NCBI GenBank assembly: GCA_965230955.1
Contig: OZ246404.1
Span: 33,184-97,183 of the forward strand
Reading direction: 5' to 3'
Source: an uncultured Candidatus Saccharibacteria bacterium
GTDB taxonomy: Bacteria; Patescibacteriota; CALEFQ01
Length of the DNA stretch: 64,000 nucleotides
Positions 1-64,000 of the stretch are shown in pieces. The notes beneath the pieces were generated by a model. It saw only the letters and a list, made by a program, of their open reading frames with translations. It searched no databases and was not told where the DNA came from. A program made the position numbers and the translations under genes. Each line of letters opens with the position of its first letter. The first letter of the stretch is position 1.

Positions 1-1
1 C

Positions 2-841
2 AATTATCATACGCGCGGGGCGGATTCGGAGCGCGATGAAAAATTTGTCCGGCAATTGGTTGATAATTGTAGTAGCCTCCGGCCGGACGCACCTACTCTG
101 GTTGTGAAGAATGCCCATATCGATTGTCGGCATGGTAATTTTGAAGAACAAGCCAGGGATATTCGGTATAAATTTTTTGAATCACTGGCGGAGCGTTCTC
201 GAGCCAATAAAATTGCCGTGGCCCATACCGCTGATGACCAGATTGAGACCATGATTCAAAATATGCTCCGTGGTTCGGGTTTGCGCGGGGCGTCGGGTAT
301 GCCGGTGAAACGGGGCGCGATTGTCCGGCCGCTTTTGTCGGTGTCGCGCCCGGAAATTTTGCGCTGGTTGCGGAGGCAAAAACAATCCTATCGCACCGAT
401 CGTTCCAATCGCGATCTCAAATATAATCGTAACTGGATTCGTTGGCGCCTACTCCCCTATTTGCGCCGGCGGGACAAAAGTTTTGGCGCGCGTCTGCAGA
501 CAGCCGGAAAAACATTTGACCGGGCGGCGGGTTTTCTGGAAAAGCAATCGGAGCGGCAACTCCGTCGCTTAAAAATTTCCGAGAAAGACGGAGTAATCAG
601 ATATCAGCTGGCGCCGTTTTTGGCTCTGCCGGAGATTTTACAGGGGGAGATGATTCGCGAGTTGCTTGGGCGCAAGGATATTGGGCAACGACATGTTCAG
701 GAGGTACTGTCCGTGCTCCATGGAGCACGATCGGGTAAGCGGAAAGAGTTCAAGGGAAGGGTAATAATTAAGCGGCGCGGAGAATTCGTTTTTCGGGAAA
801 ACCGCAGTGATAACCAATCACCGATCAAAAATGGCAAATAA
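2..841 (+). CDS. tilS: tRNA(Ile)-lysidine synthetase, C-terminal part; the frame is open from base 2, so the 5' end lies upstream of the window
   Basis: AHTADDQIETMIQNMLRGSG... resembles the TilS substrate-binding region; no stop upstream in frame. Confidence 0.7.
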   Translation, partial: NYHTRGADSERDEKFVRQLVDNCSSLRPDAPTLVVKNAHIDCRHGNFEEQARDIRYKFFESLAERSRANKIAVAHTADDQIETMIQNMLRGSGLRGASGMPVKRGAIVRPLLSVSRPEILRWLRRQKQSYRTDRSNRDLKYNRNWIRWRLLPYLRRRDKSFGARLQTAGKTFDRAAGFLEKQSERQLRRLKISEKDGVIRYQLAPFLALPEILQGEMIRELLGRKDIGQRHVQEVLSVLHGARSGKRKEFKGRVIIKRRGEFVFRENRSDNQSPIKNGK

Positions 842-957
842 ACTGCAAACTTACTTGCGCCAGCAAGCTCCAAGTTAAAAACCACTTAAGAAATTGGGAT
901 TTGGTAATTCACTTGATGTCGGATCTTGAAAATTTGATATTTTTCCCATCTGTCCAC

Positions 958-985
958 TTGACAACTCTCCTTTTTCAAGTAGAAT
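958..985 (+). promoter_or_regulatory. sigma70-like promoter, TTGACA-16-TAGAAT, upstream of the ftsH leader
   Basis: consensus-like hexamers read directly in the sequence. Confidence 0.4.
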
Positions 986-991
986 TGTGAC

Positions 992-1072
992 ATTCCTCCT
1001 AAAGCCCTGCTCACGGGTCATTGCGGCCCCTCCTCCGCAATTGGCTGCAGTGGGCAGGGTCCTGGGAGGAAT
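992..1072 (+). ncRNA. structured leader element: about 22-bp outer stem (TTCCTCCTAAAGCCCTGCTCAC / GTGGGCAGGGTCCTGGGAGGAA) enclosing an ATTGCGG/CCGCAAT hairpin with CCCCUCCU loop
   Basis: complementarity seen directly; sits between the promoter and ftsH. Confidence 0.35.
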
Positions 1073-1074
1073 TT

Positions 1075-1162
1075 AAAAAGTCAAAAGTCAAAAGTCAAAA
1101 AGCGAAAGTTAATGCTTAAAAAGTAACTTTTTACTTTTGACCTTTGACTTTTGACTTTTTTC
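1075..1162. repeat. family F1 inverted repeat (AAAAGTCAAAAGTCAAAAG ... CTTTTGACTTTTGAC)
   Basis: arms are reverse complements; same family at 31357, 53683, 44286. Confidence 0.9.
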
Positions 1163-1220
1163 AGCTTTACTGCCACAATGCTAGGGACTATTTTAATTCT
1201 TAATTTTTGCTAATAGTCTT

Positions 1221-3182
1221 ATGTCCAACGGAGATTTACCCCCCAATCCCTCGCGCGGGAACGGCGCGCCGCAACGCAGTGGCGTGTTACGCAATGTCAT
1301 AATCGCCATTATCGTTTTTCTGGTAATTGCTGCGCTATTTACACTATTCAATGAGCCTCTGGCCGGGCAATCGGAAGAGGTTTCTTTCAGTACCGTAGTC
1401 AAAGAAATCAACGAAGACCGGGTGGAAAAGATTGATATCTCCCAAGATAAAGTTATCGTCAAAGTAAAAGATAACGACAAAACCCAGTTAGCGCTGAAGG
1501 AAACGGGCGTTTCGCTGACTGAGGCGCTCAAAGATGCCGGCGTGGCTCCGGAAAAACTCGAGACGGTCGATATTTCGATCAAAGATACTTCCGGCGGGGA
1601 ATTTTTCGTCAATGCCATTCTACCCTTCTTATTGCCGGTAATTCTTTTCATCGGCTTGATATGGTTTATGGTACGGTCGGTTCAGGGCGGAAACAACAAA
1701 GCCATGTCATTCGGCCAGTCGCGCGCTCGGCGCACCGATGGCCGCGACCGCCGCAAGCGGATTATGTTCAAAGATGTCGCCGGCGTGAAGGAAGCGAAAC
1801 AGGAATTGAAAGAAATAGTGGAATTTCTCAAAGAACCGGCCAAATTCGCCAAACTGGGAGCGAAAATCCCCCATGGCGTCTTGCTGATGGGGCCTCCGGG
1901 TACCGGCAAAACGTTACTGGCTCGAGCCGTGGCGGGTGAAGCCAACGTCCCCTTCTTCCATATTTCCGGATCGGAATTTGTCGAAATGTTTGTCGGTGTC
2001 GGGGCTTCTCGCGTTCGCGATTTATTCAAAAAAGCTAAGCGGGAATCGCCCTCGATTATTTTTATCGATGAAATTGACGCCGTCGGCCGCCAGCGCGGTG
2101 CCGGACTGGGCGGATCGCATGATGAACGCGAGCAGACACTGAATCAAATTCTGGTCGAGATGGACGGTTTTGATACCGACACCAATGTGATCGTGATGGC
2201 GGCGACTAACCGCCCCGATGTTCTTGATCCGGCGCTGTTGCGCCCGGGACGGTTTGATCGACGGGTCGTTTTAGACGAGCCGGATATCAATGATCGGGAA
2301 CAAATTCTGAAAATCCATGCCCGCCGGAAACCGCTTGCCCCGGAAGTTGAATTGCGCCAAATCGCCCAGCGTACGCCTGGATTTTCCGGCGCGGATCTGG
2401 AAAATGTCCTAAACGAAGCCGCGATTTTGGCGGCTCGGCGCAATGATAAGCAAGTCAATATGAATGATTGCCGCGAGGCGATTGAAAAAGTAATGCTTGG
2501 TCCGGAGCGCAAAAGTCACATTTTATCCAAACATGAAAAGAAGATAACTTCTTATCACGAAGCCGGGCACGCTTTGGTGTCCCATGTTTTACCGCACGCC
2601 GATCCGGTCCAAAAAGTTTCCGTGGTTTCTCGCGGTCGAGCGGCCGGCTATACCATGAATTTGCCTCTGGAAGACAAACATCTTCACTCCAAATTGGAAT
2701 TCGAAGATGATCTGGCTACCCTGCTGGCCGGCTACACCGCCGAACGTCTGGTTTTTACCGATTATACCAGCGGGGCTTCGAATGATTTGCAACGCGCGAC
2801 CAAGCTGGCGCGCAAGCTGGTAACGGAATTCGGTATGAGTGAAAATCTCGGCCCGGTGTCCTATGCCAACAAAGATGAGCTGATTTTCTTGGGACGCGAA
2901 TTCGGTGAAGCGCGCGAATACAGCGAAGAAATGGCCGCCAAGATTGACGCGGAAGTAAAAAAATTTATCGAGGTGGCGCAACAGCGCGCCAATAAGGTTT
3001 TGACGGAGCGGCGCGCGGATTTGGATAAAATCGCCAATGCTTTGATTGAAAAAGAAACGCTCGAGAAAGAAGACTTTGAAAAATTGGTCGGCGGATCGAA
3101 AATTCCGCGGGAGAAACAGCAATTGGCCAACGGCGAACAAAAAAAATCAAACTCGCCGGCCATCCCGACTTCTAAAAAGTAA
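1221..3182 (+). CDS. ftsH: ATP-dependent zinc metalloprotease FtsH
   Basis: N-terminal TM, Walker [12 protein letters not shown] second region of homology, HEAGHA zinc motif. Confidence 0.95.
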
Positions 3183-3185
3183 CTT

Positions 3186-3968
3186 ATGTTGCTTCAGGAT
3201 ATTACCCAACTCGGATTCAAAGAAAAAGAAGCCAAGGTCTACTTGGCTCTTTTTGAAATCGGCGAGGCGACCGCCCAGGCCATTGCCAGAAAAGCGTCCG
3301 TCAATCGACCGACCACTTATTTTTATCTTGACGAACTGAAAAAGAAAGGTTTGGCTAAAATAATTCGGCGCCAGAGCAAAACTTTGTTTTTTGCCGCTCC
3401 GCCGCAAGCGCTAAAAAAATATTTACAGCAACGGGCCCGCGCGGTCATCGATTTGCAGAAAAGGCTGAGAGAAGTGGCTCCCCAACTGGCGGATTTGTAC
3501 CAGCGCGCCGGCGTCAAACCGAAAATCAAGCTTTTTGAGGGACGCCAGGGTTTGCTCAGTATTTATGAGGATTTGGCCAAAGTCGATCCGGACAAAGACG
3601 GAGAAATATTCACTTTTACTTCGCGGCAATACGTGATCGATCAATTTCCGGAAACGGTTACGACGATGGAGGAACAGCGGGCCAAAAGGGGCGTTTGGGT
3701 GCGTTCCATTTACTCCCAATTGCCCGGCGAAAAATTGTTGTCCAGCGGCGAAGATAAAAAATACTTGCGAACATATGTTACGGTGCCGTCGGATAAGTTC
3801 CCCTTCTCGGGCAGTGTCCATATTTATCAAAACAAAGTGGCTTTTATCGCTTTGCGCCGCAAACTGGTCGGCGTCGTCATTGAAAACAGCAACGTCGCCA
3901 ATACTTATCGAACTATTTTCCGGCTGGCCTGGCAAGGCGCGCTGGCGTTACAAAAAAAACATGATTGA
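3186..3968 (+). CDS. TrmB-family HTH transcriptional regulator
   Basis: N-terminus LGFKEKEAKVYLALFEIGEATAQAIARKASVNRPTTYFYLDELKKKGL matches the TrmB HTH pattern. Confidence 0.7.
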   Translation: MLLQDITQLGFKEKEAKVYLALFEIGEATAQAIARKASVNRPTTYFYLDELKKKGLAKIIRRQSKTLFFAAPPQALKKYLQQRARAVIDLQKRLREVAPQLADLYQRAGVKPKIKLFEGRQGLLSIYEDLAKVDPDKDGEIFTFTSRQYVIDQFPETVTTMEEQRAKRGVWVRSIYSQLPGEKLLSSGEDKKYLRTYVTVPSDKFPFSGSVHIYQNKVAFIALRRKLVGVVIENSNVANTYRTIFRLAWQGALALQKKHD

Positions 3969-4695
3969 ACTTTTGCGACAATTGGGATTTTCCGACAAAG
4001 AAGCCAAAGTGTATTTGGCCGGTTTGGAATTAGGCGCCAGTTCGGTGCAAAAAATAGCTCTGCGCGCCGGCGTCAATCGCGCCACGACGCACGTGATTTT
4101 ACAGTCTTTTATCAAGCGTGGTTTGGTGACGGTCTTTGAATCCCGAGGGCGTAATTTTTTCGCCGTAGAGGATCCGAGTTTGCTGCAGAAATTGATTCAT
4201 TTGAAAACCGAAGAAGAACACGATCGCCTGGGACGGCTGTCTCGCATCTGGCCGGAATTTTCCGTTTTGTATGCTCTGGCCGAAGATAAGCCCCGCGTGC
4301 GATTTTTCGAGGGTCGGGAGGAAGTGCTGAAGGCCGCTGATTTCATTTTTCAGGCCCAGGAAAAAGTTTTGCGCAACATTTATAATGTGGATGATTTATA
4401 CCGGGTTTTTCCGAAATATCGCCGTCGCCAAACCAGCCATGAAGTCCGGACGATTTATAATCGTGCGGCCGGCCCGCGTACGGCTGAAGAAGACCGTAGG
4501 ATCAATCGTATTTCCAGCTATGTTCCGGAAGATGGATATCCGATTGCCAGCGATATCGATATTTATGATGATAAAATCCATATAACTTCTTTGCGTCAGG
4601 ATTTGATGGCTTTCTTCGTGCAAAACAAAGAGATCGCTGAGACGCAAAAATCTATTTTCGATCTGGCGAAGCTCGGAGCCGAAAATATAAAATAA
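3961..4695 (+). CDS. TrmB-family HTH transcriptional regulator, tandem paralog; start chosen at internal ATG overlapping the upstream stop
   Basis: MIELLRQLGFSDKEAKVYLAGLELGASSVQKIALRAGVNRATTHVILQSFIKRGLV; the ORF-track start at 3775 is an antisense-free extension. Confidence 0.65.
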   Translation: MIELLRQLGFSDKEAKVYLAGLELGASSVQKIALRAGVNRATTHVILQSFIKRGLVTVFESRGRNFFAVEDPSLLQKLIHLKTEEEHDRLGRLSRIWPEFSVLYALAEDKPRVRFFEGREEVLKAADFIFQAQEKVLRNIYNVDDLYRVFPKYRRRQTSHEVRTIYNRAAGPRTAEEDRRINRISSYVPEDGYPIASDIDIYDDKIHITSLRQDLMAFFVQNKEIAETQKSIFDLAKLGAENIK

Positions 4696-4728
4696 AAACA
4701 GCCGGCCGATCAGCGGGCTGTTTTTTTA
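4696..4728 (+). terminator. intrinsic terminator (CAGCC..GGCTG then T7)
   Basis: hairpin followed by a T-run. Confidence 0.6.
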
Positions 4729-4742
4729 TCGGTGAAAAATTT

Positions 4743-5009
4743 TTAAAACGGATCACGTGTGATAACGGGCGGCGTGAGAAAATTTTCCGCTCGCTTATCT
4801 TCGGTGGCGATGACTTTTTTCCAGAGGCTTTCTTTGACGGCGATATCTCCGGCGGTGATCACTTCTTCTTTTTTTTCTATTTTCTGTGTCGTGTCGTAAT
4901 AAAACCAGAAACACCAGGCGGCGGCCGCGCAGAAGCCCAAAAACACCGACCATTCGATAAGCTTGGGCGTGTTTTTACTCCAATCGGGATTAGACAGAGT
5001 CAGTTTCAT
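4743..5009 (-). CDS. small single-TM protein at the distal end of the pilMNO operon (PilP-like position)
   Basis: position only; hydrophobic segment FLGFCAAAAWCFWFYY. Confidence 0.35.
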   Translation of the reverse strand: MKLTLSNPDWSKNTPKLIEWSVFLGFCAAAAWCFWFYYDTTQKIEKKEEVITAGDIAVKESLWKKVIATEDKRAENFLTPPVITRDPF

Positions 5010-5010
5010 T

Positions 5011-5634
5011 TCAGTTATATAAAGGGATAGTTAATGACATTGTCGCGGTTGGGAGATTGGTATTGACCGCTGTTTTAACGTCGGCCGGTGCAGTATTTGA
5101 CGCGCCTATGCCATGAAAAGCCAGGTCGGTGACATTAATTACCGAGGGAAGATTCTCCACTTTTTTCAACATAGTCAGCAAATTAGGCCAGGCGCCGGAC
5201 AGTACCAGCTGTAATTTAATTTCTTTGGTCGGGGTTTCTATCTTTTGAGCCGAGTTTTTTTGGTCGGGGGTGGCGGTCGATGCCGGGGTGGTTTTTTTGT
5301 CATCTTGTCCCTGGACGGAGAGCTGAGCGCTGACCCCGGTATCACTGGCGATACGCTCCAAGTTTTCGATCAAGGTAATGACCGTGCCGTCGGTTACCGC
5401 GGCTTTTTTCAGGCGATCGGCACTTTCTTGGTACTGGTCAAAAGTTTTTTGTTGCTGGCCGACTGTTGATTTTTTTTGCAGGGTATCAATTTCCGATCGC
5501 TCGCGCTGTATCGTCGCGATTTGACCGGTGATCTGCTGAATGCGCGGGAGAATCCACAAAAACAGCGCGGCGGCGATAATCGCCCCGGTGACTACGGCAC
5601 TGATCCAGAGATTTTTTGCTTTATTTAGAGGCAT
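5011..5634 (-). CDS. pilO: type IV pilus assembly protein PilO-like
   Basis: N-terminal TM, coiled-coil, gene order pilM-pilN-pilO. Confidence 0.55.
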   Translation of the reverse strand: MPLNKAKNLWISAVVTGAIIAAALFLWILPRIQQITGQIATIQRERSEIDTLQKKSTVGQQQKTFDQYQESADRLKKAAVTDGTVITLIENLERIASDTGVSAQLSVQGQDDKKTTPASTATPDQKNSAQKIETPTKEIKLQLVLSGAWPNLLTMLKKVENLPSVINVTDLAFHGIGASNTAPADVKTAVNTNLPTATMSLTIPLYN

Positions 5635-6190
5635 TGCGGTATGGGAAAAGAGAATTATTCTTTAGCTTGATGGTGATAACGAAAGGGATGTTTTCTTTAA
5701 CGACGATGTTGGAAAGCGGTGAATCAACCGATTCGATCAGGGGTTCAGCCTTGAGTGACTCAATGGTCTGAATTAAAACATCGCGGGTCGCGGCCACGCC
5801 CTTGATCTCGATTTTTGCTTCCTTCATTGATCCGGTGGCTTCAGTCCAGGTCACTCCGGCGGGGGAAAGCGACACTAATTTTTCCAAAACCGGAGTCCAG
5901 GCCGGTTGGTTGTTGAAAGCCCCGTCAAAAAATGTCAGTAATTTATTTAACTCTTCCATCTTGGCATTGACCTGGCCGGTGGCGCTGTCGCGTTGCTGGC
6001 TTTTCAGCGTGGCCAATTGCTGATCCAGAATATCTTTATTGAGGGTGACGATTTGTTGCATGCCCCAAACAAATCCGCTGACAATCAGAACGGCTAAAAT
6101 TGCCAGGCTGGCGCCAATAGTCGCCAGTCGGATGCTTTTCTCCGTTTGGAGATATTTTTTTTCGCTGGCGGGAAGAAGATTGGTTTCCAT
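5621..6190 (-). CDS. pilN: type IV pilus assembly protein PilN-like
   Basis: N-terminal TM plus periplasmic domain, directly downstream of pilM. Confidence 0.6.
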   Translation of the reverse strand: METNLLPASEKKYLQTEKSIRLATIGASLAILAVLIVSGFVWGMQQIVTLNKDILDQQLATLKSQQRDSATGQVNAKMEELNKLLTFFDGAFNNQPAWTPVLEKLVSLSPAGVTWTEATGSMKEAKIEIKGVAATRDVLIQTIESLKAEPLIESVDSPLSNIVVKENIPFVITIKLKNNSLFPYRNASK

Positions 6191-6192
6191 GG

Positions 6193-7308
6193 CTAGATAT
6201 TGAAATTTAAACCGCGCAGAGCCAGACCGATCACCGCGGTGAAACTGAGCGAATCAGAGCTGGAAATGGGCGGTAATTCCCGACTCCCCTGGGGGTAGAT
6301 ATTGGCCCAAGGATTGGCGAGACGGGTCGGCAGATCGATATTTCTGGTAAACCAGTCGACCAGTCCCTGTAAACGAGCGGTGCCGCCGCTGAGCAGGATC
6401 AGATCGACTTGTTTATCGGGTAGAGCCGAGTGTTCTTGGTAATAACTGATCGTATTTTGTATTTCGACGACGATATCATGCAGGGCGTCTTCAATCGCTG
6501 CCTTTATTTCCGGGGTTTGCTTGTCGGATGTGAGTCCGTAAGTGATTTTTGCTTTTTCCGCTCCGCTGAAATCCAGTCCGGTTTTGTCCATGATTTTCTG
6601 GGAAATAGTCAGTCCGGCCAGAGAAATGCTGGAAGTAAAATTTATCACGTTGTTGTTGACGATGGTCAGTCCGGTCCGATTGGTGCCGATATCGACCAGC
6701 AGGACCGTTTGTTTATGCAACTCGGGAGAAATACAGCTCCGGGCAATCGCAATCGATTCACTTTCCAGTGCGACCGGTTGGAGTTTCGTCATTTTTAGTA
6801 CTTGAACTATCGGATTGATGACATCTTTCGGCGCGGCGGTCATAAATACTTTCCAGCCGTGCTCGCGAGCGGCCGTTTTTTTCCCGAAAAAAGATAATTT
6901 TCCCGGGGCGTCGGGAGGATTGAGAGTTTGCCAGTCCATTTCAACCTGATCGATCGATAGTGGAATATGTTGTTCGGCTTCCCATTTGACCGCGGCCGGC
7001 AATTCCGTCTCTTTCATCGGGGGCAAGTCAAATAAACGTATAAAAGATTTTGATTCCGGCAAGGAGGCGACTACATGAGCATTGTTAAAACCATGCGGTT
7101 TGGCGTTATCGATTACGTGACGAATAATACCGCTGAGCTTGGCTGGTTCTTTGATTTCATCTTTAGTCACCAGTCCTCGGGGAAAAATTTCAGCGTTAAA
7201 GGCCAGAGGACGGATAATCTTGCCCTGCTGTTGGAGTAGCATGATTTTTACCGAAGAATCACTGATGTCCAGTCCGAAACAATGAATTTTCTGTGAGCCG
7301 AATGACAT
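6193..7308 (-). CDS. pilM: type IV pilus assembly ATPase-fold protein PilM
   Basis: actin-like PilM pattern (GLDISDSSVKIMLL, DIGTNRTGLTIV). Confidence 0.8.
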   Translation of the reverse strand: MSFGSQKIHCFGLDISDSSVKIMLLQQQGKIIRPLAFNAEIFPRGLVTKDEIKEPAKLSGIIRHVIDNAKPHGFNNAHVVASLPESKSFIRLFDLPPMKETELPAAVKWEAEQHIPLSIDQVEMDWQTLNPPDAPGKLSFFGKKTAAREHGWKVFMTAAPKDVINPIVQVLKMTKLQPVALESESIAIARSCISPELHKQTVLLVDIGTNRTGLTIVNNNVINFTSSISLAGLTISQKIMDKTGLDFSGAEKAKITYGLTSDKQTPEIKAAIEDALHDIVVEIQNTISYYQEHSALPDKQVDLILLSGGTARLQGLVDWFTRNIDLPTRLANPWANIYPQGSRELPPISSSDSLSFTAVIGLALRGLNFNI

Positions 7309-7311
7309 AAA

Positions 7312-7402
7312 TAGATAAAGATATAAGATGTAAGAATTAAGATATAAGAGGTAAGAAAAATAAAATCACCAATCTTACATTTTAAATCTTATATCTTAAG
7401 TC
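7312..7402. repeat. inverted repeat of AAGATATAAGA-type units (variant of family F2)
   Basis: GATATAAGATGTAAGAATTAAGATATAAGAGGTAAGA ... TCTTACATTTTAAATCTTATATCTTAAGTCTTA. Confidence 0.8.
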
Positions 7403-7406
7403 TTAG

Positions 7407-8747
7407 TTATAGTTCTCGCCAATCGATCATTTGATAAGTGCCCAGTGTCGGCCAGTGCGGAGGCGGTCCGTAGGTCAGCGAGGCGTCAAAATGGTAGTAG
7501 GTATTTGCATATCCGGAAACTACCCAGTCGTTCCATACTTTTTTGAAATACCCGACTTCGTTGTAGATTAGTCCGCCGTAAATATGAAGGCTGTTTTTGA
7601 TAATGTTGTTGTTGGTATCGCGGTAAATTTTTCCGTTTTGGGCGAACATGGTCGCGTAAATCACTGTATCAGTTGGCAGCCATCGTCCGACTTCAATATC
7701 ATTTTGAGCGATGATGCCCAGGGCGTCTTGGCCCATTCCGCGGGCGTAAGTGATATTGTTGTTGATGACTATGTTGGCGTTGCCGGTTTCCACCGGAAAA
7801 TCAGCGGCGGCTATCGTCAGTCTACCATTTAGAACGCCGTCGATCCAGACATTGTCTTCCACAAAAAGCACGCCGTTGGCCGGGATAGGGATGGTAGACG
7901 GATTATAATCTTCTTCCTGGTTGATTCCGTTTTGGGAAGCCGTGCGGACTCGCCTGATCCGGATAGTGCCGTTGCTTTGCAGAGTCAGGTGATAACCCTG
8001 TCGTCCCGATGGCGGAAGATAATATCCCCCTTGAGCCGGCTGGCTCAAGGTTTTTAGTTCGTTAAAATTAGAGAGATAATTGGCAAAAACGATCTCCCCC
8101 ACTCCCATGCGCCACAAATCGGTTGGTCCGCCTGTTCCCCAGACGCCGTCTTTTTCCGCCGGTGGCTGGCAGCCATGGATGGGTTGGCACCAATAACGAT
8201 CACGGGCGCTTTGCACTAGGCCTTCACTTAGGCCGTCAAAACGAATTCCGCCATTGGAGTGGATGTTGCCGTAGGTATGTGAATTAGAGGCAAAGGCCAT
8301 GTTGCTGTTGCACAAGAAAAGAAAATTTGCCAATGAAGGAATTCCCAATTGAGCTTCAATTGTTCGGCGGTAGCCGGGGGCGGAGTCCAGGTAGCCCTCG
8401 GAACGAATCGTCGCGATGGTCGAACCGGTTACCGGCTCGTCAATATAAATATCATAGTGTCCGATGACGTCACCGGCCGGGTCACGGTATTCGTGGTTGT
8501 ATGGGCCATGGGTTGGGGCGGAGGGACAAGGAGTATTGCCGTCGCAATAATCATTGGGATTATGAGTAAAGAGCCATTGATAATGATTGATACCGCTTTC
8601 CGCAATCTCAAAGGCCCGTTCCCGGTCTTGTTCCGCCACCGATGATTTGTTTAGCACCGTCACATATTGTAGTAAGCCGACAACAATGATCAAAAATATT
8701 CCGGTGAAAACAATAGCCAGAATAAGGATTGAACCTTTTTGTTTCAT
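7407..8747 (-). CDS. large pilus-associated protein with N-terminal signal-anchor (divergent minor-pilin/PilX-like)
   Basis: MKQKGSILILAIVFTGIFLII hydrophobic N-terminus without Glu5; location between the pseudopilins and pilM. Confidence 0.45.
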   Translation of the reverse strand: MKQKGSILILAIVFTGIFLIIVVGLLQYVTVLNKSSVAEQDRERAFEIAESGINHYQWLFTHNPNDYCDGNTPCPSAPTHGPYNHEYRDPAGDVIGHYDIYIDEPVTGSTIATIRSEGYLDSAPGYRRTIEAQLGIPSLANFLFLCNSNMAFASNSHTYGNIHSNGGIRFDGLSEGLVQSARDRYWCQPIHGCQPPAEKDGVWGTGGPTDLWRMGVGEIVFANYLSNFNELKTLSQPAQGGYYLPPSGRQGYHLTLQSNGTIRIRRVRTASQNGINQEEDYNPSTIPIPANGVLFVEDNVWIDGVLNGRLTIAAADFPVETGNANIVINNNITYARGMGQDALGIIAQNDIEVGRWLPTDTVIYATMFAQNGKIYRDTNNNIIKNSLHIYGGLIYNEVGYFKKVWNDWVVSGYANTYYHFDASLTYGPPPHWPTLGTYQMIDWREL

Positions 8748-8751
8748 ATGA

Positions 8752-9348
8752 TTAAAGATTTCTCAAATGCACAATTGTATCGATAACATATCGGCCGGCG
8801 TCTGTTCCGGGGGTGGAATCAACCGCCAGATGGATTCCGATTAATCTGATATTTGGTTCCAGAATCGGATTCATCGGGGCTTGGGTGCCGGTGTAACCGG
8901 CATCGTAGTACAAAAATATCGGTTCTGCGCCGTTGGCGACGTGCGTCGTGATCACCTGAACTGTTTCCGCAGCAGCGGGATAGATTTCACTGCCGGACTG
9001 GGGTTCAATGATTCCTTTATTGAACGTGGTGCCGATCAAGAAATAGCGAAGACGTTCAGTCCGACCGTCAAAATCATAGTCGGTGTAAATTGTCAGTGCT
9101 TGATTTTGGGCGTCGGCGATGGCGAAGGCGCCGTTTTCTCCCTGGACGACTCCGCGTAATTCTCGTTTCATTTTGTCTACGGCGCGCTGAGCTTCGCCAT
9201 AACTTTCTCCTTCGGTCAGGGTATAACCTTGAAACCGGTAATTATCAAGGATAAAAGTGGTCAGAGCGCCGGAAACAATCGCGATGATACTTATGACCAC
9301 CAGCAATTCAATTAAAGTCATTCCGCGTTGTGAACCGGTTTTAAACAT
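8752..9348 (-). CDS. prepilin-type N-terminal cleavage/methylation domain protein (pilin)
   Basis: QRGMTLIELLVVISIIAIVSG class III signal (G|MTLIEL). Confidence 0.8.
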   Translation of the reverse strand: MFKTGSQRGMTLIELLVVISIIAIVSGALTTFILDNYRFQGYTLTEGESYGEAQRAVDKMKRELRGVVQGENGAFAIADAQNQALTIYTDYDFDGRTERLRYFLIGTTFNKGIIEPQSGSEIYPAAAETVQVITTHVANGAEPIFLYYDAGYTGTQAPMNPILEPNIRLIGIHLAVDSTPGTDAGRYVIDTIVHLRNL

Positions 9349-10688
9349 TAGGGTAATGCTAAATAAATTTCCGGCTGTTCTTGTCCGATTACCTCAATGG
9401 TATCCGTCAGTGTCGTGAAGCCGGGTTTGGTGATGGTGTAGGTATAAGTGCCCGGCGTCAAATCGCGGAAAAAAGCTTGGCCGAAATTGGTGGTGATCCT
9501 GTTTTCATCGTAGCCCCCACCGTTTTTTACCAAATGGATGTCGGCGTCGGCAATTATTTCTCTCGATTCGCTTCGAACAGTGAAAAGAATATTATAGGGA
9601 GTATATGCATCCAGATAGATGTTCAGATCCGTGGTTGTGGCGGGATTGATAGTCAGAGCGGTGACCGGATCGGGATTGGGCGCGGAATGATCAAAACCGG
9701 CGACGGAATATAGCGTCAGCGCCGGGCCGGTGAGCACGATTCGATAAACATCCCACTCCATGGCATTCAGTGCCAAGAAACCATCACTGTTAGTCGGGTG
9801 CATTTGGTCATATTTGTAGACCGGATTGCCGTCGGCGTCATCGCCTAATTTTTTTCTGATACCGGTGATTTTCAAGGGTACATCGGTTGCCGGCTGATTA
9901 TCGATCGCGTGTTTGGTATTTATGTTCAGAATGCTGGTTTGGTCGATAAAAAGCGTGACTTGGGTTAGTGCTCCATCCAGGATCGATACGTCTGGATTGT
10001 CCGGATCGGGTATGGCGAGCGAAGCCGGTACGGTATAATCAGTGCTGAGACCGGTTTTACTGGCCGAAACATGGTAGTTGTTGGTGCTGGGATCGAGCAT
10101 TGGTTCCACCAGTTCGCCATCACTGTTGGTAAACCCTTCAATGTTCACGGCCGGGTCGGATCGGGTAATGGTCACCCGGGCGTTGCTGACTGGCTGGGTG
10201 TTGGCATCCTGTACGAAAATTTGCATAACGCCGGTGCCGGCTCCGGTTTCGACCGTGGTCGAAGAAAAATCACTGATGAGGACAGCCGGCCGCGGACAGC
10301 TCAGGCCTTCCCAGCAAACTTCGATCCGAGCCCTTTTGTAATCAGCGCTGTATAAATCAGTGGGAAAAACCCCGTCGTAAGGATCGTCAATGTAAGAAAT
10401 ATAAGTCTGAATATTGTAAGTTATATTGTCGACTGTCTGATTCTGCTCGGCCGGCAGATTGCCGGCGGGATTACCATTGAGCGTGCCCAAATTGGCATAA
10501 GGAAGGTTGCGCAGAAGTTCGAGTTGTTCATTGGCGAGATTGGTGGCCACGGTATTGCGCCGGTTTATTTCGCTGACGTCGATCACCACATTGATGGAAA
10601 AGTAAAAAGCCGTGGCAATAATGCCGAAAACCAAGACTCCAACCAGCGCTTCGATCAGGGTAAATCCGCTCTGTTTAGATGTATTCAT
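9348..10688 (-). CDS. large prepilin-type pilin-like protein
   Basis: KQSGFTLIEALVGVLVFGIIA class III signal (G|FTLIE). Confidence 0.8.
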   Translation of the reverse strand: MNTSKQSGFTLIEALVGVLVFGIIATAFYFSINVVIDVSEINRRNTVATNLANEQLELLRNLPYANLGTLNGNPAGNLPAEQNQTVDNITYNIQTYISYIDDPYDGVFPTDLYSADYKRARIEVCWEGLSCPRPAVLISDFSSTTVETGAGTGVMQIFVQDANTQPVSNARVTITRSDPAVNIEGFTNSDGELVEPMLDPSTNNYHVSASKTGLSTDYTVPASLAIPDPDNPDVSILDGALTQVTLFIDQTSILNINTKHAIDNQPATDVPLKITGIRKKLGDDADGNPVYKYDQMHPTNSDGFLALNAMEWDVYRIVLTGPALTLYSVAGFDHSAPNPDPVTALTINPATTTDLNIYLDAYTPYNILFTVRSESREIIADADIHLVKNGGGYDENRITTNFGQAFFRDLTPGTYTYTITKPGFTTLTDTIEVIGQEQPEIYLALP

Positions 10689-11911
10689 TATTTTATGGCT
10701 CCGGACAAAGAATAGATAGGACTGATAATAGATACCGCTAAAAGGCCGACGGCTCCGCCGAGGACTAGCATCAATATTGGTTCAATGATGGATGAAATAT
10801 TTGCCATTTCTTGATCGACTTCATTTTCATAAAATTCAGCCAATTTGCTCAGAACTTCATCCAGTTTGCCTGTTTCTTCACCCACGGCCATGATTTGTAA
10901 AACGATCGGGATAAAAATATTGTCGTAGGGTTGAAATGATTGGCTGATTCCGACGCCTTTTTTGATTTGTTCGGCCGCGGCCAAAACCGCCTGGCGATAT
11001 TTCATATTTCCCAGAGTATCGGCGACGATTGTCAGTGAATCCACGATCGGAATGCCACTGCGCAAAAGCGAACTAAAAGTACGGCAGAAACGGGCCAGGT
11101 TAATCTTGCGGATTACCCCGCCGATTTTAGGTATTTTTAAGCCCAGTGAGCTGAGCAGAGTTTTTCCTTTTTCGGTGCGGAAAGCCAGGAGTAAAAAAAT
11201 TATCAAGACAATCGCACCGATCAAGAAGAAGAGCCAATTTTTACTCAGGAATTTGCTGGAATCGATCAGAATGCGAGTCATCAGGGGCAGATCGGCACCG
11301 AGATTTTCAAAAACGTCGATCAGCTTGGGCAAGACAAAAATCATCAGCATTGCTCCGATTCCAACCATGGTTACCACGATGACAATCGGATAATACATCG
11401 CTCCTTTGACTTTGCGCGTCAAATCGTAAGTTTTCTGGAGTTGGATCGAGAGCTCGTTCAGTACCCGACTTAAATTACCGGAGGATTCTCCGAGCTTGAC
11501 CATACTGGTGAACATCCGGGGAAAAACCTTCGGGTAAGCTTTGAGCGCATCGGCAAAGGCGGAGCCCTCTTCAACCCGTTTCTGGATATCGCGCAGCACT
11601 TCTCCGAAATATTTTTTACCTGCCTGTTGGGAAAGCACGCGTAGAGCCCGCGCCAAAGACAAACCGGCGTCGAGCATGACGCTGAGGTGCCTAGTGAATA
11701 ATATTTTTTGGAACATCGGCACGCCGCCGAGCTCCATTTTGAAGACACTTTTTTTACCGGCTTCTGTCCCGCCGTGCGGCGCGACAGCCTTGGTCAACAG
11801 CAAACCCTGCTCGCGCAGAAGTAGCGCCAGTGCATGTTCGTCCGGAGCGGAGAGCTCGCCGCTTTTCAATTGTCCCGCCTTTGTTCGGGCGGTGTAGGTG
11901 TAGACCGGCAT
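10688..11911 (-). CDS. pilC: type IV pilus/type II secretion platform protein PilC (GspF family)
   Basis: two T2SSF-like repeats, three TM segments. Confidence 0.85.
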   Translation of the reverse strand: MPVYTYTARTKAGQLKSGELSAPDEHALALLLREQGLLLTKAVAPHGGTEAGKKSVFKMELGGVPMFQKILFTRHLSVMLDAGLSLARALRVLSQQAGKKYFGEVLRDIQKRVEEGSAFADALKAYPKVFPRMFTSMVKLGESSGNLSRVLNELSIQLQKTYDLTRKVKGAMYYPIVIVVTMVGIGAMLMIFVLPKLIDVFENLGADLPLMTRILIDSSKFLSKNWLFFLIGAIVLIIFLLLAFRTEKGKTLLSSLGLKIPKIGGVIRKINLARFCRTFSSLLRSGIPIVDSLTIVADTLGNMKYRQAVLAAAEQIKKGVGISQSFQPYDNIFIPIVLQIMAVGEETGKLDEVLSKLAEFYENEVDQEMANISSIIEPILMLVLGGAVGLLAVSIISPIYSLSGAIK

Positions 11912-11915
11912 AAAA

Positions 11916-11966
11916 GAGTCTTTAGTCGTTGGTCCTTGGCTCGGCTAGAGACGAAAGACCAAAGAC
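11916..11966. repeat. family F4 inverted repeat (AGTCTTTAGTC ... GACGAAAGACCAAAGAC) between pilB and pilC
   Basis: same family at 29213 and 61724. Confidence 0.85.
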
Positions 11967-11971
11967 ATTTG

Positions 11972-13699
11972 TTATTCTTTCGTCGCGCGCAGGACTTCTT
12001 CAATCGAAGTCACGCCGGTGGCGGCTTTGATAAAACCGTCTTCCTGCATGGTGATCATGTTTTCGTCTTTGGCTTGTTTGAGAATTTCGTCGGTGGAAGC
12101 GCGTGAGACGATCAACTTACGAATCGATGCGGATATTTCCATTACTTCATATATACCGATGCGTCCTTTGTAGCCTTCACTGTTGCACTGGCTGCACCCG
12201 CGGGAATGATAGAACTTCAGATCCGCGATGGTGCTTTTGGCGGTCAGGATTCTTTCCCGTTGCATGATTTTTATGATCCGGTCGGTATCAAATTCTTTCT
12301 TCAAGGTCGCCATATAAGTAGGATCCGGCTTAAAGGCTTCCAAACAATTACTGCACAGCCGACGCACCAGGCGTTGTCCGATCACGGTGTTGACCGTCGA
12401 GGCGACCAAAAAGGGCTGAACCTGCATGTCGAGCAGTCGGGGCAAAGTCCCGGAGGCGTTGTTGGTATGGAGTGTCGAGAGGACTATGTGGCCGGTTAAA
12501 GCGGAATGGATGGCGATTTCCGCCGTTTCATTGTCGCGAATTTCTCCGACCATGATAATGTCCGGGTCTTGGCGCAGGAGCGAGCGCAACCCTTTGGCAA
12601 AAGTCAGTCCGATGCGGGAATTCATCTGCGTCTGATTGACGCGCGGCATGCGGTATTCGATCGGATCTTCGACGGTGGCGACGTTGACTTCGGGTTTATT
12701 GAGAATGTGCAAAATCGCGTACAGGGTCGTGGTTTTGCCGGAGCCGGTTGGGCCGGTGGCGAGGATCAGTCCGTGCGGACGATCGATATTGTGCTTGATA
12801 ATTTCCAAAGCGGAATGTTGAAACCCGAGTTGTTCCAGTGTCAGGATTTTTTGTTCTTCGTGCAAAATACGCATCACGATTTTTTCGCCGTCGAAAACCG
12901 GGATGATTGAAACGCGGAAAGAAACTTTGTATTCATCGGTTTCCTTTTTGAAACGTCCGTCTTGGGGGAGACGATGTTCGTCGATTTTGAGATTGGCCAA
13001 AACTTTTATCCGAGCCACCAAGCCGGTCTGGACCGATTGCGGGAGATTGACGATGTCATGCAAAATTCCATCAATCCGATAGCGAACAATGACTTCGTCT
13101 TCCATCGGTTCGATATGGACGTCCGAAGCGTCCTGGAGAACGGCGTAATCCAGTAGAGTGTCGATAATCCTGATGATCGGGAGTTCGCGCGCGGCTTCTT
13201 CCACGGTAACATCGGCTCGGGTCGATCGCGCGTCAGCCAATATCTCATCAAACTTCGATTTCAGACTTTGCCGATACAATTTCAAAACACCTTCCAGTCC
13301 TTTTTCCGGCGTGTAATAAGGGATGACGGTTAAGCCGGTTTTTTTCTTCAGGCCTTCGATCGTTTCCAGATCGGTCGGATCGATCATGGCCACGTGCAAT
13401 TCTTTGTCGGTTTTTTCAAAGGCGACGATCTTATGTTTTTTCACCAGCGGTTCCGGAATGATCAGTAGGACATCCTTGGGAATTTTTATCTGATTGAGGT
13501 CGACCGCCTTGACGCGGAAAGTCCGGGCGATTTCCGCCGTCAGTTTTTTATCATCAATGACCCGGGCATCCAGCAGGACTGTGACCAGTGATGTTTTTTC
13601 CTTGGCGGTCTGCGCCAAAAATTCCTTCAATTGGGAAGGGGTCAAAATTTGATCTTCGACCAGCTGTTGGCCGAGTTTGCTGTCATCAATCGGGGTCAT
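11972..13699 (-). CDS. pilB: type IV pilus assembly ATPase PilB (GspE family)
   Basis: Walker A GPTGSGKTTTLYA, GspE N-domain, tetracysteine CSNC...CSQC. Confidence 0.9.
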   Translation of the reverse strand: MTPIDDSKLGQQLVEDQILTPSQLKEFLAQTAKEKTSLVTVLLDARVIDDKKLTAEIARTFRVKAVDLNQIKIPKDVLLIIPEPLVKKHKIVAFEKTDKELHVAMIDPTDLETIEGLKKKTGLTVIPYYTPEKGLEGVLKLYRQSLKSKFDEILADARSTRADVTVEEAARELPIIRIIDTLLDYAVLQDASDVHIEPMEDEVIVRYRIDGILHDIVNLPQSVQTGLVARIKVLANLKIDEHRLPQDGRFKKETDEYKVSFRVSIIPVFDGEKIVMRILHEEQKILTLEQLGFQHSALEIIKHNIDRPHGLILATGPTGSGKTTTLYAILHILNKPEVNVATVEDPIEYRMPRVNQTQMNSRIGLTFAKGLRSLLRQDPDIIMVGEIRDNETAEIAIHSALTGHIVLSTLHTNNASGTLPRLLDMQVQPFLVASTVNTVIGQRLVRRLCSNCLEAFKPDPTYMATLKKEFDTDRIIKIMQRERILTAKSTIADLKFYHSRGCSQCNSEGYKGRIGIYEVMEISASIRKLIVSRASTDEILKQAKDENMITMQEDGFIKAATGVTSIEEVLRATKE

Positions 13700-14067
13700 G
13701 AAATTTTTGTTTTGATCAGTTTCACTATTTCTTCCAGGGAATGATCGGTCTTAACCAGATAATCAACGACGCCATAGCGCTTGGCTTCTTGGATGGTTTT
13801 ATCGTTGCCGGAATTAGACAGTACCAGTACCGGAATTTTTTTGATTTCGGGAGTTTTCTCCCGCTCGGCCAAAATTTCCAAACCGGTCATCGAAGGAAGC
13901 CAGATGTCTAGTAAAACAAAATCAGGCTTTGATCGTTGCAATTGATCCCAGCCTTCTTTTCCGTCAGCGGACGTCAGCACGTTAAAACCGGCGGTGGTTA
14001 ATTCGGCGTTTAGGGCATAAAGCAGCGCGGTTTCGTCTTCGATGATGAGGATAGTGCGTTTAGTCAT
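13696..14067 (-). CDS. stand-alone CheY-like response regulator receiver
   Basis: ILIIEDE...DFVLLDIWLP...KTD receiver pattern, no output domain. Confidence 0.85.
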   Translation of the reverse strand: MTKRTILIIEDETALLYALNAELTTAGFNVLTSADGKEGWDQLQRSKPDFVLLDIWLPSMTGLEILAEREKTPEIKKIPVLVLSNSGNDKTIQEAKRYGVVDYLVKTDHSLEEIVKLIKTKIS

Positions 14068-14078
14068 GGCGATATTTA

Positions 14079-15413
14079 TTAGGAGGAATATTTAATCGGC
14101 AGAATAATTGAAAAGGTCGATCCGTGGTTTTCCTCGCTTCGGACGTGGATTTTCCCTTCATGGCTGGTCACGATATTTTGGGCGATATAGAGTCCCAAAC
14201 CGGTTCCCTTGGGACTCATGGTCTCGATATTTTTGGCGCGGAAAAACTTGGTGAAAAGTTGGCTTTGTTCTGATTTAGGAATGCCCAAGCCGGAGTCTTG
14301 GATGACGATAACCGCCTGCTTCGGGTGGCTCAGAGGCTCGTAGCTGAGTTTGATCGAGATCCGGCCGTGGCCCGGAGTATATTTGAAAGCGTTATCGATC
14401 AGATTGTTGAGTACCATCGCCAGTGCGCGGGAATCGATCATTTGCTTTATTTTTTGGCTGGGGAGCTCGATCGTGAATTGTAAATTTTTCTTTTCGGCCA
14501 GCAATTTGAATTTTTCGGCGGCCGAGGTGATGACATCGCTGATTGACCCCATTTCCAATTGGGGCTTCAGACGTCCTTGTTCAATTCGGGAGACATCGAG
14601 CAGATCGCGTACTATTTGGATCATTTCTTCATTGGCCTCGACTGTTTTATCCAGCAGTTCCTGTTGGGGCGGAGTAATTTTCAACAATAATTGTTTGGTC
14701 AAGATTTCCAGATTCCATTTCATGGTTGACAGCGGAGTCTTGAGCTGATGCGAGGCGATAGAGATAAAATCCGATTTGATTTCATCAAGCTGTTTTTCAC
14801 GAGTGATGTCATGAAGGACTTTGATGAATCCCATCGGCTGGCCGAAAGGATCCTGCACCGTGGTGGTCTGAACTTGTAATACCTGCGGACGGGGGTGCGT
14901 CAGAGTTATCTCTTCCTGGAAAACTTCGTTTTTTATGCGATTGTTTAATCCCGGGCACCAATGTAAAACGGTGAAAAATGATTCGAACCGCGCGTCTGTC
15001 TGGGGACGCCGGACATCCAGGCCGATGACTGATTTTTCGCTGACGCCGAGAAGTTTTTCCCCGAGCGGATTGACCATGACCACTTGGCAGTTGTTATCAA
15101 GCATGATCAGCCCGTCGCAAAGGTAACGGATGATTGCTTCGGTTTTGGCTTTCTCTCTTTCCGCGGCTTTTTTGGCCACTCCCATCCGATTGATTCCTTG
15201 AGACACCAAGTAGTTGAGGATCAGTAGAACCATAGCTGAAATGATCAGAAGCATGGCCAGAAATTCGATCGAAACATAAAGCCGGGCAATGAGATAGGTG
15301 CCGACCATTATTCCAATGGTCAGAAGGCCCAAAATGGTAAACACAAAATTCGGGCACTCCCAGGGAGGCAGTTTTTCGCGGGCGCAGGTTGGATAGAAGC
15401 GTTGATAGAGCAT
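14079..15413 (-). CDS. sensor histidine kinase (TM, PAS, HisKA, HATPase_c); start set at MLYQRF because the ORF-track N-terminus MLPVTCY translates the palindrome arm
   Basis: H-box ASHQLKTPLSTMKWNLEIL; N, G1, G2 boxes (DNAFKYT, DSGLGIP, GTGLGL). Confidence 0.85.
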   Translation of the reverse strand: MLYQRFYPTCAREKLPPWECPNFVFTILGLLTIGIMVGTYLIARLYVSIEFLAMLLIISAMVLLILNYLVSQGINRMGVAKKAAEREKAKTEAIIRYLCDGLIMLDNNCQVVMVNPLGEKLLGVSEKSVIGLDVRRPQTDARFESFFTVLHWCPGLNNRIKNEVFQEEITLTHPRPQVLQVQTTTVQDPFGQPMGFIKVLHDITREKQLDEIKSDFISIASHQLKTPLSTMKWNLEILTKQLLLKITPPQQELLDKTVEANEEMIQIVRDLLDVSRIEQGRLKPQLEMGSISDVITSAAEKFKLLAEKKNLQFTIELPSQKIKQMIDSRALAMVLNNLIDNAFKYTPGHGRISIKLSYEPLSHPKQAVIVIQDSGLGIPKSEQSQLFTKFFRAKNIETMSPKGTGLGLYIAQNIVTSHEGKIHVRSEENHGSTFSIILPIKYSS

Positions 15414-15500
15414 GTAACAAGTAACAGGTAACAAGTAACAGGTAATAAGTAATGAAAGGTTGCCCTTTTTGTTACTCGTTACCTGTTACTTGTTACTTAG
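15411..15500. repeat. family F3 inverted repeat (GTAACAAGTAACAGGTAACA arms) between gpmI and the kinase gene
   Basis: arms reverse-complementary; same family at 40127. Confidence 0.85.
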
Positions 15501-17014
15501 AAAAGAGCAGGGGCGGTCATCTCTTCTGGCACATCATAACCCAGAGCCTTGAGCATGGTCGGGGCGGCACTGCCCAAAATACCGTCTTTCAGTTTGAGCG
15601 ATTTTATTTGAGGCCGGTCGGAAATTATGGTGAAGGGAACGGGATCGAGGGTGTGGCTCCGGGCGATTGCTCCGCTTGGTTCGATCATTTCTTCACAATT
15701 ACCGTGATCGGCAGTGATGATGGCGGTGCCGGACTGTCGGACGACTTCGGCGACTACCGCTTTTATCCGCTGGTCTAAAAATTCCAAGCTTCTGATGGTG
15801 GCGTTTAGATCGCCGGTGTGACCGACAATATCAGGATTGGCGTAATTGACTAAAATGAAATCAAAGTGTTGATCCTGCAGAGCCGTGAGAATTCTGGTAG
15901 TAACAGCCCCGGCGCTCATCTCGGGTTTCTCGGCGAAACTTCTGACCTTGACCGACGGAATGTTGATTCTTTCTTCCAGTGGGTACGGCTTAGAAGAACC
16001 GCCATGGAAAAAATAAGCAACATGAGAAAATTTTTCCTCCTCGGCGATATAGAGCTGGGGAACTTTTTTGATCCGGCCGAAAAATTCCGGAACCGTGTTG
16101 ATCAAACGATTGGTGACGTAGGCGATTGACATCGGTAAATCGTCGCCGAAATTAGTCAGGCCGAGGAAAAACAAATTCTTCACCTGCGGCCCGCGATCGA
16201 AAAATTTGAAATCGGGCAAGACAAATGGTTTGGTCAGTTGGCGGGTGCGATCTGATCGCAAGTTGAAAAAGACAAAGGCGTCACCGTCGGCGACCAATGC
16301 TCGAGGCAGGTAAGTATCGCTGATAACCGTCGGCTCAATCATGTCGTCATTGAGTCCGTATTGGTAAGCGCGGTTGACGGCCGCAGCGGGTGTTTTCTCA
16401 TATGGGCCGATGCCGTGAACCATGGCGTGATATGCGCGAGCGGTGCGATCGTAATTATGGGCGCGATCCATGGCGAAGTAGCGGCCGCTGACCGTGACGA
16501 TCTGGCCGACGCCGGTGGCGGCGATACTTGCTTCTACTTGTTCCAGATATTTGATGGCACTTCGTCTCGGAACGTCGATGCCGTCGGTGATGGCGTGAAT
16601 GTAAACTTTTTTGATTTTTTGCTGTCGAGCCAATTTGAGTAAAGCGAACAGAAATCGAATGTCGGAATGCACCAGTCCGTCGCTGATCATGCCAACGAGA
16701 TGCAATTTGGAATTGTGTTGCCTGACATGATTGAGAGCGGCCGTGAGCGTTGGATTATCAAAGAAAGCTCCGGAATCGATCGCCTGATTTATGACGGTCA
16801 CGTCTTGTGGAACTATTCGTCCGGCTCCGAGATTGAGATGTCCAACTTCCGAATTACCCATAATTCCCGGCGGGAGACCGACACTGGCGCAACAACTTTG
16901 CAAGCGAGCGGTCGGGTAATTCTCTCGTATGGAATGCAAAAAAGGAGTCCGGGCCAATTCCACCGCATTACCTTCGCGGCGCGGTGAAAGTCCGTAACCG
17001 TCCAAGATGATCAT
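15497..17014 (-). CDS. gpmI: 2,3-bisphosphoglycerate-independent phosphoglycerate mutase
   Basis: MIILDGYGLSPRREGNAV and metalloenzyme/alkaline phosphatase core; start moved to the MIILDG Met. Confidence 0.9.
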   Translation of the reverse strand: MIILDGYGLSPRREGNAVELARTPFLHSIRENYPTARLQSCCASVGLPPGIMGNSEVGHLNLGAGRIVPQDVTVINQAIDSGAFFDNPTLTAALNHVRQHNSKLHLVGMISDGLVHSDIRFLFALLKLARQQKIKKVYIHAITDGIDVPRRSAIKYLEQVEASIAATGVGQIVTVSGRYFAMDRAHNYDRTARAYHAMVHGIGPYEKTPAAAVNRAYQYGLNDDMIEPTVISDTYLPRALVADGDAFVFFNLRSDRTRQLTKPFVLPDFKFFDRGPQVKNLFFLGLTNFGDDLPMSIAYVTNRLINTVPEFFGRIKKVPQLYIAEEEKFSHVAYFFHGGSSKPYPLEERINIPSVKVRSFAEKPEMSAGAVTTRILTALQDQHFDFILVNYANPDIVGHTGDLNATIRSLEFLDQRIKAVVAEVVRQSGTAIITADHGNCEEMIEPSGAIARSHTLDPVPFTIISDRPQIKSLKLKDGILGSAAPTMLKALGYDVPEEMTAPALF

Positions 17015-17260
17015 AATTGTCGGGCCTGTTTTTGTTTTCAAGAGAAAAAATATCGTTTTAGGGAAAACGGGATAATCAAAAATATTATAGCATAAACACA
17101 TTGGGAGTCATAGGGAAAATTTATCTTCCGGTTCGGTCCCCGCTTCCGATTTGTTATTGACAAAATGTTTGAAAAATTATAGGGTCAGGGGTATTTCGTT
17201 GTCTGATGAGGTGTGTTTGGGGATATTCCAGGGTATTTTAGCTCAGAAAGGGGGAAATCG

Positions 17261-17560
17261 GTGAAGAAAGTTGAGTTAAGTCCCGCTTATTTGCGGAAAT
17301 TGGCGCGAGGGCTGGCGAAAGCGCTAAAAGCGGAAAATGGTGCTGATCAGGTTGTTCTGGTGTTCAAAAGACAAAGCCGATGCGTATTGGGAGAGGTTTA
17401 TGAACTTGAATCTGATCCCGAGCAGGTTCTAAAGAAAAGAGAGAGGAGGAAATACCGGAAATTTATTCGAAAGCTCGGAAACCTTCCCAAATCACGGGTT
17501 ATTCTGATCTCGAAAAAGACGTTTCGGGGACATTCATCCCGTGAAAAGAGGATTCGATAG
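17261..17560 (+). CDS. small basic hypothetical protein (GTG start with AAAGGGGG RBS)
   Basis: RBS plus ORF; no recognisable family. Confidence 0.4.
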   Translation: MKKVELSPAYLRKLARGLAKALKAENGADQVVLVFKRQSRCVLGEVYELESDPEQVLKKRERRKYRKFIRKLGNLPKSRVILISKKTFRGHSSREKRIR

Positions 17561-17571
17561 CCATTTATTGC

Positions 17572-17606
17572 CCCAGCCAGGTCAAGCGCGACCTGGCTGT
17601 TTTATT
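17572..17606 (+). terminator. intrinsic terminator CAGCCAGGTCAAGCGCGACCTGGCTG-TTTTATT
   Basis: perfect 10-bp stem followed by a T-run. Confidence 0.8.
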
Positions 17607-17729
17607 AAGTAACTGTGAGCAGGTGACAAGTAACAAAGGCGAAAATAAGGGAAAAGGGGCAAATTCCCGCTAGATCTGGGCATTGTTACTCTTTGTCGGT
17701 TGCAATTTATGCACGATTACCGTTGATTG

Positions 17730-17844
17730 TGTCAAAATATTTGACAGTGTATAGTTATTTAAAACTCTAAAGTATCAAATATTTTGACGATGTGTGTATG
17801 AGTGTCAAAAATAGTATTGACATAATTTCTAGCAAGAATATACT
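17730..17844 (+). promoter_or_regulatory. three TGTCAA(A)-N-TTTGACA palindromic operator-like sites plus promoter TTGACA-16-TATACT
   Basis: TGTCAAAATATTTGACA (perfect), TCAAATATTTTGA, TGTCAAAAATAGTATTGACA overlapping the -35. Confidence 0.5.
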
Positions 17845-17874
17845 CAGTGTAAATCGCGCGGAAGGAGGTGTTTA

Positions 17875-18033
17875 TGGATCCGCTTGGTTTTATCACATTT
17901 GCATTGATCGTTCTGATTGGTGGTCCTACCGGACTGTGTTTCTGGGCACAGGATCGAGCTCGGAAGTCGACGGATGAAAAATCCGCCACAAGTAATTCCG
18001 AGAAAAAAGAATCTCCAGAAAAGAAATCATAGG
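17875..18033 (+). CDS. 52-aa single-TM peptide (MDPLGFITFALIVLIGGPTGLCFWAQ...)
   Basis: GGAAGGAGGTG RBS 6 nt upstream; below the ORF-track length cut-off. Confidence 0.5.
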
Positions 18034-18067
18034 CGATGTCAGTGGCGGGTATCGCCTTGAATAGATC

Positions 18068-18150
18068 GCCAGGGGAGATTAACTTTCTCCCCTTTTTTTA
18101 TGAAAACAAAATCCCCTTCTCTGCTGTCAGAGGGGGATTTTGTATCTGTC
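18068..18150. terminator. two hairpin terminators (GGGGAGA..TCTCCCC-T6; AAAATCCCC..GGGGGATTTT)
   Basis: stems plus T-runs serving convergent genes. Confidence 0.7.
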
Positions 18151-18158
18151 GGCGGAAT

Positions 18159-19313
18159 CTAGAATGATACTTGGCTACTGTAAATTTTGAGATGCTCGAT
18201 TTGAGATTCGCTGAGATTCTTGGCGTGATCTACCGCTTCGTTTACCAAATCTTTGGAGAATGTCTGGCTCTCGCCCACGGCGACTCGGTGATTACCGGTG
18301 CGGTTTTGCAGATAATCTTCAATGTAGATGCGCTGTTCGGCGCTCAAATCATTACTAACTTGCCCACTATTCATGGCGGAGGTCAGTGCCTTGCGCGCCA
18401 GTTTGGTAATGCTATCGCCGGATTCGGCTGTTACTTCGATGCCGTCGCTGGTTACGGTAGCTGGTTTGACTGGTTCAACATTATTTTCTTCCTGAGCCGG
18501 TGTTTCGGCGACGACTTCCGTTTTGGTGGTGGTATCCTCGATCACGGTCACTTCTTTTTCCGCTTCGGTCACTGATTGCTGAGCCAGCTTCTGTTTGGCT
18601 TCTTCGCTTTGTTCGGTGGCTTTCGTTACCGCTTGGTCAATCGTCGCGGTCAGTTTCTCGGTGTTGTCGTTGATCACGGTCATGACTTGATCTTTGGCAG
18701 ACGCCAACTGCTCGTTCGCCGGTGTCAGAGCGGTTTCCAGCTGTTCCACAGTGGTTTTGGCTAGAGTTTTGCTTTGTAAATTAGTTAGTGATTTCAAGGT
18801 TGTCTGGGACAGGCTATCAACTTTCTTTTTGGCGCTGGCCAATCCCTGATCGATCGTTTTGTCCGCGGTTTTCTTGAAATTATCATCCACGGCGGACAGG
18901 CGTTCGACGGCGGCTGCTTTTTTGTCGTCAAAATTAGTCAGGGCCATCTCGGTGGCCGAATTGATTTCATCGGTAGTGGCTTGCCAGGCGTTGTTGAACT
19001 CGCTTTTCAAAGCGGCCAGCTGATCAACCGGATCAGTCGCTTCGTTGGCGGTCTCCCCTGCTTCTTTGATGGGTTCGGCGCTGGCGGTTTCTTCCTGCTT
19101 CACGTCTTCCTTGGCCGTTTCGTTTTGCGGTTCTTCGTTGTTGCGGGCAAAAACCCAGATGACTAAAATTGCGACGACAATGACGATCATGGTCGAGACA
19201 ATGCGACCCTTGCGCGACGGTTGCATGTCGAGCGGTTCGTTTTCGAAGAGTTCGGGATCTTTTTTCTCGGACTTGATTTCCTCCTGTTCGTGTTCGTGGT
19301 TTTTCTTTGACAT
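18159..19313 (-). CDS. membrane-anchored coiled-coil protein rich in Ala/Thr/Glu/Lys
   Basis: N-terminal TM (IVSTMIVIVVAILVIWVF) then low-complexity helical region. Confidence 0.5.
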   Translation of the reverse strand: MSKKNHEHEQEEIKSEKKDPELFENEPLDMQPSRKGRIVSTMIVIVVAILVIWVFARNNEEPQNETAKEDVKQEETASAEPIKEAGETANEATDPVDQLAALKSEFNNAWQATTDEINSATEMALTNFDDKKAAAVERLSAVDDNFKKTADKTIDQGLASAKKKVDSLSQTTLKSLTNLQSKTLAKTTVEQLETALTPANEQLASAKDQVMTVINDNTEKLTATIDQAVTKATEQSEEAKQKLAQQSVTEAEKEVTVIEDTTTKTEVVAETPAQEENNVEPVKPATVTSDGIEVTAESGDSITKLARKALTSAMNSGQVSNDLSAEQRIYIEDYLQNRTGNHRVAVGESQTFSKDLVNEAVDHAKNLSESQIEHLKIYSSQVSF

Positions 19314-19902
19314 AAAAAAATTGTCGAAAAACCAACAGTTTGGCCTTTTAACACCGCTTGAGCGCGGCTTTGGATCAGTGATCCGTTAGCCGCACCGTTG
19401 GAAATTAAGGGTATTAAAGAGGCACGCGAAACCCTCATTTGAGATTGAGGGTTTCATATCATTGTACGGAGGATCCGTTTTCTTATCAATGGTATAAACT
19501 GGGGAAAAGTGGCTGATTTAAGCAATAAAACAAGCGAAAAGTCAAAATAGTTTCTGAGCCAAGCCGAACGATCATTAGCCGCGATCTTATTTCCGCTAAA
19601 AGGCAGCCGCAGATGACGGAAATCAGAATTTGTTTCAAAATGCCGGCAAAAATTCCGATGTGATTCATATTGCCCCAGCAAACCGGTTCAGCTGGATAGC
19701 GGCTGGTCCGCGACTCTGGAGTTTTAAATACGGCCGCCGACGATCATTTGCTCAGTTAATAATTCAGGAGGCAGGAAAAAAGACGTCCCCCATCGAAAGA
19801 TGCGGAACGTTTATTTTTTTATTGAAACAAGTGTATACTTAAAGATAAATAATCCCGGGCATATACGTAATTGATATTATCAGATTATTTTTGTGACTAA
19901 GC

Positions 19903-21501
19903 ATGAATTCTAAGGAAAAAGAAAATTTTACGATCGAGCGCCGGGATAAAAATGTTCTCCCGGCGTCAGAGCGCTGGTTGCCACCGGCTGAATTTATCCG
20001 GGCTCTGGATGAAAAAGGTTACGAGCAAGTCGCCGTCACTTATCGGGAAGCGGTGCAGATCGCCGAAGATGTTAGAGCGGCCGGCGGACGGGCTTTGATC
20101 GTCGGCGGTTTTGTGCGCGATCATTTTTTCAACAAAATTTCCAAGGATATTGATTTGGAAATCTATGGTTTGCCGCTGGAAAAATTGCGCGCAGTGATAA
20201 AACAACAGCGCAAGACCAAAGAAGTCGGCAAAGCCTTCGGCGTTATGAAAGTGGTCGTCGGTAACGGACTGGACATCGATGTCGCTCCGCCGCGCCGAGA
20301 TTCAAAAATCGGCGAGGGACATCGCGGGTTTTCGGTAGAATTCGATCCTAATTTGAGTATCACGGAAGCCATGCGTCGCCGAGATTTTACCATGAATTCC
20401 ATGGGAGCCGATCCTCTGACAGGAGAAGTTTTTGATCCGTTTCACGGACGTGAAGATATCGATCGAAAAGTTTTGCGCGTCACCGATCCGGAAAAGTTTG
20501 GCGAGGATCCATTGCGCGTCATGCGAGCAATGCAATTTGTCGGTCGGTTTGAATTGACTCTGTCGCCGGAGAGCCTAAAAGCGTGCCAAGAAAACCTGGA
20601 AAACGTCAAAACTCTACCGCTCGAGCGACTCTATGAAGAATGGCGTAAGCTATTATTACAAAGCGAGCGGCCATCGGTCGGGCTTGAAATTGGCAAAGAA
20701 ATCGGCCTATTTAAGCGTTTTTATCCGGAGCTGGAAGTACTGTCATCACTGCGCCAGAACCCGGAATGGCATCCGGAAGGCGATGTCTGGACGCATACCA
20801 AAATGGTGGTTGATGCCATGGCCCGGATTATTCGTCGGGAAAAATTAGTTGAAGATCAAGCAACGCGTCTCATGCTGGCGGCGCTGTGTCATGATTTGGG
20901 CAAAGCCGATACGACGATTCGAAAAGACGGAAAATATATTTCGTACGGCCATGAAAAAACCGGTCTCGAAATTACGCGGAGATTTCTGGAAAAATTGACG
21001 AATCAATCCGGTTTCATAAAACAAATTTTGCCGCTGGTGGCGGAACATATGTGGCCCATCGTGCTGGCCAAAGATAAGGAAAAAGTAAGCGACGGGGCCA
21101 TTCGGCGCTTGGCGACCCGGACCGCGCCGGCCAGCATCCAAGAGTTGGTTTGGGTCGGAGAAGCGGATCAACGCGGTTGCGGTGTTGCTTTGGAAAAACG
21201 GAAAGAAAAAGATTTTTCGGCCACCGGAGAATTTTTGTCCGGTCAGTGGCTGCTCGATCGGGCCGATCAGCTGGGAATCAAAAAAGAAAAACCGGCTGCG
21301 CTTACGCGCGGGCAGGATTGGATTGACTGGGGATGTCAAAAAGAATATGGAAAGAATATTGGCGAACTGATCAAGCTGGCTGAAAAGTTGCGAGATGTGC
21401 AGAACTATGAAAGGGAGCAAATCCAGGCCGCGACAATACACGAAATTAGAAGTGATCAGACGGGAATGAAGGCGATCCAAAAATTGAAAAGCCTCCTCTA
21501 A
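19903..21501 (+). CDS. cca: CCA-adding tRNA nucleotidyltransferase with HD domain
   Basis: GGFVRD, RRDFTMNSM head-domain motifs; HDLGK HD motif. Confidence 0.85.
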   Translation: MNSKEKENFTIERRDKNVLPASERWLPPAEFIRALDEKGYEQVAVTYREAVQIAEDVRAAGGRALIVGGFVRDHFFNKISKDIDLEIYGLPLEKLRAVIKQQRKTKEVGKAFGVMKVVVGNGLDIDVAPPRRDSKIGEGHRGFSVEFDPNLSITEAMRRRDFTMNSMGADPLTGEVFDPFHGREDIDRKVLRVTDPEKFGEDPLRVMRAMQFVGRFELTLSPESLKACQENLENVKTLPLERLYEEWRKLLLQSERPSVGLEIGKEIGLFKRFYPELEVLSSLRQNPEWHPEGDVWTHTKMVVDAMARIIRREKLVEDQATRLMLAALCHDLGKADTTIRKDGKYISYGHEKTGLEITRRFLEKLTNQSGFIKQILPLVAEHMWPIVLAKDKEKVSDGAIRRLATRTAPASIQELVWVGEADQRGCGVALEKRKEKDFSATGEFLSGQWLLDRADQLGIKKEKPAALTRGQDWIDWGCQKEYGKNIGELIKLAEKLRDVQNYEREQIQAATIHEIRSDQTGMKAIQKLKSLL

Positions 21502-21646
21502 AAAATCAGCTCAAGTGAGCCGATTTTTTTATTTTCGAAAAAGATTAGGCAATAATCCGGGCCAAGATTTAATGCTGGCCAAAGTTTAATTTGCAAGATT
21601 CTATTTATGTACCGACTTCGCTCTCGCATACTCGAGCTTCGTGGGG

Positions 21647-21723
21647 TAAACTTGCTTGGTGCGCTCGGCAAGAGTTGAACTTGCAATCTTCCCCTTAGGA
21701 CGGGGCTGCTCAATCCAGTTGAG
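21647..21723 (-). tRNA. tRNA-Arg (anticodon CCT)
   Basis: cloverleaf GCGCTCG..TAGCTCAACTGG..loop CT-CCT-AA..GTTCAACTC..CGAGCGC-A-CCA. Confidence 0.85.
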
Positions 21724-21827
21724 CTACGAGCGCAAATAGAGTAAGATGACTAGAACTTCGATTCTTTGTAACCTAAATATAGTCTAATACAGTTACTTTA
21801 TCAACTGTACACACGGTGTGTATATAA

Positions 21828-23207
21828 TTGTTTCACGTGGAACAGTTTTGGCAAAAATTTAAGTGGCTCCTCGTTACACAGCCGGATTTGGTTGTTTTTG
21901 GAATTTTTATTTTTTTGTTTCCATTTAATACCAGGAAGTTTCTAAATATTCTACTCCCCTATTCGGACCAGGTTTTCAATACCTGGAGTGCTTTTTTTCT
22001 CTATCTGTCTGATTTGCTTTTGTTGCTGGTTCTGGCGTTGTGGTTGTACCGAATCCTTAACCATAAGTTCAGGTTTTCCGGTCCTAGGCTCGGATTTATC
22101 GCCGGCTTGTCGGCCTTTCTGCTAATAATGACAGTTTCGACTATAGCGCGCAGCGGAGGCATTTTGTCATGGTCCGGAATCCTTAGAACCTTTGAATTTG
22201 GCTTGCTTGCTTTTTATGCCTTGTCCGTAATTGTGACTTGGCGTCGGCGCTTCATGGTGATGGCGTTATTTTTTTCGGCGATGTCGTTGCAGGCGGTTAT
22301 CGGCGTGGTGCAGTTTATCACCCAAAAATCCGTGGGACTGTCTGTTTTAGGTGAATCTGCTTTGAGCACTCAGATCTGGGATGTTGCTGAGGTGGTGTCG
22401 CAAGGCCAGATTTGGTTACGTGCCTATGGCACCCAGGTTCATCCTAATGTTTTGGCTTATTTATTGACTATTTCCCTTATTTTCGGTGTTTATCTGTATG
22501 CGCGAGTTCGATCGATCAGTTGGCGCATGGCAATTAGCGCCTTGGCCGGGTTGCAGTTGATGGTATTAGTTATGTCATTTTCGCGGACGGGTTGGCTGGG
22601 TCTTATTATTGGACTTGGTTGTTTAGTGATTTTGTGTTTAGTTTGGGGAAAATCGCACCTGACTAAATTGGGAAGACCGCTGGTATCATTAGCGCCACTC
22701 ATTATTACTGCGGTTATCCTATTGGGTTCACTGGTTTCGTTGTGGCCATTACTATCAGATCGCATTACTGTATCTGACTCACATGGCGATCTGGCCAGTA
22801 GTTATCGCATCGAGCTAAAAAACCTCGGCTGGGATCGTTTCGCGATACATCCCATTATCGGTATTGCCCCGCGCCAATTTGTGCCAAGTTTGAGCGCTGA
22901 GGATTCTGTGGCTTCATCTCCTTGGAAATTTCAGCCTATTCACAATGTTTATATTCTAATGCTGGTCGAAATCGGCGTGCTAGGTGTTGTGGCATTTTCC
23001 ATATTGATTGGGAGTAAGATTCGACGACTCTTTCGGATAATCAAAAATGTTCCACGGGGAACATTTTTCGCTCATAATATTGATGTATTGTATGTATTCA
23101 TTGTTTTCAGTTGCCTGCTTGTATCTTTATTATGCATGCTTTTTGACCATTACATATACGACATACAACAAAGCAGCCTTATGTTTTGGCTGCTTTTGGG
23201 TATATGA
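21828..23207 (+). CDS. polytopic membrane protein, O-antigen ligase/Wzy_C-like
   Basis: 10+ TM segments and SFSRTGWLGLIIGLG loop resembling the Wzy_C motif; start uncertain. Confidence 0.45.
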   Translation: MFHVEQFWQKFKWLLVTQPDLVVFGIFIFLFPFNTRKFLNILLPYSDQVFNTWSAFFLYLSDLLLLLVLALWLYRILNHKFRFSGPRLGFIAGLSAFLLIMTVSTIARSGGILSWSGILRTFEFGLLAFYALSVIVTWRRRFMVMALFFSAMSLQAVIGVVQFITQKSVGLSVLGESALSTQIWDVAEVVSQGQIWLRAYGTQVHPNVLAYLLTISLIFGVYLYARVRSISWRMAISALAGLQLMVLVMSFSRTGWLGLIIGLGCLVILCLVWGKSHLTKLGRPLVSLAPLIITAVILLGSLVSLWPLLSDRITVSDSHGDLASSYRIELKNLGWDRFAIHPIIGIAPRQFVPSLSAEDSVASSPWKFQPIHNVYILMLVEIGVLGVVAFSILIGSKIRRLFRIIKNVPRGTFFAHNIDVLYVFIVFSCLLVSLLCMLFDHYIYDIQQSSLMFWLLLGI

Positions 23208-23222
23208 TACTTATTGTGTGTA

Positions 23223-23543
23223 TCAAAAGGTGAAATTCATTAACCCCATCACCCAGGTTCCGAATTGATCCAAGACCGGATTTTTGAGGTTAATGTAGTA
23301 GAGGGCGATGAAAACCACGAAAATTGCTCCGGCGAAGATCAGCGAATCCCACAAATCTGCATTCTTGGCGTGTTGCATGCGCAGTAGGGCCGTGGAGGCG
23401 GGGGTTGGGGAGTGGGAAACCGTTTGGTCGTTGGTCGGTTGACTCTTTTCGGGAACGTTTTCAATTTTTGCCGGCTGATTATATAGTTGGGCGTAGTTGC
23501 GCTGTTTGGATTGTTGCCTTTGACGGCGTGATTTTTTCGACAT
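23223..23543 (-). CDS. small C-terminally TM-anchored hypothetical protein
   Basis: ORF with Gln/Arg-rich N-terminus and one TM. Confidence 0.4.
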   Translation of the reverse strand: MSKKSRRQRQQSKQRNYAQLYNQPAKIENVPEKSQPTNDQTVSHSPTPASTALLRMQHAKNADLWDSLIFAGAIFVVFIALYYINLKNPVLDQFGTWVMGLMNFTF

Positions 23544-23673
23544 ATAAAATATTTTAAGTTATTTTATCATATCAGACACTTCGCGGTATGCCAAGTCTAA
23601 GACACAAGCGACGGAATTGACTTATGTGATTTTTTTTTCTAGACTGTTAAGAGTTGTCCCCAAATTTAATTGA

Positions 23674-24144
23674 ATGGATATCTATTTTTACTTGTTTTTG
23701 ATTTCATTAGCTGTCGGCGCGGCGGCGCTGATTTTTGGTATATTGGTTAATCGTCGCGTCCGGTCTTTTGAGGAACGATTCCAACAATTTTTTGGCACCA
23801 AAAAAAGCCCCCATCTGAACGCGATAGTCATGCGTAATGTTGAGACGATCAAGAAAATGACCGGCGATATTGATAAGTTGTATGAAGTAGCGCAGGAATT
23901 GCAACAGATTGCTTTGCACAGCACGCAAAAAGTCGGCACACATTTTTATAATCCTTACGGCGACACCGGTGGTACGCTCAGCTTTTCAATCGCGATGCTG
24001 GATGCGGAGGATAATGGCATCGTTATTTCCAGTTTGCATTCGCGCTCCGGGACACAGGTTTACGCCAAAGCCATCGAGCGCGGACAATCGAAGCAGCATC
24101 TGACCGAAGAGGAAATTGAAGCGCTGCGACGGGCGAATAAATAA
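23674..24144 (+). CDS. membrane-anchored hypothetical protein (DUF4446-like)
   Basis: N-terminal TM; HFYNPYGDTGGTLSFSIAMLDAEDNGIVISS block recalled as DUF4446-like. Confidence 0.45.
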   Translation: MDIYFYLFLISLAVGAAALIFGILVNRRVRSFEERFQQFFGTKKSPHLNAIVMRNVETIKKMTGDIDKLYEVAQELQQIALHSTQKVGTHFYNPYGDTGGTLSFSIAMLDAEDNGIVISSLHSRSGTQVYAKAIERGQSKQHLTEEEIEALRRANK

Positions 24145-24235
24145 GACATTAAGAATATTAAGATATTAAGAACGTTAAGAGTCTGTGCTTTTCTTAATAC
24201 TCTTAATATCTTAATATTCTTAATCTCTTAATATC
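24145..24235. repeat. family F2 inverted repeat (TTAAGATATTAAGAAC units)
   Basis: GACATTAAGAATATTAAGATATTAAGAACGTTAAGA ... TCTTAATATCTTAATATTCTTAATC. Confidence 0.9.
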
Positions 24236-24260
24236 TTTTTAAAATTCTTTTTCAAAAAAA

Positions 24261-24677
24261 ATGACTATGTTTCAACGCAAGGACGAAAATTTAGCGATGG
24301 GTAATGTCGCGGCGCCGGTCGGGGAGACGGTGGTTGGACATTCTGTCAAACTGGAAGGCGATTTTTCAAGTGATGAAAATGTCCGGATTGACGGCTCGGT
24401 GTCCGGTACGGTCAAGACCAATAAAAATTTACTGATCGGGGAGCGGGCGTCGGTTGAGGCCGATGTTTTTGCCGATAACGCGACCATCGCCGGGCGAGTC
24501 AATGGCAATATTGACGTCAAAACCAAGCTGGAATTGCTGGAGACGGCGCGGATTGCCGGCGATATCAAAGCTGGAGTGTTGTCGATCAATGCCGGAGCGG
24601 TTTTTTCCGGCCAATGTTCGATGTCGACCGAGCAAAGCGGCGCCGTCGATGCCGTCAAGACAGAGAAAAAACAATGA
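24261..24677 (+). CDS. bactofilin (polymer-forming cytoskeletal protein)
   Basis: beta-helical repeats IDGSVSGTVKTNKNLLIGERASVEADVFADNATIAGRVNGNI. Confidence 0.8.
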   Translation: MTMFQRKDENLAMGNVAAPVGETVVGHSVKLEGDFSSDENVRIDGSVSGTVKTNKNLLIGERASVEADVFADNATIAGRVNGNIDVKTKLELLETARIAGDIKAGVLSINAGAVFSGQCSMSTEQSGAVDAVKTEKKQ

Positions 24678-24721
24678 CACAGGCGGGGGCGGATTAATGC
24701 CGGCCCTGCTCAGGGATTTTC

Positions 24722-25591
24722 ATGTATCATTACATATACGACTCGTTCATTGGCGAACGTCGTTTCCGGCGCCAGTTGGCGGCGATTGAGCACAAATTGA
24801 CGGAAATGGGGATTGTCGGCGAGCGCGAACGGGTTACGCCAATTCGCACGGTGGAAGAACTGATGAAGTTGGGTTTGAGCCGGCGCTCAAAAACTATTGT
24901 AATTTTTGGGAATGATTATACTTTTACCAAAGCGCTGAACGCGGGGCTGATGGCCGGAATGAATCCGGATGAGGTTGTCCTCTCGATTATTCCCTTCGGT
25001 GAACCAAATCGGATCGCGGCTCTGCTGGGATTACGCGGGGAAGCCGCTTCGGTGCAGGAATTGGCGGCGCGCAAAATAGAAACGATCGATATCGGACGCG
25101 TGAACAAGCGTTTTTTTATTACGGCGACGGATATCGGCTTTGAAGCGGAATACAAAACGCGGCGCGAAGAAGTTCAGGAAAAAACTTCTCTGTTTACGGC
25201 TCAGCACCGAATGAAAAAGTTCAAGCCCCAGGAAGTGAAAGTGTTGATCGACGATCAATTTCTGATTACCGGTCCGCTTTTTAATCTTTCGGTGGTAAAT
25301 CTGGCTGACAAAATTCCGGGACGTCCGTCGGTCAATCCTCAGGATCGCAAATTACGCGTGACAATGGTGCCGTATACGGAAGAGTTGTTGGCGAAAGCCG
25401 GATTGGTGGCGCGACGTCAATATGAAAAACTGCCCAATGCCAGCTTTTTTCTGGCAAAAAATGTAAAAATCGCCGGCCCCAAGACGGTAAAAATCGCGAC
25501 CGACGGAGTTTTGTACGATATGCTTCCGCTGGAGATTGAGGTGATTCCTCGAGCGGTGAAAGCGATTGTGGGGAAGGGGAGAGCGTTTTGA
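24722..25591 (+). CDS. diacylglycerol/lipid kinase catalytic-domain protein (YegS/DAGK_cat-like) with degenerate GGDGT motif (GNDYT)
   Basis: IVIFGNDYTFTKAL at the position of the GGDGT motif; overall DAGK_cat layout. Confidence 0.55.
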   Translation: MYHYIYDSFIGERRFRRQLAAIEHKLTEMGIVGERERVTPIRTVEELMKLGLSRRSKTIVIFGNDYTFTKALNAGLMAGMNPDEVVLSIIPFGEPNRIAALLGLRGEAASVQELAARKIETIDIGRVNKRFFITATDIGFEAEYKTRREEVQEKTSLFTAQHRMKKFKPQEVKVLIDDQFLITGPLFNLSVVNLADKIPGRPSVNPQDRKLRVTMVPYTEELLAKAGLVARRQYEKLPNASFFLAKNVKIAGPKTVKIATDGVLYDMLPLEIEVIPRAVKAIVGKGRAF

Positions 25592-25776
25592 AGAAAATAA
25601 AAAATTTAAAATCTAAGTTAATTGAAGTAATTAGGGCTTTTGATTTTAACCTTTTGATTTCCTTTGGTTTTTGAATTTTAAGTTTTTAGATTTTCCCGGA
25701 TTGCGTGTTTGACTCGAATGTTGTAGAATATCCTTGCTTCTATTAAGTTTCTATGACAACATAACAGGTTATCTTT

Positions 25777-26034
25777 ATGGCTTCCGGCGCTGGCAAAAAA
25801 TTTGGTTACGGTGTTTTGCAGACCTTGGGTGCTTTTTTCGACAAAAAAGTCGTCCCGCCCTGGATTCCTTGGGCTATTTTCGGCGGTATCGGCGTCCTAA
25901 TTGCGTGGGCAAACAACTGGAATTGGTGGGCTTTGCTGAATGTGGTGGCGGTCGTTCTCTGGATTCTTTTCGCGATTGTCATGACTATGATTTTTGTCCG
26001 GCGGGCGCAGGAAGCAAAGAAAGCCAAGAATTAA
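25777..26034 (+). CDS. small two-TM membrane protein
   Basis: hydrophobic helices (WAIFGGIGVLIAW, VVAVVLWILFAIVMTMIF). Confidence 0.45.
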   Translation: MASGAGKKFGYGVLQTLGAFFDKKVVPPWIPWAIFGGIGVLIAWANNWNWWALLNVVAVVLWILFAIVMTMIFVRRAQEAKKAKN

Positions 26035-26111
26035 GATATAAGATATAAGAGGTAAGAAGTATAAATTTATACAAAATCGTAAGTAGTTGGTGTTAATTTT
26101 TAGCGGATTTC

Positions 26112-27923
26112 ATGGATGAGAAAAAAGTAAAATTGTCCGGCGCCTTGACGGTAAAAGAGTTTGCCGCCGTTTTAGATTTGCCGGTGACGGATGTGATGAA
26201 GACATTGATGACCAATGGCATTATGGCCACGATCAACGAAGAGCTGGATTACGAGACGGCGGTCATTATCGCCGAGGATTTGGGTTTTTCGGTGGAGACG
26301 GGCAAAGGTGAAAAAACCGGTGAGTTGGACGAGGAAGAAGAACGCCGTGCTCGCTTGGGCCGTCTGCTGGCGGAGCCGGACAAAGCGGCTCTCAAGCCTC
26401 GGGCTCCAATTGTCACGATCATGGGCCATGTTGATCACGGCAAAACGTCTTTGCTGGACGCTATCCGCGAGACAAATGTTACCGCCGGCGAAGCGGGGGG
26501 AATCACCCAGCATATTGGCGCTTATCAGGTGGAAAAGAAAAATCGACAGATTACTTTTTTGGATACGCCCGGCCATGAAGCTTTCACGGCCATGCGGGCG
26601 CGTGGAACCAATGTGACTGATATTGCGATTTTGGTGGTGGCGGCCGACGACGGGGTCAAGCCTCAGACGATCGAAGCCATCAGCCATGCCAAGGCCGCCA
26701 AAGTTCCGATTATCGTGGCCATAAATAAAATCGATAAAGAAGGATCGGACGTGGCGCGAGTGAAGAAAGAACTGGCTGACCACGAAGTTTTGACGGAAGA
26801 GTGGGGCGGCGACACAGTTTGTGTGGAAGTTTCCGCCAAAAATAAAATCAATATCGATGATCTGCTGGAAATGATTTTACTGGTGGCCGATATGCAGAAT
26901 CTGAAAGCCAATCCGCGGCGCCGTGCCGTCGGGACGGTGATAGAAGCGGACAAAACTGAAAAAAGTGGGGCGGTGGCCACGGTTTTAGTTCAAACAGGGA
27001 CATTGCATTTGGGCGATGATTTTTCTATCGGGACCACTTTCGGCAAGGTGCGCGCGATGCGAGATTACCAGCAGAAAGAAATTACCGAGGCGGGACCGGC
27101 GACGCCGGTACGTCTGATCGGCTTGAAAGATGTCCCGCATGCCGGCGATATTATGGAAGTTCATTTGGATGCTAAAGAGGCCAGAAGTGAAGGTGAACGG
27201 CGCCGGAAATTGGAAGAACTCAAAAGCCGACGGGGCTATGGCCGATTTGGTTTGTCGGAAATGGCCGACGCGATCACCAAAGGAAAAATGAAAAAATTGA
27301 ACGTCGTGCTGAAGGCCGATGTCGGCGGAACGCTGGAAGCGATATCGTCCGCTTTGGAAAAATTACGGTCGCAAGAAGTTTTTGTCGAGATTTTGCACCG
27401 GGCGGTGGGTGATATTTCGGAAACCGATGTCTTGATGGCGAAAGCGTCGCGAGCTGTGGTGGTTGGTTTCAATGTGAAGGCTGACGGGCAGGTGACGGAG
27501 ACGGCCAAAAAAGAAGGTATTCAGATAAAGATCTATAATATTATTTACGAATTGATCGACGATTTGAAGAATGCTTTGGAAGGCTTGATCGAGCCGGAGG
27601 AAGTGGAAATCAAAATGGCGACGCTGAAAGTTTTGGCTGTTTTCCGCCACGGTAAAAAAGAAATGATTTTCGGCGGCAAGGTGCTAAATGGCAAAATTGA
27701 AAAGATTGGCGATGTTTATGCGCGTCTGATGCGTGACAAAAAAGAAGTTTCCCGAGGACAGATGCGCGAATTGCAATGCGAGAAGAAAAATGTGGACGAG
27801 GTTTCCAAGGGGAAAGAAGCAGGGATGCGCGTCGAAGGAATCAATGAGGTCCAGGTGGGCGATTTGGTAGAGATATTCCGATTGGAACTTCACAAAAAGA
27901 AAATCGGAGAAGATAAAAAATGA
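26112..27923 (+). CDS. infB: translation initiation factor IF-2 (short form without long N-terminal domains)
   Basis: G-domain [24 protein letters not shown]. Confidence 0.95.
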
Positions 27924-28273
27924 AACGGCGAATCATCCAAATTCAAGATGTGATAGCTCGTGAATTGGCGGTGATATTCAGCCGGGAAATTGAATTCCCG
28001 ATCGGCGCTTTTCCGAGCATCGTGAAAGTAAAGGTCTCCGAAGATTTGCGCCATGCTTTGGTCTGGATCGGAGTTGTCCCGCCTGGGAAACGCCAGGAGG
28101 TACTGGAGTGTCTGGAGAATAATATCTATCATATTCAATCTTTTCTGAATAAGCGCTTGACGATGAAATTCCCGCCACGGCTTCTTTTTAAAATCGATTC
28201 CACCAGTGATAAAGTCCAGCGGATCGAAGAGCTGGTGGATCAAATACACCAGGAAAATGACAGCTCAAAATAA
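27920..28273 (+). CDS. rbfA: ribosome-binding factor A
   Basis: position after infB, KH-like RbfA pattern; ATGA overlap with the infB stop. Confidence 0.8.
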   Translation: MKRRIIQIQDVIARELAVIFSREIEFPIGAFPSIVKVKVSEDLRHALVWIGVVPPGKRQEVLECLENNIYHIQSFLNKRLTMKFPPRLLFKIDSTSDKVQRIEELVDQIHQENDSSK

Positions 28274-29219
28274 TTGTCAGCAAGTCAGTCGGTTTTTAGA
28301 GCGAGTCGACAATATTATGTTGTTGACCCATGTTTCGCCTGATATTGATGGTATTTCTTCGCTCTTGGCGCTGGGTCGAGGCCTGGAATCTGTCGGTAAA
28401 AAAGTCATCAGATTGTTGCCGGAAGATTTGCCGCGGCGCTTTTTTTTCTGGGCAGATTTGGATAAAATTGTGGATGAGCCGAGATGGCAAGAGGCCGAAG
28501 CGGTGGTGACTCTCGATTGCGGTGATTTGCCGCGGACCGGATTTGCTTATGAGCTCGGCCGAATCGGTAAACCGGTGGTCAATATCGACCACCATCCCCA
28601 AAAAGAACCGTTCGGAACCATTCATTTGGTGGAATCCGGAAAAACTTCCACCGCGGAAATAGTTTTTCACCTGTTGAATGAATTGGGAGTTGTGATCGAT
28701 AAGGCCTTGGCGGATATGTTATTGGCCGGTATAGTGTGTGATACTCAAAGTTTTCAGGTGGCTTCGACATCGGCCGAAGTCCTCAGTATCGCTTCGCAAT
28801 TGATGAGCAAGGGCGCGCGTATCCCGAAAATTACCAAGGAAATTTTTCGCGTCAAACCTATTACCGCTCTAAAATTATGGGGTCGGGTGTTGGATCGGGT
28901 GCAAGTTGACGCGACTACTCACATGGCTTATTCCGTCGTGCGCCAATCTGATTTTGATGAACTGGGAGTCGTTTCGCAGGATCTGGAGGGCGTGGTGGAT
29001 CTGATTAACGCCGTGACCGAAGCCAAATTTTCTTTGTTACTGACGGAAACCGGTGACAATATCGTCAAGGGTTCGCTTCGCTCGGAAAATTTCAAAGCGG
29101 TTGATGTTTCCCGAATTGCCGAGCTTTTCGGCGGCGGGGGACACAAACTCGCGTCCGGCTTTCGTTTTCCGGGAAAAATAGAAGAAAAAGACGGACGTTG
29201 GCTGATAAAGAGTCTTTAG
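28257..29219 (+). CDS. nrnA: DHH/DHHA1 phosphoesterase (NrnA-like nanoRNase/pAp phosphatase)
   Basis: HVSPDIDG, NIDHHP, GGGGHKLASG (DHHA1 GGGH); start ambiguous between 28206 and 28257. Confidence 0.75.
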   Translation: MTAQNNCQQVSRFLERVDNIMLLTHVSPDIDGISSLLALGRGLESVGKKVIRLLPEDLPRRFFFWADLDKIVDEPRWQEAEAVVTLDCGDLPRTGFAYELGRIGKPVVNIDHHPQKEPFGTIHLVESGKTSTAEIVFHLLNELGVVIDKALADMLLAGIVCDTQSFQVASTSAEVLSIASQLMSKGARIPKITKEIFRVKPITALKLWGRVLDRVQVDATTHMAYSVVRQSDFDELGVVSQDLEGVVDLINAVTEAKFSLLLTETGDNIVKGSLRSENFKAVDVSRIAELFGGGGHKLASGFRFPGKIEEKDGRWLIKSL

Positions 29220-29272
29220 CGTTTAGTCTTTAGCCATTGGCATCGGCCAAAGACTAAAGACCAAAGACTACT
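29213..29272. repeat. family F4 inverted repeat (AGTCTTTAGCGTTTAGTCTTTAG ... CAAAGACTAAAGACCAAAGACT)
   Basis: reverse-complementary arms. Confidence 0.85.
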
Positions 29273-29275
29273 CTC

Positions 29276-30058
29276 ATGTGGTTTGACAGTATCCAGCCTT
29301 ATTTATCGGTCTTCGATATCCAGAAATATCCTCTGGCGATTTTGGATATTGTGCTGGTGGCTCTGCTTTTTTACGGAATCTATTGTCTGATCAAGGATAC
29401 CAAAGCGATTCGAATGGTAATCGGAATCATTTTGGTGGCGGCGGTTTTTGTCATCGGTCAAATTCTCAATCTCATCGCCCTGACCTGGCTGTTGAAATAC
29501 TTCGCGGCATTTATCGTGGTGGCCATTCCCATAATTTTCCAGCCGGAGCTGAGGCGCGCGTTTGAAAAATTGGGGCGTCCGGGAAAGATCAGGAAATTCC
29601 GATTGTTGCCCCAGCGGGAAACCGATCGGGTGGTGGAAATTATCGCCGATTCGGTCGTTGTACTGGTAAAAAATAAAATCGGCGGATTGATCGTTTTGCG
29701 CCGGACTACCGGCTTGGCGGATCATATCGAAAAGGGGACGACGCTCAACGCCGCCTTGAGTCGGGAGATTCTGCTGAATTTGTTGTTTCCCAATTCCCCC
29801 TTGCATGACGGCGCGGTGTTGATCGGCGGGAATCAGGTTTTGGCGGCGGGCGTTATTTTACCGCTGTCCGAGCGCGATACGACATATCAGCTGGGAACGC
29901 GGCATAAAGCGGCTCTGGGGATTACCGAAGAAACCGATGCCGTAGCGGTGGTGGTGTCCGAGGAGCGCGGGGAAATATCAGTCGCGGTCAACGGAAAGAT
30001 AGAAGTGGTTAGCGGTCCGGAAGCTTTGCGCGAAAAACTGAAAGAACTACTGGTCTAA
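29276..30058 (+). CDS. cdaA: diadenylate cyclase CdaA (c-di-AMP synthase)
   Basis: three N-terminal TM helices; DAC domain with DGAVLI and GTRHKAALG. Confidence 0.9.
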   Translation: MWFDSIQPYLSVFDIQKYPLAILDIVLVALLFYGIYCLIKDTKAIRMVIGIILVAAVFVIGQILNLIALTWLLKYFAAFIVVAIPIIFQPELRRAFEKLGRPGKIRKFRLLPQRETDRVVEIIADSVVVLVKNKIGGLIVLRRTTGLADHIEKGTTLNAALSREILLNLLFPNSPLHDGAVLIGGNQVLAAGVILPLSERDTTYQLGTRHKAALGITEETDAVAVVVSEERGEISVAVNGKIEVVSGPEALREKLKELLV

Positions 30059-30153
30059 ATCCAAAGTCCTAAATCGTCAAAGTTTTGAAATTCAACTTTA
30101 AGATTTCGAGCTTGTTTCTAATTTAGGATTTCGTGCTTAATAATTGTTATATG

Positions 30154-31359
30154 AACTGGAGTTTCATCACAAAGAATTGGATCGCAAAACTGCTGTGCCT
30201 TCTATTGGCGCTGGGGTTGTGGTTTTATATTGCCAATGAGGGATTTCAATTACAAAAAGTGGCCGGCGGCGTGCCGCTGGAGACCGCTAATTTAGACAAT
30301 GGTTTGGCGGTGACGGAAGATTTGGGGACGGTGCAATTGTCCGTTCGCCCTCAACAGGGATTGCGCAAGAGTATTTCTCCAGATAGTTTTGAAGCTTATG
30401 TCGACCTGGAAGGTCTGGGCGTCGGCGCTTACGAACTCCCGGTAAAGGTTTCGTCGAGCGATACTGAGATTCAGGTTTTGGAAATAAATCCGAGCAAGGT
30501 CAAGGTGACGCTTGATCGCAAAGTCACCAAAGCATTTTCAGTCACGGCTAAAGTTGAGGGGCAAGTCGGGACCGGCTACCTGGTGGGGGACTCAAAAATT
30601 TCTCCGACGGAAGTTGTTGTCTCGGGCGCCGAAGGTTTGGTCGGTTCGATTGCGACGGTCGTGGCGGATGTAAAATTGGTCGGCGATCTGTCGGAGATTC
30701 GTAAAACCGTTGAATTGAAAGCGATTTCCACGGCCGGCCAAGTGATAAAAAACGTGACCATTGAGCCGAAAACAGCCGAGATTACGATAGGCGTTTCCCA
30801 GGAATCCGATGTCAAAACGGTGGGTGTGAAAGTCAAAACCATAAACCAGCCCAAAGACGGTTATTTCATAAAAAGTTTGACGGCCAATCCGAGCACGGTT
30901 GTTTTGCGCGGCCAGCGCGACGTTTTGCAGCCGATCGAATATATCGAAACGAAAGAAGTGGATCTGAAAGATTTGACTAGCAGTACGGAGCGCACCGTCG
31001 GTCTGATTTTACCGGAGGGCGCTATCCTGGATGGTTCGGAAACCGTGAAAATTTCGATTGCCATTGACGGCAATGAATCGACCCGGGGCATGAGCGGCAT
31101 TTTTGAATTCAAAAACCTGGGCGGGAATCTGAAAATCGATTCTTTTTCGCCAACCAAGGCGGCTGTGACCGTCAAAGGCAAAGCGGGGCGTTTGTCCTCA
31201 TTGACCGAGCGCGATGTGCGTGTTATCGTTGACCTGGCCGGTAAAGGCGAAGGAACTTTTACGATCGGCCTGAACAAAGGTAATGTCGTTTTGCCGGATG
31301 AAGTGGCGCTGGAAAGTCTGGATGTGAAGGAGATACAAGTGACAATCAAAAATAAGTAA
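30154..31359 (+). CDS. cdaR: CdaA regulator CdaR (YbbR-like domain protein)
   Basis: N-terminal TM plus repeated YbbR-like beta-rich domains, immediately downstream of cdaA. Confidence 0.75.
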   Translation, partial: NWSFITKNWIAKLLCLLLALGLWFYIANEGFQLQKVAGGVPLETANLDNGLAVTEDLGTVQLSVRPQQGLRKSISPDSFEAYVDLEGLGVGAYELPVKVSSSDTEIQVLEINPSKVKVTLDRKVTKAFSVTAKVEGQVGTGYLVGDSKISPTEVVVSGAEGLVGSIATVVADVKLVGDLSEIRKTVELKAISTAGQVIKNVTIEPKTAEITIGVSQESDVKTVGVKVKTINQPKDGYFIKSLTANPSTVVLRGQRDVLQPIEYIETKEVDLKDLTSSTERTVGLILPEGAILDGSETVKISIAIDGNESTRGMSGIFEFKNLGGNLKIDSFSPTKAAVTVKGKAGRLSSLTERDVRVIVDLAGKGEGTFTIGLNKGNVVLPDEVALESLDVKEIQVTIKNK

Positions 31360-31428
31360 AAAGTCAAAAATCAAAAGTCAAAAGTTCGATGATCCGCTTT
31401 TGACCTTTGACTTTTAACTTTTGACTTA
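31357..31428. repeat. family F1 inverted repeat between cdaR and clpP
   Basis: AAGTAAAAAGTCAAAAATCAAAAGTCAAAAG ... CTTTTGACCTTTGACTTTTAACTTTTGACTT. Confidence 0.9.
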
Positions 31429-31433
31429 ATTTT

Positions 31434-32009
31434 ATGAATCTCATTCCAACTGTCATCGAAAAATCAAGCTTCGGCGAACGCGCCTACGACATTTATTCCC
31501 GCTTGCTCAAGGATCGTATCATTATGCTGGGCGGCCCGGTGGATGACGACGTGGCCAATATCATTATCGCCCAGATGCTTTTTCTGGAAAGCGAAGACAA
31601 GACCAAGGACATACATTTTTACATCAATAGCCCCGGCGGATCGGTCACGGCGGGTTTGGCGATTTATGACACAATGCAGCATATCAAGCCAAACGTTTCT
31701 ACGATCTGCGTCGGTCTGGCGGCTTCCATGGGCGCTTTCCTTTTGGCGGCGGGACACCCGGGCAAGCGTTTTGCTCTGCCGAACTCCGAGATTCTGATTC
31801 ATCAAGTCATGGGTGGAGCCGAGGGTCAGGCGGTTGATGTCGAGATTCGCGCGCGCCATATGATTCGTATCAAGGAAAGATTGGAACGGCTCTTGGCAAA
31901 GCACACCGGCCAACCCTTGAAAAAAGTGGCCGATGATACCGACCGCGACTATCACATGGACGCGGAAGAAGCGCGGAAGTATGGGATTATTGATAAAGTA
32001 TTAAAGTAA
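31434..32009 (+). CDS. clpP: ATP-dependent Clp protease proteolytic subunit
   Basis: ClpP fold with [14 protein letters not shown] active-site Ser region. Confidence 0.95.
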
Positions 32010-32125
32010 TTCAAAATTCAGAATTCAAAATGCAAAATCAGGGCGGGCGACAGGGCTCGCCCTTTGTGTTTGACAATCAATAGAGTAAGGGTAAGATGGG
32101 GGCAGCAACCTCAGGAGGTGAAAGT

Positions 32126-32365
32126 ATGAAATGGAAACGACGGATTTTGTTGACTCTAGGCTGCCTATTTCTTGCCGCCGCCATAATCGTGCTGGGAATT
32201 TCCGGGATATATTCCGAATTTGGCATGAGAGGGGAAACTCTGAAATATCTGGCGATCGCGGTGGGATTGGTGGCGATTTGTCTCGGGCTTGCCTATTGGG
32301 GAGATGATATTCGAATCGTTAAACCTGATCCACCAGTTAATCGAGCCAAGCCGAAATCAATCTAG
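32126..32365 (+). CDS. 79-aa two-TM membrane protein (AGGAGGTGAAAGT RBS)
   Basis: RBS and TM helices. Confidence 0.5.
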   Translation: MKWKRRILLTLGCLFLAAAIIVLGISGIYSEFGMRGETLKYLAIAVGLVAICLGLAYWGDDIRIVKPDPPVNRAKPKSI

Positions 32366-32469
32366 CAGTCTGTGCATCTCAAAGCCTTGATGTCTCATCA
32401 GGGCTTTATTATTGACAAAGGAATTTCGTATGCGATACTAAAATCAAACTTGTCAGAAAAGGAGGATCA

Positions 32470-32569
32470 TATGCCGAGGCGAATTAAGGACGAAAAGTAT
32501 TATCCAATGGCTCGCCCGGATGACCAGGACAGAATTACTTCAGCCAACTCCGTGCCAGCTGATGATTGA
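32470..32569 (+). CDS. 32-aa acidic peptide MPRRIKDEKYYPMARPDDQDRITSANSVPADD
   Basis: AAAGGAGGATCAT-ATG strong RBS; followed by the terminator at 32578. Confidence 0.35.
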
Positions 32570-32577
32570 TAATCAGT

Positions 32578-32700
32578 GTCGGCACAGCGCTTCCTTCCGG
32601 AGGCGCTTTTTATATTACCGTCAGGAATCGGCCTTATTTTATTTTCTTGACAAGAAAGTAGATACTCGCCATACTGCTCTAAACCCTAGCCGAAAAGGAG
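32578..32700 (+). promoter_or_regulatory. module 1: terminator hairpin AGCGCTTCC-TTCC-GGAGGCGCT-T5, promoter TTGACA-17-CATACT, RBS AAAAGGAGG
   Basis: near-identical module repeated at 33351. Confidence 0.6.
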
Positions 32701-32706
32701 GCTGAT

Positions 32707-33330
32707 ATGGCAAAAGGTTGGAAAACTCTGGTGTTAGTGGGTTGTATGGTATTGATATTTTCGCTTATGCTTTGGCGGGCAGGTGTTGGTTCGATCGGTG
32801 AGCCTGACAAGTCTGCCATAAAATTCCACAACGATGTCATCTTTCTTGGTTTAATCCCTTTCCTTGTACCGGTTCTCTGGCTGTCATTGATTCACATTGC
32901 TCACCGCCGGCCCCCGATGTGGATACCGATTGTATGTATTCTGGTCTATCTTCTTGTGTCCTCTGTCTTTTACACCGGCGGCCAGGAAGTTGTCTTTGTG
33001 CAGAATGGGCAGGTCAAGACGGTCTGTCTGGTTACCCCTTTTCTCAGTGAATTGCAGGCGGTACCGGTACACTATGTCATCGAGGCGGAATGTTGTCCGG
33101 AACAGCCCGGGAAGATAGGGGCTCGACTGGATTTCTACCCGGATCGTTCACTCTGGACACAATTTGAGCCGGTCGCGATTCGGAAAATTTTTCAGACGAA
33201 AGTCGAGAAAAGTTTATCGGAGGTTTCCGATGTTGATTGGAAAAGCCTGGATCGCCTGAAAGATGATCTGTTGCAAGTGCCCGAAAACTTACCCGGAAAA
33301 ATCAAAGTACAAGTCACCGTATCAATGTAA
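32707..33330 (+). CDS. 207-aa membrane protein (three TM plus soluble C-domain), N-terminus MAKGWKTLVLVG
   Basis: strong RBS; paralogous N-terminus to the next gene. Confidence 0.6.
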   Translation: MAKGWKTLVLVGCMVLIFSLMLWRAGVGSIGEPDKSAIKFHNDVIFLGLIPFLVPVLWLSLIHIAHRRPPMWIPIVCILVYLLVSSVFYTGGQEVVFVQNGQVKTVCLVTPFLSELQAVPVHYVIEAECCPEQPGKIGARLDFYPDRSLWTQFEPVAIRKIFQTKVEKSLSEVSDVDWKSLDRLKDDLLQVPENLPGKIKVQVTVSM

Positions 33331-33350
33331 ACGAGGTGATCAATTTGAAA

Positions 33351-33435
33351 ACAGCGCTTCCTTCCGGAGGCGCTTTTTATTTGACAAAGGTCATTTTTGT
33401 GCAATACTGAGCTCAAACAATGCCATCAAAGGAGG
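33351..33435 (+). promoter_or_regulatory. module 2: the same terminator hairpin, TTGACA-16-AATACT promoter, AAAGGAGG RBS
   Basis: AAAACAGCGCTTCCTTCCGGAGGCGCTTTTTATTTGACAAAGG matches the 32576 module. Confidence 0.6.
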
Positions 33436-33440
33436 TATTC

Positions 33441-33953
33441 ATGGCAAAAAAATGGATAGCACTGGTAGCTATAGCGGTTTTGTTTTCTCTTGTGACATTA
33501 GGGTGGCGGGTTTTTCTGAGGCCGCTGATTTTTCCAGAAATTGAATCGGCCAGTATCTTGGCGTGGGTAATCGACATTGGTTTGGGATCACTGATGATGC
33601 TTATGTTTATCGGATTAATGATGTACATTGGCATTCTGGATGCGTGGAAAAATGATCGGTTGACCCTGGAAAAAGAATTACTCCGTCGGGCCGAGAGAGC
33701 GCGAACTTTGGCCGGCCAGTCTCTAAAGGGTTTTGAGCAAGTGACCCTCTCGGATCTCGGCGGTCAGACAGACGATGCGGGAAATCTCTATGTGATATTT
33801 CATCATGGCATGGAGAGTCTCCTGATCCGTGGTCGGTCCTGGAGGCACCAGCTATTTGGCCGACCCAAGGCGCGAGAGGTCAATGTAACGTTGTCTGATG
33901 TTGGCCTGGTACATCCGGTCCAACAGGAAGTGCGTGTACGTAGCGGACTATGA
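33441..33953 (+). CDS. 171-aa membrane protein (three TM plus soluble C-domain), N-terminus MAKKWIALVAIA
   Basis: RBS; N-terminal paralogy with the 32707 gene. Confidence 0.6.
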   Translation: MAKKWIALVAIAVLFSLVTLGWRVFLRPLIFPEIESASILAWVIDIGLGSLMMLMFIGLMMYIGILDAWKNDRLTLEKELLRRAERARTLAGQSLKGFEQVTLSDLGGQTDDAGNLYVIFHHGMESLLIRGRSWRHQLFGRPKAREVNVTLSDVGLVHPVQQEVRVRSGL

Positions 33954-34083
33954 AAAGTGGACCATTATCTCTTGCCGGCAGCCGGCAGGTATAATGGTCC
34001 TTTTACATTTGACAACAAAAAACGGCGGTGCTAGAGATATATCCAACGGTCTTGTTTTTTCACCGAAGCAAAGGAGGAAAGCG

Positions 34084-34614
34084 ATGAAGATGTGGTGGAT
34101 ATGGGTTATATTGGTATCGGTCACGGTTTCTGCCGGAGATTGTCCCAGAGAAAGAGCGATCACGGCGCTGTTTCCTGACCTGTCGGCGGAAGTTTTGCAA
34201 GAAGTTTGCGCCGGGCTGGAGGGTAACAAACAGTTGAATAATTTGCTGGGTCAGGCTCGCCGGGCAAAAATGGATGATTGGGGACGAGTAGTGATCAAAC
34301 TGGCTTATCTGGACAATTTGCGCCGAACGGTAAAAAAGACGGTGGAAAACGTGCCTGACAGCGGGGAGCTTCCGCTTGAAAATCAGCGCTTTTTCCAGAA
34401 AGTCACCGATATTTTCGCCCATCTGCAGAAAGACTGGATCAGAGCGCTTGGCCAGAGTAGCCTGATCAAACACCGACCGGAAGACTGCAGGGCAAGTCGT
34501 GAAGTGCTTTCATCTGAGTGTGTCGAGGAATATCGGCTTTTGAGTCTCAGTCTGAAATCATTTATCGGACAACAAGCCGATTTGGCCGCCGCTCATATCA
34601 AAGTTGGGCGTTGA
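34084..34614 (+). CDS. 176-aa secreted/signal-anchored protein (MKMWWIWVILVSVTVSAGDC...)
   Basis: CAAAGGAGGAAAGCG-ATG RBS; signal peptide-like N-terminus. Confidence 0.5.
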   Translation: MKMWWIWVILVSVTVSAGDCPRERAITALFPDLSAEVLQEVCAGLEGNKQLNNLLGQARRAKMDDWGRVVIKLAYLDNLRRTVKKTVENVPDSGELPLENQRFFQKVTDIFAHLQKDWIRALGQSSLIKHRPEDCRASREVLSSECVEEYRLLSLSLKSFIGQQADLAAAHIKVGR

Positions 34615-34632
34615 ATCAGTGAAATCGATGTG

Positions 34633-34668
34633 TTCTCCTCTGGAAACGGGGGAGAATTTTTTTTGGCG
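34633..34668 (+). terminator. terminator TCTCCTCTGGAAACGGGGGAGA-ATTTTTTTT
   Basis: hairpin plus T8. Confidence 0.7.
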
Positions 34669-34684
34669 CGAATTTTGCGGTTTC

Positions 34685-34996
34685 TTGACGCTAATCCTGG
34701 GCTGGGGTAATATGGGAACAGGAATTTATCCTCCTTCGCCCGCCGGTCGGTGGGCTACGAAGGACTTTGTCAGTTAATTTTCGGTGTTTAGCGTGTTGGT
34801 CGGAGATACGGAAGTTAGTCTTATTTAAACTTTTTTCTCCTTGGAGAGCCAAAATAGCAATTCGCCCCTTTACTGGTCGGGATAGCTCTCCCTACAAAAC
34901 ACAATGTCACTCTTTATCCGTCAACTTGAAGCGGAAATCTAATTACGCCCTGCGGGCGGGTTTTAGAGTAGACGACACCGAGCAACCTAAATTTTT
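34685..34996 (+). promoter_or_regulatory. rny promoter (TTGACG-17-TAATAT) and about 280-nt leader ending in hairpin CGCCC-TGC-GGGCG-GGTTTTA just before the start codon
   Basis: hexamers and hairpin seen directly; no protein-like ORF in the leader. Confidence 0.45.
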
Positions 34997-36526
34997 ATGG
35001 AAACCATTATCGGGATCATCTTAGGTGTTATTGGTATTGCTGTTGGCGCCGGAATCGGTTATGCGGTTCGCCAAAGTTTGGCTAAAAAATCGGTGGACAG
35101 CGCCGAAGCCAAAGCAGAAAAACTGATTGAAGAAGCCAAATCAAAGCAAAAAGAACTCTTGCTCGAGGCCAATGAAAAATCAATCAAAGTGATTGAAGAA
35201 GCCAAAAGCGAGGAAAAAGAACGTCGTAATCAATTGATAGAAATCGAGCGGCGGGTGGAACGTCGGGAAGAATTGATCGATCGCAAGTACGATGAACTGG
35301 ATAAAAAAGATCAAGAGCTGAATCAGCGCTTGCAAAAAGCGCGCGATGTCCGCAAGGAATTGGATGAAATCCGCCTCCAACAATTGGCCAAACTGGAAAA
35401 GGTAGCCGGTTTGTCGCGCGACAAAGCGAAAGAATTGATGCTGGAACTGACGGAGAAGGATATGAAAGATCGTTTACTGAAGCGTATCCGTCAATTGGAA
35501 GCGGAAGGCGAAGAAGCCTTCGAAGAAAAATCACGCGAAATTCTGAATCTGGCGATCCAGCGGATTGCCACTTCGCACACTTCGGAATCGACCGCCACGA
35601 CGGTGGCTTTGCCCAACGATGAAATGAAAGGCCGGATTATCGGACGCGAAGGTCGTAATATCAAAGCGCTGGAAACATTGACCGGCGTTGAAATCGTGGT
35701 TGATGATACGCCGGAAGCGATTGTTATTTCCGGTTTTAATCCGATTCGCCGCCAAGTGGCCAAGATGGCTCTGGAAAAATTGATGGCCGACGGTCGGATT
35801 CATCCTTCCCGGATTGAAGATTCGATTATCGAAGCCAAAAAAGCGATCGCGAAAAATATCAAAGAAGCCGGCGAAGCGGTGGTCTATGATGTCGGTATTG
35901 CCGGAGTCGATCCGAAATTGGTCAGTTTGCTGGGACGCTTGAAATATCGCACCAGCTACGGCCAAAATGTTTTGAAACATTCTTTGGAAGTCGCCCACAT
36001 TTCCCGCATCTTGGCGGAAGAATTGGGGGCGGACGTGACTATTGCCAAAACCGCCGGTTTGTTCCATGACATCGGCAAGGCGGTTGATCATGAAATTCAG
36101 GGCACTCATATTGAAATCGGCCGCGATATTCTGAAACGCTTTAGTTTCGATGAAAAAGTCATCCACGCGATCGAAGCTCATCATGAAGATGTCCCGTGCA
36201 AATCGGTCGAAGCGATAATCGTCAAAGTGGCTGATGCCATCTCGGCTTCTCGGCCCGGCGCGCGCCGCGACTCTTATGAAGAATATATCAAGCGTCTGGA
36301 AGATTTGGAGAATGTAGCGCTCTCTTTCCCGGGTATCGAAAAAGCCTACGCCATTCAGGCCGGTCGCGAAGTGCGTGTCTTTGTCCAGCCGAACGAAATT
36401 GACGATTTCGGCGCCCAAAAGATTGCACGCCAAATCGCCGACAAAGTTGAAGCCAATCTGAAATATCCCGGTGAAATCAAAGTGACCGTCATCCGCGAGA
36501 TGCGGGTGGAAGATTACGCCAGATAA
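34997..36526 (+). CDS. rny: ribonuclease Y
   Basis: N-terminal TM, coiled-coil, KH domain GRIIGREGRNIKALE, HD domain HDIGKA. Confidence 0.95.
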   Translation: METIIGIILGVIGIAVGAGIGYAVRQSLAKKSVDSAEAKAEKLIEEAKSKQKELLLEANEKSIKVIEEAKSEEKERRNQLIEIERRVERREELIDRKYDELDKKDQELNQRLQKARDVRKELDEIRLQQLAKLEKVAGLSRDKAKELMLELTEKDMKDRLLKRIRQLEAEGEEAFEEKSREILNLAIQRIATSHTSESTATTVALPNDEMKGRIIGREGRNIKALETLTGVEIVVDDTPEAIVISGFNPIRRQVAKMALEKLMADGRIHPSRIEDSIIEAKKAIAKNIKEAGEAVVYDVGIAGVDPKLVSLLGRLKYRTSYGQNVLKHSLEVAHISRILAEELGADVTIAKTAGLFHDIGKAVDHEIQGTHIEIGRDILKRFSFDEKVIHAIEAHHEDVPCKSVEAIIVKVADAISASRPGARRDSYEEYIKRLEDLENVALSFPGIEKAYAIQAGREVRVFVQPNEIDDFGAQKIARQIADKVEANLKYPGEIKVTVIREMRVEDYAR

Positions 36527-36527
36527 A

Positions 36528-36600
36528 AGTGTAGGGGCAGGCCCATGTGCCTGCCCTTCGTTAGAGAATAGGGCGGACGCATTTAGCCGCCCCTACAAAG
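36528..36600 (+). other. nested hairpins (GTAGGGGC...GCCCCTAC outer; GGCAGGC/GCCTGCC and GGGCGG/CCGCCC inner) between rny and ymdB
   Basis: complementarity seen directly. Confidence 0.5.
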
Positions 36601-36604
36601 ATTC

Positions 36605-37402
36605 ATGAAAATATTATTTTTCGGCGACATTGTGGGTAAAGCCGGCCGACACGCGGTCAAGGCGGTTTTGCCGAAGTTGCGAGCGCAGTATGAACCTGAT
36701 TTGGTGATTGCCAATGCGGAAAATTTGGCGCACGGATTGGGGGTGACTCGGCGCACTCTTGAAGAAATGACCGATGCCGGCGTGAATTTTTTTACCAGCG
36801 GCAATCACATCTGGCAGCAAAAAGAAGCGGAAGAGCTGTTGCGCGATAAAAGCATCCCGCTGATTCGCCCGGCTAATTATCCGTCGGAAACACCGGGCGA
36901 CGGTTATCGGATTATTGAAGTGGGTGTTGGTAAATTTGCTTTGATCATCAGTCTGCTGGGGCAGACTTTTTTTGATGAAAATCTTGATTCGCCGATGCGG
37001 ACTATGGATAAAATTCTGGCGGAAACAAAAAACAAAAAAATCCACGCCGTGATAGTCGATTTTCATAAAGAAGTGACCAGTGAAATTCAGGCTCTCGGGT
37101 TTTACCTGGATGGCCGAGTCTCGGCGGTACTGGGGACGCACACTCATATTCCGACCGCGGATGAACGAATTTTGCCGCGCGGGACGGGGTTTATCACCGA
37201 TGTCGGAATGGCCGGCGTGCGCGATACTTCGTTGGGGGTGGATGTTCAGCAAGTCATTAAATGGATGCTGACCCAGCGACCGGTAAAATTTGATCGGCCG
37301 GAAGAAGGCCTGTGTCGCGTTGACGCGGTGGTGATCGATATCGATCCGGCTAGTCGCCAAGCCAAATCAATCGAAAGAATTAATTTAGAAGTGGAAGTCT
37401 GA
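36605..37402 (+). CDS. ymdB: YmdB-like metallophosphoesterase (TIGR00282 family, 2',3'-cyclic nucleotide phosphodiesterase)
   Basis: FFGDIVGKAGR, NAEN, GNH motifs; conserved rny-ymdB synteny. Confidence 0.8.
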   Translation: MKILFFGDIVGKAGRHAVKAVLPKLRAQYEPDLVIANAENLAHGLGVTRRTLEEMTDAGVNFFTSGNHIWQQKEAEELLRDKSIPLIRPANYPSETPGDGYRIIEVGVGKFALIISLLGQTFFDENLDSPMRTMDKILAETKNKKIHAVIVDFHKEVTSEIQALGFYLDGRVSAVLGTHTHIPTADERILPRGTGFITDVGMAGVRDTSLGVDVQQVIKWMLTQRPVKFDRPEEGLCRVDAVVIDIDPASRQAKSIERINLEVEV

Positions 37403-37625
37403 AGAAGATATTAAGAAGAATAAGAGTATTAAGATATTAAGAACATTAAGATATTAAGAACATTAAGATATTAAGAATGTTAAGATATTAAGAGTATTAA
37501 GAGGCTGGTAAACAAAGGGAATTTAATATGAGCGCTAACCTCTTAACGTTCTTAATATCTTAATTCTCTTAATATCTTAGTATCTTAACGTTCTTAATTC
37601 TCTTAATATCTTAATATCTTTTCCG
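37400..37625. repeat. giant family F2 inverted repeat, about 105-nt arms of TTAAGATATTAAGAAC units
   Basis: left arm 37400-37505, loop about 37506-37527, right arm to 37625. Confidence 0.9.
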
Positions 37626-37785
37626 GGTGCTAGATTAGCGGACTTTGTTTGCACTGCCAGAGGTTTTTTGCTAGAATAAGCTCAAAAGTCGTGAAAGTGT
37701 GTGGATAAGCCAATTCATAATTTTTCCCTAAGCTCTGACAGGCCAGAAATGGCTTAGTAGAGCCAAAAGAAAGGGGGTGAATATC

Positions 37786-38061
37786 ATGACCAAGCAAGAC
37801 TTAATCGACAAAATGGCGGAAAAAGCAGCCATCAGCAAGAAAGCTGCTGAAGATGCCATGGAATCTTTGATGGAGAACATCACCAAGGCTTTGCAGAGTG
37901 GCGACAAAGTTGCCATTACCGGTTTCGGTGTTTTCTCAGTTTCTCAGCGCAAAGCGCGCACCGGCGTCAACCCGCAAAAACCGACCGAGAAGATCCAAAT
38001 CCCGGCCGTGAAAGTTCCGAAATTCAAGGCGGGCAAGACCTTGAAAGACGCGATCAAATAA
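37786..38061 (+). CDS. hup: DNA-binding protein HU
   Basis: MTKQDLIDKMAEKAAISKKAAEDAMESL...GFGVFSVSQRKARTGVNPQ HU signature; AAAGGGGGTG RBS. Confidence 0.9.
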   Translation: MTKQDLIDKMAEKAAISKKAAEDAMESLMENITKALQSGDKVAITGFGVFSVSQRKARTGVNPQKPTEKIQIPAVKVPKFKAGKTLKDAIK

Positions 38062-38123
38062 TTACCCGAGCCCTGAGGCTTCCCGAAGGGTCGATGGGTA
38101 GTTATGATTTGTGAATACAAACA

Positions 38124-38158
38124 AAGGCCCCAGCACTTAGTGTGCCGGGGTTTTTGTT
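38124..38158 (+). terminator. terminator GGCCCCAGCAC-TTAG-TGTGCCGGGG-TTTTTGTT
   Basis: hairpin plus T-run. Confidence 0.7.
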
Positions 38159-38297
38159 ATGTTTTGCTTATTATTTTTTCGACGTATATCGGCCGGCCGG
38201 TTCGCCGGTAGTCCTTGACATATTTTCGTGATTTTGATTAGATGGACAGTTGATTCCATCGGCCATACCGATAAAACAATCGGGAAAGGAGGATTTT

Positions 38298-39101
38298 ATG
38301 GCGTCCGAGGAAAGAACTCGTGAATCGGAAGAGTTGATTCGCCGTATCCGTTTGCGAGATTTTCAAAATGCGCAAGAGTGTCGAGAAATTCTGGAATACT
38401 TGCTCTTCGGGGGTGAATTGTTTGAGCCCCAAGGTTTCTCGGCCATGTGGGAACTGCTGTTTCACTACCGTAAAATGTATCCAGACATTTGCCCGCTGGC
38501 AGCGGAGCTGGCCCGGTTTCTGGGTGATGATTTTCTGCCCCGGCTACTCGAAGAAACGGAGCGATTGCTGGTAAATTCGGAAGTGGACGGCACCGGGAGC
38601 GCTCTTGGCTTGGGCTTCATTTTCGGTCAGTTGCTGGTATTTTATGAGTATTACCCACAAGAATGGAAGCTGACAGGGCAACAGGCTGTTTTCCAGTTTC
38701 TGGAAATGCTTTGGAGTCGTTTCGATTTCGACGGCGAAAAGCAGCGTGCGGTGGGTGAGGCTTGCTTTCGGGTCCAACACTGGAACTTGATTCGGAGCGG
38801 GAAGATGATCTGGCTGATTCCGATGATTTACCAGATTTGGAAGGTTCCGGAGGAGAAGCGGTTGAAACTGGCATGGCCGTATGAACAATGGCCGCTCGTG
38901 CGGAATCTCACCGTCTCCGATGCTTCATTGACTCAGCAAATTTTGTCGCATCTGAAGCGGGAATCGGCGCATTTGTATGCTGATTGGCAAAAGCTCCTGA
39001 TCATGAGCGAGCTGGTGCCGGATCTGGAGGCGCCGGAAATCCAGGTGACGATTCAGCTGATGATGCAGGCAAGCTTCAGCCTGGCTCTCTACGCCAAGTA
39101 A
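38298..39101 (+). CDS. 267-aa aromatic-rich helical hypothetical protein with its own RBS and terminator
   Basis: GGAAAGGAGG RBS; no recognisable motif. Confidence 0.5.
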   Translation: MASEERTRESEELIRRIRLRDFQNAQECREILEYLLFGGELFEPQGFSAMWELLFHYRKMYPDICPLAAELARFLGDDFLPRLLEETERLLVNSEVDGTGSALGLGFIFGQLLVFYEYYPQEWKLTGQQAVFQFLEMLWSRFDFDGEKQRAVGEACFRVQHWNLIRSGKMIWLIPMIYQIWKVPEEKRLKLAWPYEQWPLVRNLTVSDASLTQQILSHLKRESAHLYADWQKLLIMSELVPDLEAPEIQVTIQLMMQASFSLALYAK

Positions 39102-39111
39102 AAATGCACAA

Positions 39112-39146
39112 CAAAGGCGGAAATTATTTTCCGCCTTTTCTTTTTT
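39112..39146. terminator. bidirectional terminator AAAGGCGGAAATTATTTTCCGCCTTTTCTTTTTT
   Basis: hairpin with flanking A/T runs. Confidence 0.75.
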
Positions 39147-39151
39147 GGAAA

Positions 39152-40078
39152 TTATTCCGGCTTTTTCGAAAGATTGAAGCCGAGTTGGAGCATCAGCTTT
39201 TCATCTTTGATCAAACGTTCAATCGCCAGGGCTAATTCTTTTTTGTCGTTTATATCTTTTACTTTTAGGCACGTTTTTTCATTGACCAATTGGGCGAAAA
39301 GAGGATAATCGGGAACCACTAATGATTTCAAATATGGCAGAACCGCGTTTAGATCGCTGGTATCGGTGGCCTTGGCCGCGTACGGGAAAACAATAATATC
39401 GGCCAGATTAATGATGTATTTCAAATTTTCCGGATCGGTAGTTTTGATAAAGCGGACATTGTCCAAAACATTTATTTCTTTGGCCAGTTTCTTTAGTTTG
39501 GGAACTTCGCCGTCGCCTTCGCCCCAGGTAGTGATTAATAGTCTAAGGTTGATATTGGGGCAAAGATTAACCAGTATTGGTAAAACGTCCAGCAATAGTG
39601 AAAACTGCTTATATTTTTCTGGCTTGCCGTAGAGAAGCAGGACTCGATCGGTGGCGTTTATTTTCAGTTTTTCGCGGAAACGTTTGGCATAATCTTGTTC
39701 GATGTGCGGGGGTTCTTGTCCGAATTCCAGCGGCTGAATTGACGGCTGTTTGGGGCGAAAGATCAGCGCCAAAGCGACCAGTCCGGCAAAAACGATAATA
39801 TTAATCCAGAAAACCAGCCAGAAAGTTTGACCGGCCTGATTGATAAAATTGACCAAGAGCATCAAGATAGAGAAGAGGAAGCCGTAGCCCATGGCTTTCT
39901 TTTCGAATTCCTTGGCGCGCCAAGCCACGAAAAGACCGAGGAGCAGAGCGATGTAGCAGATATACAAAAAGACCGAAAGGTTTTCGGTGAATATTGCCCT
40001 GGCGCTGAGCAGAACATCGAAGAAAATCACGAATGAGGCCAGAGTGTAGATTAGATAGTTGCGGGTGCTTCTTTCCAT
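39152..40078 (-). CDS. membrane protein: N-terminal four-TM domain fused to a GT4-like (Glycos_transf_1 C-terminal half) domain
   Basis: hydrophobic N-terminal 120 aa; C-terminal pattern LLLYGKPEKYK...VFPYAAKATDTSDLNAVLPYLKSLVVP resembles the GT-B C-terminal half. Confidence 0.45.
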   Translation of the reverse strand: MERSTRNYLIYTLASFVIFFDVLLSARAIFTENLSVFLYICYIALLLGLFVAWRAKEFEKKAMGYGFLFSILMLLVNFINQAGQTFWLVFWINIIVFAGLVALALIFRPKQPSIQPLEFGQEPPHIEQDYAKRFREKLKINATDRVLLLYGKPEKYKQFSLLLDVLPILVNLCPNINLRLLITTWGEGDGEVPKLKKLAKEINVLDNVRFIKTTDPENLKYIINLADIIVFPYAAKATDTSDLNAVLPYLKSLVVPDYPLFAQLVNEKTCLKVKDINDKKELALAIERLIKDEKLMLQLGFNLSKKPE

Positions 40079-40126
40079 ATGAACAAGGTATCCTAATGGA
40101 GAATGCTGAAATAGTCAAGCGCCGAA

Positions 40127-40190
40127 GCAGGTAACAAGTAACAGGTAACAAATTGGAAAGACTTTTCCTTTTTGATACCTGTTACTTAAA
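40127..40190. repeat. family F3 inverted repeat (imperfect)
   Basis: CAGGTAACAAGTAACAGGTAACAAATTGGAAAGACTTTTCCTTTTTGATACCTGTTACTT. Confidence 0.7.
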
Positions 40191-40263
40191 TTATAACCTG
40201 GCCAGGATATAGTTTTTATGCTATAATAATAAAGTTGTTTAATTAACACTAAAAACAAAACAA

Positions 40264-40830
40264 ATGGAACTTGATGATGTCTTCCATCTTAGTCCCAGCT
40301 CAGTGATCCTACGCGGGATTATTGCCATCTTGTTTGGCATCCTGTTTATGGTCTGGCCGGGAATTACCCTGGAAGTTATCGTTCTCCTGTGTGCGGCTTT
40401 TGCTTTGATCGATGGTGTGATCATTGTGATCATGGCTTTTGCGGCCAAGCGACATTGGGCCAAGATGGTCCCGCTAGGAATAGTCGGAATTATATTAGGT
40501 ATTTTGATTCTGGTCTGGCCGGGCATGTCGATTCTGGTTTTGATCATGCTCGTTGCCGCTTGGGCGATCATTTCCGGTTTGGGCCAGTTGATCTCGGTCT
40601 GGGCCGTTAAAATTTTGTCGAACGGTGCCAAGTGGCTCTATGCCATCTCGGGAATTCTTTCAATCATTCTCGGGGTAATCCTGTTTGTCTATCCGGTAGC
40701 CACGACCATGATTTTCATCTGGATTTTTGGCCTCTATGCGGTGGTCTTTGGTATCGTGATGCTGATGTCCGGCATCTGGATGAACAGTTTGATGAAAAAG
40801 AGCGGTTCATCTATGACTAAAACGGCGTAA
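40264..40830 (+). CDS. HdeD/DUF308-family membrane protein
   Basis: six TM helices with repeated GxxxxxGIL... DUF308-type repeats. Confidence 0.6.
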   Translation: MELDDVFHLSPSSVILRGIIAILFGILFMVWPGITLEVIVLLCAAFALIDGVIIVIMAFAAKRHWAKMVPLGIVGIILGILILVWPGMSILVLIMLVAAWAIISGLGQLISVWAVKILSNGAKWLYAISGILSIILGVILFVYPVATTMIFIWIFGLYAVVFGIVMLMSGIWMNSLMKKSGSSMTKTA

Positions 40831-40842
40831 GATATAGCGAGT

Positions 40843-40877
40843 AAAAAAGCAGCTGCGTCGAACAGCTGCTTTTTGTT
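40843..40877. terminator. bidirectional terminator AAAAAAGCAGCTGCGTCGAACAGCTGCTTTTTGTTTG
   Basis: hairpin plus T-run. Confidence 0.8.
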
Positions 40878-40911
40878 TGTATCAAATCTATTTGCCCGGA
40901 CTTTTATTTTG

Positions 40912-41574
40912 CTAATCTTTTTGTTTGAATATTTTTTGGGAAACACCGATGGCCGGGTGGGTTTGCCAATTAAAAGTATAGGAGAGCATTCGGATAGCTA
41001 CCGAGACGGCGATGCCGGTAATAGCGGCTATCTGGGCGGGCAGCCCGGTCCAAATGCTAAGGGCAAAGAAAATAATAATTCCGGCCAGGGCGGCGGTGAT
41101 ATAGTATTGTCCGGGTTTAAGAAGCAGAGGTTCATTTTTGGTGAAAATATCGCGCAGAAATCCGCCGCTGACGGCGCCGATCAGGCCGATAAATATGGCG
41201 GCTAGAATGTTTAAATCAGCGCTAATCGCCATTTGGGCGGAAATAATCCCGAATATTCCGAGGCCGAGTGCGTCAATTACGACAAATAGAGTGGTGATTT
41301 TTTTTATGTAATTTACAAAAAATATAGTGATTATCGAGGCGGCAAGAATAGCGACAAGATACGGCCATTCCTCTATCATGACGGGAACTTTGGCTAGAAA
41401 AACTCCGTCGCGGATGATGGCGCCGCTGGCACCGGTGATAAAAGCCATCATGAATACGCCGGCAAAATCATATTTCCTTTCCATGGCGCTGATGGCGCCG
41501 GTAATCGCCAGTAGAAAGACAGCGAATACTTGTAAGAGAAAAGGGAGTTCAAATTGGCCTTGTAGGATTTCCAT
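40912..41574 (-). CDS. UPF0126 (TRIC-like/YadS-type) membrane protein with two GxxGGxxRD repeats
   Basis: GASGAIIRD and GAVSGGFLRD in two homologous halves. Confidence 0.65.
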   Translation of the reverse strand: MEILQGQFELPFLLQVFAVFLLAITGAISAMERKYDFAGVFMMAFITGASGAIIRDGVFLAKVPVMIEEWPYLVAILAASIITIFFVNYIKKITTLFVVIDALGLGIFGIISAQMAISADLNILAAIFIGLIGAVSGGFLRDIFTKNEPLLLKPGQYYITAALAGIIIFFALSIWTGLPAQIAAITGIAVSVAIRMLSYTFNWQTHPAIGVSQKIFKQKD

Positions 41575-41723
41575 AGCTATGAGATTAATTATCACCTATT
41601 ATTTTAGCAAAAAACAGTCCATTATTCTATCATTTGCGGGTCGATATTTTAGTTTTATTATTTTTGTGCTATAATATATAAACATAGTTAAAATCTGCCG
41701 GAGGGGCGGAAACTAAAAAACAA

Positions 41724-44033
41724 ATGAAAAAGGTAACTTTTTGGGCGGCCTTGGCTGTTGCTACCATAGCAATTTTTGCTTTTGGTGCAGGCAATGCGCA
41801 TGCCCTGACCTGGGAGCAGATTAACATCAGCGGATTTGCTAGTACCACCCAGCGGCTGATTCTAGCCCCTACGACACAGTGGGGCGATTACCTCTACGCC
41901 GGCACTGGTGGCACGACTGCTGATGGCAATCCGGCCAATGTCTGGCGTACCAGCAACGGAACGGACTGGACTCAAGTCACCACCAATGGATTTGGCGATG
42001 CCAACAACAATTGGGTAGGTGGCATAATCATCTTCCGAGGTGATCTTTATGTGAAAGTTAATAATCTTATCACCGGCGTGGAAATTTGGCGCACCCGCAA
42101 TGGCACCAGTTGGGAACAGGTTAATAGTGACGGTTTTGGATCAGCTACCAATAATGGCGAGAGTTTCGGGATGGAAGTATTTAATGACAAATTATATGTT
42201 ACCACCGCAGCTTTTGGCGGAGGCTCTGCGGGGCTTTGGCATACCGAAAACGGGACCACTTGGGTGCAAGATGATATTTCAGAAATAACAGGAGCCGGGA
42301 ATCTGAATATTTATTGTCTTTTAAATTACAATGGAACTCTCTATGGCGGAACTTATCGAAACTCAGGCGCACAGATTTGGAAATCAACAGATGGCTCGAC
42401 TTGGACGAGCTTAATGACAGATGGTTTTGGTGATAGCAATAATGATGCTATTCTGCCAATTTTCCATTTCAAAGACTATTTCTATTCTCTAGTTTTCAAT
42501 TCAGTGACTGGTGTGGAAGTCTGGCGCTCAGTCGATGCCGTGACCTGGGCACGGGCTAATAGTGATGGATTTGGCGCCACAGGTACTGATTTCCCTTCGC
42601 CTTTTCCGGCTGCAGCTAAGGGGACGCTATATGTTGGTCTGCGTAACATGACTAATGGGGCTCCGATTATGCGCTCAACTGATGGTTTAAATTGGGAGAC
42701 GGAGCTGGCTGCCGGCGGCGGTAATATCAAAAATCAAGCGTCTTATAGTATAACTTTTTTTCAGGGACGCCTCTATGTTGGTTTTAGTACTTTTAGTGCT
42801 GGAACTAACTATGCTCAGATCTGGCGTTCGGAAGAAATTCCTACGTTAGAGATTGATAATTCTTCTTTGGATGAAGCGTTTGTGGGGCAGGACTATAGTC
42901 AGACGCTGACGACTAAAAATGGGACAGAGCCCTATACTTGGGAAATATCAGCCGGTACTTTACCAGCAGGATTGACCCTGGATAGTAGCACTGGCGTAAT
43001 TTCCGGCAAGCCAGAGGGAGTCGGATCAGAGGAAATTACTGTCAGGGTAACTGATGGCGGTATGCCGGCACAGACGGCAGAAAAAACATTTTCAATATTC
43101 CCAAGTTCAATTATCACTGGCACAGGTATTGGCAGTAAAGCGCATGTGCGGGTATTGACGCCTGCCGGTGCGGTGGAATCTCAGCCTCGTTCTCTTTTCG
43201 CGTATAGTCCCTCTTATCGTAGCGGTGTCAATATCGCTTCCGGGGACGTTAATGGTGATGGGCTGGATGAAATAATCACAGCTCCTCGTATCGGAGGAGC
43301 TCCTTGGGTACGTGTATTTTCTAAAGAAGGACGGGCGATTGGCGCTGGTTTAAAACCTTACAACAATGACATGACGGCAGGCATTGATGTAGCCGCGGCG
43401 GATGTAAACGGTGACGGTAAAGACGAAATAATTGTTGTGCCAGAGATGGCGGAAAAGACCACCGTAAAAGTTTACCAATATAATGCGGCTAAGGCCAAGA
43501 TAGGACAGTGGAATGCTTTCGGTAGCGTTTATTGCGGCGCGCACGTGGCCGCCGGTGATTTGGACGGTGATCAAAAAGCGGAAGTAATTGTTAGTGCGAA
43601 TTCTGGCAATGTTCCGGCTGTGCGTGTTTATCGCTATGATGGTAAGTCCAAAGGTACGACCTATATGGCTTTTGAAAAAACTTATCAAGGTGGTGTAGAT
43701 GTGGCGGCGGGCGATGTGAATGGTGATGGCAAAGCGGAGCTCGGTGTTAGTAAGCTGCTCGGACAATCGGTGACCAAGGTAGTCAAATGGAATAAAACAT
43801 TCACCGCCATCGGACGTTGGGATAGTTATCCTAGATCAGCAATTGGCGCACGTTTGGCGATGGGCGATATTGATCGAGATAGTCTGGCGGAAGTCGTGAC
43901 TATGGCGAACTACGGCGGAAGTCCGCAAGTGCGCGGCTACGAAGCAACCGGCAAGTTTATCACCACGACCAATTTCTTTGCCTATGCAAAAACGCTACAT
44001 AATGGTGGTGACATCGCAATCGGAGATTTCTAA
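41724..44033 (+). CDS. 769-aa secreted protein: signal peptide, W/NGT-rich propeller-like repeats, putative Ig-like domain, C-terminal FG-GAP/VCBS-like repeats
   Basis: MKKVTFWAALAVATIAIFAFGAGNAHA signal; repeated DVNGDGxDEI, GDLDGDQKAEV calcium-binding FG-GAP-like motifs. Confidence 0.7.
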   Translation: MKKVTFWAALAVATIAIFAFGAGNAHALTWEQINISGFASTTQRLILAPTTQWGDYLYAGTGGTTADGNPANVWRTSNGTDWTQVTTNGFGDANNNWVGGIIIFRGDLYVKVNNLITGVEIWRTRNGTSWEQVNSDGFGSATNNGESFGMEVFNDKLYVTTAAFGGGSAGLWHTENGTTWVQDDISEITGAGNLNIYCLLNYNGTLYGGTYRNSGAQIWKSTDGSTWTSLMTDGFGDSNNDAILPIFHFKDYFYSLVFNSVTGVEVWRSVDAVTWARANSDGFGATGTDFPSPFPAAAKGTLYVGLRNMTNGAPIMRSTDGLNWETELAAGGGNIKNQASYSITFFQGRLYVGFSTFSAGTNYAQIWRSEEIPTLEIDNSSLDEAFVGQDYSQTLTTKNGTEPYTWEISAGTLPAGLTLDSSTGVISGKPEGVGSEEITVRVTDGGMPAQTAEKTFSIFPSSIITGTGIGSKAHVRVLTPAGAVESQPRSLFAYSPSYRSGVNIASGDVNGDGLDEIITAPRIGGAPWVRVFSKEGRAIGAGLKPYNNDMTAGIDVAAADVNGDGKDEIIVVPEMAEKTTVKVYQYNAAKAKIGQWNAFGSVYCGAHVAAGDLDGDQKAEVIVSANSGNVPAVRVYRYDGKSKGTTYMAFEKTYQGGVDVAAGDVNGDGKAELGVSKLLGQSVTKVVKWNKTFTAIGRWDSYPRSAIGARLAMGDIDRDSLAEVVTMANYGGSPQVRGYEATGKFITTTNFFAYAKTLHNGGDIAIGDF

Positions 44034-44068
44034 CTAGGCATATCAGTGATAGATAGAAAAATCGCTTT

Positions 44069-44140
44069 GCTGACTCGGCGGGCGGTTTTTCTCATAACAA
44101 AAAAACCGCTATCCTTCGATTTGGCGGAGCGGTATTTTTA
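44069..44140. terminator. two terminator hairpins (CGGCGGGCGGTTTTTCTC; AACCGCTATCC..GGCGGAGCGGT-ATTTTT)
   Basis: hairpins plus T-runs. Confidence 0.6.
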
Positions 44141-44206
44141 CTGGCCTGCCAAACGACCTTAGGTCATTGTCGGCCGAAGCCATGAGCGTTAGCGATTGGC
44201 GTAGGT

Positions 44207-44280
44207 TGGAGCGGGTAACGGGATTCGAACCCGTGTGTCTAGCTTGGAAGGCTAGCGCACTACCACTGTGCTATACCCGC
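44207..44280 (-). tRNA. tRNA-Gly (anticodon TCC)
   Basis: GCGGGTA..GCAC AGTGGTA GTGC..loop CT-TCC-AA..CGGGTTCGAATCCCG..TACCCGC-T-CCA. Confidence 0.9.
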
Positions 44281-44285
44281 GGAAT

Positions 44286-44316
44286 AAGTAAAAAGTCAAA
44301 AATCAAAAGTCAAAAG
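44286..44316. repeat. family F1 half-element (single arm, identical 31-mer to 31355-31385)
   Basis: AAGTAAAAAGTCAAAAATCAAAAGTCAAAAG without a partner arm. Confidence 0.8.
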
Positions 44317-44430
44317 CAGCGGGAAATGACATTGACAGTAAATAGAATAGCATAACAGACGAGTCTGGCAAGATGAAAAAACGCCTGCCGATATGGTGGT
44401 CAGCAGGCGTCGTGTCGTTTGCGATGATTT

Positions 44431-45003
44431 TCAATGGTGCCAAGTAAAAGGCAGAAATGTTGCCAGTTCCTGGAGCTGTATTACCTCGAAATGCTGTAGA
44501 TGAGTCATGCATGGTGTTTCTGTTGAGTAACCCCAGAAGGTGATCCCGAACTGGTATTGTTCGGACCATGGGCTAGTGTACGCCGGACGATTTCGCTCAT
44601 GCCAGTTGTAAAGATCTCTGCCGCAGAACGAAACTCGCAAGTTAGGATCGCCTTCTTCCAGAAGTTCCTTAATTCTGGCCGGAATGACCAAGGGAATCAG
44701 TGTCCATTCCGATCTTTGTTCTGCTGGGATCTGAGACTCGATCGTCTCGACCGCTTCGCGAAATATGAATATCAGCGGTTTGGAGTAGATCGGACGCAGG
44801 CGGCTTTGCGGATCAGCCAACGTTAGGGGCAAGGCCTTGGCCAGAGGCGGAGTCGCGGCTACAAGATCCAGAAACCCTTGTTCATCCAGACGATCCGGCA
44901 GGGTCAATGGCGCATAGAGCGATTTGATTTCCTGAAAGATTTGTAATACCCATGGCAAATCGCAGGAAGCAATTGCCAGGGTGACCTGGTGGTTTTCAGA
45001 CAT
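44431..45003 (-). CDS. 190-aa hypothetical protein driven by a consensus promoter
   Basis: minus-strand TTGACA-17-TATAAT at 45060-45088 and TTAGGAGGAGG RBS. Confidence 0.55.
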   Translation of the reverse strand: MSENHQVTLAIASCDLPWVLQIFQEIKSLYAPLTLPDRLDEQGFLDLVAATPPLAKALPLTLADPQSRLRPIYSKPLIFIFREAVETIESQIPAEQRSEWTLIPLVIPARIKELLEEGDPNLRVSFCGRDLYNWHERNRPAYTSPWSEQYQFGITFWGYSTETPCMTHLQHFEVIQLQELATFLPFTWHH

Positions 45004-45059
45004 TCAGTATCCTCCTCCTAAGTAGTTGTCTAAGAACATCAGCAAACGACACGGCCTAC

Positions 45060-45088
45060 ATTATAGGCTATGTAATCGTTCTTGTCAA
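45060..45088 (-). promoter_or_regulatory. perfect sigma70-consensus promoter TTGACA-17-TATAAT
   Basis: both hexamers read on the minus strand. Confidence 0.6.
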
Positions 45089-45119
45089 TCCAAAATAAAA
45101 CCGCCAAAGGAGTTGGCGG

Positions 45120-45416
45120 TTAGCTGGGGAAAATGATGAAGAAGTAATCCGTTCCATCGAAAACCTCGGTGAGATAAATTTTCGGTTCAGCCCAGAAATA
45201 TACGCTGATTCGGAAATCATCGCAAGTTTTTACCGGTGAACCAAAGTAATGGTCAAGATTTTGGAATACTTGTTCCCATTGCTCTTTTTGACCTTCCAGA
45301 AAATGAGCGGATACTTGGTCGGCCGGAAGATCTCCGATGAATCCGGTGACTTTCCGTAGCCGGAAGATGGTTGCGAATGATTGCTCGATCATTTGCAATA
45401 ATTGCTGGTCTCTCAT
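45120..45416 (-). CDS. about 98-aa hypothetical protein (MRDQQLLQMIEQSF...); start set at the Met following GGAGGAAGG
   Basis: RBS; terminator hairpin CCGCCAAAGGAGTTGGCGG at its stop. Confidence 0.45.
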   Translation of the reverse strand: MRDQQLLQMIEQSFATIFRLRKVTGFIGDLPADQVSAHFLEGQKEQWEQVFQNLDHYFGSPVKTCDDFRISVYFWAEPKIYLTEVFDGTDYFFIIFPS

Positions 45417-45556
45417 AATACCTTCCTCCTTTCGACCAAACACCATATCATATTGTAAGGGGAAAGTCAATAGGGGGCAATAACGAAGATCATTCACGGG
45501 TTTCGAACTATCATATTCGTAATGCTTCTTTCGTGATTTTTCGTGGATTTTATATA

Positions 45557-45588
45557 AACACCGTCAGCGGACGGTGTTTTACTTTGGG
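45557..45588. terminator. bidirectional terminator AAACACCGTCAGCGGACGGTGTTTTAC
   Basis: 10-bp stem. Confidence 0.8.
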
Positions 45589-45592
45589 GAAA

Positions 45593-46573
45593 CTATTTCA
45601 AGAGCCATGTTGCGATGGTGAAATAGATGGTGATACTGATGACATTTTGTAAAATGGTGGCGATCGGTCCGCTGGCGTTGGCCGGATCAAGTTTTAACTT
45701 TCGACAGATGAAAGGAATCAATAAGCCGGTCAGGACCGAAGAATTGATGGCGATGAAAAGGGCCAAAGCCAGGACGCTAGTGATAGCGATATTTTGATAG
45801 ATGATAAATCCAACGGCGAAAAAGGCGGCACTGGCTAGGATGGCGATCAACAATACTATTGAGTATTGGCGCCAGAAGTATTTGGCAAAATTGATTTTTT
45901 GGTGTACCGCGAAATCGCGTACGGCGAAGGCTTCCATCTGGGTTCCCACCGCATCGCTCATGTATACGATCAAGGGGATGAAAGCGGCCAGAATCAGGTT
46001 TTCTTCCAGAGTAATTTTGAAACCTTCGATTAATTCGGCAACCAAAATACCGCCGACCAGCCCGATCAATAGCCACGGTAGGCGATGCCAGAGTGATTTG
46101 CCGACTGAAATTTTGAAAATATCGTCGTAAGTGGCCTGTACGGGGTGGATACCGGCGAGGCGTAAGATATCTTCGCGTCCTTCGCGCTCGAGGGTGCCAA
46201 GCAGTGTATCGGGTAAAATTGCGCCTAAAAATTTGCCGTCGGTGTCGATCACCGGTAAGTGATGGAGCCGATTGGTGACCGCCAAATGAGCGACAAACTC
46301 TTGGCTATCATCAGGTTTGACTGATAGCAATGGATGATCCATTAATATTTCAGCGACAGATTTTTCGGCCGGATGGCGATAGAGATCCTTGATGGATAGT
46401 ACGTTGACCAAATGACGGCTGTCGTCAACGACATAAATAAAACTGATCGATTCGAATTTCCCGATATTTTGCTGGAGATGCCGGGTGACGGTACCGACCT
46501 GTTCGGTCGGTGAGATGATCGGAATCCGATCGGTCATGATCTCTCGCGCGAGAGGTTTTTTGTTTCGGGACAT
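45593..46573 (-). CDS. mgtE: MgtE-type Mg2+ transporter lacking the N-terminal domain (CBS pair plus MgtE TM domain)
   Basis: CBS-like segments, then RLPWLLIGLVGGILVAELIEGF MgtE TM region. Confidence 0.75.
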   Translation of the reverse strand: MSRNKKPLAREIMTDRIPIISPTEQVGTVTRHLQQNIGKFESISFIYVVDDSRHLVNVLSIKDLYRHPAEKSVAEILMDHPLLSVKPDDSQEFVAHLAVTNRLHHLPVIDTDGKFLGAILPDTLLGTLEREGREDILRLAGIHPVQATYDDIFKISVGKSLWHRLPWLLIGLVGGILVAELIEGFKITLEENLILAAFIPLIVYMSDAVGTQMEAFAVRDFAVHQKINFAKYFWRQYSIVLLIAILASAAFFAVGFIIYQNIAITSVLALALFIAINSSVLTGLLIPFICRKLKLDPANASGPIATILQNVISITIYFTIATWLLK

Positions 46574-46659
46574 AAAATAATTAATAATTCAGAATTCAAA
46601 ATGCAAAATCATTTTTTACGCTACCGGGATAATCAAATTTGAAACAGATATAGGCAAAA

Positions 46660-46735
46660 TTGGGTGGAAAAAGGGAGGGGCAAGCCTGAAGGCTCACGAC
46701 CTTGCTTGCGCAAGCCCCGTGGTCGTTTTTTTTCG
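46660..46735. repeat. element A: GGTGGAAAAAGGGAGGGG plus hairpin with GCTTGCGCAAGC core plus T8; second copy at 48612
   Basis: about 85% identical to 48612-48690. Confidence 0.75.
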
Positions 46736-46737
46736 AA

Positions 46738-46989
46738 TCAGCGAAAACGATAATAAAGACGAGCACCGGCTTCGACAATCAGAGTGAAACCAAGCAGAGA
46801 TATAAGACAGTAAGTGATGAAGCCAGACACCATTCCATGCGTGATTTGCCAATGAATTCCCCCTATCACCAATATTGCCGAGATCAGCAACACAAGTGCC
46901 GGCGGATACATGACTATCTCATGTATAGGTATCCATTTATCCAAGCATTTCTCCAAGAATCCCTTCTGAAGTTCCATGGCTTCTTTCAT
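46738..46989 (-). CDS. 83-aa two-TM membrane protein
   Basis: ORF with two hydrophobic helices. Confidence 0.4.
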   Translation of the reverse strand: MKEAMELQKGFLEKCLDKWIPIHEIVMYPPALVLLISAILVIGGIHWQITHGMVSGFITYCLISLLGFTLIVEAGARLYYRFR

Positions 46990-47032
46990 AATTCCCTCCT
47001 ACGGGTTGGGGTTGACTCTTAAAAGTAAGGAA

Positions 47033-47090
47033 CAAATATTGATATCTCCAAAAAGATCTGGACGAATTCAAGCGAATCTTTTAATCGTAT
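47033..47090 (+). pseudogene. degenerate 5' fragment of the small acidic-protein gene (family with 47702 and 49019)
   Basis: GAACAAATATTGATATCTCCAAAAAGATCTGGACGAATTCAAGCGAATCTTTT versus 49011-49070; ATG to TTG and a 1-nt deletion. Confidence 0.55.
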
Positions 47091-47350
47091 TATAGGATCG
47101 GTTTGCCATACTTAATTAAATTTTCTTTCTTCTCTCGTCGCCAGTCTTTAATCTGATTCTCGCGCAATTTTGCCTTCGTGAATTCAGGCCAAACTTCAAA
47201 ATAAACTAGTTTCACGGGTCTTCTATTCTTAGTATACAAACATCCGTTACCAGATCGATGCTCTCTTACTCGTTTTTTAAAACTCGAAGTAAAGCCGGCA
47301 TAAAGTTCGTTGTTCTTACATTTCAGAATGTAAACAAAATATCTCTTCAT
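47090..47350 (-). CDS. GIY-YIG nuclease superfamily protein (YhbQ/UPF0213-like)
   Basis: YFVYILKC...LYAGFTSS...R..EH GIY-YIG motif. Confidence 0.7.
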   Translation of the reverse strand: MKRYFVYILKCKNNELYAGFTSSFKKRVREHRSGNGCLYTKNRRPVKLVYFEVWPEFTKAKLRENQIKDWRREKKENLIKYGKPIL

Positions 47351-47477
47351 ACCCTCCTCGCGATTTAACACTTGCCCTTCGATTCGCCCTTCACCTCGTT
47401 CAGGGCTCTCTCATGGCAGCACTCTCCAAGCTCGGATTAAGGCTAACTGAATAAGCAGCAGCCCCAGCCCGAGCTTG

Positions 47478-47660
47478 TCGAGGGCTGGTCGGCCACAGTG
47501 AACGATGTTCTGAACTTTTTTATGAATTGCGAGGGCAATTTCCATATCCCAATACTGCCCCCGGAATCTGTAAAAAAGGAACTATTGGTGGCCGCAGAAT
47601 CATGATATCAGGTGTGAAATAACTATCAATGAAGATTTTGTGTGAAAGCACAAAATCTGG
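47478..47660. repeat. repeat unit R1 (TGGTCGGCCAC...ATCAGGTGTGAAATAACTATCAATGAAGATTTTGTGTGAAAGCACAAAATC)
   Basis: ends match 48447-48625; contains the operator-like palindrome at 47637. Confidence 0.75.
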
Positions 47661-47701
47661 TGGAAATTTCAATCAATGCTTATCCCGCTAACTTCACAAC
47701 T

Positions 47702-47851
47702 ATGGATATCTCCAAAAAAGATCTAGATGAATTCAAGCGAATCTTTAAGAAAGATTATGGCGAAGAGCTATCGGACGAGGAAGCGTACAGAATTGCTTGC
47801 AAGCTGATTACACTGTTTAAGGCCATTTATAGGCCGATACCAAGGGATTAG
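47702..47851 (+). CDS. 49-aa acidic helical protein MDISKKDLDEFKRIFKKDYGEELSDEEAYRIACKLITLFKAIYRPIPRD (copy 1)
   Basis: 92% identical over the shared region to 49019-49180. Confidence 0.55.
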   Translation: MDISKKDLDEFKRIFKKDYGEELSDEEAYRIACKLITLFKAIYRPIPRD

Positions 47852-48414
47852 GAAATCAATGCAGAAACATCGTGTAAAAGAAGCAGCGGATCACCATAAT
47901 TTAGAAAAAAATCCTTTTCTCGTAAGTTTTCTCTGAAGATTCTCTTTCCTTGCAAGGCTGGTGTGATAGCTAATCCTTTCCATTCAGCTTTGTGCTTTGG
48001 TTCTCGAACATCAAACTTGAATTTATTGCCGTGAAAACCACCATTTCTAATATGATAAAAGAATTCTAGCACAGGATCTCTGGGCCGTGTTCCCAAGAGA
48101 TTATTAATCCTCAATACTTCCCAGCAATGTCCTAATAACACTTGGGATTGCCTACTCAGTATACTAATATGATCATACGAGCCATCAATAATAGGTTTTA
48201 TGGCATTTCTTACAGAAAAACTAAATTGCGAGCCATTTCCATCTGGCATTAAAGGAGTTGATTTGAGCGCCATTCTGTCATTTATTCCTCTACTGATGAT
48301 GTTTTCAAACTCAGACGGCTTCACAACTTGCCAACAAGTAACACTTGCCATGACTTTAGTATGATCTTTGACAAAAGGCTCAATTAAATAGTGGTATTTG
48401 AGGTCGAAATGCAT
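47848..48414 (-). CDS. 188-aa hypothetical protein with R-x4-H (HEPN-like) motif FYHIRNGGFHG
   Basis: ORF; motif seen; no other signature. Confidence 0.45.
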   Translation of the reverse strand: MHFDLKYHYLIEPFVKDHTKVMASVTCWQVVKPSEFENIISRGINDRMALKSTPLMPDGNGSQFSFSVRNAIKPIIDGSYDHISILSRQSQVLLGHCWEVLRINNLLGTRPRDPVLEFFYHIRNGGFHGNKFKFDVREPKHKAEWKGLAITPALQGKRIFRENLREKDFFLNYGDPLLLLHDVSALIS

Positions 48415-48431
48415 TATTTGTCAAATATATT

Positions 48432-48625
48432 TTTGTGTGAATACACAAAACGTGGTCGGCCACCCTGAACGTTATCCGAACCTTTTTTGAGGGTGTTGAG
48501 GGTGATTTTCGTATTCCGGAACTGCCCTCGAAGCCAGTAAGAATGAGCTCCGGCGGCTACAAGGTAATGGTATCAGGTGTGCAATAACTATCAATAAAGA
48601 TTTTGTGTGAAAGCACAAAATCGGG
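48432..48625. repeat. repeat unit R2 with palindromes at 48432 (TTTTGTGTGAATACACAAAA) and 48602
   Basis: matches R1 at both ends. Confidence 0.75.
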
Positions 48626-48690
48626 TGGAAAAAGGGAGGGGGCAAGCCGGTTGGCTAACGACCTTGCTTTCGCAAGCCCCTCGGTCGTTT
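48625..48690. repeat. element B (copy of the 46660 element)
   Basis: GGTGGAAAAAGGGAGGGGGCAAGCC...CCTTGCTTTCGCAAGCCCC. Confidence 0.75.
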
Positions 48691-48708
48691 ATCAGTCTGT
48701 AAGGATCG

Positions 48709-48972
48709 CTACGATTTTTCTTCGTTTGGAGGTTTTAGTCCGCCAAGTTTCATCCATAGTTTTGTTGGGACCTCTCTATCTACCCACAAAACTATCACCA
48801 GTAACCATACACCAAACACGATACAAAGAATCACGGTTGACAAGAAGATACTGATGATGAATAACGGTCCAGATAGAGTGTTAGCAAATGCGAAACCCCC
48901 AATGCCAACTGCAATAGCAACCAGACTGATCACGCTCAGATTCACAAAGAACAGAACCACTCTCGTTTTCAT
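48709..48972 (-). CDS. 87-aa three-TM membrane protein
   Basis: hydrophobic ORF. Confidence 0.4.
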   Translation of the reverse strand: MKTRVVLFFVNLSVISLVAIAVGIGGFAFANTLSGPLFIISIFLSTVILCIVFGVWLLVIVLWVDREVPTKLWMKLGGLKPPNEEKS

Positions 48973-49018
48973 ACATCCCTCCTGTGGTTGGATGAACTAT
49001 TACCAATAATGAACAAAT

Positions 49019-49180
49019 ATGGATATCTCCAAAAAAGATCTAGATGAATTCAAGCGAATCTTTAAACAAGATTACGGCGAGGAACTATCAGACGAGGAGG
49101 CGTATCGGATCGCTTGCAAGCTGATTACGCTGTTCAAGGCCATTTATCGGCCGATACCGAAGGATAAAAATGAATAATCA
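49019..49180 (+). CDS. 53-aa acidic helical protein (copy 2 of the MDISKKDLDEF family)
   Basis: near-identical to 47702; below the ORF-track cut-off. Confidence 0.5.
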
Positions 49181-49240
49181 TATCCGGATATCAATTATAG
49201 GGCTCTCTATTTCCCGGGATATGTTATTGGCTAATACAAA

Positions 49241-49684
49241 TTACTTAACTGCATATTTAGAGTCCAAAATATCATGTGGCTCGGTAAAACGAAGATAGTA
49301 TCCGAAAGGATCTCTCGCCTGGAAATCCTTTAGTCCCCAAGGCTGTTTGATTAACGGCTCTACTACGTTAGCACTGTCTTTAACCTTTTCATAAAAAGCT
49401 TCAATATTCTCTACCATCAAGATGACTTCCACCCCGATTCCCCGAGGAATTTCTTTTCGATATTCCTTGAAAATGGGATGTTGATATACCTTTTCATTGC
49501 CGGCCCAGAAACAGAGAATATTATCAGACATACGCAGGACTAAGTATCCTTTAAAGTCTTCCGGTTTTCGCTCCCAAACAATATCGAAGCCCAACTTCAG
49601 ATAATATTCTTTCACCTTTTGAAAATCAGGGACATGCAGTTCAATCAAGACCTTATTTCGAATGTGGCGCGAAAAATCTTTCAT
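49241..49684 (-). CDS. VOC-family (glyoxalase/bleomycin-resistance fold) protein
   Basis: paired beta-alpha-beta-beta-beta modules, KEYYLKLGFDIVWE. Confidence 0.6.
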   Translation of the reverse strand: MKDFSRHIRNKVLIELHVPDFQKVKEYYLKLGFDIVWERKPEDFKGYLVLRMSDNILCFWAGNEKVYQHPIFKEYRKEIPRGIGVEVILMVENIEAFYEKVKDSANVVEPLIKQPWGLKDFQARDPFGYYLRFTEPHDILDSKYAVK

Positions 49685-49776
49685 AAATGATTTTGAGGAC
49701 GATACTCATCTGGTGGTTTTGTCCACAGAGATTTTGGCTTATTATAGCCGGTTTTTAGTAATTATTGACCATTTTT

Positions 49777-49800
49777 TGTGTGATCACACAAAAAATAGCT
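49777..49800. promoter_or_regulatory. perfect 24-nt palindrome TTTTTTGTGTGATCACACAAAAAA abutting the tRNA-Pro 3' end
   Basis: seen directly; same motif class as 47637, 48432, 48602. Confidence 0.7.
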
Positions 49801-49802
49801 TG

Positions 49803-49879
49803 TGGTCGGGGATGAGGGATTCGCACCCTCGATCTCCTGCTCCCAAAGCAGGCGCCTTAGGCTACTGGGCCAATCCCCG
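49803..49879 (-). tRNA. tRNA-Pro (anticodon TGG)
   Basis: CGGGGAT..CCTGC TT-TGG-GA GCAGG..GAGGGTGCGAATCCCTC ATCCCCG-A-CCA. Confidence 0.9.
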
Positions 49880-50086
49880 CCTACGCCCCTCGGGAAACCT
49901 CGGGGCTTCGGCGGGCAGGCCCGTTTGGGCGCACCAGCCGAAAATAAAAATACCGGAAACTAGGCTTATTATACGATTTTATTAGAGAGATTGTCAAAAG
50001 GCTGGAAGTCGCTAGAATGTAGTTATGAAAGCAATTTTGCATTTTGAACTTGCTTGCGCAAGCAAGTTCTGAATTTTGAATTATTT

Positions 50087-50707
50087 ATGCGCTATCCCAA
50101 TTTCAATCATGAGAGAGAGCTGACCAAGCTCGGCTACCGAGTTGTCGCCGGAGTGGACGAAGCGGGTCGGGGTGCCTGGGCCGGGCCGGTAGTAGCGGCG
50201 GCGGTGGTTTTGCCGGTGGATTTTTCGATTCGCGGGATCGCTGATTCAAAAAAAATCACAGCGATTAAACGAGCGGAACTTTATCGGGAATTAATCGGGG
50301 CCGTCGATTGGGGCGTTGGGATCGTGCCTAATACCGTGATTGATCAGATTAATATATTACGCGCCACGCGAGTGGCGATGCGGCAAGCTTTAAGCGAGCT
50401 GAAGGCCGCGCCTGATTTTGTCTTAATAGACGCGGTTCGGATCGGTGATCTGCCCTGTCGACAGCGCTCGGTCATCAAAGGCGACTACAAAGTTATGTCG
50501 ATTGCCGCGGCGTCGATTATCGCCAAGGTGACGCGCGATAATTTATTGCGCGATTTGCACCGGAGTCTGCCGAATTATCGTTTTGACTTGCATAAAGGCT
50601 ACGGGACGAAAGTGCATCAGGCGATGATTAAGAAATATGGGGTGAGTGGGGCGCATCGGAAAACGTATAAACCCTTGGCGAAAATTGAGAATGAGCAGTT
50701 ACTTTAG
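50087..50707 (+). CDS. rnhB: ribonuclease HII
   Basis: VAGVDEAGRGAWAGPVVAAAV catalytic motif. Confidence 0.9.
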   Translation: MRYPNFNHERELTKLGYRVVAGVDEAGRGAWAGPVVAAAVVLPVDFSIRGIADSKKITAIKRAELYRELIGAVDWGVGIVPNTVIDQINILRATRVAMRQALSELKAAPDFVLIDAVRIGDLPCRQRSVIKGDYKVMSIAAASIIAKVTRDNLLRDLHRSLPNYRFDLHKGYGTKVHQAMIKKYGVSGAHRKTYKPLAKIENEQLL

Positions 50708-50903
50708 AAAAATTAAAGCTTAAAAATGCCAAAATCTAAAAAAATTAAAAGGCAAAAAACCAAAACCATTTAAACTTTTAGCCTTAAATTTCTTTTAGAT
50801 TTTGATATTTTTAAGCTTTAAATTTTCTAGTAACTCTGTTGGCAACTATCCTATTTTGTGGTATTGTCTAAATACATATTAAGATAATTTTTTCACCAAT
50901 ATT

Positions 50904-51536
50904 ATGCAGCTCCAAACACTCCCGCGCGGCTATGTCCTTGATCCCAAGCGGCAAAAGCGCCAGTTTATCGATCCGGCACAGGTTTTGCAGGCGATTGGGC
51001 TTCACGATAGCATGGTTTTTGCCGATTTCGGCTGTGGTGCCGGCTATTTCACTATTCCGGCGGCAGAGATGGTTGGCGAGCATGGGAAGGTCTATGCTGT
51101 CGATATCCTCAAAAGCTCGCTTCAGGACATCCAGGGCAAGGCCAAGATTGAAGGCCTGCGCAATATTCAAGAGATTTGGGCTGATCTGGAAGTGGCCGGC
51201 AGTACCAAAATCCCGGCGGACTCGGTTGACATTGTTTTTTTGGCTCATATTATCCATCAATCAGTAGAACATCCGACAATTTTGGAAGAAGCAAAAAGGG
51301 TAATCAAGCCGGATGGGAAGATTGTTGTCACTGAATGGAAAAAAGTAAAAATTCCTTTTGGCCCGGCGGTGGAAAAACGGGTGGTTCAAGAAGATGTGGT
51401 CAAGGTGGCTCAAAATAACGGTTTGCGTTTGGCGCAGGAATTCTCGGCCGGAAATTATCATTACGGTTTGATTTTCAAGAAAAGCCAATACGAAACACCG
51501 ACGTCAGCTGAAGGGACTGAGGGCCAAACTTCATGA
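50904..51536 (+). CDS. class I SAM-dependent methyltransferase
   Basis: FADFGCGAGYFT motif I, VYAVDI motif II. Confidence 0.8.
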   Translation: MQLQTLPRGYVLDPKRQKRQFIDPAQVLQAIGLHDSMVFADFGCGAGYFTIPAAEMVGEHGKVYAVDILKSSLQDIQGKAKIEGLRNIQEIWADLEVAGSTKIPADSVDIVFLAHIIHQSVEHPTILEEAKRVIKPDGKIVVTEWKKVKIPFGPAVEKRVVQEDVVKVAQNNGLRLAQEFSAGNYHYGLIFKKSQYETPTSAEGTEGQTS

Positions 51537-51698
51537 GTCGAACTCCGCGCAAAATCAAGGATGATGCACCGCTGGATAAATACGGCGGGAGTATCGCTAC
51601 CGTGTTGGGCGCCGGGGCGGCTATCTGGGCCTTTTTCCGAGTGGCTTTTACCATCAGCGACGGCGTGGCCAAATTGAAAAACGGCCGCAAGAAGTAAT
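51534..51698 (+). CDS. 54-aa small TM protein overlapping the methyltransferase stop (ATGA)
   Basis: ATGA overlap; TM segment GAGAAIWAFFRVAFTI. Confidence 0.3.
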
Positions 51699-51794
51699 TC
51701 AAAATTCAGAATTTAAAATGCAAAATGGGGGGATAGCGAATTATTTTGCATTATGAATTATGTATTTTGAATTTTAATAGGGAGGGCTTTTTTT

Positions 51795-52154
51795 ATGGCG
51801 CGAAATGTTGGCGACCTAGGGGAAGAGATAGCCAAGAAATTTTTGGCGAATAAGGGCTACGAAATTATCGCCCGGAATTATTATGCCGGACGGCGGGGCG
51901 AAGTCGATCTGATCGCGATTGCGGGAATCAATATTATTTTTGTGGAAGTGAAAACCCGAACCAAAACAAAATTCAGTGTCGGGCTGGAGGCGGTGGACGG
52001 ATATAAATTAAAAAAATGGTACTGGTCGGCGGAAGATTTTATTATGAAAAATCCGGTCTATGAAAATCACCACTGGCGTTTTGACGTCGTGGAGATTTTT
52101 TTAGATTGGGAATGCCGGAGAGCGAAAGTGAAGTGGATTAAGGAGGTTTACTAA
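51795..52154 (+). CDS. yraN: YraN/UPF0102-family endonuclease
   Basis: GEEIAKKFLANKGYEIIARNYYAGRRGEVDLIAI...FVEVKTR pattern. Confidence 0.8.
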   Translation: MARNVGDLGEEIAKKFLANKGYEIIARNYYAGRRGEVDLIAIAGINIIFVEVKTRTKTKFSVGLEAVDGYKLKKWYWSAEDFIMKNPVYENHHWRFDVVEIFLDWECRRAKVKWIKEVY

Positions 52155-52280
52155 ATTCGAAATCCGAATATCGAAATTCGAAACAATACTCAAATTTGAA
52201 ATACTAAATCAAAAATGTCTAGATATTTTAATTTGTGATTTTGAATTTGTTTCGAATTTCGGATTTTGTGCTTTGAATTT
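52155..52280. repeat. family F6 inverted repeat (AATTCGAAATCCGAATATCGAAATTCGAAAC ... GTTTCGAATTTCGGATTTTG)
   Basis: reverse-complementary arms. Confidence 0.85.
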
Positions 52281-52357
52281 TTCTTCCCTCTCACCTTGAT
52301 TTTATCTGCCAATATGCTAGATTGGGCGGTCCCGAACGGGATAGAAGGAGGTGCTTT

Positions 52358-53545
52358 ATGAAACAGATTGGCCGGGGGCTGGTCTGGAAACTTTCCGAGC
52401 TCGAGGTGAATGTGGTGTTGCTCGGAGTCATCTCCGATGTGCATCTCGACCGCCGATTCCCCAATTACGCCCTACAGGCTTTATTCCGTCGTTTGCAGCA
52501 GTTCGAGACGGCGGTTAAGGATCTGGATAAACACGGTGCGGGTGTTCTGGTGATTCTGGGGGACTTTATCGACTTTCTGACTTTGGATGGAAGTACTCCG
52601 GGCGGCGTACCGGTGATTCAGGACGTCATGCGGTTAATCCGGCGTTTGCAAGCCTCGGGAGTGGTCGTGATTCTGCTCAAAGGAAACCACGATCGGTTGT
52701 TGTTCGATGACGACGGCCTGAAGGGTTGGTGGTCGACAGTCTTGCCGCCGAATCATTGGCGCGCCGACTGGCTTTTCCTGGAGGATGATTGGCTGCGGGT
52801 GCTTTTCGATCACGGTCATCGCTGGGATATCACTAATCGTGAAATCTTTGATCAGCATGGCCGGTCGATCAAATCTCTGGGCGACCTGGTGGTGGAACGA
52901 CTGATTGTTCCCCTGCAAAAGGAATGTCCGGACCTGAACCGCATCGAGCCGCTCTACCATATCCCGCTGTATCTCCAACAGCGTGATCCCGGCGGTCAAC
53001 TGCTTCAGCGCTGGTTGGCAGACTTCGAAAGCCTGATGAAATCGCCTGACTTCAAACGCTGGCGCCGAAATGCTCTGCCTTTTGCCAAGCGAGTGCTGGC
53101 CTCGATGCTGCCGCTCTTTTATGACATCTATTCCACGGCGACCAACGGAAGTCCGGCCGGACTGATGTCAGCCATGGAGCGGATCAGCGAGTTTGACCGA
53201 AATGCCGGCGACTATTTGCAGAAAAGACAACAGGAATTAGTAGCGGGTAAAATCGGTCCTGATGATTATCCGCCCGAATGGCAATCTTTTATCGGCGATG
53301 TGCGGTACATCGTCAACGGGCATACCCATCAAAAAGCAAAAAAGGTCGATCTCGATCCAAACGGCCATTGGCGGGGACGGATTTCTACCGGAGCTTGGGT
53401 CAAGAGCCTGCAATTGTTTCCCGAGTCGCTACCGCCTCGATCATTGACCCATTTCGAGCTGACTTGGACCGAGTTTCTCATCTCACTGACCGAGCGACGC
53501 TTGATGGAGATCAAACAGGAATCACCGGCCAGTATCATTTTCTGA
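52358..53545 (+). CDS. calcineurin-like metallophosphoesterase
   Basis: ISDVHLD, GDFID, GNHD motifs; GAAGGAGGTG RBS. Confidence 0.75.
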   Translation: MKQIGRGLVWKLSELEVNVVLLGVISDVHLDRRFPNYALQALFRRLQQFETAVKDLDKHGAGVLVILGDFIDFLTLDGSTPGGVPVIQDVMRLIRRLQASGVVVILLKGNHDRLLFDDDGLKGWWSTVLPPNHWRADWLFLEDDWLRVLFDHGHRWDITNREIFDQHGRSIKSLGDLVVERLIVPLQKECPDLNRIEPLYHIPLYLQQRDPGGQLLQRWLADFESLMKSPDFKRWRRNALPFAKRVLASMLPLFYDIYSTATNGSPAGLMSAMERISEFDRNAGDYLQKRQQELVAGKIGPDDYPPEWQSFIGDVRYIVNGHTHQKAKKVDLDPNGHWRGRISTGAWVKSLQLFPESLPPRSLTHFELTWTEFLISLTERRLMEIKQESPASIIF

Positions 53546-53548
53546 GTA

Positions 53549-53585
53549 TCCGCCCCCGGCACATTTGTGACCGGGGGCATTTAAT
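53549..53585 (+). terminator. terminator GCCCCCGGCACATTTGTGACCGGGGGC
   Basis: 9-bp GC stem. Confidence 0.8.
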
Positions 53586-53589
53586 TTAC

Positions 53590-53617
53590 TTGCCAAAACA
53601 AAATATTCTGCTATACT
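53590..53617 (+). promoter_or_regulatory. promoter TTGCCA-16-TATACT for nusA
   Basis: hexamers seen directly. Confidence 0.55.
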
Positions 53618-53682
53618 ATTCTTATCCCGAATCCGGCAGATCATTTGTGGCTAGAACCAGGCGTTCTAGCTTCTTTTAAAGC

Positions 53683-53755
53683 CAAAAGTCAAAGCTCAAA
53701 AGTCAAAAGTTTCGATGACGGAACTTTTGACCTTTGACTTTTTACTTTTGACTTA
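53683..53755. repeat. family F1 inverted repeat inside the nusA 5' UTR
   Basis: CCAAAAGTCAAAGCTCAAAAGTCAAAAG ... CTTTTGACCTTTGACTTTTTACTTTTGACTT. Confidence 0.9.
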
Positions 53756-53761
53756 ACTCCT

Positions 53762-54982
53762 ATGTTCGGAAAAAACTTTTTGGAAGCAATCAATCAGTTA
53801 GTAGCGGAAAAAAACATCGACCGCAAGATCGTAATTACCACGATCGAGGCGGCGCTGGCGGCGGCTTTCCGTAAGGATTACGGTACGCCGGATCAAAATA
53901 TCAAAGTGGAACTCGATGAAAAGACGGGTAATTTTAAGGTTTACGATGAAAAGAATGTCGTCAAAGAAATCGACGAAGAAATGGAAAAACGAGCTCGCGA
54001 ATATATGTTGGTAGCGGACGCGAAAAAAGCCAAGGATTACAAAAAGGTCACCGGCGCCAAGGGCGAAGTCAAAGAAGGCGACATACTCCGCAAGGAAATC
54101 ACGCCTCAGGAAGCCAAATTCGGCCGCATCGCCGCCCAGACCGCTAAACAGGTCATTATTCAGCGTATTCGAGAAGCGGAGCGCGACGCGATTTACAATG
54201 AATTTAAAGATAAAAAAGGCGAAGTGCTCAATTCGACCGTCCAGCGGGTCGAGGGCCGCAATATTTTCATGGATCTGGGATCGGCTGTCGGGATTATGTA
54301 TCCGCCGGATCAAATTCGCCGAGAACGCTACACTATCGGCCAGCGTTACAAAGTGTTTGTCAATGAAGTGCGTACCGGCCCCAAGGGACCGGAAATTTTA
54401 GTGTCGCGCGCGGCGCCCGGACTGGTCAAAAAATTATTTGAATTGGAAGTCCCGGAGATTTTCGCCAAGACGGTTGAAATCAAAGCTTTGGTGCGCGAAG
54501 CAGGTTCTCGGTCAAAGATGGCGGTATCCGCCAATGATGAAAGCGTTGATCCGATTGGTTCGTGCGTGGGACAAAAGGGAACGCGCGTGCAAGCCGTCAA
54601 GGCCGAGCTCGGCGGCGAAAATATCGATATTATCGTTTGGGATGAAGACGTGAAAAAATTTATTCCCAATTCTCTGTCGCCGGCCAAGGTGGCGAAAATC
54701 CATCTCGATTCGGAGCATAAAGAAGCTGTGGTTGAAGTCGAAGAAGATCAGCTGTCATTGGCGATTGGCAAGGAAGGTCAAAATGTTCGATTAGCCGCCA
54801 AATTGACCGGCTGGCGCATCGATATTGCCAAGGTGGGAGAAAAAAAGGACGATAAGAAAACCGACCAGAAGGATGACAAAAAAGAGGAGAAAAAAGAAGA
54901 AAAGAAAGTAGAGAAGAAAGATAAGCCGGCCGGAGAAAATGAAAAAAAGGAAGAAAAAGCTAAGCCGAAAGAGAAGAAATAA
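53762..54982 (+). CDS. nusA: transcription termination/antitermination factor NusA with Lys/Glu-rich C-terminal tail
   Basis: S1 and two KH domains (GRIAAQTAKQVI..., VGQKGTRVQAV, IGKEGQNVRLAAKLTGW). Confidence 0.95.
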   Translation: MFGKNFLEAINQLVAEKNIDRKIVITTIEAALAAAFRKDYGTPDQNIKVELDEKTGNFKVYDEKNVVKEIDEEMEKRAREYMLVADAKKAKDYKKVTGAKGEVKEGDILRKEITPQEAKFGRIAAQTAKQVIIQRIREAERDAIYNEFKDKKGEVLNSTVQRVEGRNIFMDLGSAVGIMYPPDQIRRERYTIGQRYKVFVNEVRTGPKGPEILVSRAAPGLVKKLFELEVPEIFAKTVEIKALVREAGSRSKMAVSANDESVDPIGSCVGQKGTRVQAVKAELGGENIDIIVWDEDVKKFIPNSLSPAKVAKIHLDSEHKEAVVEVEEDQLSLAIGKEGQNVRLAAKLTGWRIDIAKVGEKKDDKKTDQKDDKKEEKKEEKKVEKKDKPAGENEKKEEKAKPKEKK

Positions 54983-55110
54983 GATATTAAGAGTATTAAG
55001 ATATTAAGACTTTAAGAATTAAATATTTTTTTGTTTGTCATTCTGGGGAATAAGTAACCGCCGGTGGCGGCCCGAGGATGACAGCGTTACTTTTACTTTA
55101 ACTTAATCCT

Positions 55111-57510
55111 ATGAACATCGAAATCTGGGCTCTGATTGCCGGAGCCATCGCTCTTATCTACGCTGTTATCTTGGCTGTGCGCATTCGCCGGCTGGGAACC
55201 GGTACGGACAAAATGAAAGAAATCGCCGCGGCGGTTCGCGCCGGATCAATGGCGTATATCAAAAAGCAATACAAAGTAATCGCTATCTTCGCGGTTATCG
55301 TGACGATCGCGTTATGGCTGGCGATTAATTGGCAGACCGGCGTGGCTTTTCTCGGAGGTGCGGTTCTTTCCGCTCTGGCGGGTTATGTCGGCATGAATAT
55401 TTCGACTCAGGCGAATATTCGCACGGCGGAATCGGCCAAACAGGGAATGAAAAAAGCGTTGAGCGTGGCTTTCCAGGGCGGAGCGGTGTCCGGCATGACG
55501 GTGGTCGCTTTGGGTTTGATTGGTGTGGCCACTTTTTATTATTTTTACCATGATGTTTCTTTGTTGATCGGTTTTGGTTTTGGTGCTTCCCTGATTTCAC
55601 TTTTTGCTCGCGTCGGCGGCGGAATTTATACCAAAGCGGCCGATGTCGGCGCCGACCTGGTCGGGAAAGTCGAAAAAAATATTCCCGAAGACGATCCTCG
55701 TAATCCGGCGGTTATTGCCGACAATGTCGGTGACAATGTCGGTGATTGTGCCGGCATGGGTGCTGATTTGTTTGAAACTTACGCTGTCACCCTGATTGCG
55801 GCGATGTTGCTCGGTGTCGGGATTACCGGCGGGGTGACTTTCCCCTTGATTCTCGGCGCGGTTGGCATTATCGCTTCGATTATCGGTACTTTCTTTGTGC
55901 GTCTCGGTAAAAATAAAAATATTATGGGCGCGCTATATCGCGGGACATTCATCACGGCGGGCATTGCCGCGGTAGCGTTTTATTTCGTGATTCGCTATAC
56001 CGGACAGGATATGAAACTTTTCGGCGCGACGCTGGTTGGCTTGGCGGTGACGGTGGTGATCACTTTAATTACCGATTATTTCACGTCAAAAAAATACCGG
56101 CCGGTCAAAGATATCGCGGAAGCAAGCAAAACCGGTCCGGGCACAAATGTTATCGCCGGTCTGGCGGTTGGTTTGCAGAGTACTTTTTGGCCGGTGATTT
56201 TGATCGTCATCAGTATCTTGCTGGCTTATTGGCTGGGTGGCGTTTACGGTATCGCGATTGCCGCGGTGGCCATGTTGGCTACTACGGGCATGGTGGTTGC
56301 GGTTGATTCTTATGGCCCGATCACGGACAACGCCGGCGGAATCGCCGAAATGGCCGGTCTTCCGGAAGATGTTCGTGAAACGACCGATGCTTTGGATGCC
56401 GTCGGCAATACCACCAAAGCAGTGACCAAAGGTTACGCTATCGCTTCCGCGGCTCTGGCCGCCTTGGCTTTGTTTGCCGCGTATCGCGAGGAAATTATGC
56501 GGGCGGCGGAACAATTCAAGCTGGATAACATTTTAGATTTAAGCATCGATAATCCGTTGGTTTTGGTCGGTTTGTTCATCGGCGGAGTCTTGCCGTTCTT
56601 GTTTGGCGCTTTCACTATGCGTGCGGTCGGCCGAGCCGCTTTTAAGGTCGTTGAAAATGTGCGGGAACAATTCCGAACCAAGAAAATTATGGAAGGCATT
56701 GATAAGCCGGACTACGCTCAATGCGTCAGTATCGTGACCGGTGCGGCTCAAAAAGAAATGATTTTCCCGGCGATCATGGCGGTCGCGGCTCCTCTGGTGG
56801 TGGGCTTTGTTCTCGGGCCTCTGGCTTTGGGCGGTTTATTGGCCGGCGTCATCGTGGCCGGTTTGCTCCTGGCGATCCAGATGACGACGGGCGGTGCGGC
56901 TTGGGACAACGCCAAGAAATATATCGAAAATGGCGCTTTCGGCGGCAAGGGTTCGGATGCGCACAAAGCGGCGGTCGTGGGCGATACCGTGGGCGATCCT
57001 TTCAAGGATACGGCCGGTCCGGCGCTGAATGCCTTGATAAAAGTGATTAACACCATCGCACTGATTTTTGCTTTCTTGATTGCTCAGTATACTTTGATCA
57101 ATCCCGATATTTTCACGCAATCGGCGACGGCGGAAGAAGTGACTCCGGAAGAAATTCGCTTGGTCACTACCGAATATCGCAGTGCCCAGTACGGTTACGG
57201 CTTTTTGATGGACGACGTGAATATCGAAGAAAACGCCAATTGCACCGTGACGACGAGTCGAGTCGATCTGGCCGGCGTCATTCAGGTCTGTGTTGTCCCG
57301 AAGGATTCCGCTCTTTTCCCTCGGCAGAGTTCGGAAGTGGAAGTGGGAGGCCGACAGGGTTATGAAGACACCACATTTGCCAACGGTCGAAAATTGTATA
57401 TCCCGTATGATACGGCCGGCAAAGAGCGGATTGTCATCACCTTCAGTGCCGAGAAAAATGACCGAGCCCAAATTGATTTTCAGCAATTCTTGAGCAGCTT
57501 CTCGCTGTAA
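55111..57510 (+). CDS. hppA: membrane-bound H+-translocating pyrophosphatase, K+-independent type (Lys in GNTTKA motif), with about 130-aa C-terminal extension
   Basis: [49 protein letters not shown]. Confidence 0.9.
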
Positions 57511-57545
57511 TATTCCGTGACAATTTTCAAAAAAGCGTATAAAAA

Positions 57546-57572
57546 TACGGCGTCTCAAATGAGGCGCCGTTG
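57546..57572 (+). terminator. terminator ACGGCGTCTCAAATGAGGCGCCGT
   Basis: hairpin. Confidence 0.6.
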
Positions 57573-57611
57573 GCGTTGACCTGGCCGAGAAATCAAGTTA
57601 TACTCTGGCTG

Positions 57612-57875
57612 TTAACTTGGTCGAGTCTCTGTCTCCGTTTTCGGGGCGATGACCTTGATCATGATTGGAAAAATGTCCTGTTTGACCTCGAATATAAAAG
57701 CCGGAAATTCCGCTTGCAGGGCGCTGATAATTGCCGGATCGGATACCCGGCAAACGGCTGTAAACATGAAAGTCATGTGTTCTCCGCTGCCGCGTAGAGG
57801 AAAATTCAGGGCCAATCCCCGCGCCATAATTATTATTCCTTCAATGACCGGGTGATAAGGTCTCTCGATACTCAT
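57612..57875 (-). CDS. 87-aa hypothetical protein
   Basis: AAAGGAGGCACAT-ATG RBS on the minus strand. Confidence 0.5.
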   Translation of the reverse strand: MSIERPYHPVIEGIIIMARGLALNFPLRGSGEHMTFMFTAVCRVSDPAIISALQAEFPAFIFEVKQDIFPIMIKVIAPKTETETRPS

Positions 57876-57942
57876 ATGTGCCTCCTTTCGTTACCTCCAT
57901 TTATCCATAATCCTATCTAAATTATCAAGTAAAATCAAAGCT

Positions 57943-59235
57943 ATGACTGTTGATAAAAAAGACCTGCCCAAATCACAAGTGGAATTGCTGATTACCATTC
58001 CCGAAACGGAGTTTGTCAAATATCTCGATCAAGCCGCCGTTAAACTTTCGAAAGAAATGAAAGTCGAAGGTTTCCGCGCCGGCAAAGTGCCGCGATCGAT
58101 CATGGAGCGCGAGCTCGGCGCGGCCAAGATTTTTGAAGAAGCCGTGCGTTTGGCGATTCCGGATACTTTCATCAAGGCGATCGAAGACGGAAAGATCGAG
58201 GCGATCGGCCAGCCGGAAATCGAGCCGCAAAAAGTGGCGAGCGGCAATGAATTTGTCTACAAAGCGCGGGTGGCGGTTTTGCCCAAAATCACGGCGCCTG
58301 ATTTTTCCGGCGTAAAAGTTGCGCGTCGGACGGTAAAAGTTGAAGACGCCGAAGTTGATAAAGTGATAAAAGATTTGCAGAATAGCCGGGCTAAGTTTTT
58401 GACCGTCAAACGGCCAGCGAAAAAAGGTGATCGGGTCGAGGTTGATTTCGAAGCCAAACTGAACAAGGTGACCATCGAAGGCGGAAAGAGTACCAATCAT
58501 CCCGTGATTATCGGGGAAAATAAATTTGTGCCCGGTTTTGAGGATAAATTATTGGGCTTGAAGGCCGACGAATCAAAAAAGTTTTCTCTGATTTTCCCCA
58601 AAGACTATTATCAAACCAAATTGGCTAATCGCGAAGTCGATTTTGACGTAAAATTGAAATTGGTGCAGGAACAGGAATTGCCGGCGCTGGATGATGCCTT
58701 CGCGGCCAGTATCGGTAAATTCAAAACACTGGCGGAATTGAAGCACCAGGTGCGCCATAATTTGGAACATGAAAAGGAACACAAGGAGGAAAATCGTCTG
58801 GAAATGGCGATCGTGACCGAATTGATCAAAAAGACGGAAATGGAATTGCCGGAAGTCTTGGTTAAATCCGAGCAGGATAAAATTGTCGACGAGATGGAGC
58901 AATCCATTAGCCAGCAGGGCGTGCCGTTTGATAAATATTTGGAATCAATCAAAAAGACCCGGGAAGAATTATCCAATGATCAAAAAGATTCGGCGATCAA
59001 GCGAGTCAAGGCCAGCTTGATTTTGCGGGCGATCGCGGGCAAAGAAAAAGTGACGGTCGCGGAAAAGGAATTGGATGACGAGATCAAAAAACTCAAAGAC
59101 GCCTACGGGAAAATGTACCAGGATCAGCCGAAGTTGCTGGAGCATTTTGATACCGAAGATTATCGTCATTACTTGCGCTCGATGATGCTGAATCGAAAAG
59201 TATTTGGGGTTCTGAAGAAAGCCTGCGTTAAGTAA
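57943..59235 (+). CDS. tig: trigger factor
   Basis: N-terminal ribosome-binding GFRAGKVP motif, PPIase middle domain. Confidence 0.95.
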   Translation: MTVDKKDLPKSQVELLITIPETEFVKYLDQAAVKLSKEMKVEGFRAGKVPRSIMERELGAAKIFEEAVRLAIPDTFIKAIEDGKIEAIGQPEIEPQKVASGNEFVYKARVAVLPKITAPDFSGVKVARRTVKVEDAEVDKVIKDLQNSRAKFLTVKRPAKKGDRVEVDFEAKLNKVTIEGGKSTNHPVIIGENKFVPGFEDKLLGLKADESKKFSLIFPKDYYQTKLANREVDFDVKLKLVQEQELPALDDAFAASIGKFKTLAELKHQVRHNLEHEKEHKEENRLEMAIVTELIKKTEMELPEVLVKSEQDKIVDEMEQSISQQGVPFDKYLESIKKTREELSNDQKDSAIKRVKASLILRAIAGKEKVTVAEKELDDEIKKLKDAYGKMYQDQPKLLEHFDTEDYRHYLRSMMLNRKVFGVLKKACVK

Positions 59236-59344
59236 TAAAATCATAAAATTTAAAGGAAATTTAAAGCTAAAAATATAAAGGGCGCTTTGGATTTTTAACT
59301 TCAAATTTCTTTTAAATTTTTGGTTTTAAGCTTTGGATTTTATT

Positions 59345-60199
59345 ATGAACATAGGCGCTCATGTCACTATCGCTAAAGGCCTTGTCGGTTCCGTTGAAGC
59401 GGCGCACGATTTGGGCGCGACGACTTTTCAAATTTTTTCCCGCAATCCTCGCGGGCGCGGTTCCGCTCTGGGAAAATTGACGCCGGAGGCGCTCCAAAAA
59501 GAAGTGAGCCAAGCGACAAAACTGCGGCAGCTTTACGGCATCCGCAGTTTTTATGTGCATACGCCGTACTATACCAACCTGGCTTCGCCCGACGAGCGGA
59601 TTTGGCAGCTTTCCATCCAGTCAATAATTGAAGATCTCGCCCTGACGGAAAAAATCGGGAGCGGCTATTTTGTGATGCATATCGGCCATCACATGGGACA
59701 GGGGATTGAGGCGGGGATAAAACGGGTAGTCGCCGGACTGAAAAAAATAAAACAGCTGGATAACTCAAAGACCAGATTGTTGCTGGAAATTACGGCCGGG
59801 CAGGGGACTGAAGTTGGTAATAATTTCAAAGAGATAGCGGCGATTATTACCGGATCGGGCTGGTCTGATAAAAAAATCGGACTGGTTCTGGATACCGCCC
59901 ACGCTTTCGGCGCCGGATACGATTTACGTGATGAGCGGGGGATCAACAAGATGCTCAGCGAGCTGGATCGGGCCATCGGCCTGGATTATTTGCAACTCAT
60001 TCATTGTAATGACTCGCTGGGTGAATTCGGCTCGCATAAAGACAGGCATGCTCATATTGGGGAAGGAAAAATCGGAATGGCCGGCTTCAAATCGTTGATG
60101 CGCCAACGAGTTTTGCGGAATGAGGATTTTATCGTGGAAACGGCCGGCGATAAGGTCGGCCAAGACATAGAATTGCTGAAAAAAATATCGGCTGCTTGA
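59345..60199 (+). CDS. nfo: endonuclease IV (AP endonuclease family 2)
   Basis: TIM-barrel family-2 pattern: HxxYxxN region, DTAHAF, EN..G...H. Confidence 0.85.
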   Translation: MNIGAHVTIAKGLVGSVEAAHDLGATTFQIFSRNPRGRGSALGKLTPEALQKEVSQATKLRQLYGIRSFYVHTPYYTNLASPDERIWQLSIQSIIEDLALTEKIGSGYFVMHIGHHMGQGIEAGIKRVVAGLKKIKQLDNSKTRLLLEITAGQGTEVGNNFKEIAAIITGSGWSDKKIGLVLDTAHAFGAGYDLRDERGINKMLSELDRAIGLDYLQLIHCNDSLGEFGSHKDRHAHIGEGKIGMAGFKSLMRQRVLRNEDFIVETAGDKVGQDIELLKKISAA

Positions 60200-60339
60200 T
60201 AAAATATTTGATCTGGTGAATCCATTTCGTCTGCCCCAGGCTGACTAAGGTGTGTAAACCTGACTGCCTGCCAGCCATAGTTCGGAGAGCAAAGGCGGCT
60301 CCGAGTGGCAGATGTCCCTTTCCATCAGTACAATTGATT

Positions 60340-60981
60340 ATGGATCTAAAAGAGATAGAAAAAGAAATAGCCGTCTGTACTAAGTGTGGTTTGCATACCG
60401 GCCGAACTCATACGGTCCCGGGTGAAGGGAGTTCGTGCGCGGAGGTGATGTTTATCGGGGAAGGTCCCGGGGAGAAGGAAGATTTGCAGGGACGGCCTTT
60501 TGTCGGGGCGGCGGGAAAATATCTGGCACAGCTTTTGGAAATGATTGGCTGGAAACGCGAGGATGTTTTTATCGCCAACGTGGTCAAGTGCCGCCCTCCC
60601 CAAAACCGCGATCCATTTCCGGAAGAAGTGGAGATTTGCACGACTAATTATTTATTTCGACAAATAGCGGCCATCAAACCGGCGGTGATCGTGACTCTCG
60701 GGCGTCACTCGATGAATCGTTTTATCCCTAATCGTATTATTTCCCGGGATCATGGTAAACCGGTTCGGATAAAAAATCAGGTCTATTATCCGATTTATCA
60801 TCCGGCGGCGGCGCTTTATCGGGGCGGCTTGCGGACTGATATCGAGGCTGATTTTCGTAAACTGCCGGCTCTGGTGAAAAAAGTAAAAACACGGCCCAAA
60901 ATGGGAAAAACCCCGCCCCCTCTTGACAAGATTAATAAAAGTGATAAGATCACACCATCGCAACAGCAACCGTTGTTGTGA
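60340..60981 (+). CDS. family-4 uracil-DNA glycosylase (4Fe-4S)
   Basis: CTKCGLH, GEGPG, GAAGKYL motifs. Confidence 0.85.
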   Translation: MDLKEIEKEIAVCTKCGLHTGRTHTVPGEGSSCAEVMFIGEGPGEKEDLQGRPFVGAAGKYLAQLLEMIGWKREDVFIANVVKCRPPQNRDPFPEEVEICTTNYLFRQIAAIKPAVIVTLGRHSMNRFIPNRIISRDHGKPVRIKNQVYYPIYHPAAALYRGGLRTDIEADFRKLPALVKKVKTRPKMGKTPPPLDKINKSDKITPSQQQPLL

Positions 60982-61286
60982 AGGTGGACAACTCTGCAGC
61001 TCCCTTTTGTGAAAGGAGAGGACAATGAGATTCATGGCTGGAGGTTAAAAATGACAAGGGCAACAGCCCCACTGAACCCGCAAGGCGCCTATCGATTTAT
61101 CGATTAGACACTTGCGGGTCTTTTTTATCTGACGTTAAATACAAAAAACAACCTTAGAAAGGTTGTTTTTATATTGACGCGATAGATTTAACTGATACGC
61201 CGGAAAAGATGTTTTTACGGATCAGCCTAAGGAAGAATCAATATGCCCTTGCGGCACATTGCTTTCATCCTGAGATTGTCGAAGGA

Positions 61287-61363
61287 TGGTGACCTCGAGA
61301 GGATTCGAACCTCTGATCTCCAGCTCCGGAGGCTGGCGCTCTATCCAACTGAGCTACGAGGCC
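61287..61363 (-). tRNA. tRNA-Arg (anticodon CCG)
   Basis: GGCCTCG TA GCTCAGTTGGATAGAGC..CCAGC CT-CCG-GA GCTGG..AGAGGTTCGAATCCTCT CGAGGTC-A-CCA. Confidence 0.9.
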
Positions 61364-61371
61364 CTACTACG

Positions 61372-61440
61372 CTCCTTGTTTCACTCGGAGCTTCGTAGGG
61401 CAGGCTGTGCTGAATTATTACAGCTACCTGCCCTACGAAG
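61372..61440. other. 15-bp perfect hairpin GCTTCGTAGGGCAGG / CCTGCCCTACGAAGC with 23-nt loop
   Basis: seen directly. Confidence 0.8.
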
Positions 61441-61630
61441 CGCGAACGAAGTGAGCGCGAAGTAGGGAGCTACGAGGCCATGACCCCGCCCAGGCGGGGA
61501 AATCAAAATTTAAAAATCAAAGTTTAAAGGAAATACAAAGTTTAAAATCAAAAAATTTGATTTATAATTTTTGATTTCTACTTCTTTTGAACTTTTTATT
61601 TTGAGCTTTAACTTCCGCCGTAGCGGCGGT

Positions 61631-61718
61631 ATGGTGCCTGGGGCGGGACTCGAACCCGCAATCCCGATTAGGGAATCAGATTTTAAGTCTGACGCGTATA
61701 CCAATTCCACCACCCAGG
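61631..61718 (-). tRNA. tRNA-Leu (anticodon TAA), long variable arm
   Basis: GCCTGGG..TCAGA CT-TAA-AA TCTGA..variable arm..GCGGGTTCGAGTCCCGC CCCAGGC-A-CCA. Confidence 0.9.
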
Positions 61719-61723
61719 CGAAC

Positions 61724-61790
61724 TAGTCTTTAGTCATTAGTTCCTAGTCGTTCGGGGCTAAAGACAAAAGACTAATGACTACAGACTGAT
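61724..61790. repeat. family F4 inverted repeat between tRNA-Leu and tRNA-Cys
   Basis: AGTCTTTAGTCATTAGT...AAAGACAAAAGACTAATGACT. Confidence 0.85.
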
Positions 61791-61799
61791 TGGAGGCGT

Positions 61800-61875
61800 G
61801 GGCGGGAGTCGAACCCGCGAATGACGGTTTTGCAAACCGTTGCCTTAGCCACTTGGCTACCACGCCGACTTGCTT
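61800..61875 (-). tRNA. tRNA-Cys (anticodon GCA)
   Basis: GGCGTGG TA GCCAAGTGGCTAAGGC..ACGGT TT-GCA-AA ACCGT..GCGGGTTCGACTCCCGC CCACGCC-T-CCA. Confidence 0.9.
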
Positions 61876-61973
61876 GAGATATGGAAATAATACTAAATAG
61901 ACGGGCTTAAGTCAACGCGCGATTTATCGGATCAAACGAAAAGCCACTCGAACGATTGAGTGGCTTTTCCGAT

Positions 61974-62531
61974 TTACTGGCTCGCGCCAGCAATTTCGAT
62001 TATTTCTACTTTCAGCGGGCGTCGCCCGAAGGCGAAAGCCTCTTTTTTACTAAGTAGGGCAATATCGAAGTGATTACCTTTGATGGCGCCACCGCGGTCT
62101 TCGACACGAAAGATCATATCTGGATCATAGTCTGGCAGACGGATTAAAGTGCCGAATTTGTATTGCGGGGGAGCGGCAATGGTGCCGTAGTGCAGGGTGC
62201 TGCCGGAAGCTGTTCGCCACGGATCGCCGTCGCACTCGTCCACGCTAGGCGTGTAGGCGGTAAAGTTACCGGTCAGAGTTTGGGTAACGCGGATATCTTC
62301 CAAAGGGATGTCACGCAATTCTCCGCGGGCTACCTGCGCCAGGCGGGTCGCTTTACGCTGTTCTTCCAGCGCTTGGCGTTCCTGCTGTTTTTGGAGGGCT
62401 AATTTTTCATACTGCTTTTTGCGCATCAATTGCTTGATCTCGGACAAGGCTTTGCGATTTTCATAGACATTGTAGTCAACTCCGAAATCTTGCGGACCCT
62501 GATTAAGTTCAGCCGCAAAGGCCTGATTCAT
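61974..62531 (-). CDS. 3D-domain (MltA/YuiC-like) cell-wall-binding protein with N-terminal signal and coiled-coil
   Basis: TASGSTLHYGTIAAPP...RVEDRGGAIKGNHFDIAL 3D-domain pattern. Confidence 0.65.
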   Translation of the reverse strand: MNQAFAAELNQGPQDFGVDYNVYENRKALSEIKQLMRKKQYEKLALQKQQERQALEEQRKATRLAQVARGELRDIPLEDIRVTQTLTGNFTAYTPSVDECDGDPWRTASGSTLHYGTIAAPPQYKFGTLIRLPDYDPDMIFRVEDRGGAIKGNHFDIALLSKKEAFAFGRRPLKVEIIEIAGASQ

Positions 62532-63013
62532 GGCAAAAAGAGGAAATTGAAAGTATAGAATGCAGAAAACTGAACCGATGGCAGTTACTAGTTTTCTAAT
62601 ATGTTTGGTGGTCGAACGGCGGATTTACCCTGATCGAAACAATCGGAGTTGAGGGAATCACGTCGTTTCGCTAATGAGCCTCTAAAAAACTCGGTTAGTT
62701 ACAACCGAGCTCTTTTAGAGAACCCGGCATTGTATCATATATAATCTATATTGTCAATAGAAAGGGGGTATTTCCAACAAAAAAAGGCTTATATAAGCCC
62801 AAAAAGCATGATTTAGATTCGCAATCAGCACATTATAGGGCGGGAGTGATATGGCGTCAAGGCAAACACGGCAGAAAAGCTTAAAATTCAAGGCTTAAAA
62901 TCTAATAGAAATTTAAAGTTAAAAGCTTAAAAGAGTTGTTTTAAGCTTTATTTTTTGAATTTCCTTTAGATTTTAAGCTTTTAGCTTTAGATTTTGTGAT
63001 ATACTTCTCCCAT

Positions 63014-64000
63014 ATGCCCTCTTTTCTCATGAGTGAATTTAAGAGCCAGCGCGCATTTCAGGCGATTATTATCGTCTTGTGTCTTTTTTTGATTGCCTTT
63101 TTTGGCTTCAAGACAATGAGCGATCCCGATATCGGATGGCATCTTACGGCCGGTCAAGAGATTCTGGCGCGCGGCGGGATTCCGCAGAGTGATTGGTTTA
63201 CGAATAGTTTTGCCAATTTCGGCTGGATTGACCATGAATGGTTGACCAATATTCTTTTGTTTAAGCTCTATTCACTGGGCGGCCCTTTTTTACTGAGCGT
63301 TTTATTCAGTGGCTTGATGGTTTTTCTTTTTGCTTATCTTGTCCCGAAAACGGTCGACTCGCCTCTACCGGTTTACCAAAATTTAATTATCGGGACGCTG
63401 GGCGCGGGTGTAGTCACATTTTATGTCGGGGTACGCCCGCAATTGCTGACGTTGCTGGGGGTGGCTCTGTTACTAATCATATTCCAAAAATTGCGCCGAA
63501 ATCCGTCTTCGCGAGCGATCTACTGGCTACCGGTTCTCTTTCTGGTTTGGGCTAATCTCCATGCCAGTTTCCCGGTCGGTTTGGGAATTTTTGCTCTCTT
63601 GCTGATTTTCGAAGCCATGAAACGGCGGGTGTTGGATAAGAACGGGGAATTCTGGTTTGCGGAACAAAAAAACACTTTAGTGCCAGCGGTGATCAAAAAA
63701 CTCTGTTTTATTTTCCCGCTGGCGATAGCCGCGACCTTAGTTAATCCCTATTGGTGGCGGATATACGTTGAGATCTATCGGACCCTGTTTGATCGCTATG
63801 GGACGCGCGAGATTATGGAGTGGCTGGCACCGGATATCACCCAGACGTACGGGATGGTTTTTGCCTTTTATCTCTGTTTTTTACTGATCGTGTTTTTCTT
63901 CCGGCGCGCCAAAATTGATCTGACTCAATTTGTTTTGTTTTTGGCTTTCTTGGTGGCGTCGCTGATGAGTCTGCGCCACATTCCTTTATTTGTCATCGTG
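63014..64000 (+). CDS. polytopic membrane protein, partial (continues past the window); possible GT-C-type glycosyltransferase
   Basis: open frame with 8+ TM helices; function inferred only from topology. Confidence 0.4.
   Translation, partial: MPSFLMSEFKSQRAFQAIIIVLCLFLIAFFGFKTMSDPDIGWHLTAGQEILARGGIPQSDWFTNSFANFGWIDHEWLTNILLFKLYSLGGPFLLSVLFSGLMVFLFAYLVPKTVDSPLPVYQNLIIGTLGAGVVTFYVGVRPQLLTLLGVALLLIIFQKLRRNPSSRAIYWLPVLFLVWANLHASFPVGLGIFALLLIFEAMKRRVLDKNGEFWFAEQKNTLVPAVIKKLCFIFPLAIAATLVNPYWWRIYVEIYRTLFDRYGTREIMEWLAPDITQTYGMVFAFYLCFLLIVFFFRRAKIDLTQFVLFLAFLVASLMSLRHIPLFVIV

Follow-up and report, generated by a model that had tools for sequence, protein, structure and literature searches.

The spacers between genes in a small Patescibacteria (CPR) genome carry long palindromes of short repeated words, and this raises the question of whether such hairpins are signals in the RNA, mobile elements, or repeats that arise and persist at the level of the DNA. 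In the window analysed here, a stretch of 64,000 nt, 19 hairpins and 5 single arms were catalogued, which jointly account for 3.1% of its length and, counting intergenic bases alone, for about 24%. They are probably, if by no means certainly, labile, copied, DNA-level palindromic heptanucleotide repeats of the STRR/long SSR class, mostly passengers that are tolerated in set positions.

Inventory of the word hairpins

An element consists of an A-rich run of words, a short loop and a mirror-image T-rich run. The arms are AT-rich tandem arrays, mostly of 7-nt words and sometimes of 8-9 or 11 nt, and period 7 is the dominant period in the TRF table of the window. Strong ungapped inverted repeats (score at least 16) number 12 in the window, while none of 10 first-order Markov simulations produced any, and z-scores for spacer folding reach down to -10. 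The original prediction had proposed tandem-word inverted repeats in the spacers, and arrays indeed exist at all coordinates that it named, with long stems (19-85 bp, MFE -16 to -85 kcal/mol) at 18 of the 19 sites given as palindromes; the exception, 46578, is a single arm with no partner (MFE -1.6). Both half-elements that it listed, at 44286 and 54981, are single arms, and one hairpin (30064-30131) and two single arms (26012-26061 and 32008-32038) had been overlooked. Stem GC is 17-51% (17-35% for most), compared to 47% for the window. That such elements occupy most intergenic gaps is true of co-directional spacers of at least 40 nt, where 21 of 35 hold a hairpin or single arm, but not of all such spacers (24 of 57), the gene boundaries being our own rough ORF calls.

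The hairpins are no assembly artefact, as five independent Logan contigs from three runs, which probably sample one population, are 100% identical over nine hairpins, part of a tenth and two single arms. Some Logan contigs end at elements, with a break at the 31346-31437 hairpin and others beginning at the 54980-55027 arm. The hairpins, to which no strand is assigned, are the following:

1075..1160: F1, AAAAGTC / GACTTTT words, between tilS and ftsH, downstream of a promoter-like site (TTGACA-16-TAGAAT at 958-985)
7314..7408: F2 variant, AAGATAT-type 7-nt words, filling the spacer from the pilX-like stop to the pilM start (both genes on the minus strand)
11918..11966: F4, AGTCTTT words, T-rich arm first, filling the 60-nt pilB-pilC spacer
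15414..15496: F3, GTAACAA/GTAACAG words, exactly flush on one side with the stop of phosphoglycerate mutase (15497) and on the other with an ATG at 15413 that is in frame with the histidine kinase gene
24142..24230: F2, TAAGATAT, 8-9-nt units mirrored in both arms, after the DUF4446 gene, whose stop codon forms its first three bases
25593..25695: loose F7-type, AT-rich, after a DAGK-like gene
29209..29272: F4, nrnA-cdaA spacer, first word containing the nrnA stop
30064..30131: cdaA-cdaR spacer, absent from the earlier list
31346..31437: F1, from the cdaR stop through to the clpP start, paralog of 53679-53754
37405..37620: largest F2, stem of about 85 bp, beginning 3 nt past the ymdB stop
40136..40187: F3, divergent spacer between a glycosyltransferase gene (minus) and a DUF308 gene (plus)
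50697..50835: loose F7-type, 55 bp, extending into rnhB, whose final codons and stop it covers
51696..51773: F5, AATTCAA / AATGCAA words, upstream of a yraN-like gene
52153..52280: F6, AAATTCG / AAATCCG words, beginning inside the yraN stop codon
53679..53754: F1, separated by 7 nt from the nusA start that follows, and close behind a canonical terminator-like hairpin (53649-53671)
59238..59327: loose F7-type, 11-nt AAATTTAAAGG units, trigger factor / endonuclease IV spacer
61499..61595: AT-rich, 7/14-nt words, tRNA-Arg / tRNA-Leu spacer
61719..61793: F4, whole tRNA-Leu / tRNA-Cys spacer
62882..62994: loose F7-type, divergent spacer, ending about 1-14 nt from the gene start at 62996, depending on the analysis (stem end 62981 in the spacer survey)

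The single arms are:

26012..26061, plus strand: AAGATAT words, located where a small ORF preceding infB ends, 20 nt in common with the 7314 hairpin
32008..32038, plus strand: F5, beginning in the clpP stop codon and followed by a canonical GC-rich terminator-like hairpin (32040-32063)
44283..44316, plus strand: F1, 3 nt upstream (5' side) of tRNA-Gly (minus strand), its 34 nt identical to the left arm of 31346-31437
46586..46609, plus strand: F5, just upstream of the mgtE-like start (minus strand)
54980..55027, plus strand: F2, first three bases forming the nusA stop codon

Copying between spacers and turnover between relatives

Of the seven word families originally proposed, the words of F1 to F6 were correct as written. 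Members of F1, F2, the 7-nt F2 variant, F3 and F5 have non-periodic strings of 16-34 nt in common, and since this exceeds the maximum of 13 nt in a shuffled null (99th percentile 11), sequence comparison confirms these as true copy families. For F4, a sharing of 13 nt is marginal against the null, and as F7 members share at most 12 nt, F7 is by its sequences a loose compositional class and no family. The longest common strings measure 34 nt (31350/44283), 25 nt (two F2 copies), 24 nt (two F5 arms) and 20 nt. Copies at unlinked loci agree in the order of unit variants; the F1 copies 31346 and 53679 both carry the loop motif TTCGATGA and have the identical order TTTTGAC-CTTTGAC-TTTT(A/T)AC-TTTTGAC-TTAA, so that the suggested likeness to miniature repeat elements is well founded. 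Also within hairpins the arms are mirrored unit by unit, as in the 8-9-8-9 pattern at 24142-24230.

At orthologous junctions of relatives (90-64% CdaA identity), there is either another unit number, another word family, or the genes overlap or abut. The hairpin after the DUF4446 gene has F2 orthologs with differing unit numbers in the relatives L159 and L160, whereas the L159 hairpin that follows the DAGK-like gene is built from different words. Between nrnA and cdaA, L159 carries more units of the same F4 family, L169 has GATCTTT words and L163 GAAAATA words, and in L166 the two genes overlap. The cdaA-cdaR junction, hairpin-separated here, is a 1-nt gap in L159 and L163, and at cdaR-clpP genes likewise overlap or abut in relatives. 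L159 and L160 are 99.25% identical over 11.4 kb, and the sole indel in the aligned region is a gain or loss of about 10 nt in the 5' arm of an F2 hairpin. Words are uniform within a genome and different between genomes (AGTCTTT here, GATCTTT/AATCTTT at two L169 loci), and among NusA relatives (36-65% identity) there was one word hairpin in 335 kb. The hairpins thus come and go fast between related genomes, and the comparison that had been proposed to reveal polymorphism found presence/absence, family replacement and differences in unit number. A point against such lability is the stability on short timescales, the contigs of the three Logan runs being identical over nine hairpins and part of a tenth.

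The hairpins appear to owe their origin to processes at the DNA level rather than to design as RNA signals. Replication slippage would add and remove units, as the indel just described illustrates for a pair of strains, and the mirror-image arms, including their order of variant and 8-/9-nt units, could result from inverted duplication or from template switching within the hairpin. That whole elements or arms are copied between unlinked spacers is indicated by the variant order common to the copies and by the loop motif that two F1 copies also have in common. A copying mechanism did not emerge from the window, where the 40 ORFs scanned gave no match to a transposase family, and this counts against the reading.

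Placement relative to genes and the competing explanations

The placement of the hairpins follows clear rules. They are present in 17 of 35 co-directional, 2 of 12 divergent and 0 of 10 convergent spacers (Fisher p=0.007, a test limited by the small number of 10 convergent spacers), and in 16 of 19 it is the A-rich arm that leads (p=0.004). Usually the A-rich arm has its beginning at or inside the stop codon of the upstream gene, and the T-rich arm leads towards whichever start codon or tRNA follows; in 12 of 17 co-directional hairpins and 3 single arms the 5' arm starts no more than 5 nt from a stop codon, 7 hairpins have a neighbour within about 12 nt of either stem foot, the stop at one and the following start (or tRNA end) at the other, and all five single arms obey the rule of A-rich after stop and T-rich before start. 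The orientation rule also holds in 151 GACTTTT-type arrays of other phyla (41 vs 10, and 54 vs 24), and among compact word hairpins elsewhere a stop codon lies at one stem foot in 12 of 22. Such a strong rule of position and orientation, together with the anchoring at stop codons, is unexpected for purely neutral DNA and implies selection via transcription or translation, and therefore a function is possible.

The best candidates for such a function are selected RNA elements within operons of the REP/BIME type, which would block 3' exonucleases or guide cleavage by RNase III or RNase Y and so differentiate the mRNA stability of cistrons, or would couple downstream translation to upstream termination. 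This is a realistic but minority possibility, and it draws on the stop-codon anchoring, on the junctions with stop and start at both stem feet, several of which overlap or abut in relatives, and on the orientation rule across phyla. Stems of 19-85 bp suffice as substrates for RNase III, which can act on stems of such length, genes of RNase Y and YmdB lie within the window, and as Shine-Dalgarno sites are rarely used by this organism, leader accessibility should matter. An excess of G:U among sense-strand stem mismatches was looked for and not seen, with 19 G:U against 33 A:C, a test of low power with 52 informative mismatches and several paralogous hairpins, and in 16 co-directional hairpins the sense strand folds better in 6, the antisense strand in 10. 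Both results fit a DNA-level better than an RNA-level signature, and the G:U test lends no support to the role in RNA processing or stability that the original prediction had suggested. Moreover, the stems are much longer than needed for such functions, close relatives do without the hairpin or have unrelated words at the same junctions, and divergent promoter regions hold some of the copies (40136, 62882). Ordinary or bidirectional intrinsic terminators or attenuators, with the stem extended by A-rich and U-rich arms, are a very improbable explanation, and termination is an unlikely function. Like Rho-independent terminators, 16 of the hairpins are A-rich first and U-rich last on both strands, and in about half of all hairpins, judged by eye, a T4-T6 run directly follows the stem (1075, 24142, 37405, 51696, 52153, 59238), which leaves the assertion that many lack a U-run half true. 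Unlike such terminators, the stems are long and AU-rich, and they avoid convergent spacers, at least five of which have canonical terminator-like sites of GC-rich stem and T-run instead (e.g. 39113-39138, 40844-40874, 17574-17599 and 4703-4720). Many hairpins lie inside conserved operons and clusters (pilB-pilC in the pilus cluster, cdaA-cdaR, tRNA-tRNA spacers) or in leaders downstream of promoter-like sites (ftsH, nusA), and the 53679 hairpin even immediately follows a terminator-like one. The original view that they are not simply terminators is borne out by these positions between cistrons and in leaders.

Mobility has to be weighed as well. Non-autonomous MITE- or REPIN-like elements, mobilised by a transposase from another part of the genome (e.g. 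an IS200/IS605-type Y1 enzyme, RAYT, acting on single-stranded hairpins), would account for whole-hairpin paralogs at unlinked loci, for presence/absence at orthologous junctions, for assemblies that break at elements, and for single arms reminiscent of decayed REPIN 'singlets' (PMC3116915). This is nevertheless unlikely: the enzyme would have to recognise each of at least six unrelated word families, very distant phyla have the same words, the tandem-unit interior and the changes in unit number point to slippage, no target-site duplication or conserved termini were definable in the orthologous-junction comparisons, and none of 40 scanned window ORFs matched a transposase family. Arrays of binding sites for a heptamer-reading protein, either an OB-fold RNA-binding protein (CspA/S1 type) on the U-rich arm before starts or a DNA-binding or nucleoid protein, are improbable to a similar degree as terminators are. 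The 7-nt period does match the binding of one CspB per heptamer that is discussed in PMC4679880, U-rich arrays directly precede starts in many phyla (also PMC4679880; bioRxiv 10.1101/2022.06.06.494920), and low Shine-Dalgarno use would fit; but many words coexist in the genome and differ between close relatives, the U-rich arm would be sequestered by the A-rich arm in the hairpin form, and no candidate protein was identified. For the preferred reading of tolerated DNA-level repeats, transcribed copies would form long AU-rich stem-loops within polycistronic RNAs, and any effect would most likely be REP-like, as a 3' barrier, a processing structure or a modulator of the coupling of adjacent cistrons. 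A REP-like RNA role is possible, with most copies judged to be passengers that are tolerated and not individually required.

Relation to known heptanucleotide repeats

The words are those of a known heptanucleotide SSR/STRR phenomenon, a link that the original prediction had not made. This class is known from cyanobacteria, Xanthomonas, Beggiatoaceae and Bacteroidetes and is unexplained (PMC4692102, PMC4679880). Arrays of these words also exist in cyanobacteria, Bacteroidota, Acidobacteriota, Chloroflexota and other CPR, with an inverted pair at 30 of 120 such loci in other genomes; (GACTTTT)n is found in Nostoc, Calothrix, Scytonema and Okeania. By sequence, the hairpins are a palindromic form of heptamer SSR/STRR arrays, here in a Patescibacteria genome. 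Like the STRR of heterocystous cyanobacteria and the 'long SSRs' of Mrazek et al. 2007 (as summarised in PMC4692102 and PMC4679880), they are intergenic tandem 7-nt units with several words per genome, lineage-specific abundance and unit numbers that vary between close relatives. Unlike these, nearly all arrays of the window are mirror-paired across a short loop (19 hairpins vs 5 single arms), whereas most arrays at the cyanobacterial loci are single or have distant partners, and the host genome is a small one of the Patescibacteria in which whole spacers are filled from stop to start codon.

Also the TAACTGA repeats of marine Beggiatoaceae, cyanobacteria and Bacteroidetes (PMC4679880) are intergenic, keep a fixed 'forward' orientation a few nt from starts, are patchily distributed among phyla and have related genomes with shorter, repeat-free spacers, but they consist of one dominant word in direct repeats, with only one inverted repeat in 170 sets, whereas the window has at least six words in palindromes anchored mainly at stop codons. 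REP/BIME elements and REPINs (PMC3116915) likewise are extragenic, multi-copy, hairpin-forming inverted doublets with decayed singlets, located between operon genes just after stops and plausibly selfish; REPs are, however, GC-rich elements with a conserved consensus of 20-40 nt and a RAYT gene to which they are linked, unlike the AT-rich hairpins of tandem 7-nt units in several unrelated word families found here, with no RAYT in the window. Comparable too are the intergenic GGGAATC / GGGGA(T/C)T heptamer SSRs of Xanthomonas and Nostoc (PMC4692102), some of which form inverted pairs able to fold into stem-loops and which are highly variable in length and sequence at the same junctions in close species; these are G-rich and quadruplex-prone, whereas the repeats of the window are AT-rich and as a rule inverted rather than exceptionally so. 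TTCAAAA/TTTTGAA, likewise among the words of the window, is found in Nostoc as well (bioRxiv 10.1101/2022.06.06.494920).

Genomic setting and structure of the word hairpins

The window has a GC content of 47%, with a positive GC skew along its entire length, and by ORF-based calls of the gene boundaries it encodes TilS, FtsH, a type IV pilus cluster (PilB, PilC, PilM, pilins), phosphoglycerate mutase, the CCA-adding enzyme, IF-2, NrnA, CdaA, ClpP, RNase Y, YmdB, RNase HII, NusA, a membrane pyrophosphatase, trigger factor and six tRNAs; a YbbR-domain protein is named CdaR here. The nearest named homologues of CdaA are found in MAGs of the 'Patescibacteria group', Parcubacteria and Andersenbacteria, and contigs identical to the window are contained in the Logan assemblies SRR10083293, SRR10083294 and SRR10083296, so that the DNA belongs to an uncultured member of the Patescibacteria (CPR). 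An exact look-up of the ClpP sequence gave no recorded entry.

The intergenic inverted repeats of tandem words that had been noticed in the sequence are real. An inverted-repeat tool reported 59 pairs within 120 nt, the longest of them built of repeated words, an ungapped scan gave 12 strong inverted repeats as compared to none in 10 Markov simulations, folding of the spacers resulted in z-scores as low as about -10, and TRF detected mirror pairs of period-7 arrays throughout the window, with period 7 (or 14) in most arrays and 8/17 in family F2. Of the 19 palindromes in the original prediction, 18 were confirmed by reading and folding each site, but the one at 46578 is a single arm, a run of words without partner; a hairpin at 30064-30131 and single arms at 26012 and 32008 were added. 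The catalogue thus consists of 19 hairpins and 5 single arms, which account for 3.1% of the window and for about 24% of all intergenic bases in it. From the proposed word families, F1 (AAAAGTC/GACTTTT), F2 (together with a 7-nt variant), F3 and F5 are genuine, as their members have non-periodic strings of 16-34 nt in common (shuffled maximum 13), but F4 is a marginal case, and the members of 'F7' form a loose AT-rich class. Members of one family are non-independent data points.

The units in the arms are 7 nt long, in F2 8-9 nt and in some F7 members 11 nt, and the stems have lengths of 19-85 bp and GC contents of 17-35% in most hairpins (42-51% in F4). The arms are mirror images even in the order of variant units, as in 24142-24230, where units of 8-9-8-9 nt recur reversed in the opposite arm. 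Such a mirrored order would not result from slippage in each arm independently; inverted duplication, an ongoing copying from arm to arm, or selection for pairing is needed.

Position and orientation relative to genes

All 24 elements lie outside of long ORFs or overlap just their last codons. In 12 of 17 co-directional hairpins and in three single arms, the A-rich arm starts at most 5 nt from the upstream stop codon or includes it, the first bases of the first word often being TAA or TAG, and in seven hairpins the 3' foot, too, lies no more than about 12 nt from the following start codon or tRNA end. When spacers of 40 nt or longer are compared, a hairpin is present in 17 of 35 co-directional, 2 of 12 divergent and none of 10 convergent ones (Fisher p=0.007). 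The A-rich arm comes first in 16 of 19 hairpins (p=0.004), and each of the five single arms, read in the direction of the neighbouring gene, either follows a stop and is A-rich or precedes a start and is T-rich, which means that the T-rich arm is directed toward the start in these 16 hairpins and in every single arm, a fixed orientation as in TAACTGA repeats. This rule shows that selection filters where and how the elements sit, and not that each copy is useful.

At least five of the convergent spacers and several other 3' ends have hairpins of the ordinary terminator-like kind, in which a T-run accompanies a GC-rich stem.

Examples of terminator-like sites in the window
39113-39138, terminator-like hairpin
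40844-40874, terminator-like hairpin
17574-17599, terminator-like hairpin
4703-4720, terminator-like hairpin

Some copies are found in leaders, like the F1 hairpin 1075, which is located in the ftsH leader downstream of a TTGACA-16-TAGAAT site, and the F1 hairpin 53679 directly follows a terminator-like hairpin, 7 nt 5' of nusA. The occupancy pattern, the separate terminator-like sites and the copies in leaders together indicate that the word hairpins are not the terminators of this genome, which bears out the initial view that they are not simply terminators. Intrinsic terminators need a short GC-rich stem with a direct U-run and are expected at unit ends and in convergent spacers, whereas the stems here are long and AU-rich and avoid exactly these spacers; a consensus scan caught merely the inner part of 53679 and found canonical-like sites elsewhere. 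A terminator function of the hairpins is therefore unlikely.

Other known types of elements fit no better. The TTGACT of F1 arms could serve as a -35 box, but there is a single plausible case (1151-1179, upstream of ftsH), and the other word families have no TTGAC, so that this does not hold as a general explanation. Consensus-like promoters are also present in the window. Integron attC sites are imperfect palindromes with RYYYAAC/GTTRRRY cores that follow each cassette in a variable array of promoterless genes, whereas the flanks here are housekeeping genes in a synteny conserved across relatives, and no shared core is seen by eye. DNA uptake sequences (DUS/USS) consist of one species-specific motif that occurs at high density, also inside genes, and is often paired in terminators; here there are several unrelated words, none within genes beyond the last few codons and none in convergent spacers. 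CRISPR arrays are ruled out by gene context and sequence, and in a search of the whole window with Rfam 15 at gathering score, six tRNAs were the sole matches.

Turnover between genomes and copying between loci

Syntenic loci were obtained by a CdaA search and contig look-ups, with CdaA identities of 90-89% for L169 and L159-L162, 69% for L163-L165 and 66% for L166 (contigs of related genomes).

Junctions of the window and the corresponding junctions of relatives
DUF4446/bactofilin: window, F2 hairpin; L159, F2 with fewer units; L166, none
nrnA/cdaA: window, F4 hairpin; L159, F4 with more units; L169, GATCTTT/AATCTTT words; L163, GAAAATA/GAAGATA words; L166, genes overlap
cdaA/cdaR: window, 74-nt spacer with 68-nt hairpin; L159 and L163, 1-nt gap; L169, 159-nt word hairpin with nested GC-rich palindrome; L166, non-tandem palindrome
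cdaR/clpP: window, F1 hairpin; L159, 137-nt hairpin of CCAATAT-type words; L163, genes overlap; L166, 9-nt gap

In the comparison for presence and absence that had been proposed from the sequence, a given junction can thus hold a word hairpin in one genome, different words in another and no element in a third. Word use is uniform inside a genome and differs between genomes, as L169 has AATCTTT at two junctions and L159 has CCAATAT-type words at two. Also the number of units varies: the window and L159 differ in this respect at two junctions, and L159 and L160, whose CdaA is the same and whose sequences agree to 99.25% over 11.4 kb, differ in the aligned region by a sole indel, a gain or loss of about 10 nt in the 5' arm of the F2 hairpin. 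Within the source population, three runs agree fully in nine hairpins and in part of a tenth. Relatives found by NusA (36-65% identity, metagenome scan) have one word hairpin in 335 kb and are usable as a negative control, not for orthologous comparison.

At the cdaA/cdaR junction of L169 (4546-4704), the GC-rich palindrome is nested in the loop of the word hairpin, an element within an element. Just after clpP, L163 has a tandem duplication of about 840 bp (7493-8909), the module of which comprises two small ORFs with promoter-like and terminator-like sites; L164 and L165, identical in CdaA, have a single copy each, and the region differs between the two.

There are also signs of copying between spacers. 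The left arm of 31346-31437 is identical over 34 nt to the single arm beside tRNA-Gly, and the F1 hairpins 31346 and 53679 agree in the loop motif TTCGATGA as well as in how their variant units are ordered; an F1 copy of the relative L019 (apparently the same MAG as L162), located upstream of a different gene, likewise has the terminal GACTTAATTTTATG. The ends of Logan contigs fall within F1 and F2 arrays, which is expected for multi-copy repeats. Unit slippage, mirror-image arms, copying between spacers and a rapid gain, loss and replacement are directly shown; the enzymology of arm matching and of dispersal is inferred. A spread driven by a transposase, which is rather improbable, would replace template switching as the explanation of the copying step and would leave the identity of the elements as it is. 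None of 40 scanned window ORFs matched a transposase family, including RAYT (Y1 transposase), and the window contains no insertion sequence. As to MITEs, which have terminal inverted repeats, target-site duplications and a parent insertion sequence, the whole element here is one inverted repeat; filled and empty junctions differ in their gene ends, so that no target-site duplication is definable between them.

Nature and possible function of the arrays

With head-to-tail units of about 7 nt in at least three copies, at least six word types in intergenic positions, and unit numbers that differ between close relatives, it is well supported that the elements are heptanucleotide arrays of the simple-sequence repeat (SSR) or short tandemly repeated repetitive (STRR) type in palindromic form. 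Heptamer tandem repeats of bacteria have been on record since 1990 and are over-represented in many genomes, and to our knowledge both their origin and their function are unsettled. A literature search found no description of such elements in CPR genomes, which is not proof of their absence from the literature. Like REPs and REPINs, the elements are extragenic, multi-copy, imperfect palindromes that form hairpins as inverted doublets, but REPs, which are associated with a RAYT gene, have a conserved GC-rich consensus of about 20-40 nt, whereas here most arms have 17-35% GC and the word families are mutually unrelated. Bacterial heptameric SSRs have been found to be over-represented, three heptanucleotide repeats have been described in Calothrix, and the GGGAATC repeats of Xanthomonas at times occur as inverted pairs and vary among close species (PMC4692102). 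TAACTGA repeats are found in forward orientation a few nt from start codons in Beggiatoaceae, cyanobacteria and Bacteroidetes, are in several cases absent from relatives, and have rarely RBSs nearby (PMC4679880); TTTTGAA repeats of Nostoc, which correspond to the F5 word, are near starts (bioRxiv 10.1101/2022.06.06.494920), and for hairpin doublets and their decayed singlets the nearest model is that of the REPINs (PMC3116915).

A scan with the F1 arm, using one genome per species, matched at least 120 loci, an ascertained sample with crude ORF calls and not a census, in Nostoc, Calothrix, Scytonema, Okeania and Aerosakkonema (cyanobacteria), Bacteroidota, Acidobacteriota, Chloroflexota, gammaproteobacterial MAGs and several CPR groups. 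Among the matches listed, 30 loci have a word hairpin, with the A-rich arm first in 16 of 22 compact ones, and among 151 GACTTTT-type arrays, an ascertained sample of what was listed and judged by the crude ORF calls, the T-rich strand is directed toward a nearby start in 41 cases versus 10 for the A-rich strand (p=1.5e-5), and the A-rich strand follows a stop codon in 54 versus 24 cases (p=9e-4). The same word thus obeys the same rule in distant phyla, which suggests a common constraint via transcription or translation. In L085, a Sphingobacteriales MAG, four different word hairpins lie within 8 kb (324-6688), a density similar to or above that of the window, and dense palindromic heptamer arrays are thus not restricted to CPR. 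In the Saccharibacteria MAG L024, (AAAAGTC)4 (7765-7783, minus strand) is apparently inside the 5' end of an rplX-like ORF and by eye would extend its product by a Lys/Ser-rich stretch at the N-terminus, so that such arrays can at times be coding.

Within the 64 kb of genome considered, it appears somewhat probable that the elements are tolerated, self-propagating DNA palindromes, and that the stem-loops which their transcripts form between cistrons have REP-like effects at most. As the main rival, we consider a selected role at the RNA level rather unlikely; it would consist in protection of 3' ends, in processing, or in a coupling of translation across the stem. If pairing were kept in the sense transcript, mismatches should favour G:U on the sense strand, but there are 19 G:U versus 33 A:C, a weak test as the copies are paralogous and the numbers small, and in 10 of 16 co-directional hairpins it is the antisense strand that folds better. 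The strand test, weak as it is, gives no sign of selection for RNA structure and fits arms that are kept alike by DNA copying.

A more specific and quite doubtful version is that the hairpins are bridges for translational coupling in an organism that rarely uses Shine-Dalgarno sites. The stop codon and the next start codon lie at the 5' and 3' feet of the stem, respectively, so that the stem would keep both as near in space as they are in the overlapping ATGA/TAATG junctions of relatives, and a terminating ribosome would unzip the A-rich arm and thereby free the U-rich arm before the start for (re)initiation. Shine-Dalgarno-like motifs are scarce, being present in 7 of 55 genes at the first start and in 12 of 55 with alternative starts (ORFs of at least 100 aa, whole window), and the organism apparently makes little use of SD sites, as do Bacteroidota and cyanobacteria, in which heptamer arrays are also common. 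Genes 3' of hairpins are no different from the remaining genes in this comparison, SD matches being rare throughout. If coupling were true, the pattern of 'A-rich after stop, U-rich before start' would provide a testable function for the 35-year-old puzzle of the STRR heptamer repeats. The window is an unusually clean case for such questions, as nearly all arrays are palindromic and start at stop codons in the tightly packed operons of a compact genome. In practical terms, the elements break short-read assemblies of such genomes and in annotation can be mistaken for terminators or small RNAs.

Some further features of the region deserve mention. All six tRNA genes encode the 3'-CCA despite the presence of a gene of the CCA-adding/poly(A) polymerase family at 19903-21501.

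tRNA genes of the window
21657-21733, tRNA gene
44207-44280, tRNA gene
49803-49879, tRNA gene
61287-61363, tRNA gene
61632-61719, tRNA gene
61791-61866, tRNA gene

The 3' end of nusA (54878-54957) contains a 12-nt coding repeat (AAAAAAGAAGAG) that results in a Lys/Glu-rich tail, directly 5' of an F2 single arm. The protein encoded at 41724-44033 (769 aa) had no match in NCBIfam; to judge from its domains, which are FG-GAP repeats and an Ig-like domain of the He_PIG type, it may be located at the surface or take part in adhesion. Between rny (RNase Y) and ymdB there is a long GC-rich hairpin (36527-36604), sequence and shape of which are kept in L166 (15996-16076, 66% CdaA identity), and which may be a conserved regulatory RNA structure of that unit; L163 has a plain terminator-like hairpin at this junction instead (10786-10852). 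The terminator-like hairpin AGCGCTTCCTTCCGGAGGCGCT with its T-run is present in two identical copies, 32586-32607 and 33353-33374, which are 767 nt apart and are each followed by a TTGACA promoter-like site, and a similar copy is found in the relative L162.

Follow-up and report, generated by a model that had tools for sequence, protein, structure and literature searches.

Tandem genes for variable surface proteins with conserved 5' ends are found in the Mycoplasma vsp/vlp, Chlamydia pmp, and Borrelia paralogous families. A different background is provided by the CPR/Patescibacteria, whose genomes are small and rich in uncharacterised small membrane proteins that are thought to mediate an episymbiotic lifestyle. 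The locus described here belongs to such a genome (1.14 Mb, from an ultra-small bacterium) and occupies an interval of ~3 kb between clpP and rny, with five small ORFs, g1 to g5, of 79, 32, 207, 170, and 176 aa. Compared by general description with the vsp/vlp, pmp, and Borrelia families, it shares tandem paralogs in relatives, a common 5' module and anchor, and differing downstream domains. It differs in having no lipobox, repeat tracts, invertible promoters, or C-terminal repeats, in the conserved C-terminal domain of one of its products, and in the shortness of the part common to g3 and g4, ~48 N-terminal residues.

Flexible genomic islands are a second point of comparison. A cell-wall island of this type in Haloquadratum walsbyi carries envelope genes between core genes (PMC4535781), comparable flexible islands feature in genome variation of Salinibacter ruber (PMC6060240), and a study covering TM7 genomes among others mentions hypervariable genomic islands in passing, in its methods for MAG refinement (PMC7739484). 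Such islands and the clpP-rny slot are alike in having conserved syntenic flanks, content that varies among close relatives, predicted membrane or secreted products, and dispensable genes, with pseudogenes and deletions in relatives. The slot is distinguished by its size (0 to 3 kb), by the absence of glycosyltransferase, S-layer, and O-antigen genes, and by its promoter and terminator for each gene, its permanently resident ORFan family, and its CPR host.

With a probability of about 0.65, we read the clpP-rny interval as a lineage-specific, fast-turnover islet of accessory genes, in which expression modules recombine, g4 arose by fusion, and the products have a dispensable role in the envelope. 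It is a fairly ordinary accessory-gene hotspot and not a classic surface-variation system.

The clpP-rny slot and its content in relatives

All coordinates refer to the window, the whole 64,000-nucleotide (64-kb) stretch of DNA that was analyzed. Gene order around the slot (cdaA-ybbR-clpP on one side, rny-ymdB on the other) is conserved in relatives, and clpP protein identity to close relatives is 96 to 98%. The five ORFs listed by the first-pass annotation are all present between clpP and rny, with g4 at 170 aa rather than 171. That annotation had also set the interval apart from the tightly packed operons around it, and the density of expression signals and a coding fraction of ~67% bear this out. 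The features are as follows.

31434..32009, plus strand: clpP, conserved left flank of the slot (Pfam CLP_protease, E = 5.7e-83)
32008..32038, plus strand: AATTCAA x4.4 repeat (TRF), left edge of the segment without counterpart in relatives
32040..32063, plus strand: predicted terminator after clpP (-18.6 kcal/mol, U-run)
32070..32097, plus strand: promoter-like site P1 (TTGACA-16-TAAGAT), a consensus match
32126..32365, plus strand: g1, 79 aa, two predicted TM helices, ORFan
32381..32407, plus strand: predicted terminator after g1 (-15.9 kcal/mol)
32412..32439, plus strand: putative promoter P2 (TTGACAAAGG..TGcGATACT), duplicate of P4
32471..32569, plus strand: g2, a hydrophilic ORF of 32 codons, putatively coding
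32568..32615, plus strand: predicted terminator T*, upstream copy (hairpin 32586-32607), in this genome only, matching the terminator 3' of g3 in relatives
32647..32675, plus strand: putative g3 promoter P3, with an ortholog before g3 in relatives
32707..33330, plus strand: g3, 207 aa, conserved core gene of the slot; three predicted TM helices followed by a conserved C-terminal domain of ~115 aa
33336..33383, plus strand: predicted terminator T*, downstream and ancestral copy, shared with all relatives (hairpin 33353-33374)
33381..33408, plus strand: putative promoter P4 (TTGACAAAGG..TGcAATACT), directly adjoining the T* U-run
33441..33953, plus strand: g4, 170 aa; residues 1 to ~48, a g3-like N-terminal TM module; residues ~50 to 170, equivalent to a whole 127/129-aa-family protein
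33959..34000, plus strand: predicted terminator after g4, a long hairpin (-28.5 kcal/mol)
34009..34014, plus strand: TTGACA -35 box before g5, with no good -10 box scored and therefore missing from the promoter-like sites
34084..34614, plus strand: g5, 176 aa, a helical domain after a signal-like N-terminal segment
34632..34657, plus strand: predicted terminator after g5 (hairpin and U-run)
34685..34996, plus strand: putative rny promoter (TTGACG-17-TAATAT) and a conserved 5' leader of ~280 nt, on the right side of the slot
34997..36526, plus strand: rny (RNase Y), conserved right flank

The comparison across related genomes that the first-pass annotation called for shows that the content of the locus varies: the slot holds 0, 1, 2, or ~5 genes, some of them pseudogenes or paralogs in tandem. 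The clpP gene directly adjoins rny in L003 and in the more distant CPR loci L007, L013, L036 to L042, L044, and L057, other small genes fill the slots of L002, L033, and L034, and those of L059 to L061 retain one paralog, a decayed copy of the 99-aa gene, and the 3' end of g5 as a remnant. With syntenic flanks, differing content, and gene decay in L059, the interval has the makeup of a flexible genomic islet between core genes. A metagenome scan with rny turned up no relatives closer than those already found.

The g3 family occupies the slot in lineages whose RNase Y identity has fallen to as little as 77%, the 127/129-aa and g5 families accompany it, and the order g3 family, 127-like, g5, rny recurs in relatives; g1 and g2 occur in this genome only. 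This constancy would suit a functionally coupled membrane module, for example one of membrane adaptors or regulators acting on ClpP proteolysis or on membrane-anchored RNase Y, held in position by function. However, the sister lineages in which clpP stands directly beside rny speak against such coupling, as do the genes decayed or deleted in close relatives, the predicted terminator and promoter that would insulate each gene, and domain searches that gave no tie to protease or RNase function. We consider a coupled module quite unlikely and continue to favor an accessory-gene islet.

DNA similarity to relatives ends at 32018 and resumes at 32637-32664. The AATTCAA repeat at the left edge of this novel segment is dispersed (13 matches in the window versus 0.34 expected) and genome-specific, being absent from all relatives' loci examined. 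Three Logan contigs that start at the clpP end were considered as possible strain heterogeneity; this was dropped because the starts lie within the dispersed repeat, so that an assembly break at the repeat is the simpler cause. The ends of contigs L020 and L021 at T* may have the same repeat-driven origin. Contig L027 terminates in Illumina adapter sequence.

Predicted terminators and promoters and the duplicated modules

Each of the six intergenic gaps contains a stable hairpin followed by a U-run (-15.6 to -28.5 kcal/mol; z, -3.5 to -6.2), the sequence criterion for an intrinsic (Rho-independent) terminator, and we treat all six as predicted terminators. Promoters were scored by a Sigma-70-type criterion, requiring a -35 TTGACA, a spacer of 16 to 18 nt, and a -10 box whose second base is A and sixth base T. 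P1 to P4 each scored 10/12 against this consensus, with an extended TG in P2 and P4, and upstream of g5 the -35 box alone was recovered. Five of the 31 TTGACA hexamers in the window (both strands) fall within the locus, on the coding strand and one ahead of each gene, a clustering with a Poisson P of 1.5e-4. The strong RBS claimed for each gene is likewise present: AAAGGAGG lies ahead of g2 to g5 as an exact match, with 4 of its 7 occurrences in the window inside the locus, and g1 carries AGGAGGTGA. Judged by these consensus matches, the five genes are apparently monocistronic, each with the succession of hairpin, TTGACA, consensus Shine-Dalgarno sequence, and ORF.

The first-pass annotation went further and described a near-identical terminator-promoter-RBS module before the genes at 32707 and 33441. 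For the hairpin this was correct. The 22-nt sequence AGCGCTTCCTTCCGGAGGCGCT occurs at 32586 and 33353 and nowhere else in the 64 kb (0 expected; 0 matches in shuffles when ≤3 mismatches are allowed), and it is part of an exact 30-nt repeat (32584-32613 and 33351-33380) that flanks g3 and is extended by weaker similarity to ~48 nt. Unique to this pair in the window and found once per relative, it is not a generic terminator of the ubiquitous kind that would have counted against the annotation's reading. Because the upstream copy matches the terminator 3' of g3 in relatives, in every one of which the hairpin is single-copy and in that position, we take the upstream copy to be derived.

The promoters fitted the description less closely. 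The g3 promoter lies 40 nt past its hairpin, whereas the g4 promoter directly abuts its own, and P4 is closest to P2, with TTGACAAAGG found in the window only at 32412 and 33381 and a P2-P4 local alignment score of 39 (null, 17±2.2). Over the stretch that starts at the -10 box, includes the RBS, and runs into the gene as far as codon 12, g4 resembles g3, with scores of 29 to 34 (null, 19±2.3). The upstream regions of g1 and g5, which carry the same consensus elements, served as internal negative controls; in the same alignment test they scored at null level, so promoter and RBS consensus alone does not account for the module matches. Local duplication holds for the hairpin, the g2 and g4 promoters, and the g3 and g4 5'UTRs with their first codons, and by their sequences these expression modules are real local duplicates.

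Integron arrays, too, line up short and mostly ORFan cassettes that vary among strains and are set apart by hairpin-forming repeats. A mobile-element remnant of some kind (for instance, an array of integron-like cassettes, a block of prophage morons, or an insertion bounded by MITEs) would be in keeping with this layout, with the AATTCAA repeat placed precisely on the left boundary of the novel g1-g2 segment, and with weak, sub-threshold holin-like matches of g1 (E = 0.02). Unlike integron cassettes, those of the slot have their own promoters, and the repeats between them are terminator hairpins with U-runs beside promoters, unlike attC sites; intI, attI, attC, and a nearby recombinase are absent. 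No integrase, transposase, phage gene, or recombinase/invertase was found among the neighboring genes, blastn gave no match to phage or plasmid DNA, PHROG returned no significant match, and PADLOC detected no defence genes. The GC content of the locus is no different from that of its flanks, and the g3 family is vertically fixed in the slot. The locus thus classes neither as an integron cassette array, which would call for an intI integrase, attI, and promoterless cassettes bounded by attC, nor as a prophage- or plasmid-derived block, and we regard a mobile-element origin as extremely improbable.

The protein families and the probable origin of g4

Searches of Pfam, NCBIfam, PHROGs, and PADLOC with the five proteins and three family alignments yielded nothing at threshold, only sub-threshold matches, and the same was true of the PDB searched by sequence and profile; Rfam gave nothing on the locus at gathering or E-value threshold. 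The first-pass annotation had weighed conserved single-copy orthologs of known function against its own reading. Syntenic homologs do exist for g3, the C-terminal part of g4, and g5, and none matches a curated family. All topologies given here were calculated simply, from hydropathy and the positive-inside rule.

No homologs of g1 were detected in relatives. It was considered as a relative of the 99-aa gene located after clpP in related genomes, or of the 73-aa gene of L002, and rejected as such for want of similarity. Gene callers give g1 as an 89-aa version starting at 32096. The homolog search for g2 was empty as well, and g2 is absent from the protein collection; the ~165-nt unit from P2 to the terminator around it could be a small RNA instead of a coding gene. 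Homologs of g5 in relatives are 53 to 55% identical and retain its four Cys residues, C20, C42, C135, and C146, and AF2 yielded a helical model (pLDDT 82) with no match at E < 0.7 in a fold search of PDB and BFVD. This protein is probably secreted, a helical protein with four Cys.

Among 5.8e9 proteins, orthologs of g3 form five clusters at 67 to 81% identity, and the family profile found only three matches among 1.84e9 representatives. Every family member with readable context lies in or adjoins the clpP-rny slot, singly or in tandem. On the scale of these collections, g3 defines a very narrow, clade-restricted ORFan family. Its C-terminal domain, predicted to be extracytoplasmic, is 84 to 88% identical between orthologs with a dN/dS of 0.23 to 0.38, and Cys107, Cys129, and Cys130 are invariant among them; the N-terminal anchor is 45 to 70% identical with a dN/dS of 0.5 to 1.15. 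These ratios indicate that the C-terminal domain is under purifying selection and that the anchor is the variable part. An AF2 model of g3 from 6 sequences was too poor for a fold search (pLDDT 44.7).

This pattern bears on the likeness that the first-pass annotation saw to variable or polymorphic surface-protein loci. A true contingency or antigenic-variation locus would have a constant 5' end and diversifying C termini that are switched or exchanged at the cell surface. Several observations agree with one: tandem g3-family paralogs occur in L064 and in L029+L001, each gene appears to have its own promoter, gene number and content differ among close relatives, and the predicted topology puts the domains of g3 and g5 on the outer side. 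Between the window and L026, g3 has a dS of 0.76 in its N-terminal part and 0.23 in its C-terminal part, an inequality that hints at mosaic recombination. However, the domain expected to diversify is the most conserved part of g3, and this genome has a single full family member instead of several paralogs with a constant N terminus and hypervariable C terminus. We also saw no switching device. Repeat tracts detected by TRF are limited to AATTCAA x4.4 outside genes and one short hairpin repeat, the promoters and 5' coding regions have no tract beyond an A7 run, and the locus contains neither inverted repeats flanking promoters nor silent, promoterless cassettes. A recombinase or invertase gene is lacking nearby, and the arrangement found here recurs in three contigs of 100% identity drawn from other runs in the same series. 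The likeness to surface-variation loci is not borne out, and we judge a contingency locus very unlikely.

The relationship between g3 and g4 is of another kind. The annotation was right that their C-terminal parts are unrelated, as protein comparison confirms, but not that the two are full paralogs with diversifying C termini, as the C-terminal part of g4 belongs to a separate family. Residues 55/70 to 165 of g4 are 39 to 42% identical to the 127/129-aa proteins (E, ~1e-12 to 1e-16), complete proteins with one TM helix and a domain and with syntenic homologs in relatives, and the second TM helix of g4 aligns to their sole one. The body domain of g4 is predicted to be cytoplasmic. A word-index search with g4 found only g4 itself; the 127/129-aa homologs surfaced solely through tblastn on relatives' loci.

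The shared N terminus of g3 and g4 that the annotation reported holds up in part. Against g3 orthologs, the N terminus of g4 gives Smith-Waterman scores of 42 to 55 (segment-preserving shuffle null, ~31±6; p = 0.006 to 0.03), and it has no such similarity to paralog subfamilies A and B or to other small TM proteins. BLASTP of g3 versus g4 is not significant (E = 0.88), and with an HMM of g3-family N termini g4 scored 9.6 bits and ranked 2nd of 160 TM N termini, behind an FtsH TM segment that scored higher by chance. On balance, these results make homology of the two N termini likely, short of proven. One could instead suppose that nothing was duplicated and that consensus signals (terminator, -35/-10, Shine-Dalgarno, a "MAK" start, and a hydrophobic helix) converged in unrelated small genes, a proposal favored by the BLASTP result, by the unrelated TM segment that beat g4, and by the many matching bases that come from functional elements. 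Convergence, however, cannot produce an exact 30-nt repeat; TTGACAAAGG and its flanking matches are restricted to P2 and P4, the g1 and g5 upstreams remain at null level with the same elements, and the g4 N terminus resembles g3 orthologs and not other TM proteins. For the hairpin and for P2/P4 convergence is largely refuted, and as a general account of the locus it is highly improbable.

Under the preferred reading of the interval as an accessory-gene islet, g4 is a probable chimera of a g3-like 5' module (promoter region, RBS, and ~48 codons) and a 127/129-aa-family protein, a fusion deduced from one genome. The identity of 17/17 nt between the g4 5'UTR and the paralog-B 5'UTR of L064 means that the donor may have been other than g3, and g3 itself or a lost g3-family paralog is possible. 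Paralogs A and B were rejected as donors of the N terminus, as they show no protein similarity to it; the 17-nt 5'UTR identity to paralog B was the sole match. The case resembles chimeric gene birth by partial tandem duplication and in-frame 5' fusion, in that g4 combines a neighbor's 5' module with an older gene body and its predicted topology is preserved; it differs in its uncertain donor and in being known from one genome.

Turnover of small candidate envelope genes at a fixed slot

We propose that cassettes are gained, lost, duplicated, and fused as their short terminator, promoter, and RBS modules recombine, convert one another, or are partially duplicated. In the case of g4, a copy of the g3 5' module, comprising the promoter region, the RBS, and ~48 codons for the first TM helix and loop, would have landed in frame before a 127-aa-type gene. 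The added helix would keep the C-terminal domain on the cytoplasmic side, the protein being N-in with two TM helices instead of N-out with one. The products may be abundant small envelope proteins, with the g3 and g5 domains facing outward, maybe disulfide bonded, and the g4 domain facing inward. Their putative role at the envelope might be dispensable and specific to a niche or partner, such as, for an episymbiont, contact with host cells or turnover of phage receptors. A bolder proposal, that the g3, 127-like, and g5 families form an undescribed envelope module of one CPR clade at the symbiont-host or phage interface, diversified by recombinase-free shuffling of expression modules at one slot, strikes us as unlikely.

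Current views are not overturned by this locus. It offers a compact example of turnover among small membrane-protein genes, with a fixed slot, a resident ORFan family, module duplication, a probable chimera, and rapid loss in sister species. It also adds three new clade-restricted protein families, of the g3, 127/129-aa, and g5 types, as candidate envelope or host-interface proteins.

Five small genes between clpP and rny

The window derives from a CPR/Patescibacteria genome, with its proteins found on a 1,136,458-bp contig, and its closest RNase Y relatives are uncultured MAGs labeled "uncultured bacterium," Ca. Saccharibacteria, or Patescibacteria. We could confirm the observation of the first-pass annotation that five small ORFs with their own expression signals, g1 to g5, lie between clpP and rny, an interval we refer to as the slot.

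Genes of the slot and its flanks (window positions)
31434-32009, clpP, left flank of the slot
32126-32365, + strand, g1, 79 aa
32471-32569, + strand, g2, 32 aa
32707-33330, + strand, g3, 207 aa
33441-33953, + strand, g4, 170 aa
34084-34614, + strand, g5, 176 aa
34997-36526, rny, right flank of the slot

The density of signals here is exceptional. In all intergenic gaps of the slot, folding gives a stable hairpin (-15.6 to -28.5 kcal/mol) with a U-run directly after it, a TTGACA box precedes each gene (four of the boxes within 10/12 sigma-70-type sites), and the RBS is AAAGGAGG at g2 to g5 and AGGAGGTGA at g1. A stretch of 2 kb here, in an interval with a coding fraction of ~67%, contains 5 of the 31 TTGACA boxes in the 64-kb window (Poisson P = 1.5e-4) and 4 of its 7 copies of AAAGGAGG. 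Signals of this consensus strength suggest high expression of the slot genes. Against Pfam, NCBIfam, PHROGs, and PADLOC, all five proteins stayed below threshold, and none had a PDB sequence match. Interpretation of the slot as a mobile element is not supported, as no phage, plasmid, or defense similarity was found and its GC content matches that of the flanks.

Among 5.8 billion clustered proteins, g3 has only five ortholog clusters (67 to 81% identity), and when 1.84 billion representatives were searched with a profile, three matches only were returned, the ortholog cluster and the distant family members P0010 and P0011. The family combines three N-terminal TM helices with a ~115-aa domain ending LPE[NR]L.G.I, which hydropathy and positive-inside calculations predict to lie outside the cell and which has three Cys invariant among orthologs. 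Identity among orthologs is 84 to 88% in this C-terminal domain (dN/dS 0.23 to 0.38) and 45 to 70% in the TM region (dN/dS 0.5 to 1.15); g3 is a real gene, and the domain is its conserved part. In some ortholog pairs (window 32707-33330 versus L026/L020), dS of the N-terminal TM region (about 0.76) is about three times that of the C-terminal domain (about 0.23 to 0.36), a difference suggesting that recombination within the gene has left it a mosaic.

Homologs of g5 all sit just upstream of rny (P0009 and L064 at 53 to 55% identity, L001 at 32 to 37%), and the closer ones keep its four Cys. Its AF2 model is helical and confident (pLDDT 82, pTM 0.79), with no significant neighbor in PDB or BFVD. 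No homolog of g1, which has two TM helices, or of the hydrophilic, 32-codon g2 was found in relatives or fetched data, and g2 may be noncoding.

Duplicated modules and the probable origin of g4

Repeats in the slot are real and local. There are exactly two copies of a 22-nt terminator hairpin (32586 and 33353), which had no match in shuffled sequence even with 3 mismatches permitted; the exact repeat around it spans 30 nt, with weaker similarity out to about 48 nt. All relatives compared have a single copy, 3' of g3. As the window's upstream copy (32568-32615) matches that downstream terminator of relatives, it is the derived one, arising either from gene conversion of GAAGCGCTTCgggacGGAGCGCTTC, the hairpin 5' of the g3 promoter in relatives, or in the course of replacement of the neighboring segment.

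The promoter region of g4 is a duplicate of that of g2: both contain TTGACAAAGG, unique to 32412 and 33381, and their local alignment scores 39, compared to 17±2.2 for shuffles. From -10 box through RBS to codon 12, g4 matches the same stretch of g3 with a score of 29 in this genome and 34 against the L025 ortholog (null, 19±2.3). Upstream regions of g1 and g5 have the same consensus elements yet score at null level, so consensus signals alone are insufficient to explain these matches.

Residues about 55 to 165 of g4 are 39 to 42% identical (E, 1e-12 to 1e-16) to 127/129-aa proteins that relatives encode after g3-family genes, and the single TM helix of these proteins aligns with g4 TM2. The first ~48 residues have no counterpart there. 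They resemble g3-ortholog N termini (MAK.W...WRV.L.P.I...ESA), with Smith-Waterman scores of 42 to 55 where segment shuffles give about 31±6 (p = 0.006 to 0.03), but neither the paralog subfamilies nor other small TM proteins. An HMM test was weaker (9.6 bits, rank 2/160), with an FtsH TM segment higher by chance. Given this resemblance and the fact that the 5'UTR and first codons match colinearly at the DNA level, g4 is best read as a chimera of a complete 127-aa-type gene and, fused in frame ahead of it, a copy of a g3-type 5' module that comprises promoter region, RBS, TM1, and loop. The added helix would convert an N-out, 1-TM protein to an N-in, 2-TM protein, with the C-terminal domain still cytoplasmic. 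An A7 run at 33447-33453 (g4 codons 3 to 5, GCAAAAAAATGG), too short to be called a slippage tract, is identical in L022 and L023, two 100%-identical Logan contigs with full-length g4.

Slot content across relatives

Gene order around the slot is conserved (cdaA-ybbR-clpP on the left, rny-ymdB on the right), with differing content in between.

Slot content in relatives
L003 and several more distant CPR loci, L007, L013, L036-L042, L044, L057: empty, clpP adjoins rny
L066/L067 (ClpP 88%, RNase Y 77%): single g3-family gene, P0010
L002/L033/L034: two unrelated small genes
L026/L029 and L001 (composite, RNase Y 93-94%): 99-aa gene, g3, 129-aa gene, 297-aa g3 paralog, g5-like gene
L064/L032: paralog A, paralog B (P0011), 127-aa gene, g5
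L059-L061 (RNase Y 92%): decayed 99-aa gene, one paralog, 3' remnant of g5

Because content differs among lineages in this way, the slot is a hotspot where genes are gained, duplicated in tandem, fused, degraded, and deleted; its long-term resident is the g3 family. In L059, a close relative, the 99-aa gene is in fragments (5410-5745; C-terminal reading ..VGWFEAVGRWFRSILRKII still recognizable) and the g5-like gene is reduced to its last ~25 codons (6503-6660; ..VLKQYIGRCQGESGGPYQG..). In L002, these genes lie in an exact tandem duplication of 840 bp (7493-9170), which takes in a 73-aa two-TM gene and a ~96-aa gene together with the final ~82 nt of clpP. L033 and L034, with RNase Y/ClpP identities to the window equal to those of L002, have a shorter slot that fits only one copy; the duplication is either truly strain level or an assembly artifact. 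An artifact in the public record is the end of metagenome contig L027 (3800-3849), in Illumina adapter (AGATCGGAAGAGCGTCGTGTAGGGAAAGAGTGTAG) directly after the g3 terminator.

The segment with g1 and g2 (32019-32567) has no counterpart in relatives. Its right boundary is the additional hairpin copy, and its left boundary is a dispersed repeat specific to this genome, AATTCAR AATTCAA AATGCAA AAT. This repeat, with 7-nt periodicity, has 13 matches (0.34 expected), with copies at 32008-32038, 46579-46609, 50034-50082 (- strand), and 51696-51773, the last being two copies that form a long AT-rich inverted repeat. Copies lie outside long ORFs, two begin at a TAA stop, and none occurs in the loci of the relatives compared. 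Three Logan contigs break within the copy at the left edge of the segment.

Downstream of g5, a ~280-nt rny 5' leader (34715-34996, TTGACG-17-TAATAT promoter to start codon) is conserved in close relatives (L001 1385-1661, 76% identity; L059 6725-7000; L031 1425-1701). RNAalifold predicts a multihelix structure closed by UUCGGUGUU/GACGACACCGAA, with compensatory changes in 6/60 pairs, and CGACACCG directly 5' of the start codon is retained in the more distant L002/L033 too. The leader, which had no Rfam match, may have a regulatory function for RNase Y. It is overlapped by a conserved short ORF that reads ..LNFRCFPCLSE..KL..IKLFS.

A flexible accessory-gene islet

The first-pass annotation proposed duplicated expression cassettes, a claim that is supported for the modules and for one chimeric gene, g4. 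Neither its analogy to polymorphic surface-protein loci nor a classical variation system is supported: the exposed g3 domain is conserved, no recombinase lies nearby, and the slot has no repeat tracts, promoter-flanking inverted repeats, or silent cassettes. Short, self-contained terminator/promoter/RBS/anchor modules could supply the micro-homology through which recombination, gene conversion, and partial duplication take place, and a cassette would stay expressed wherever it landed because its own signals are carried along. The slot, with three clade-restricted ORFan families, is a new case of a locus type already known, the flexible accessory-gene islet. Most likely, it encodes small envelope proteins whose role is dispensable and niche specific.
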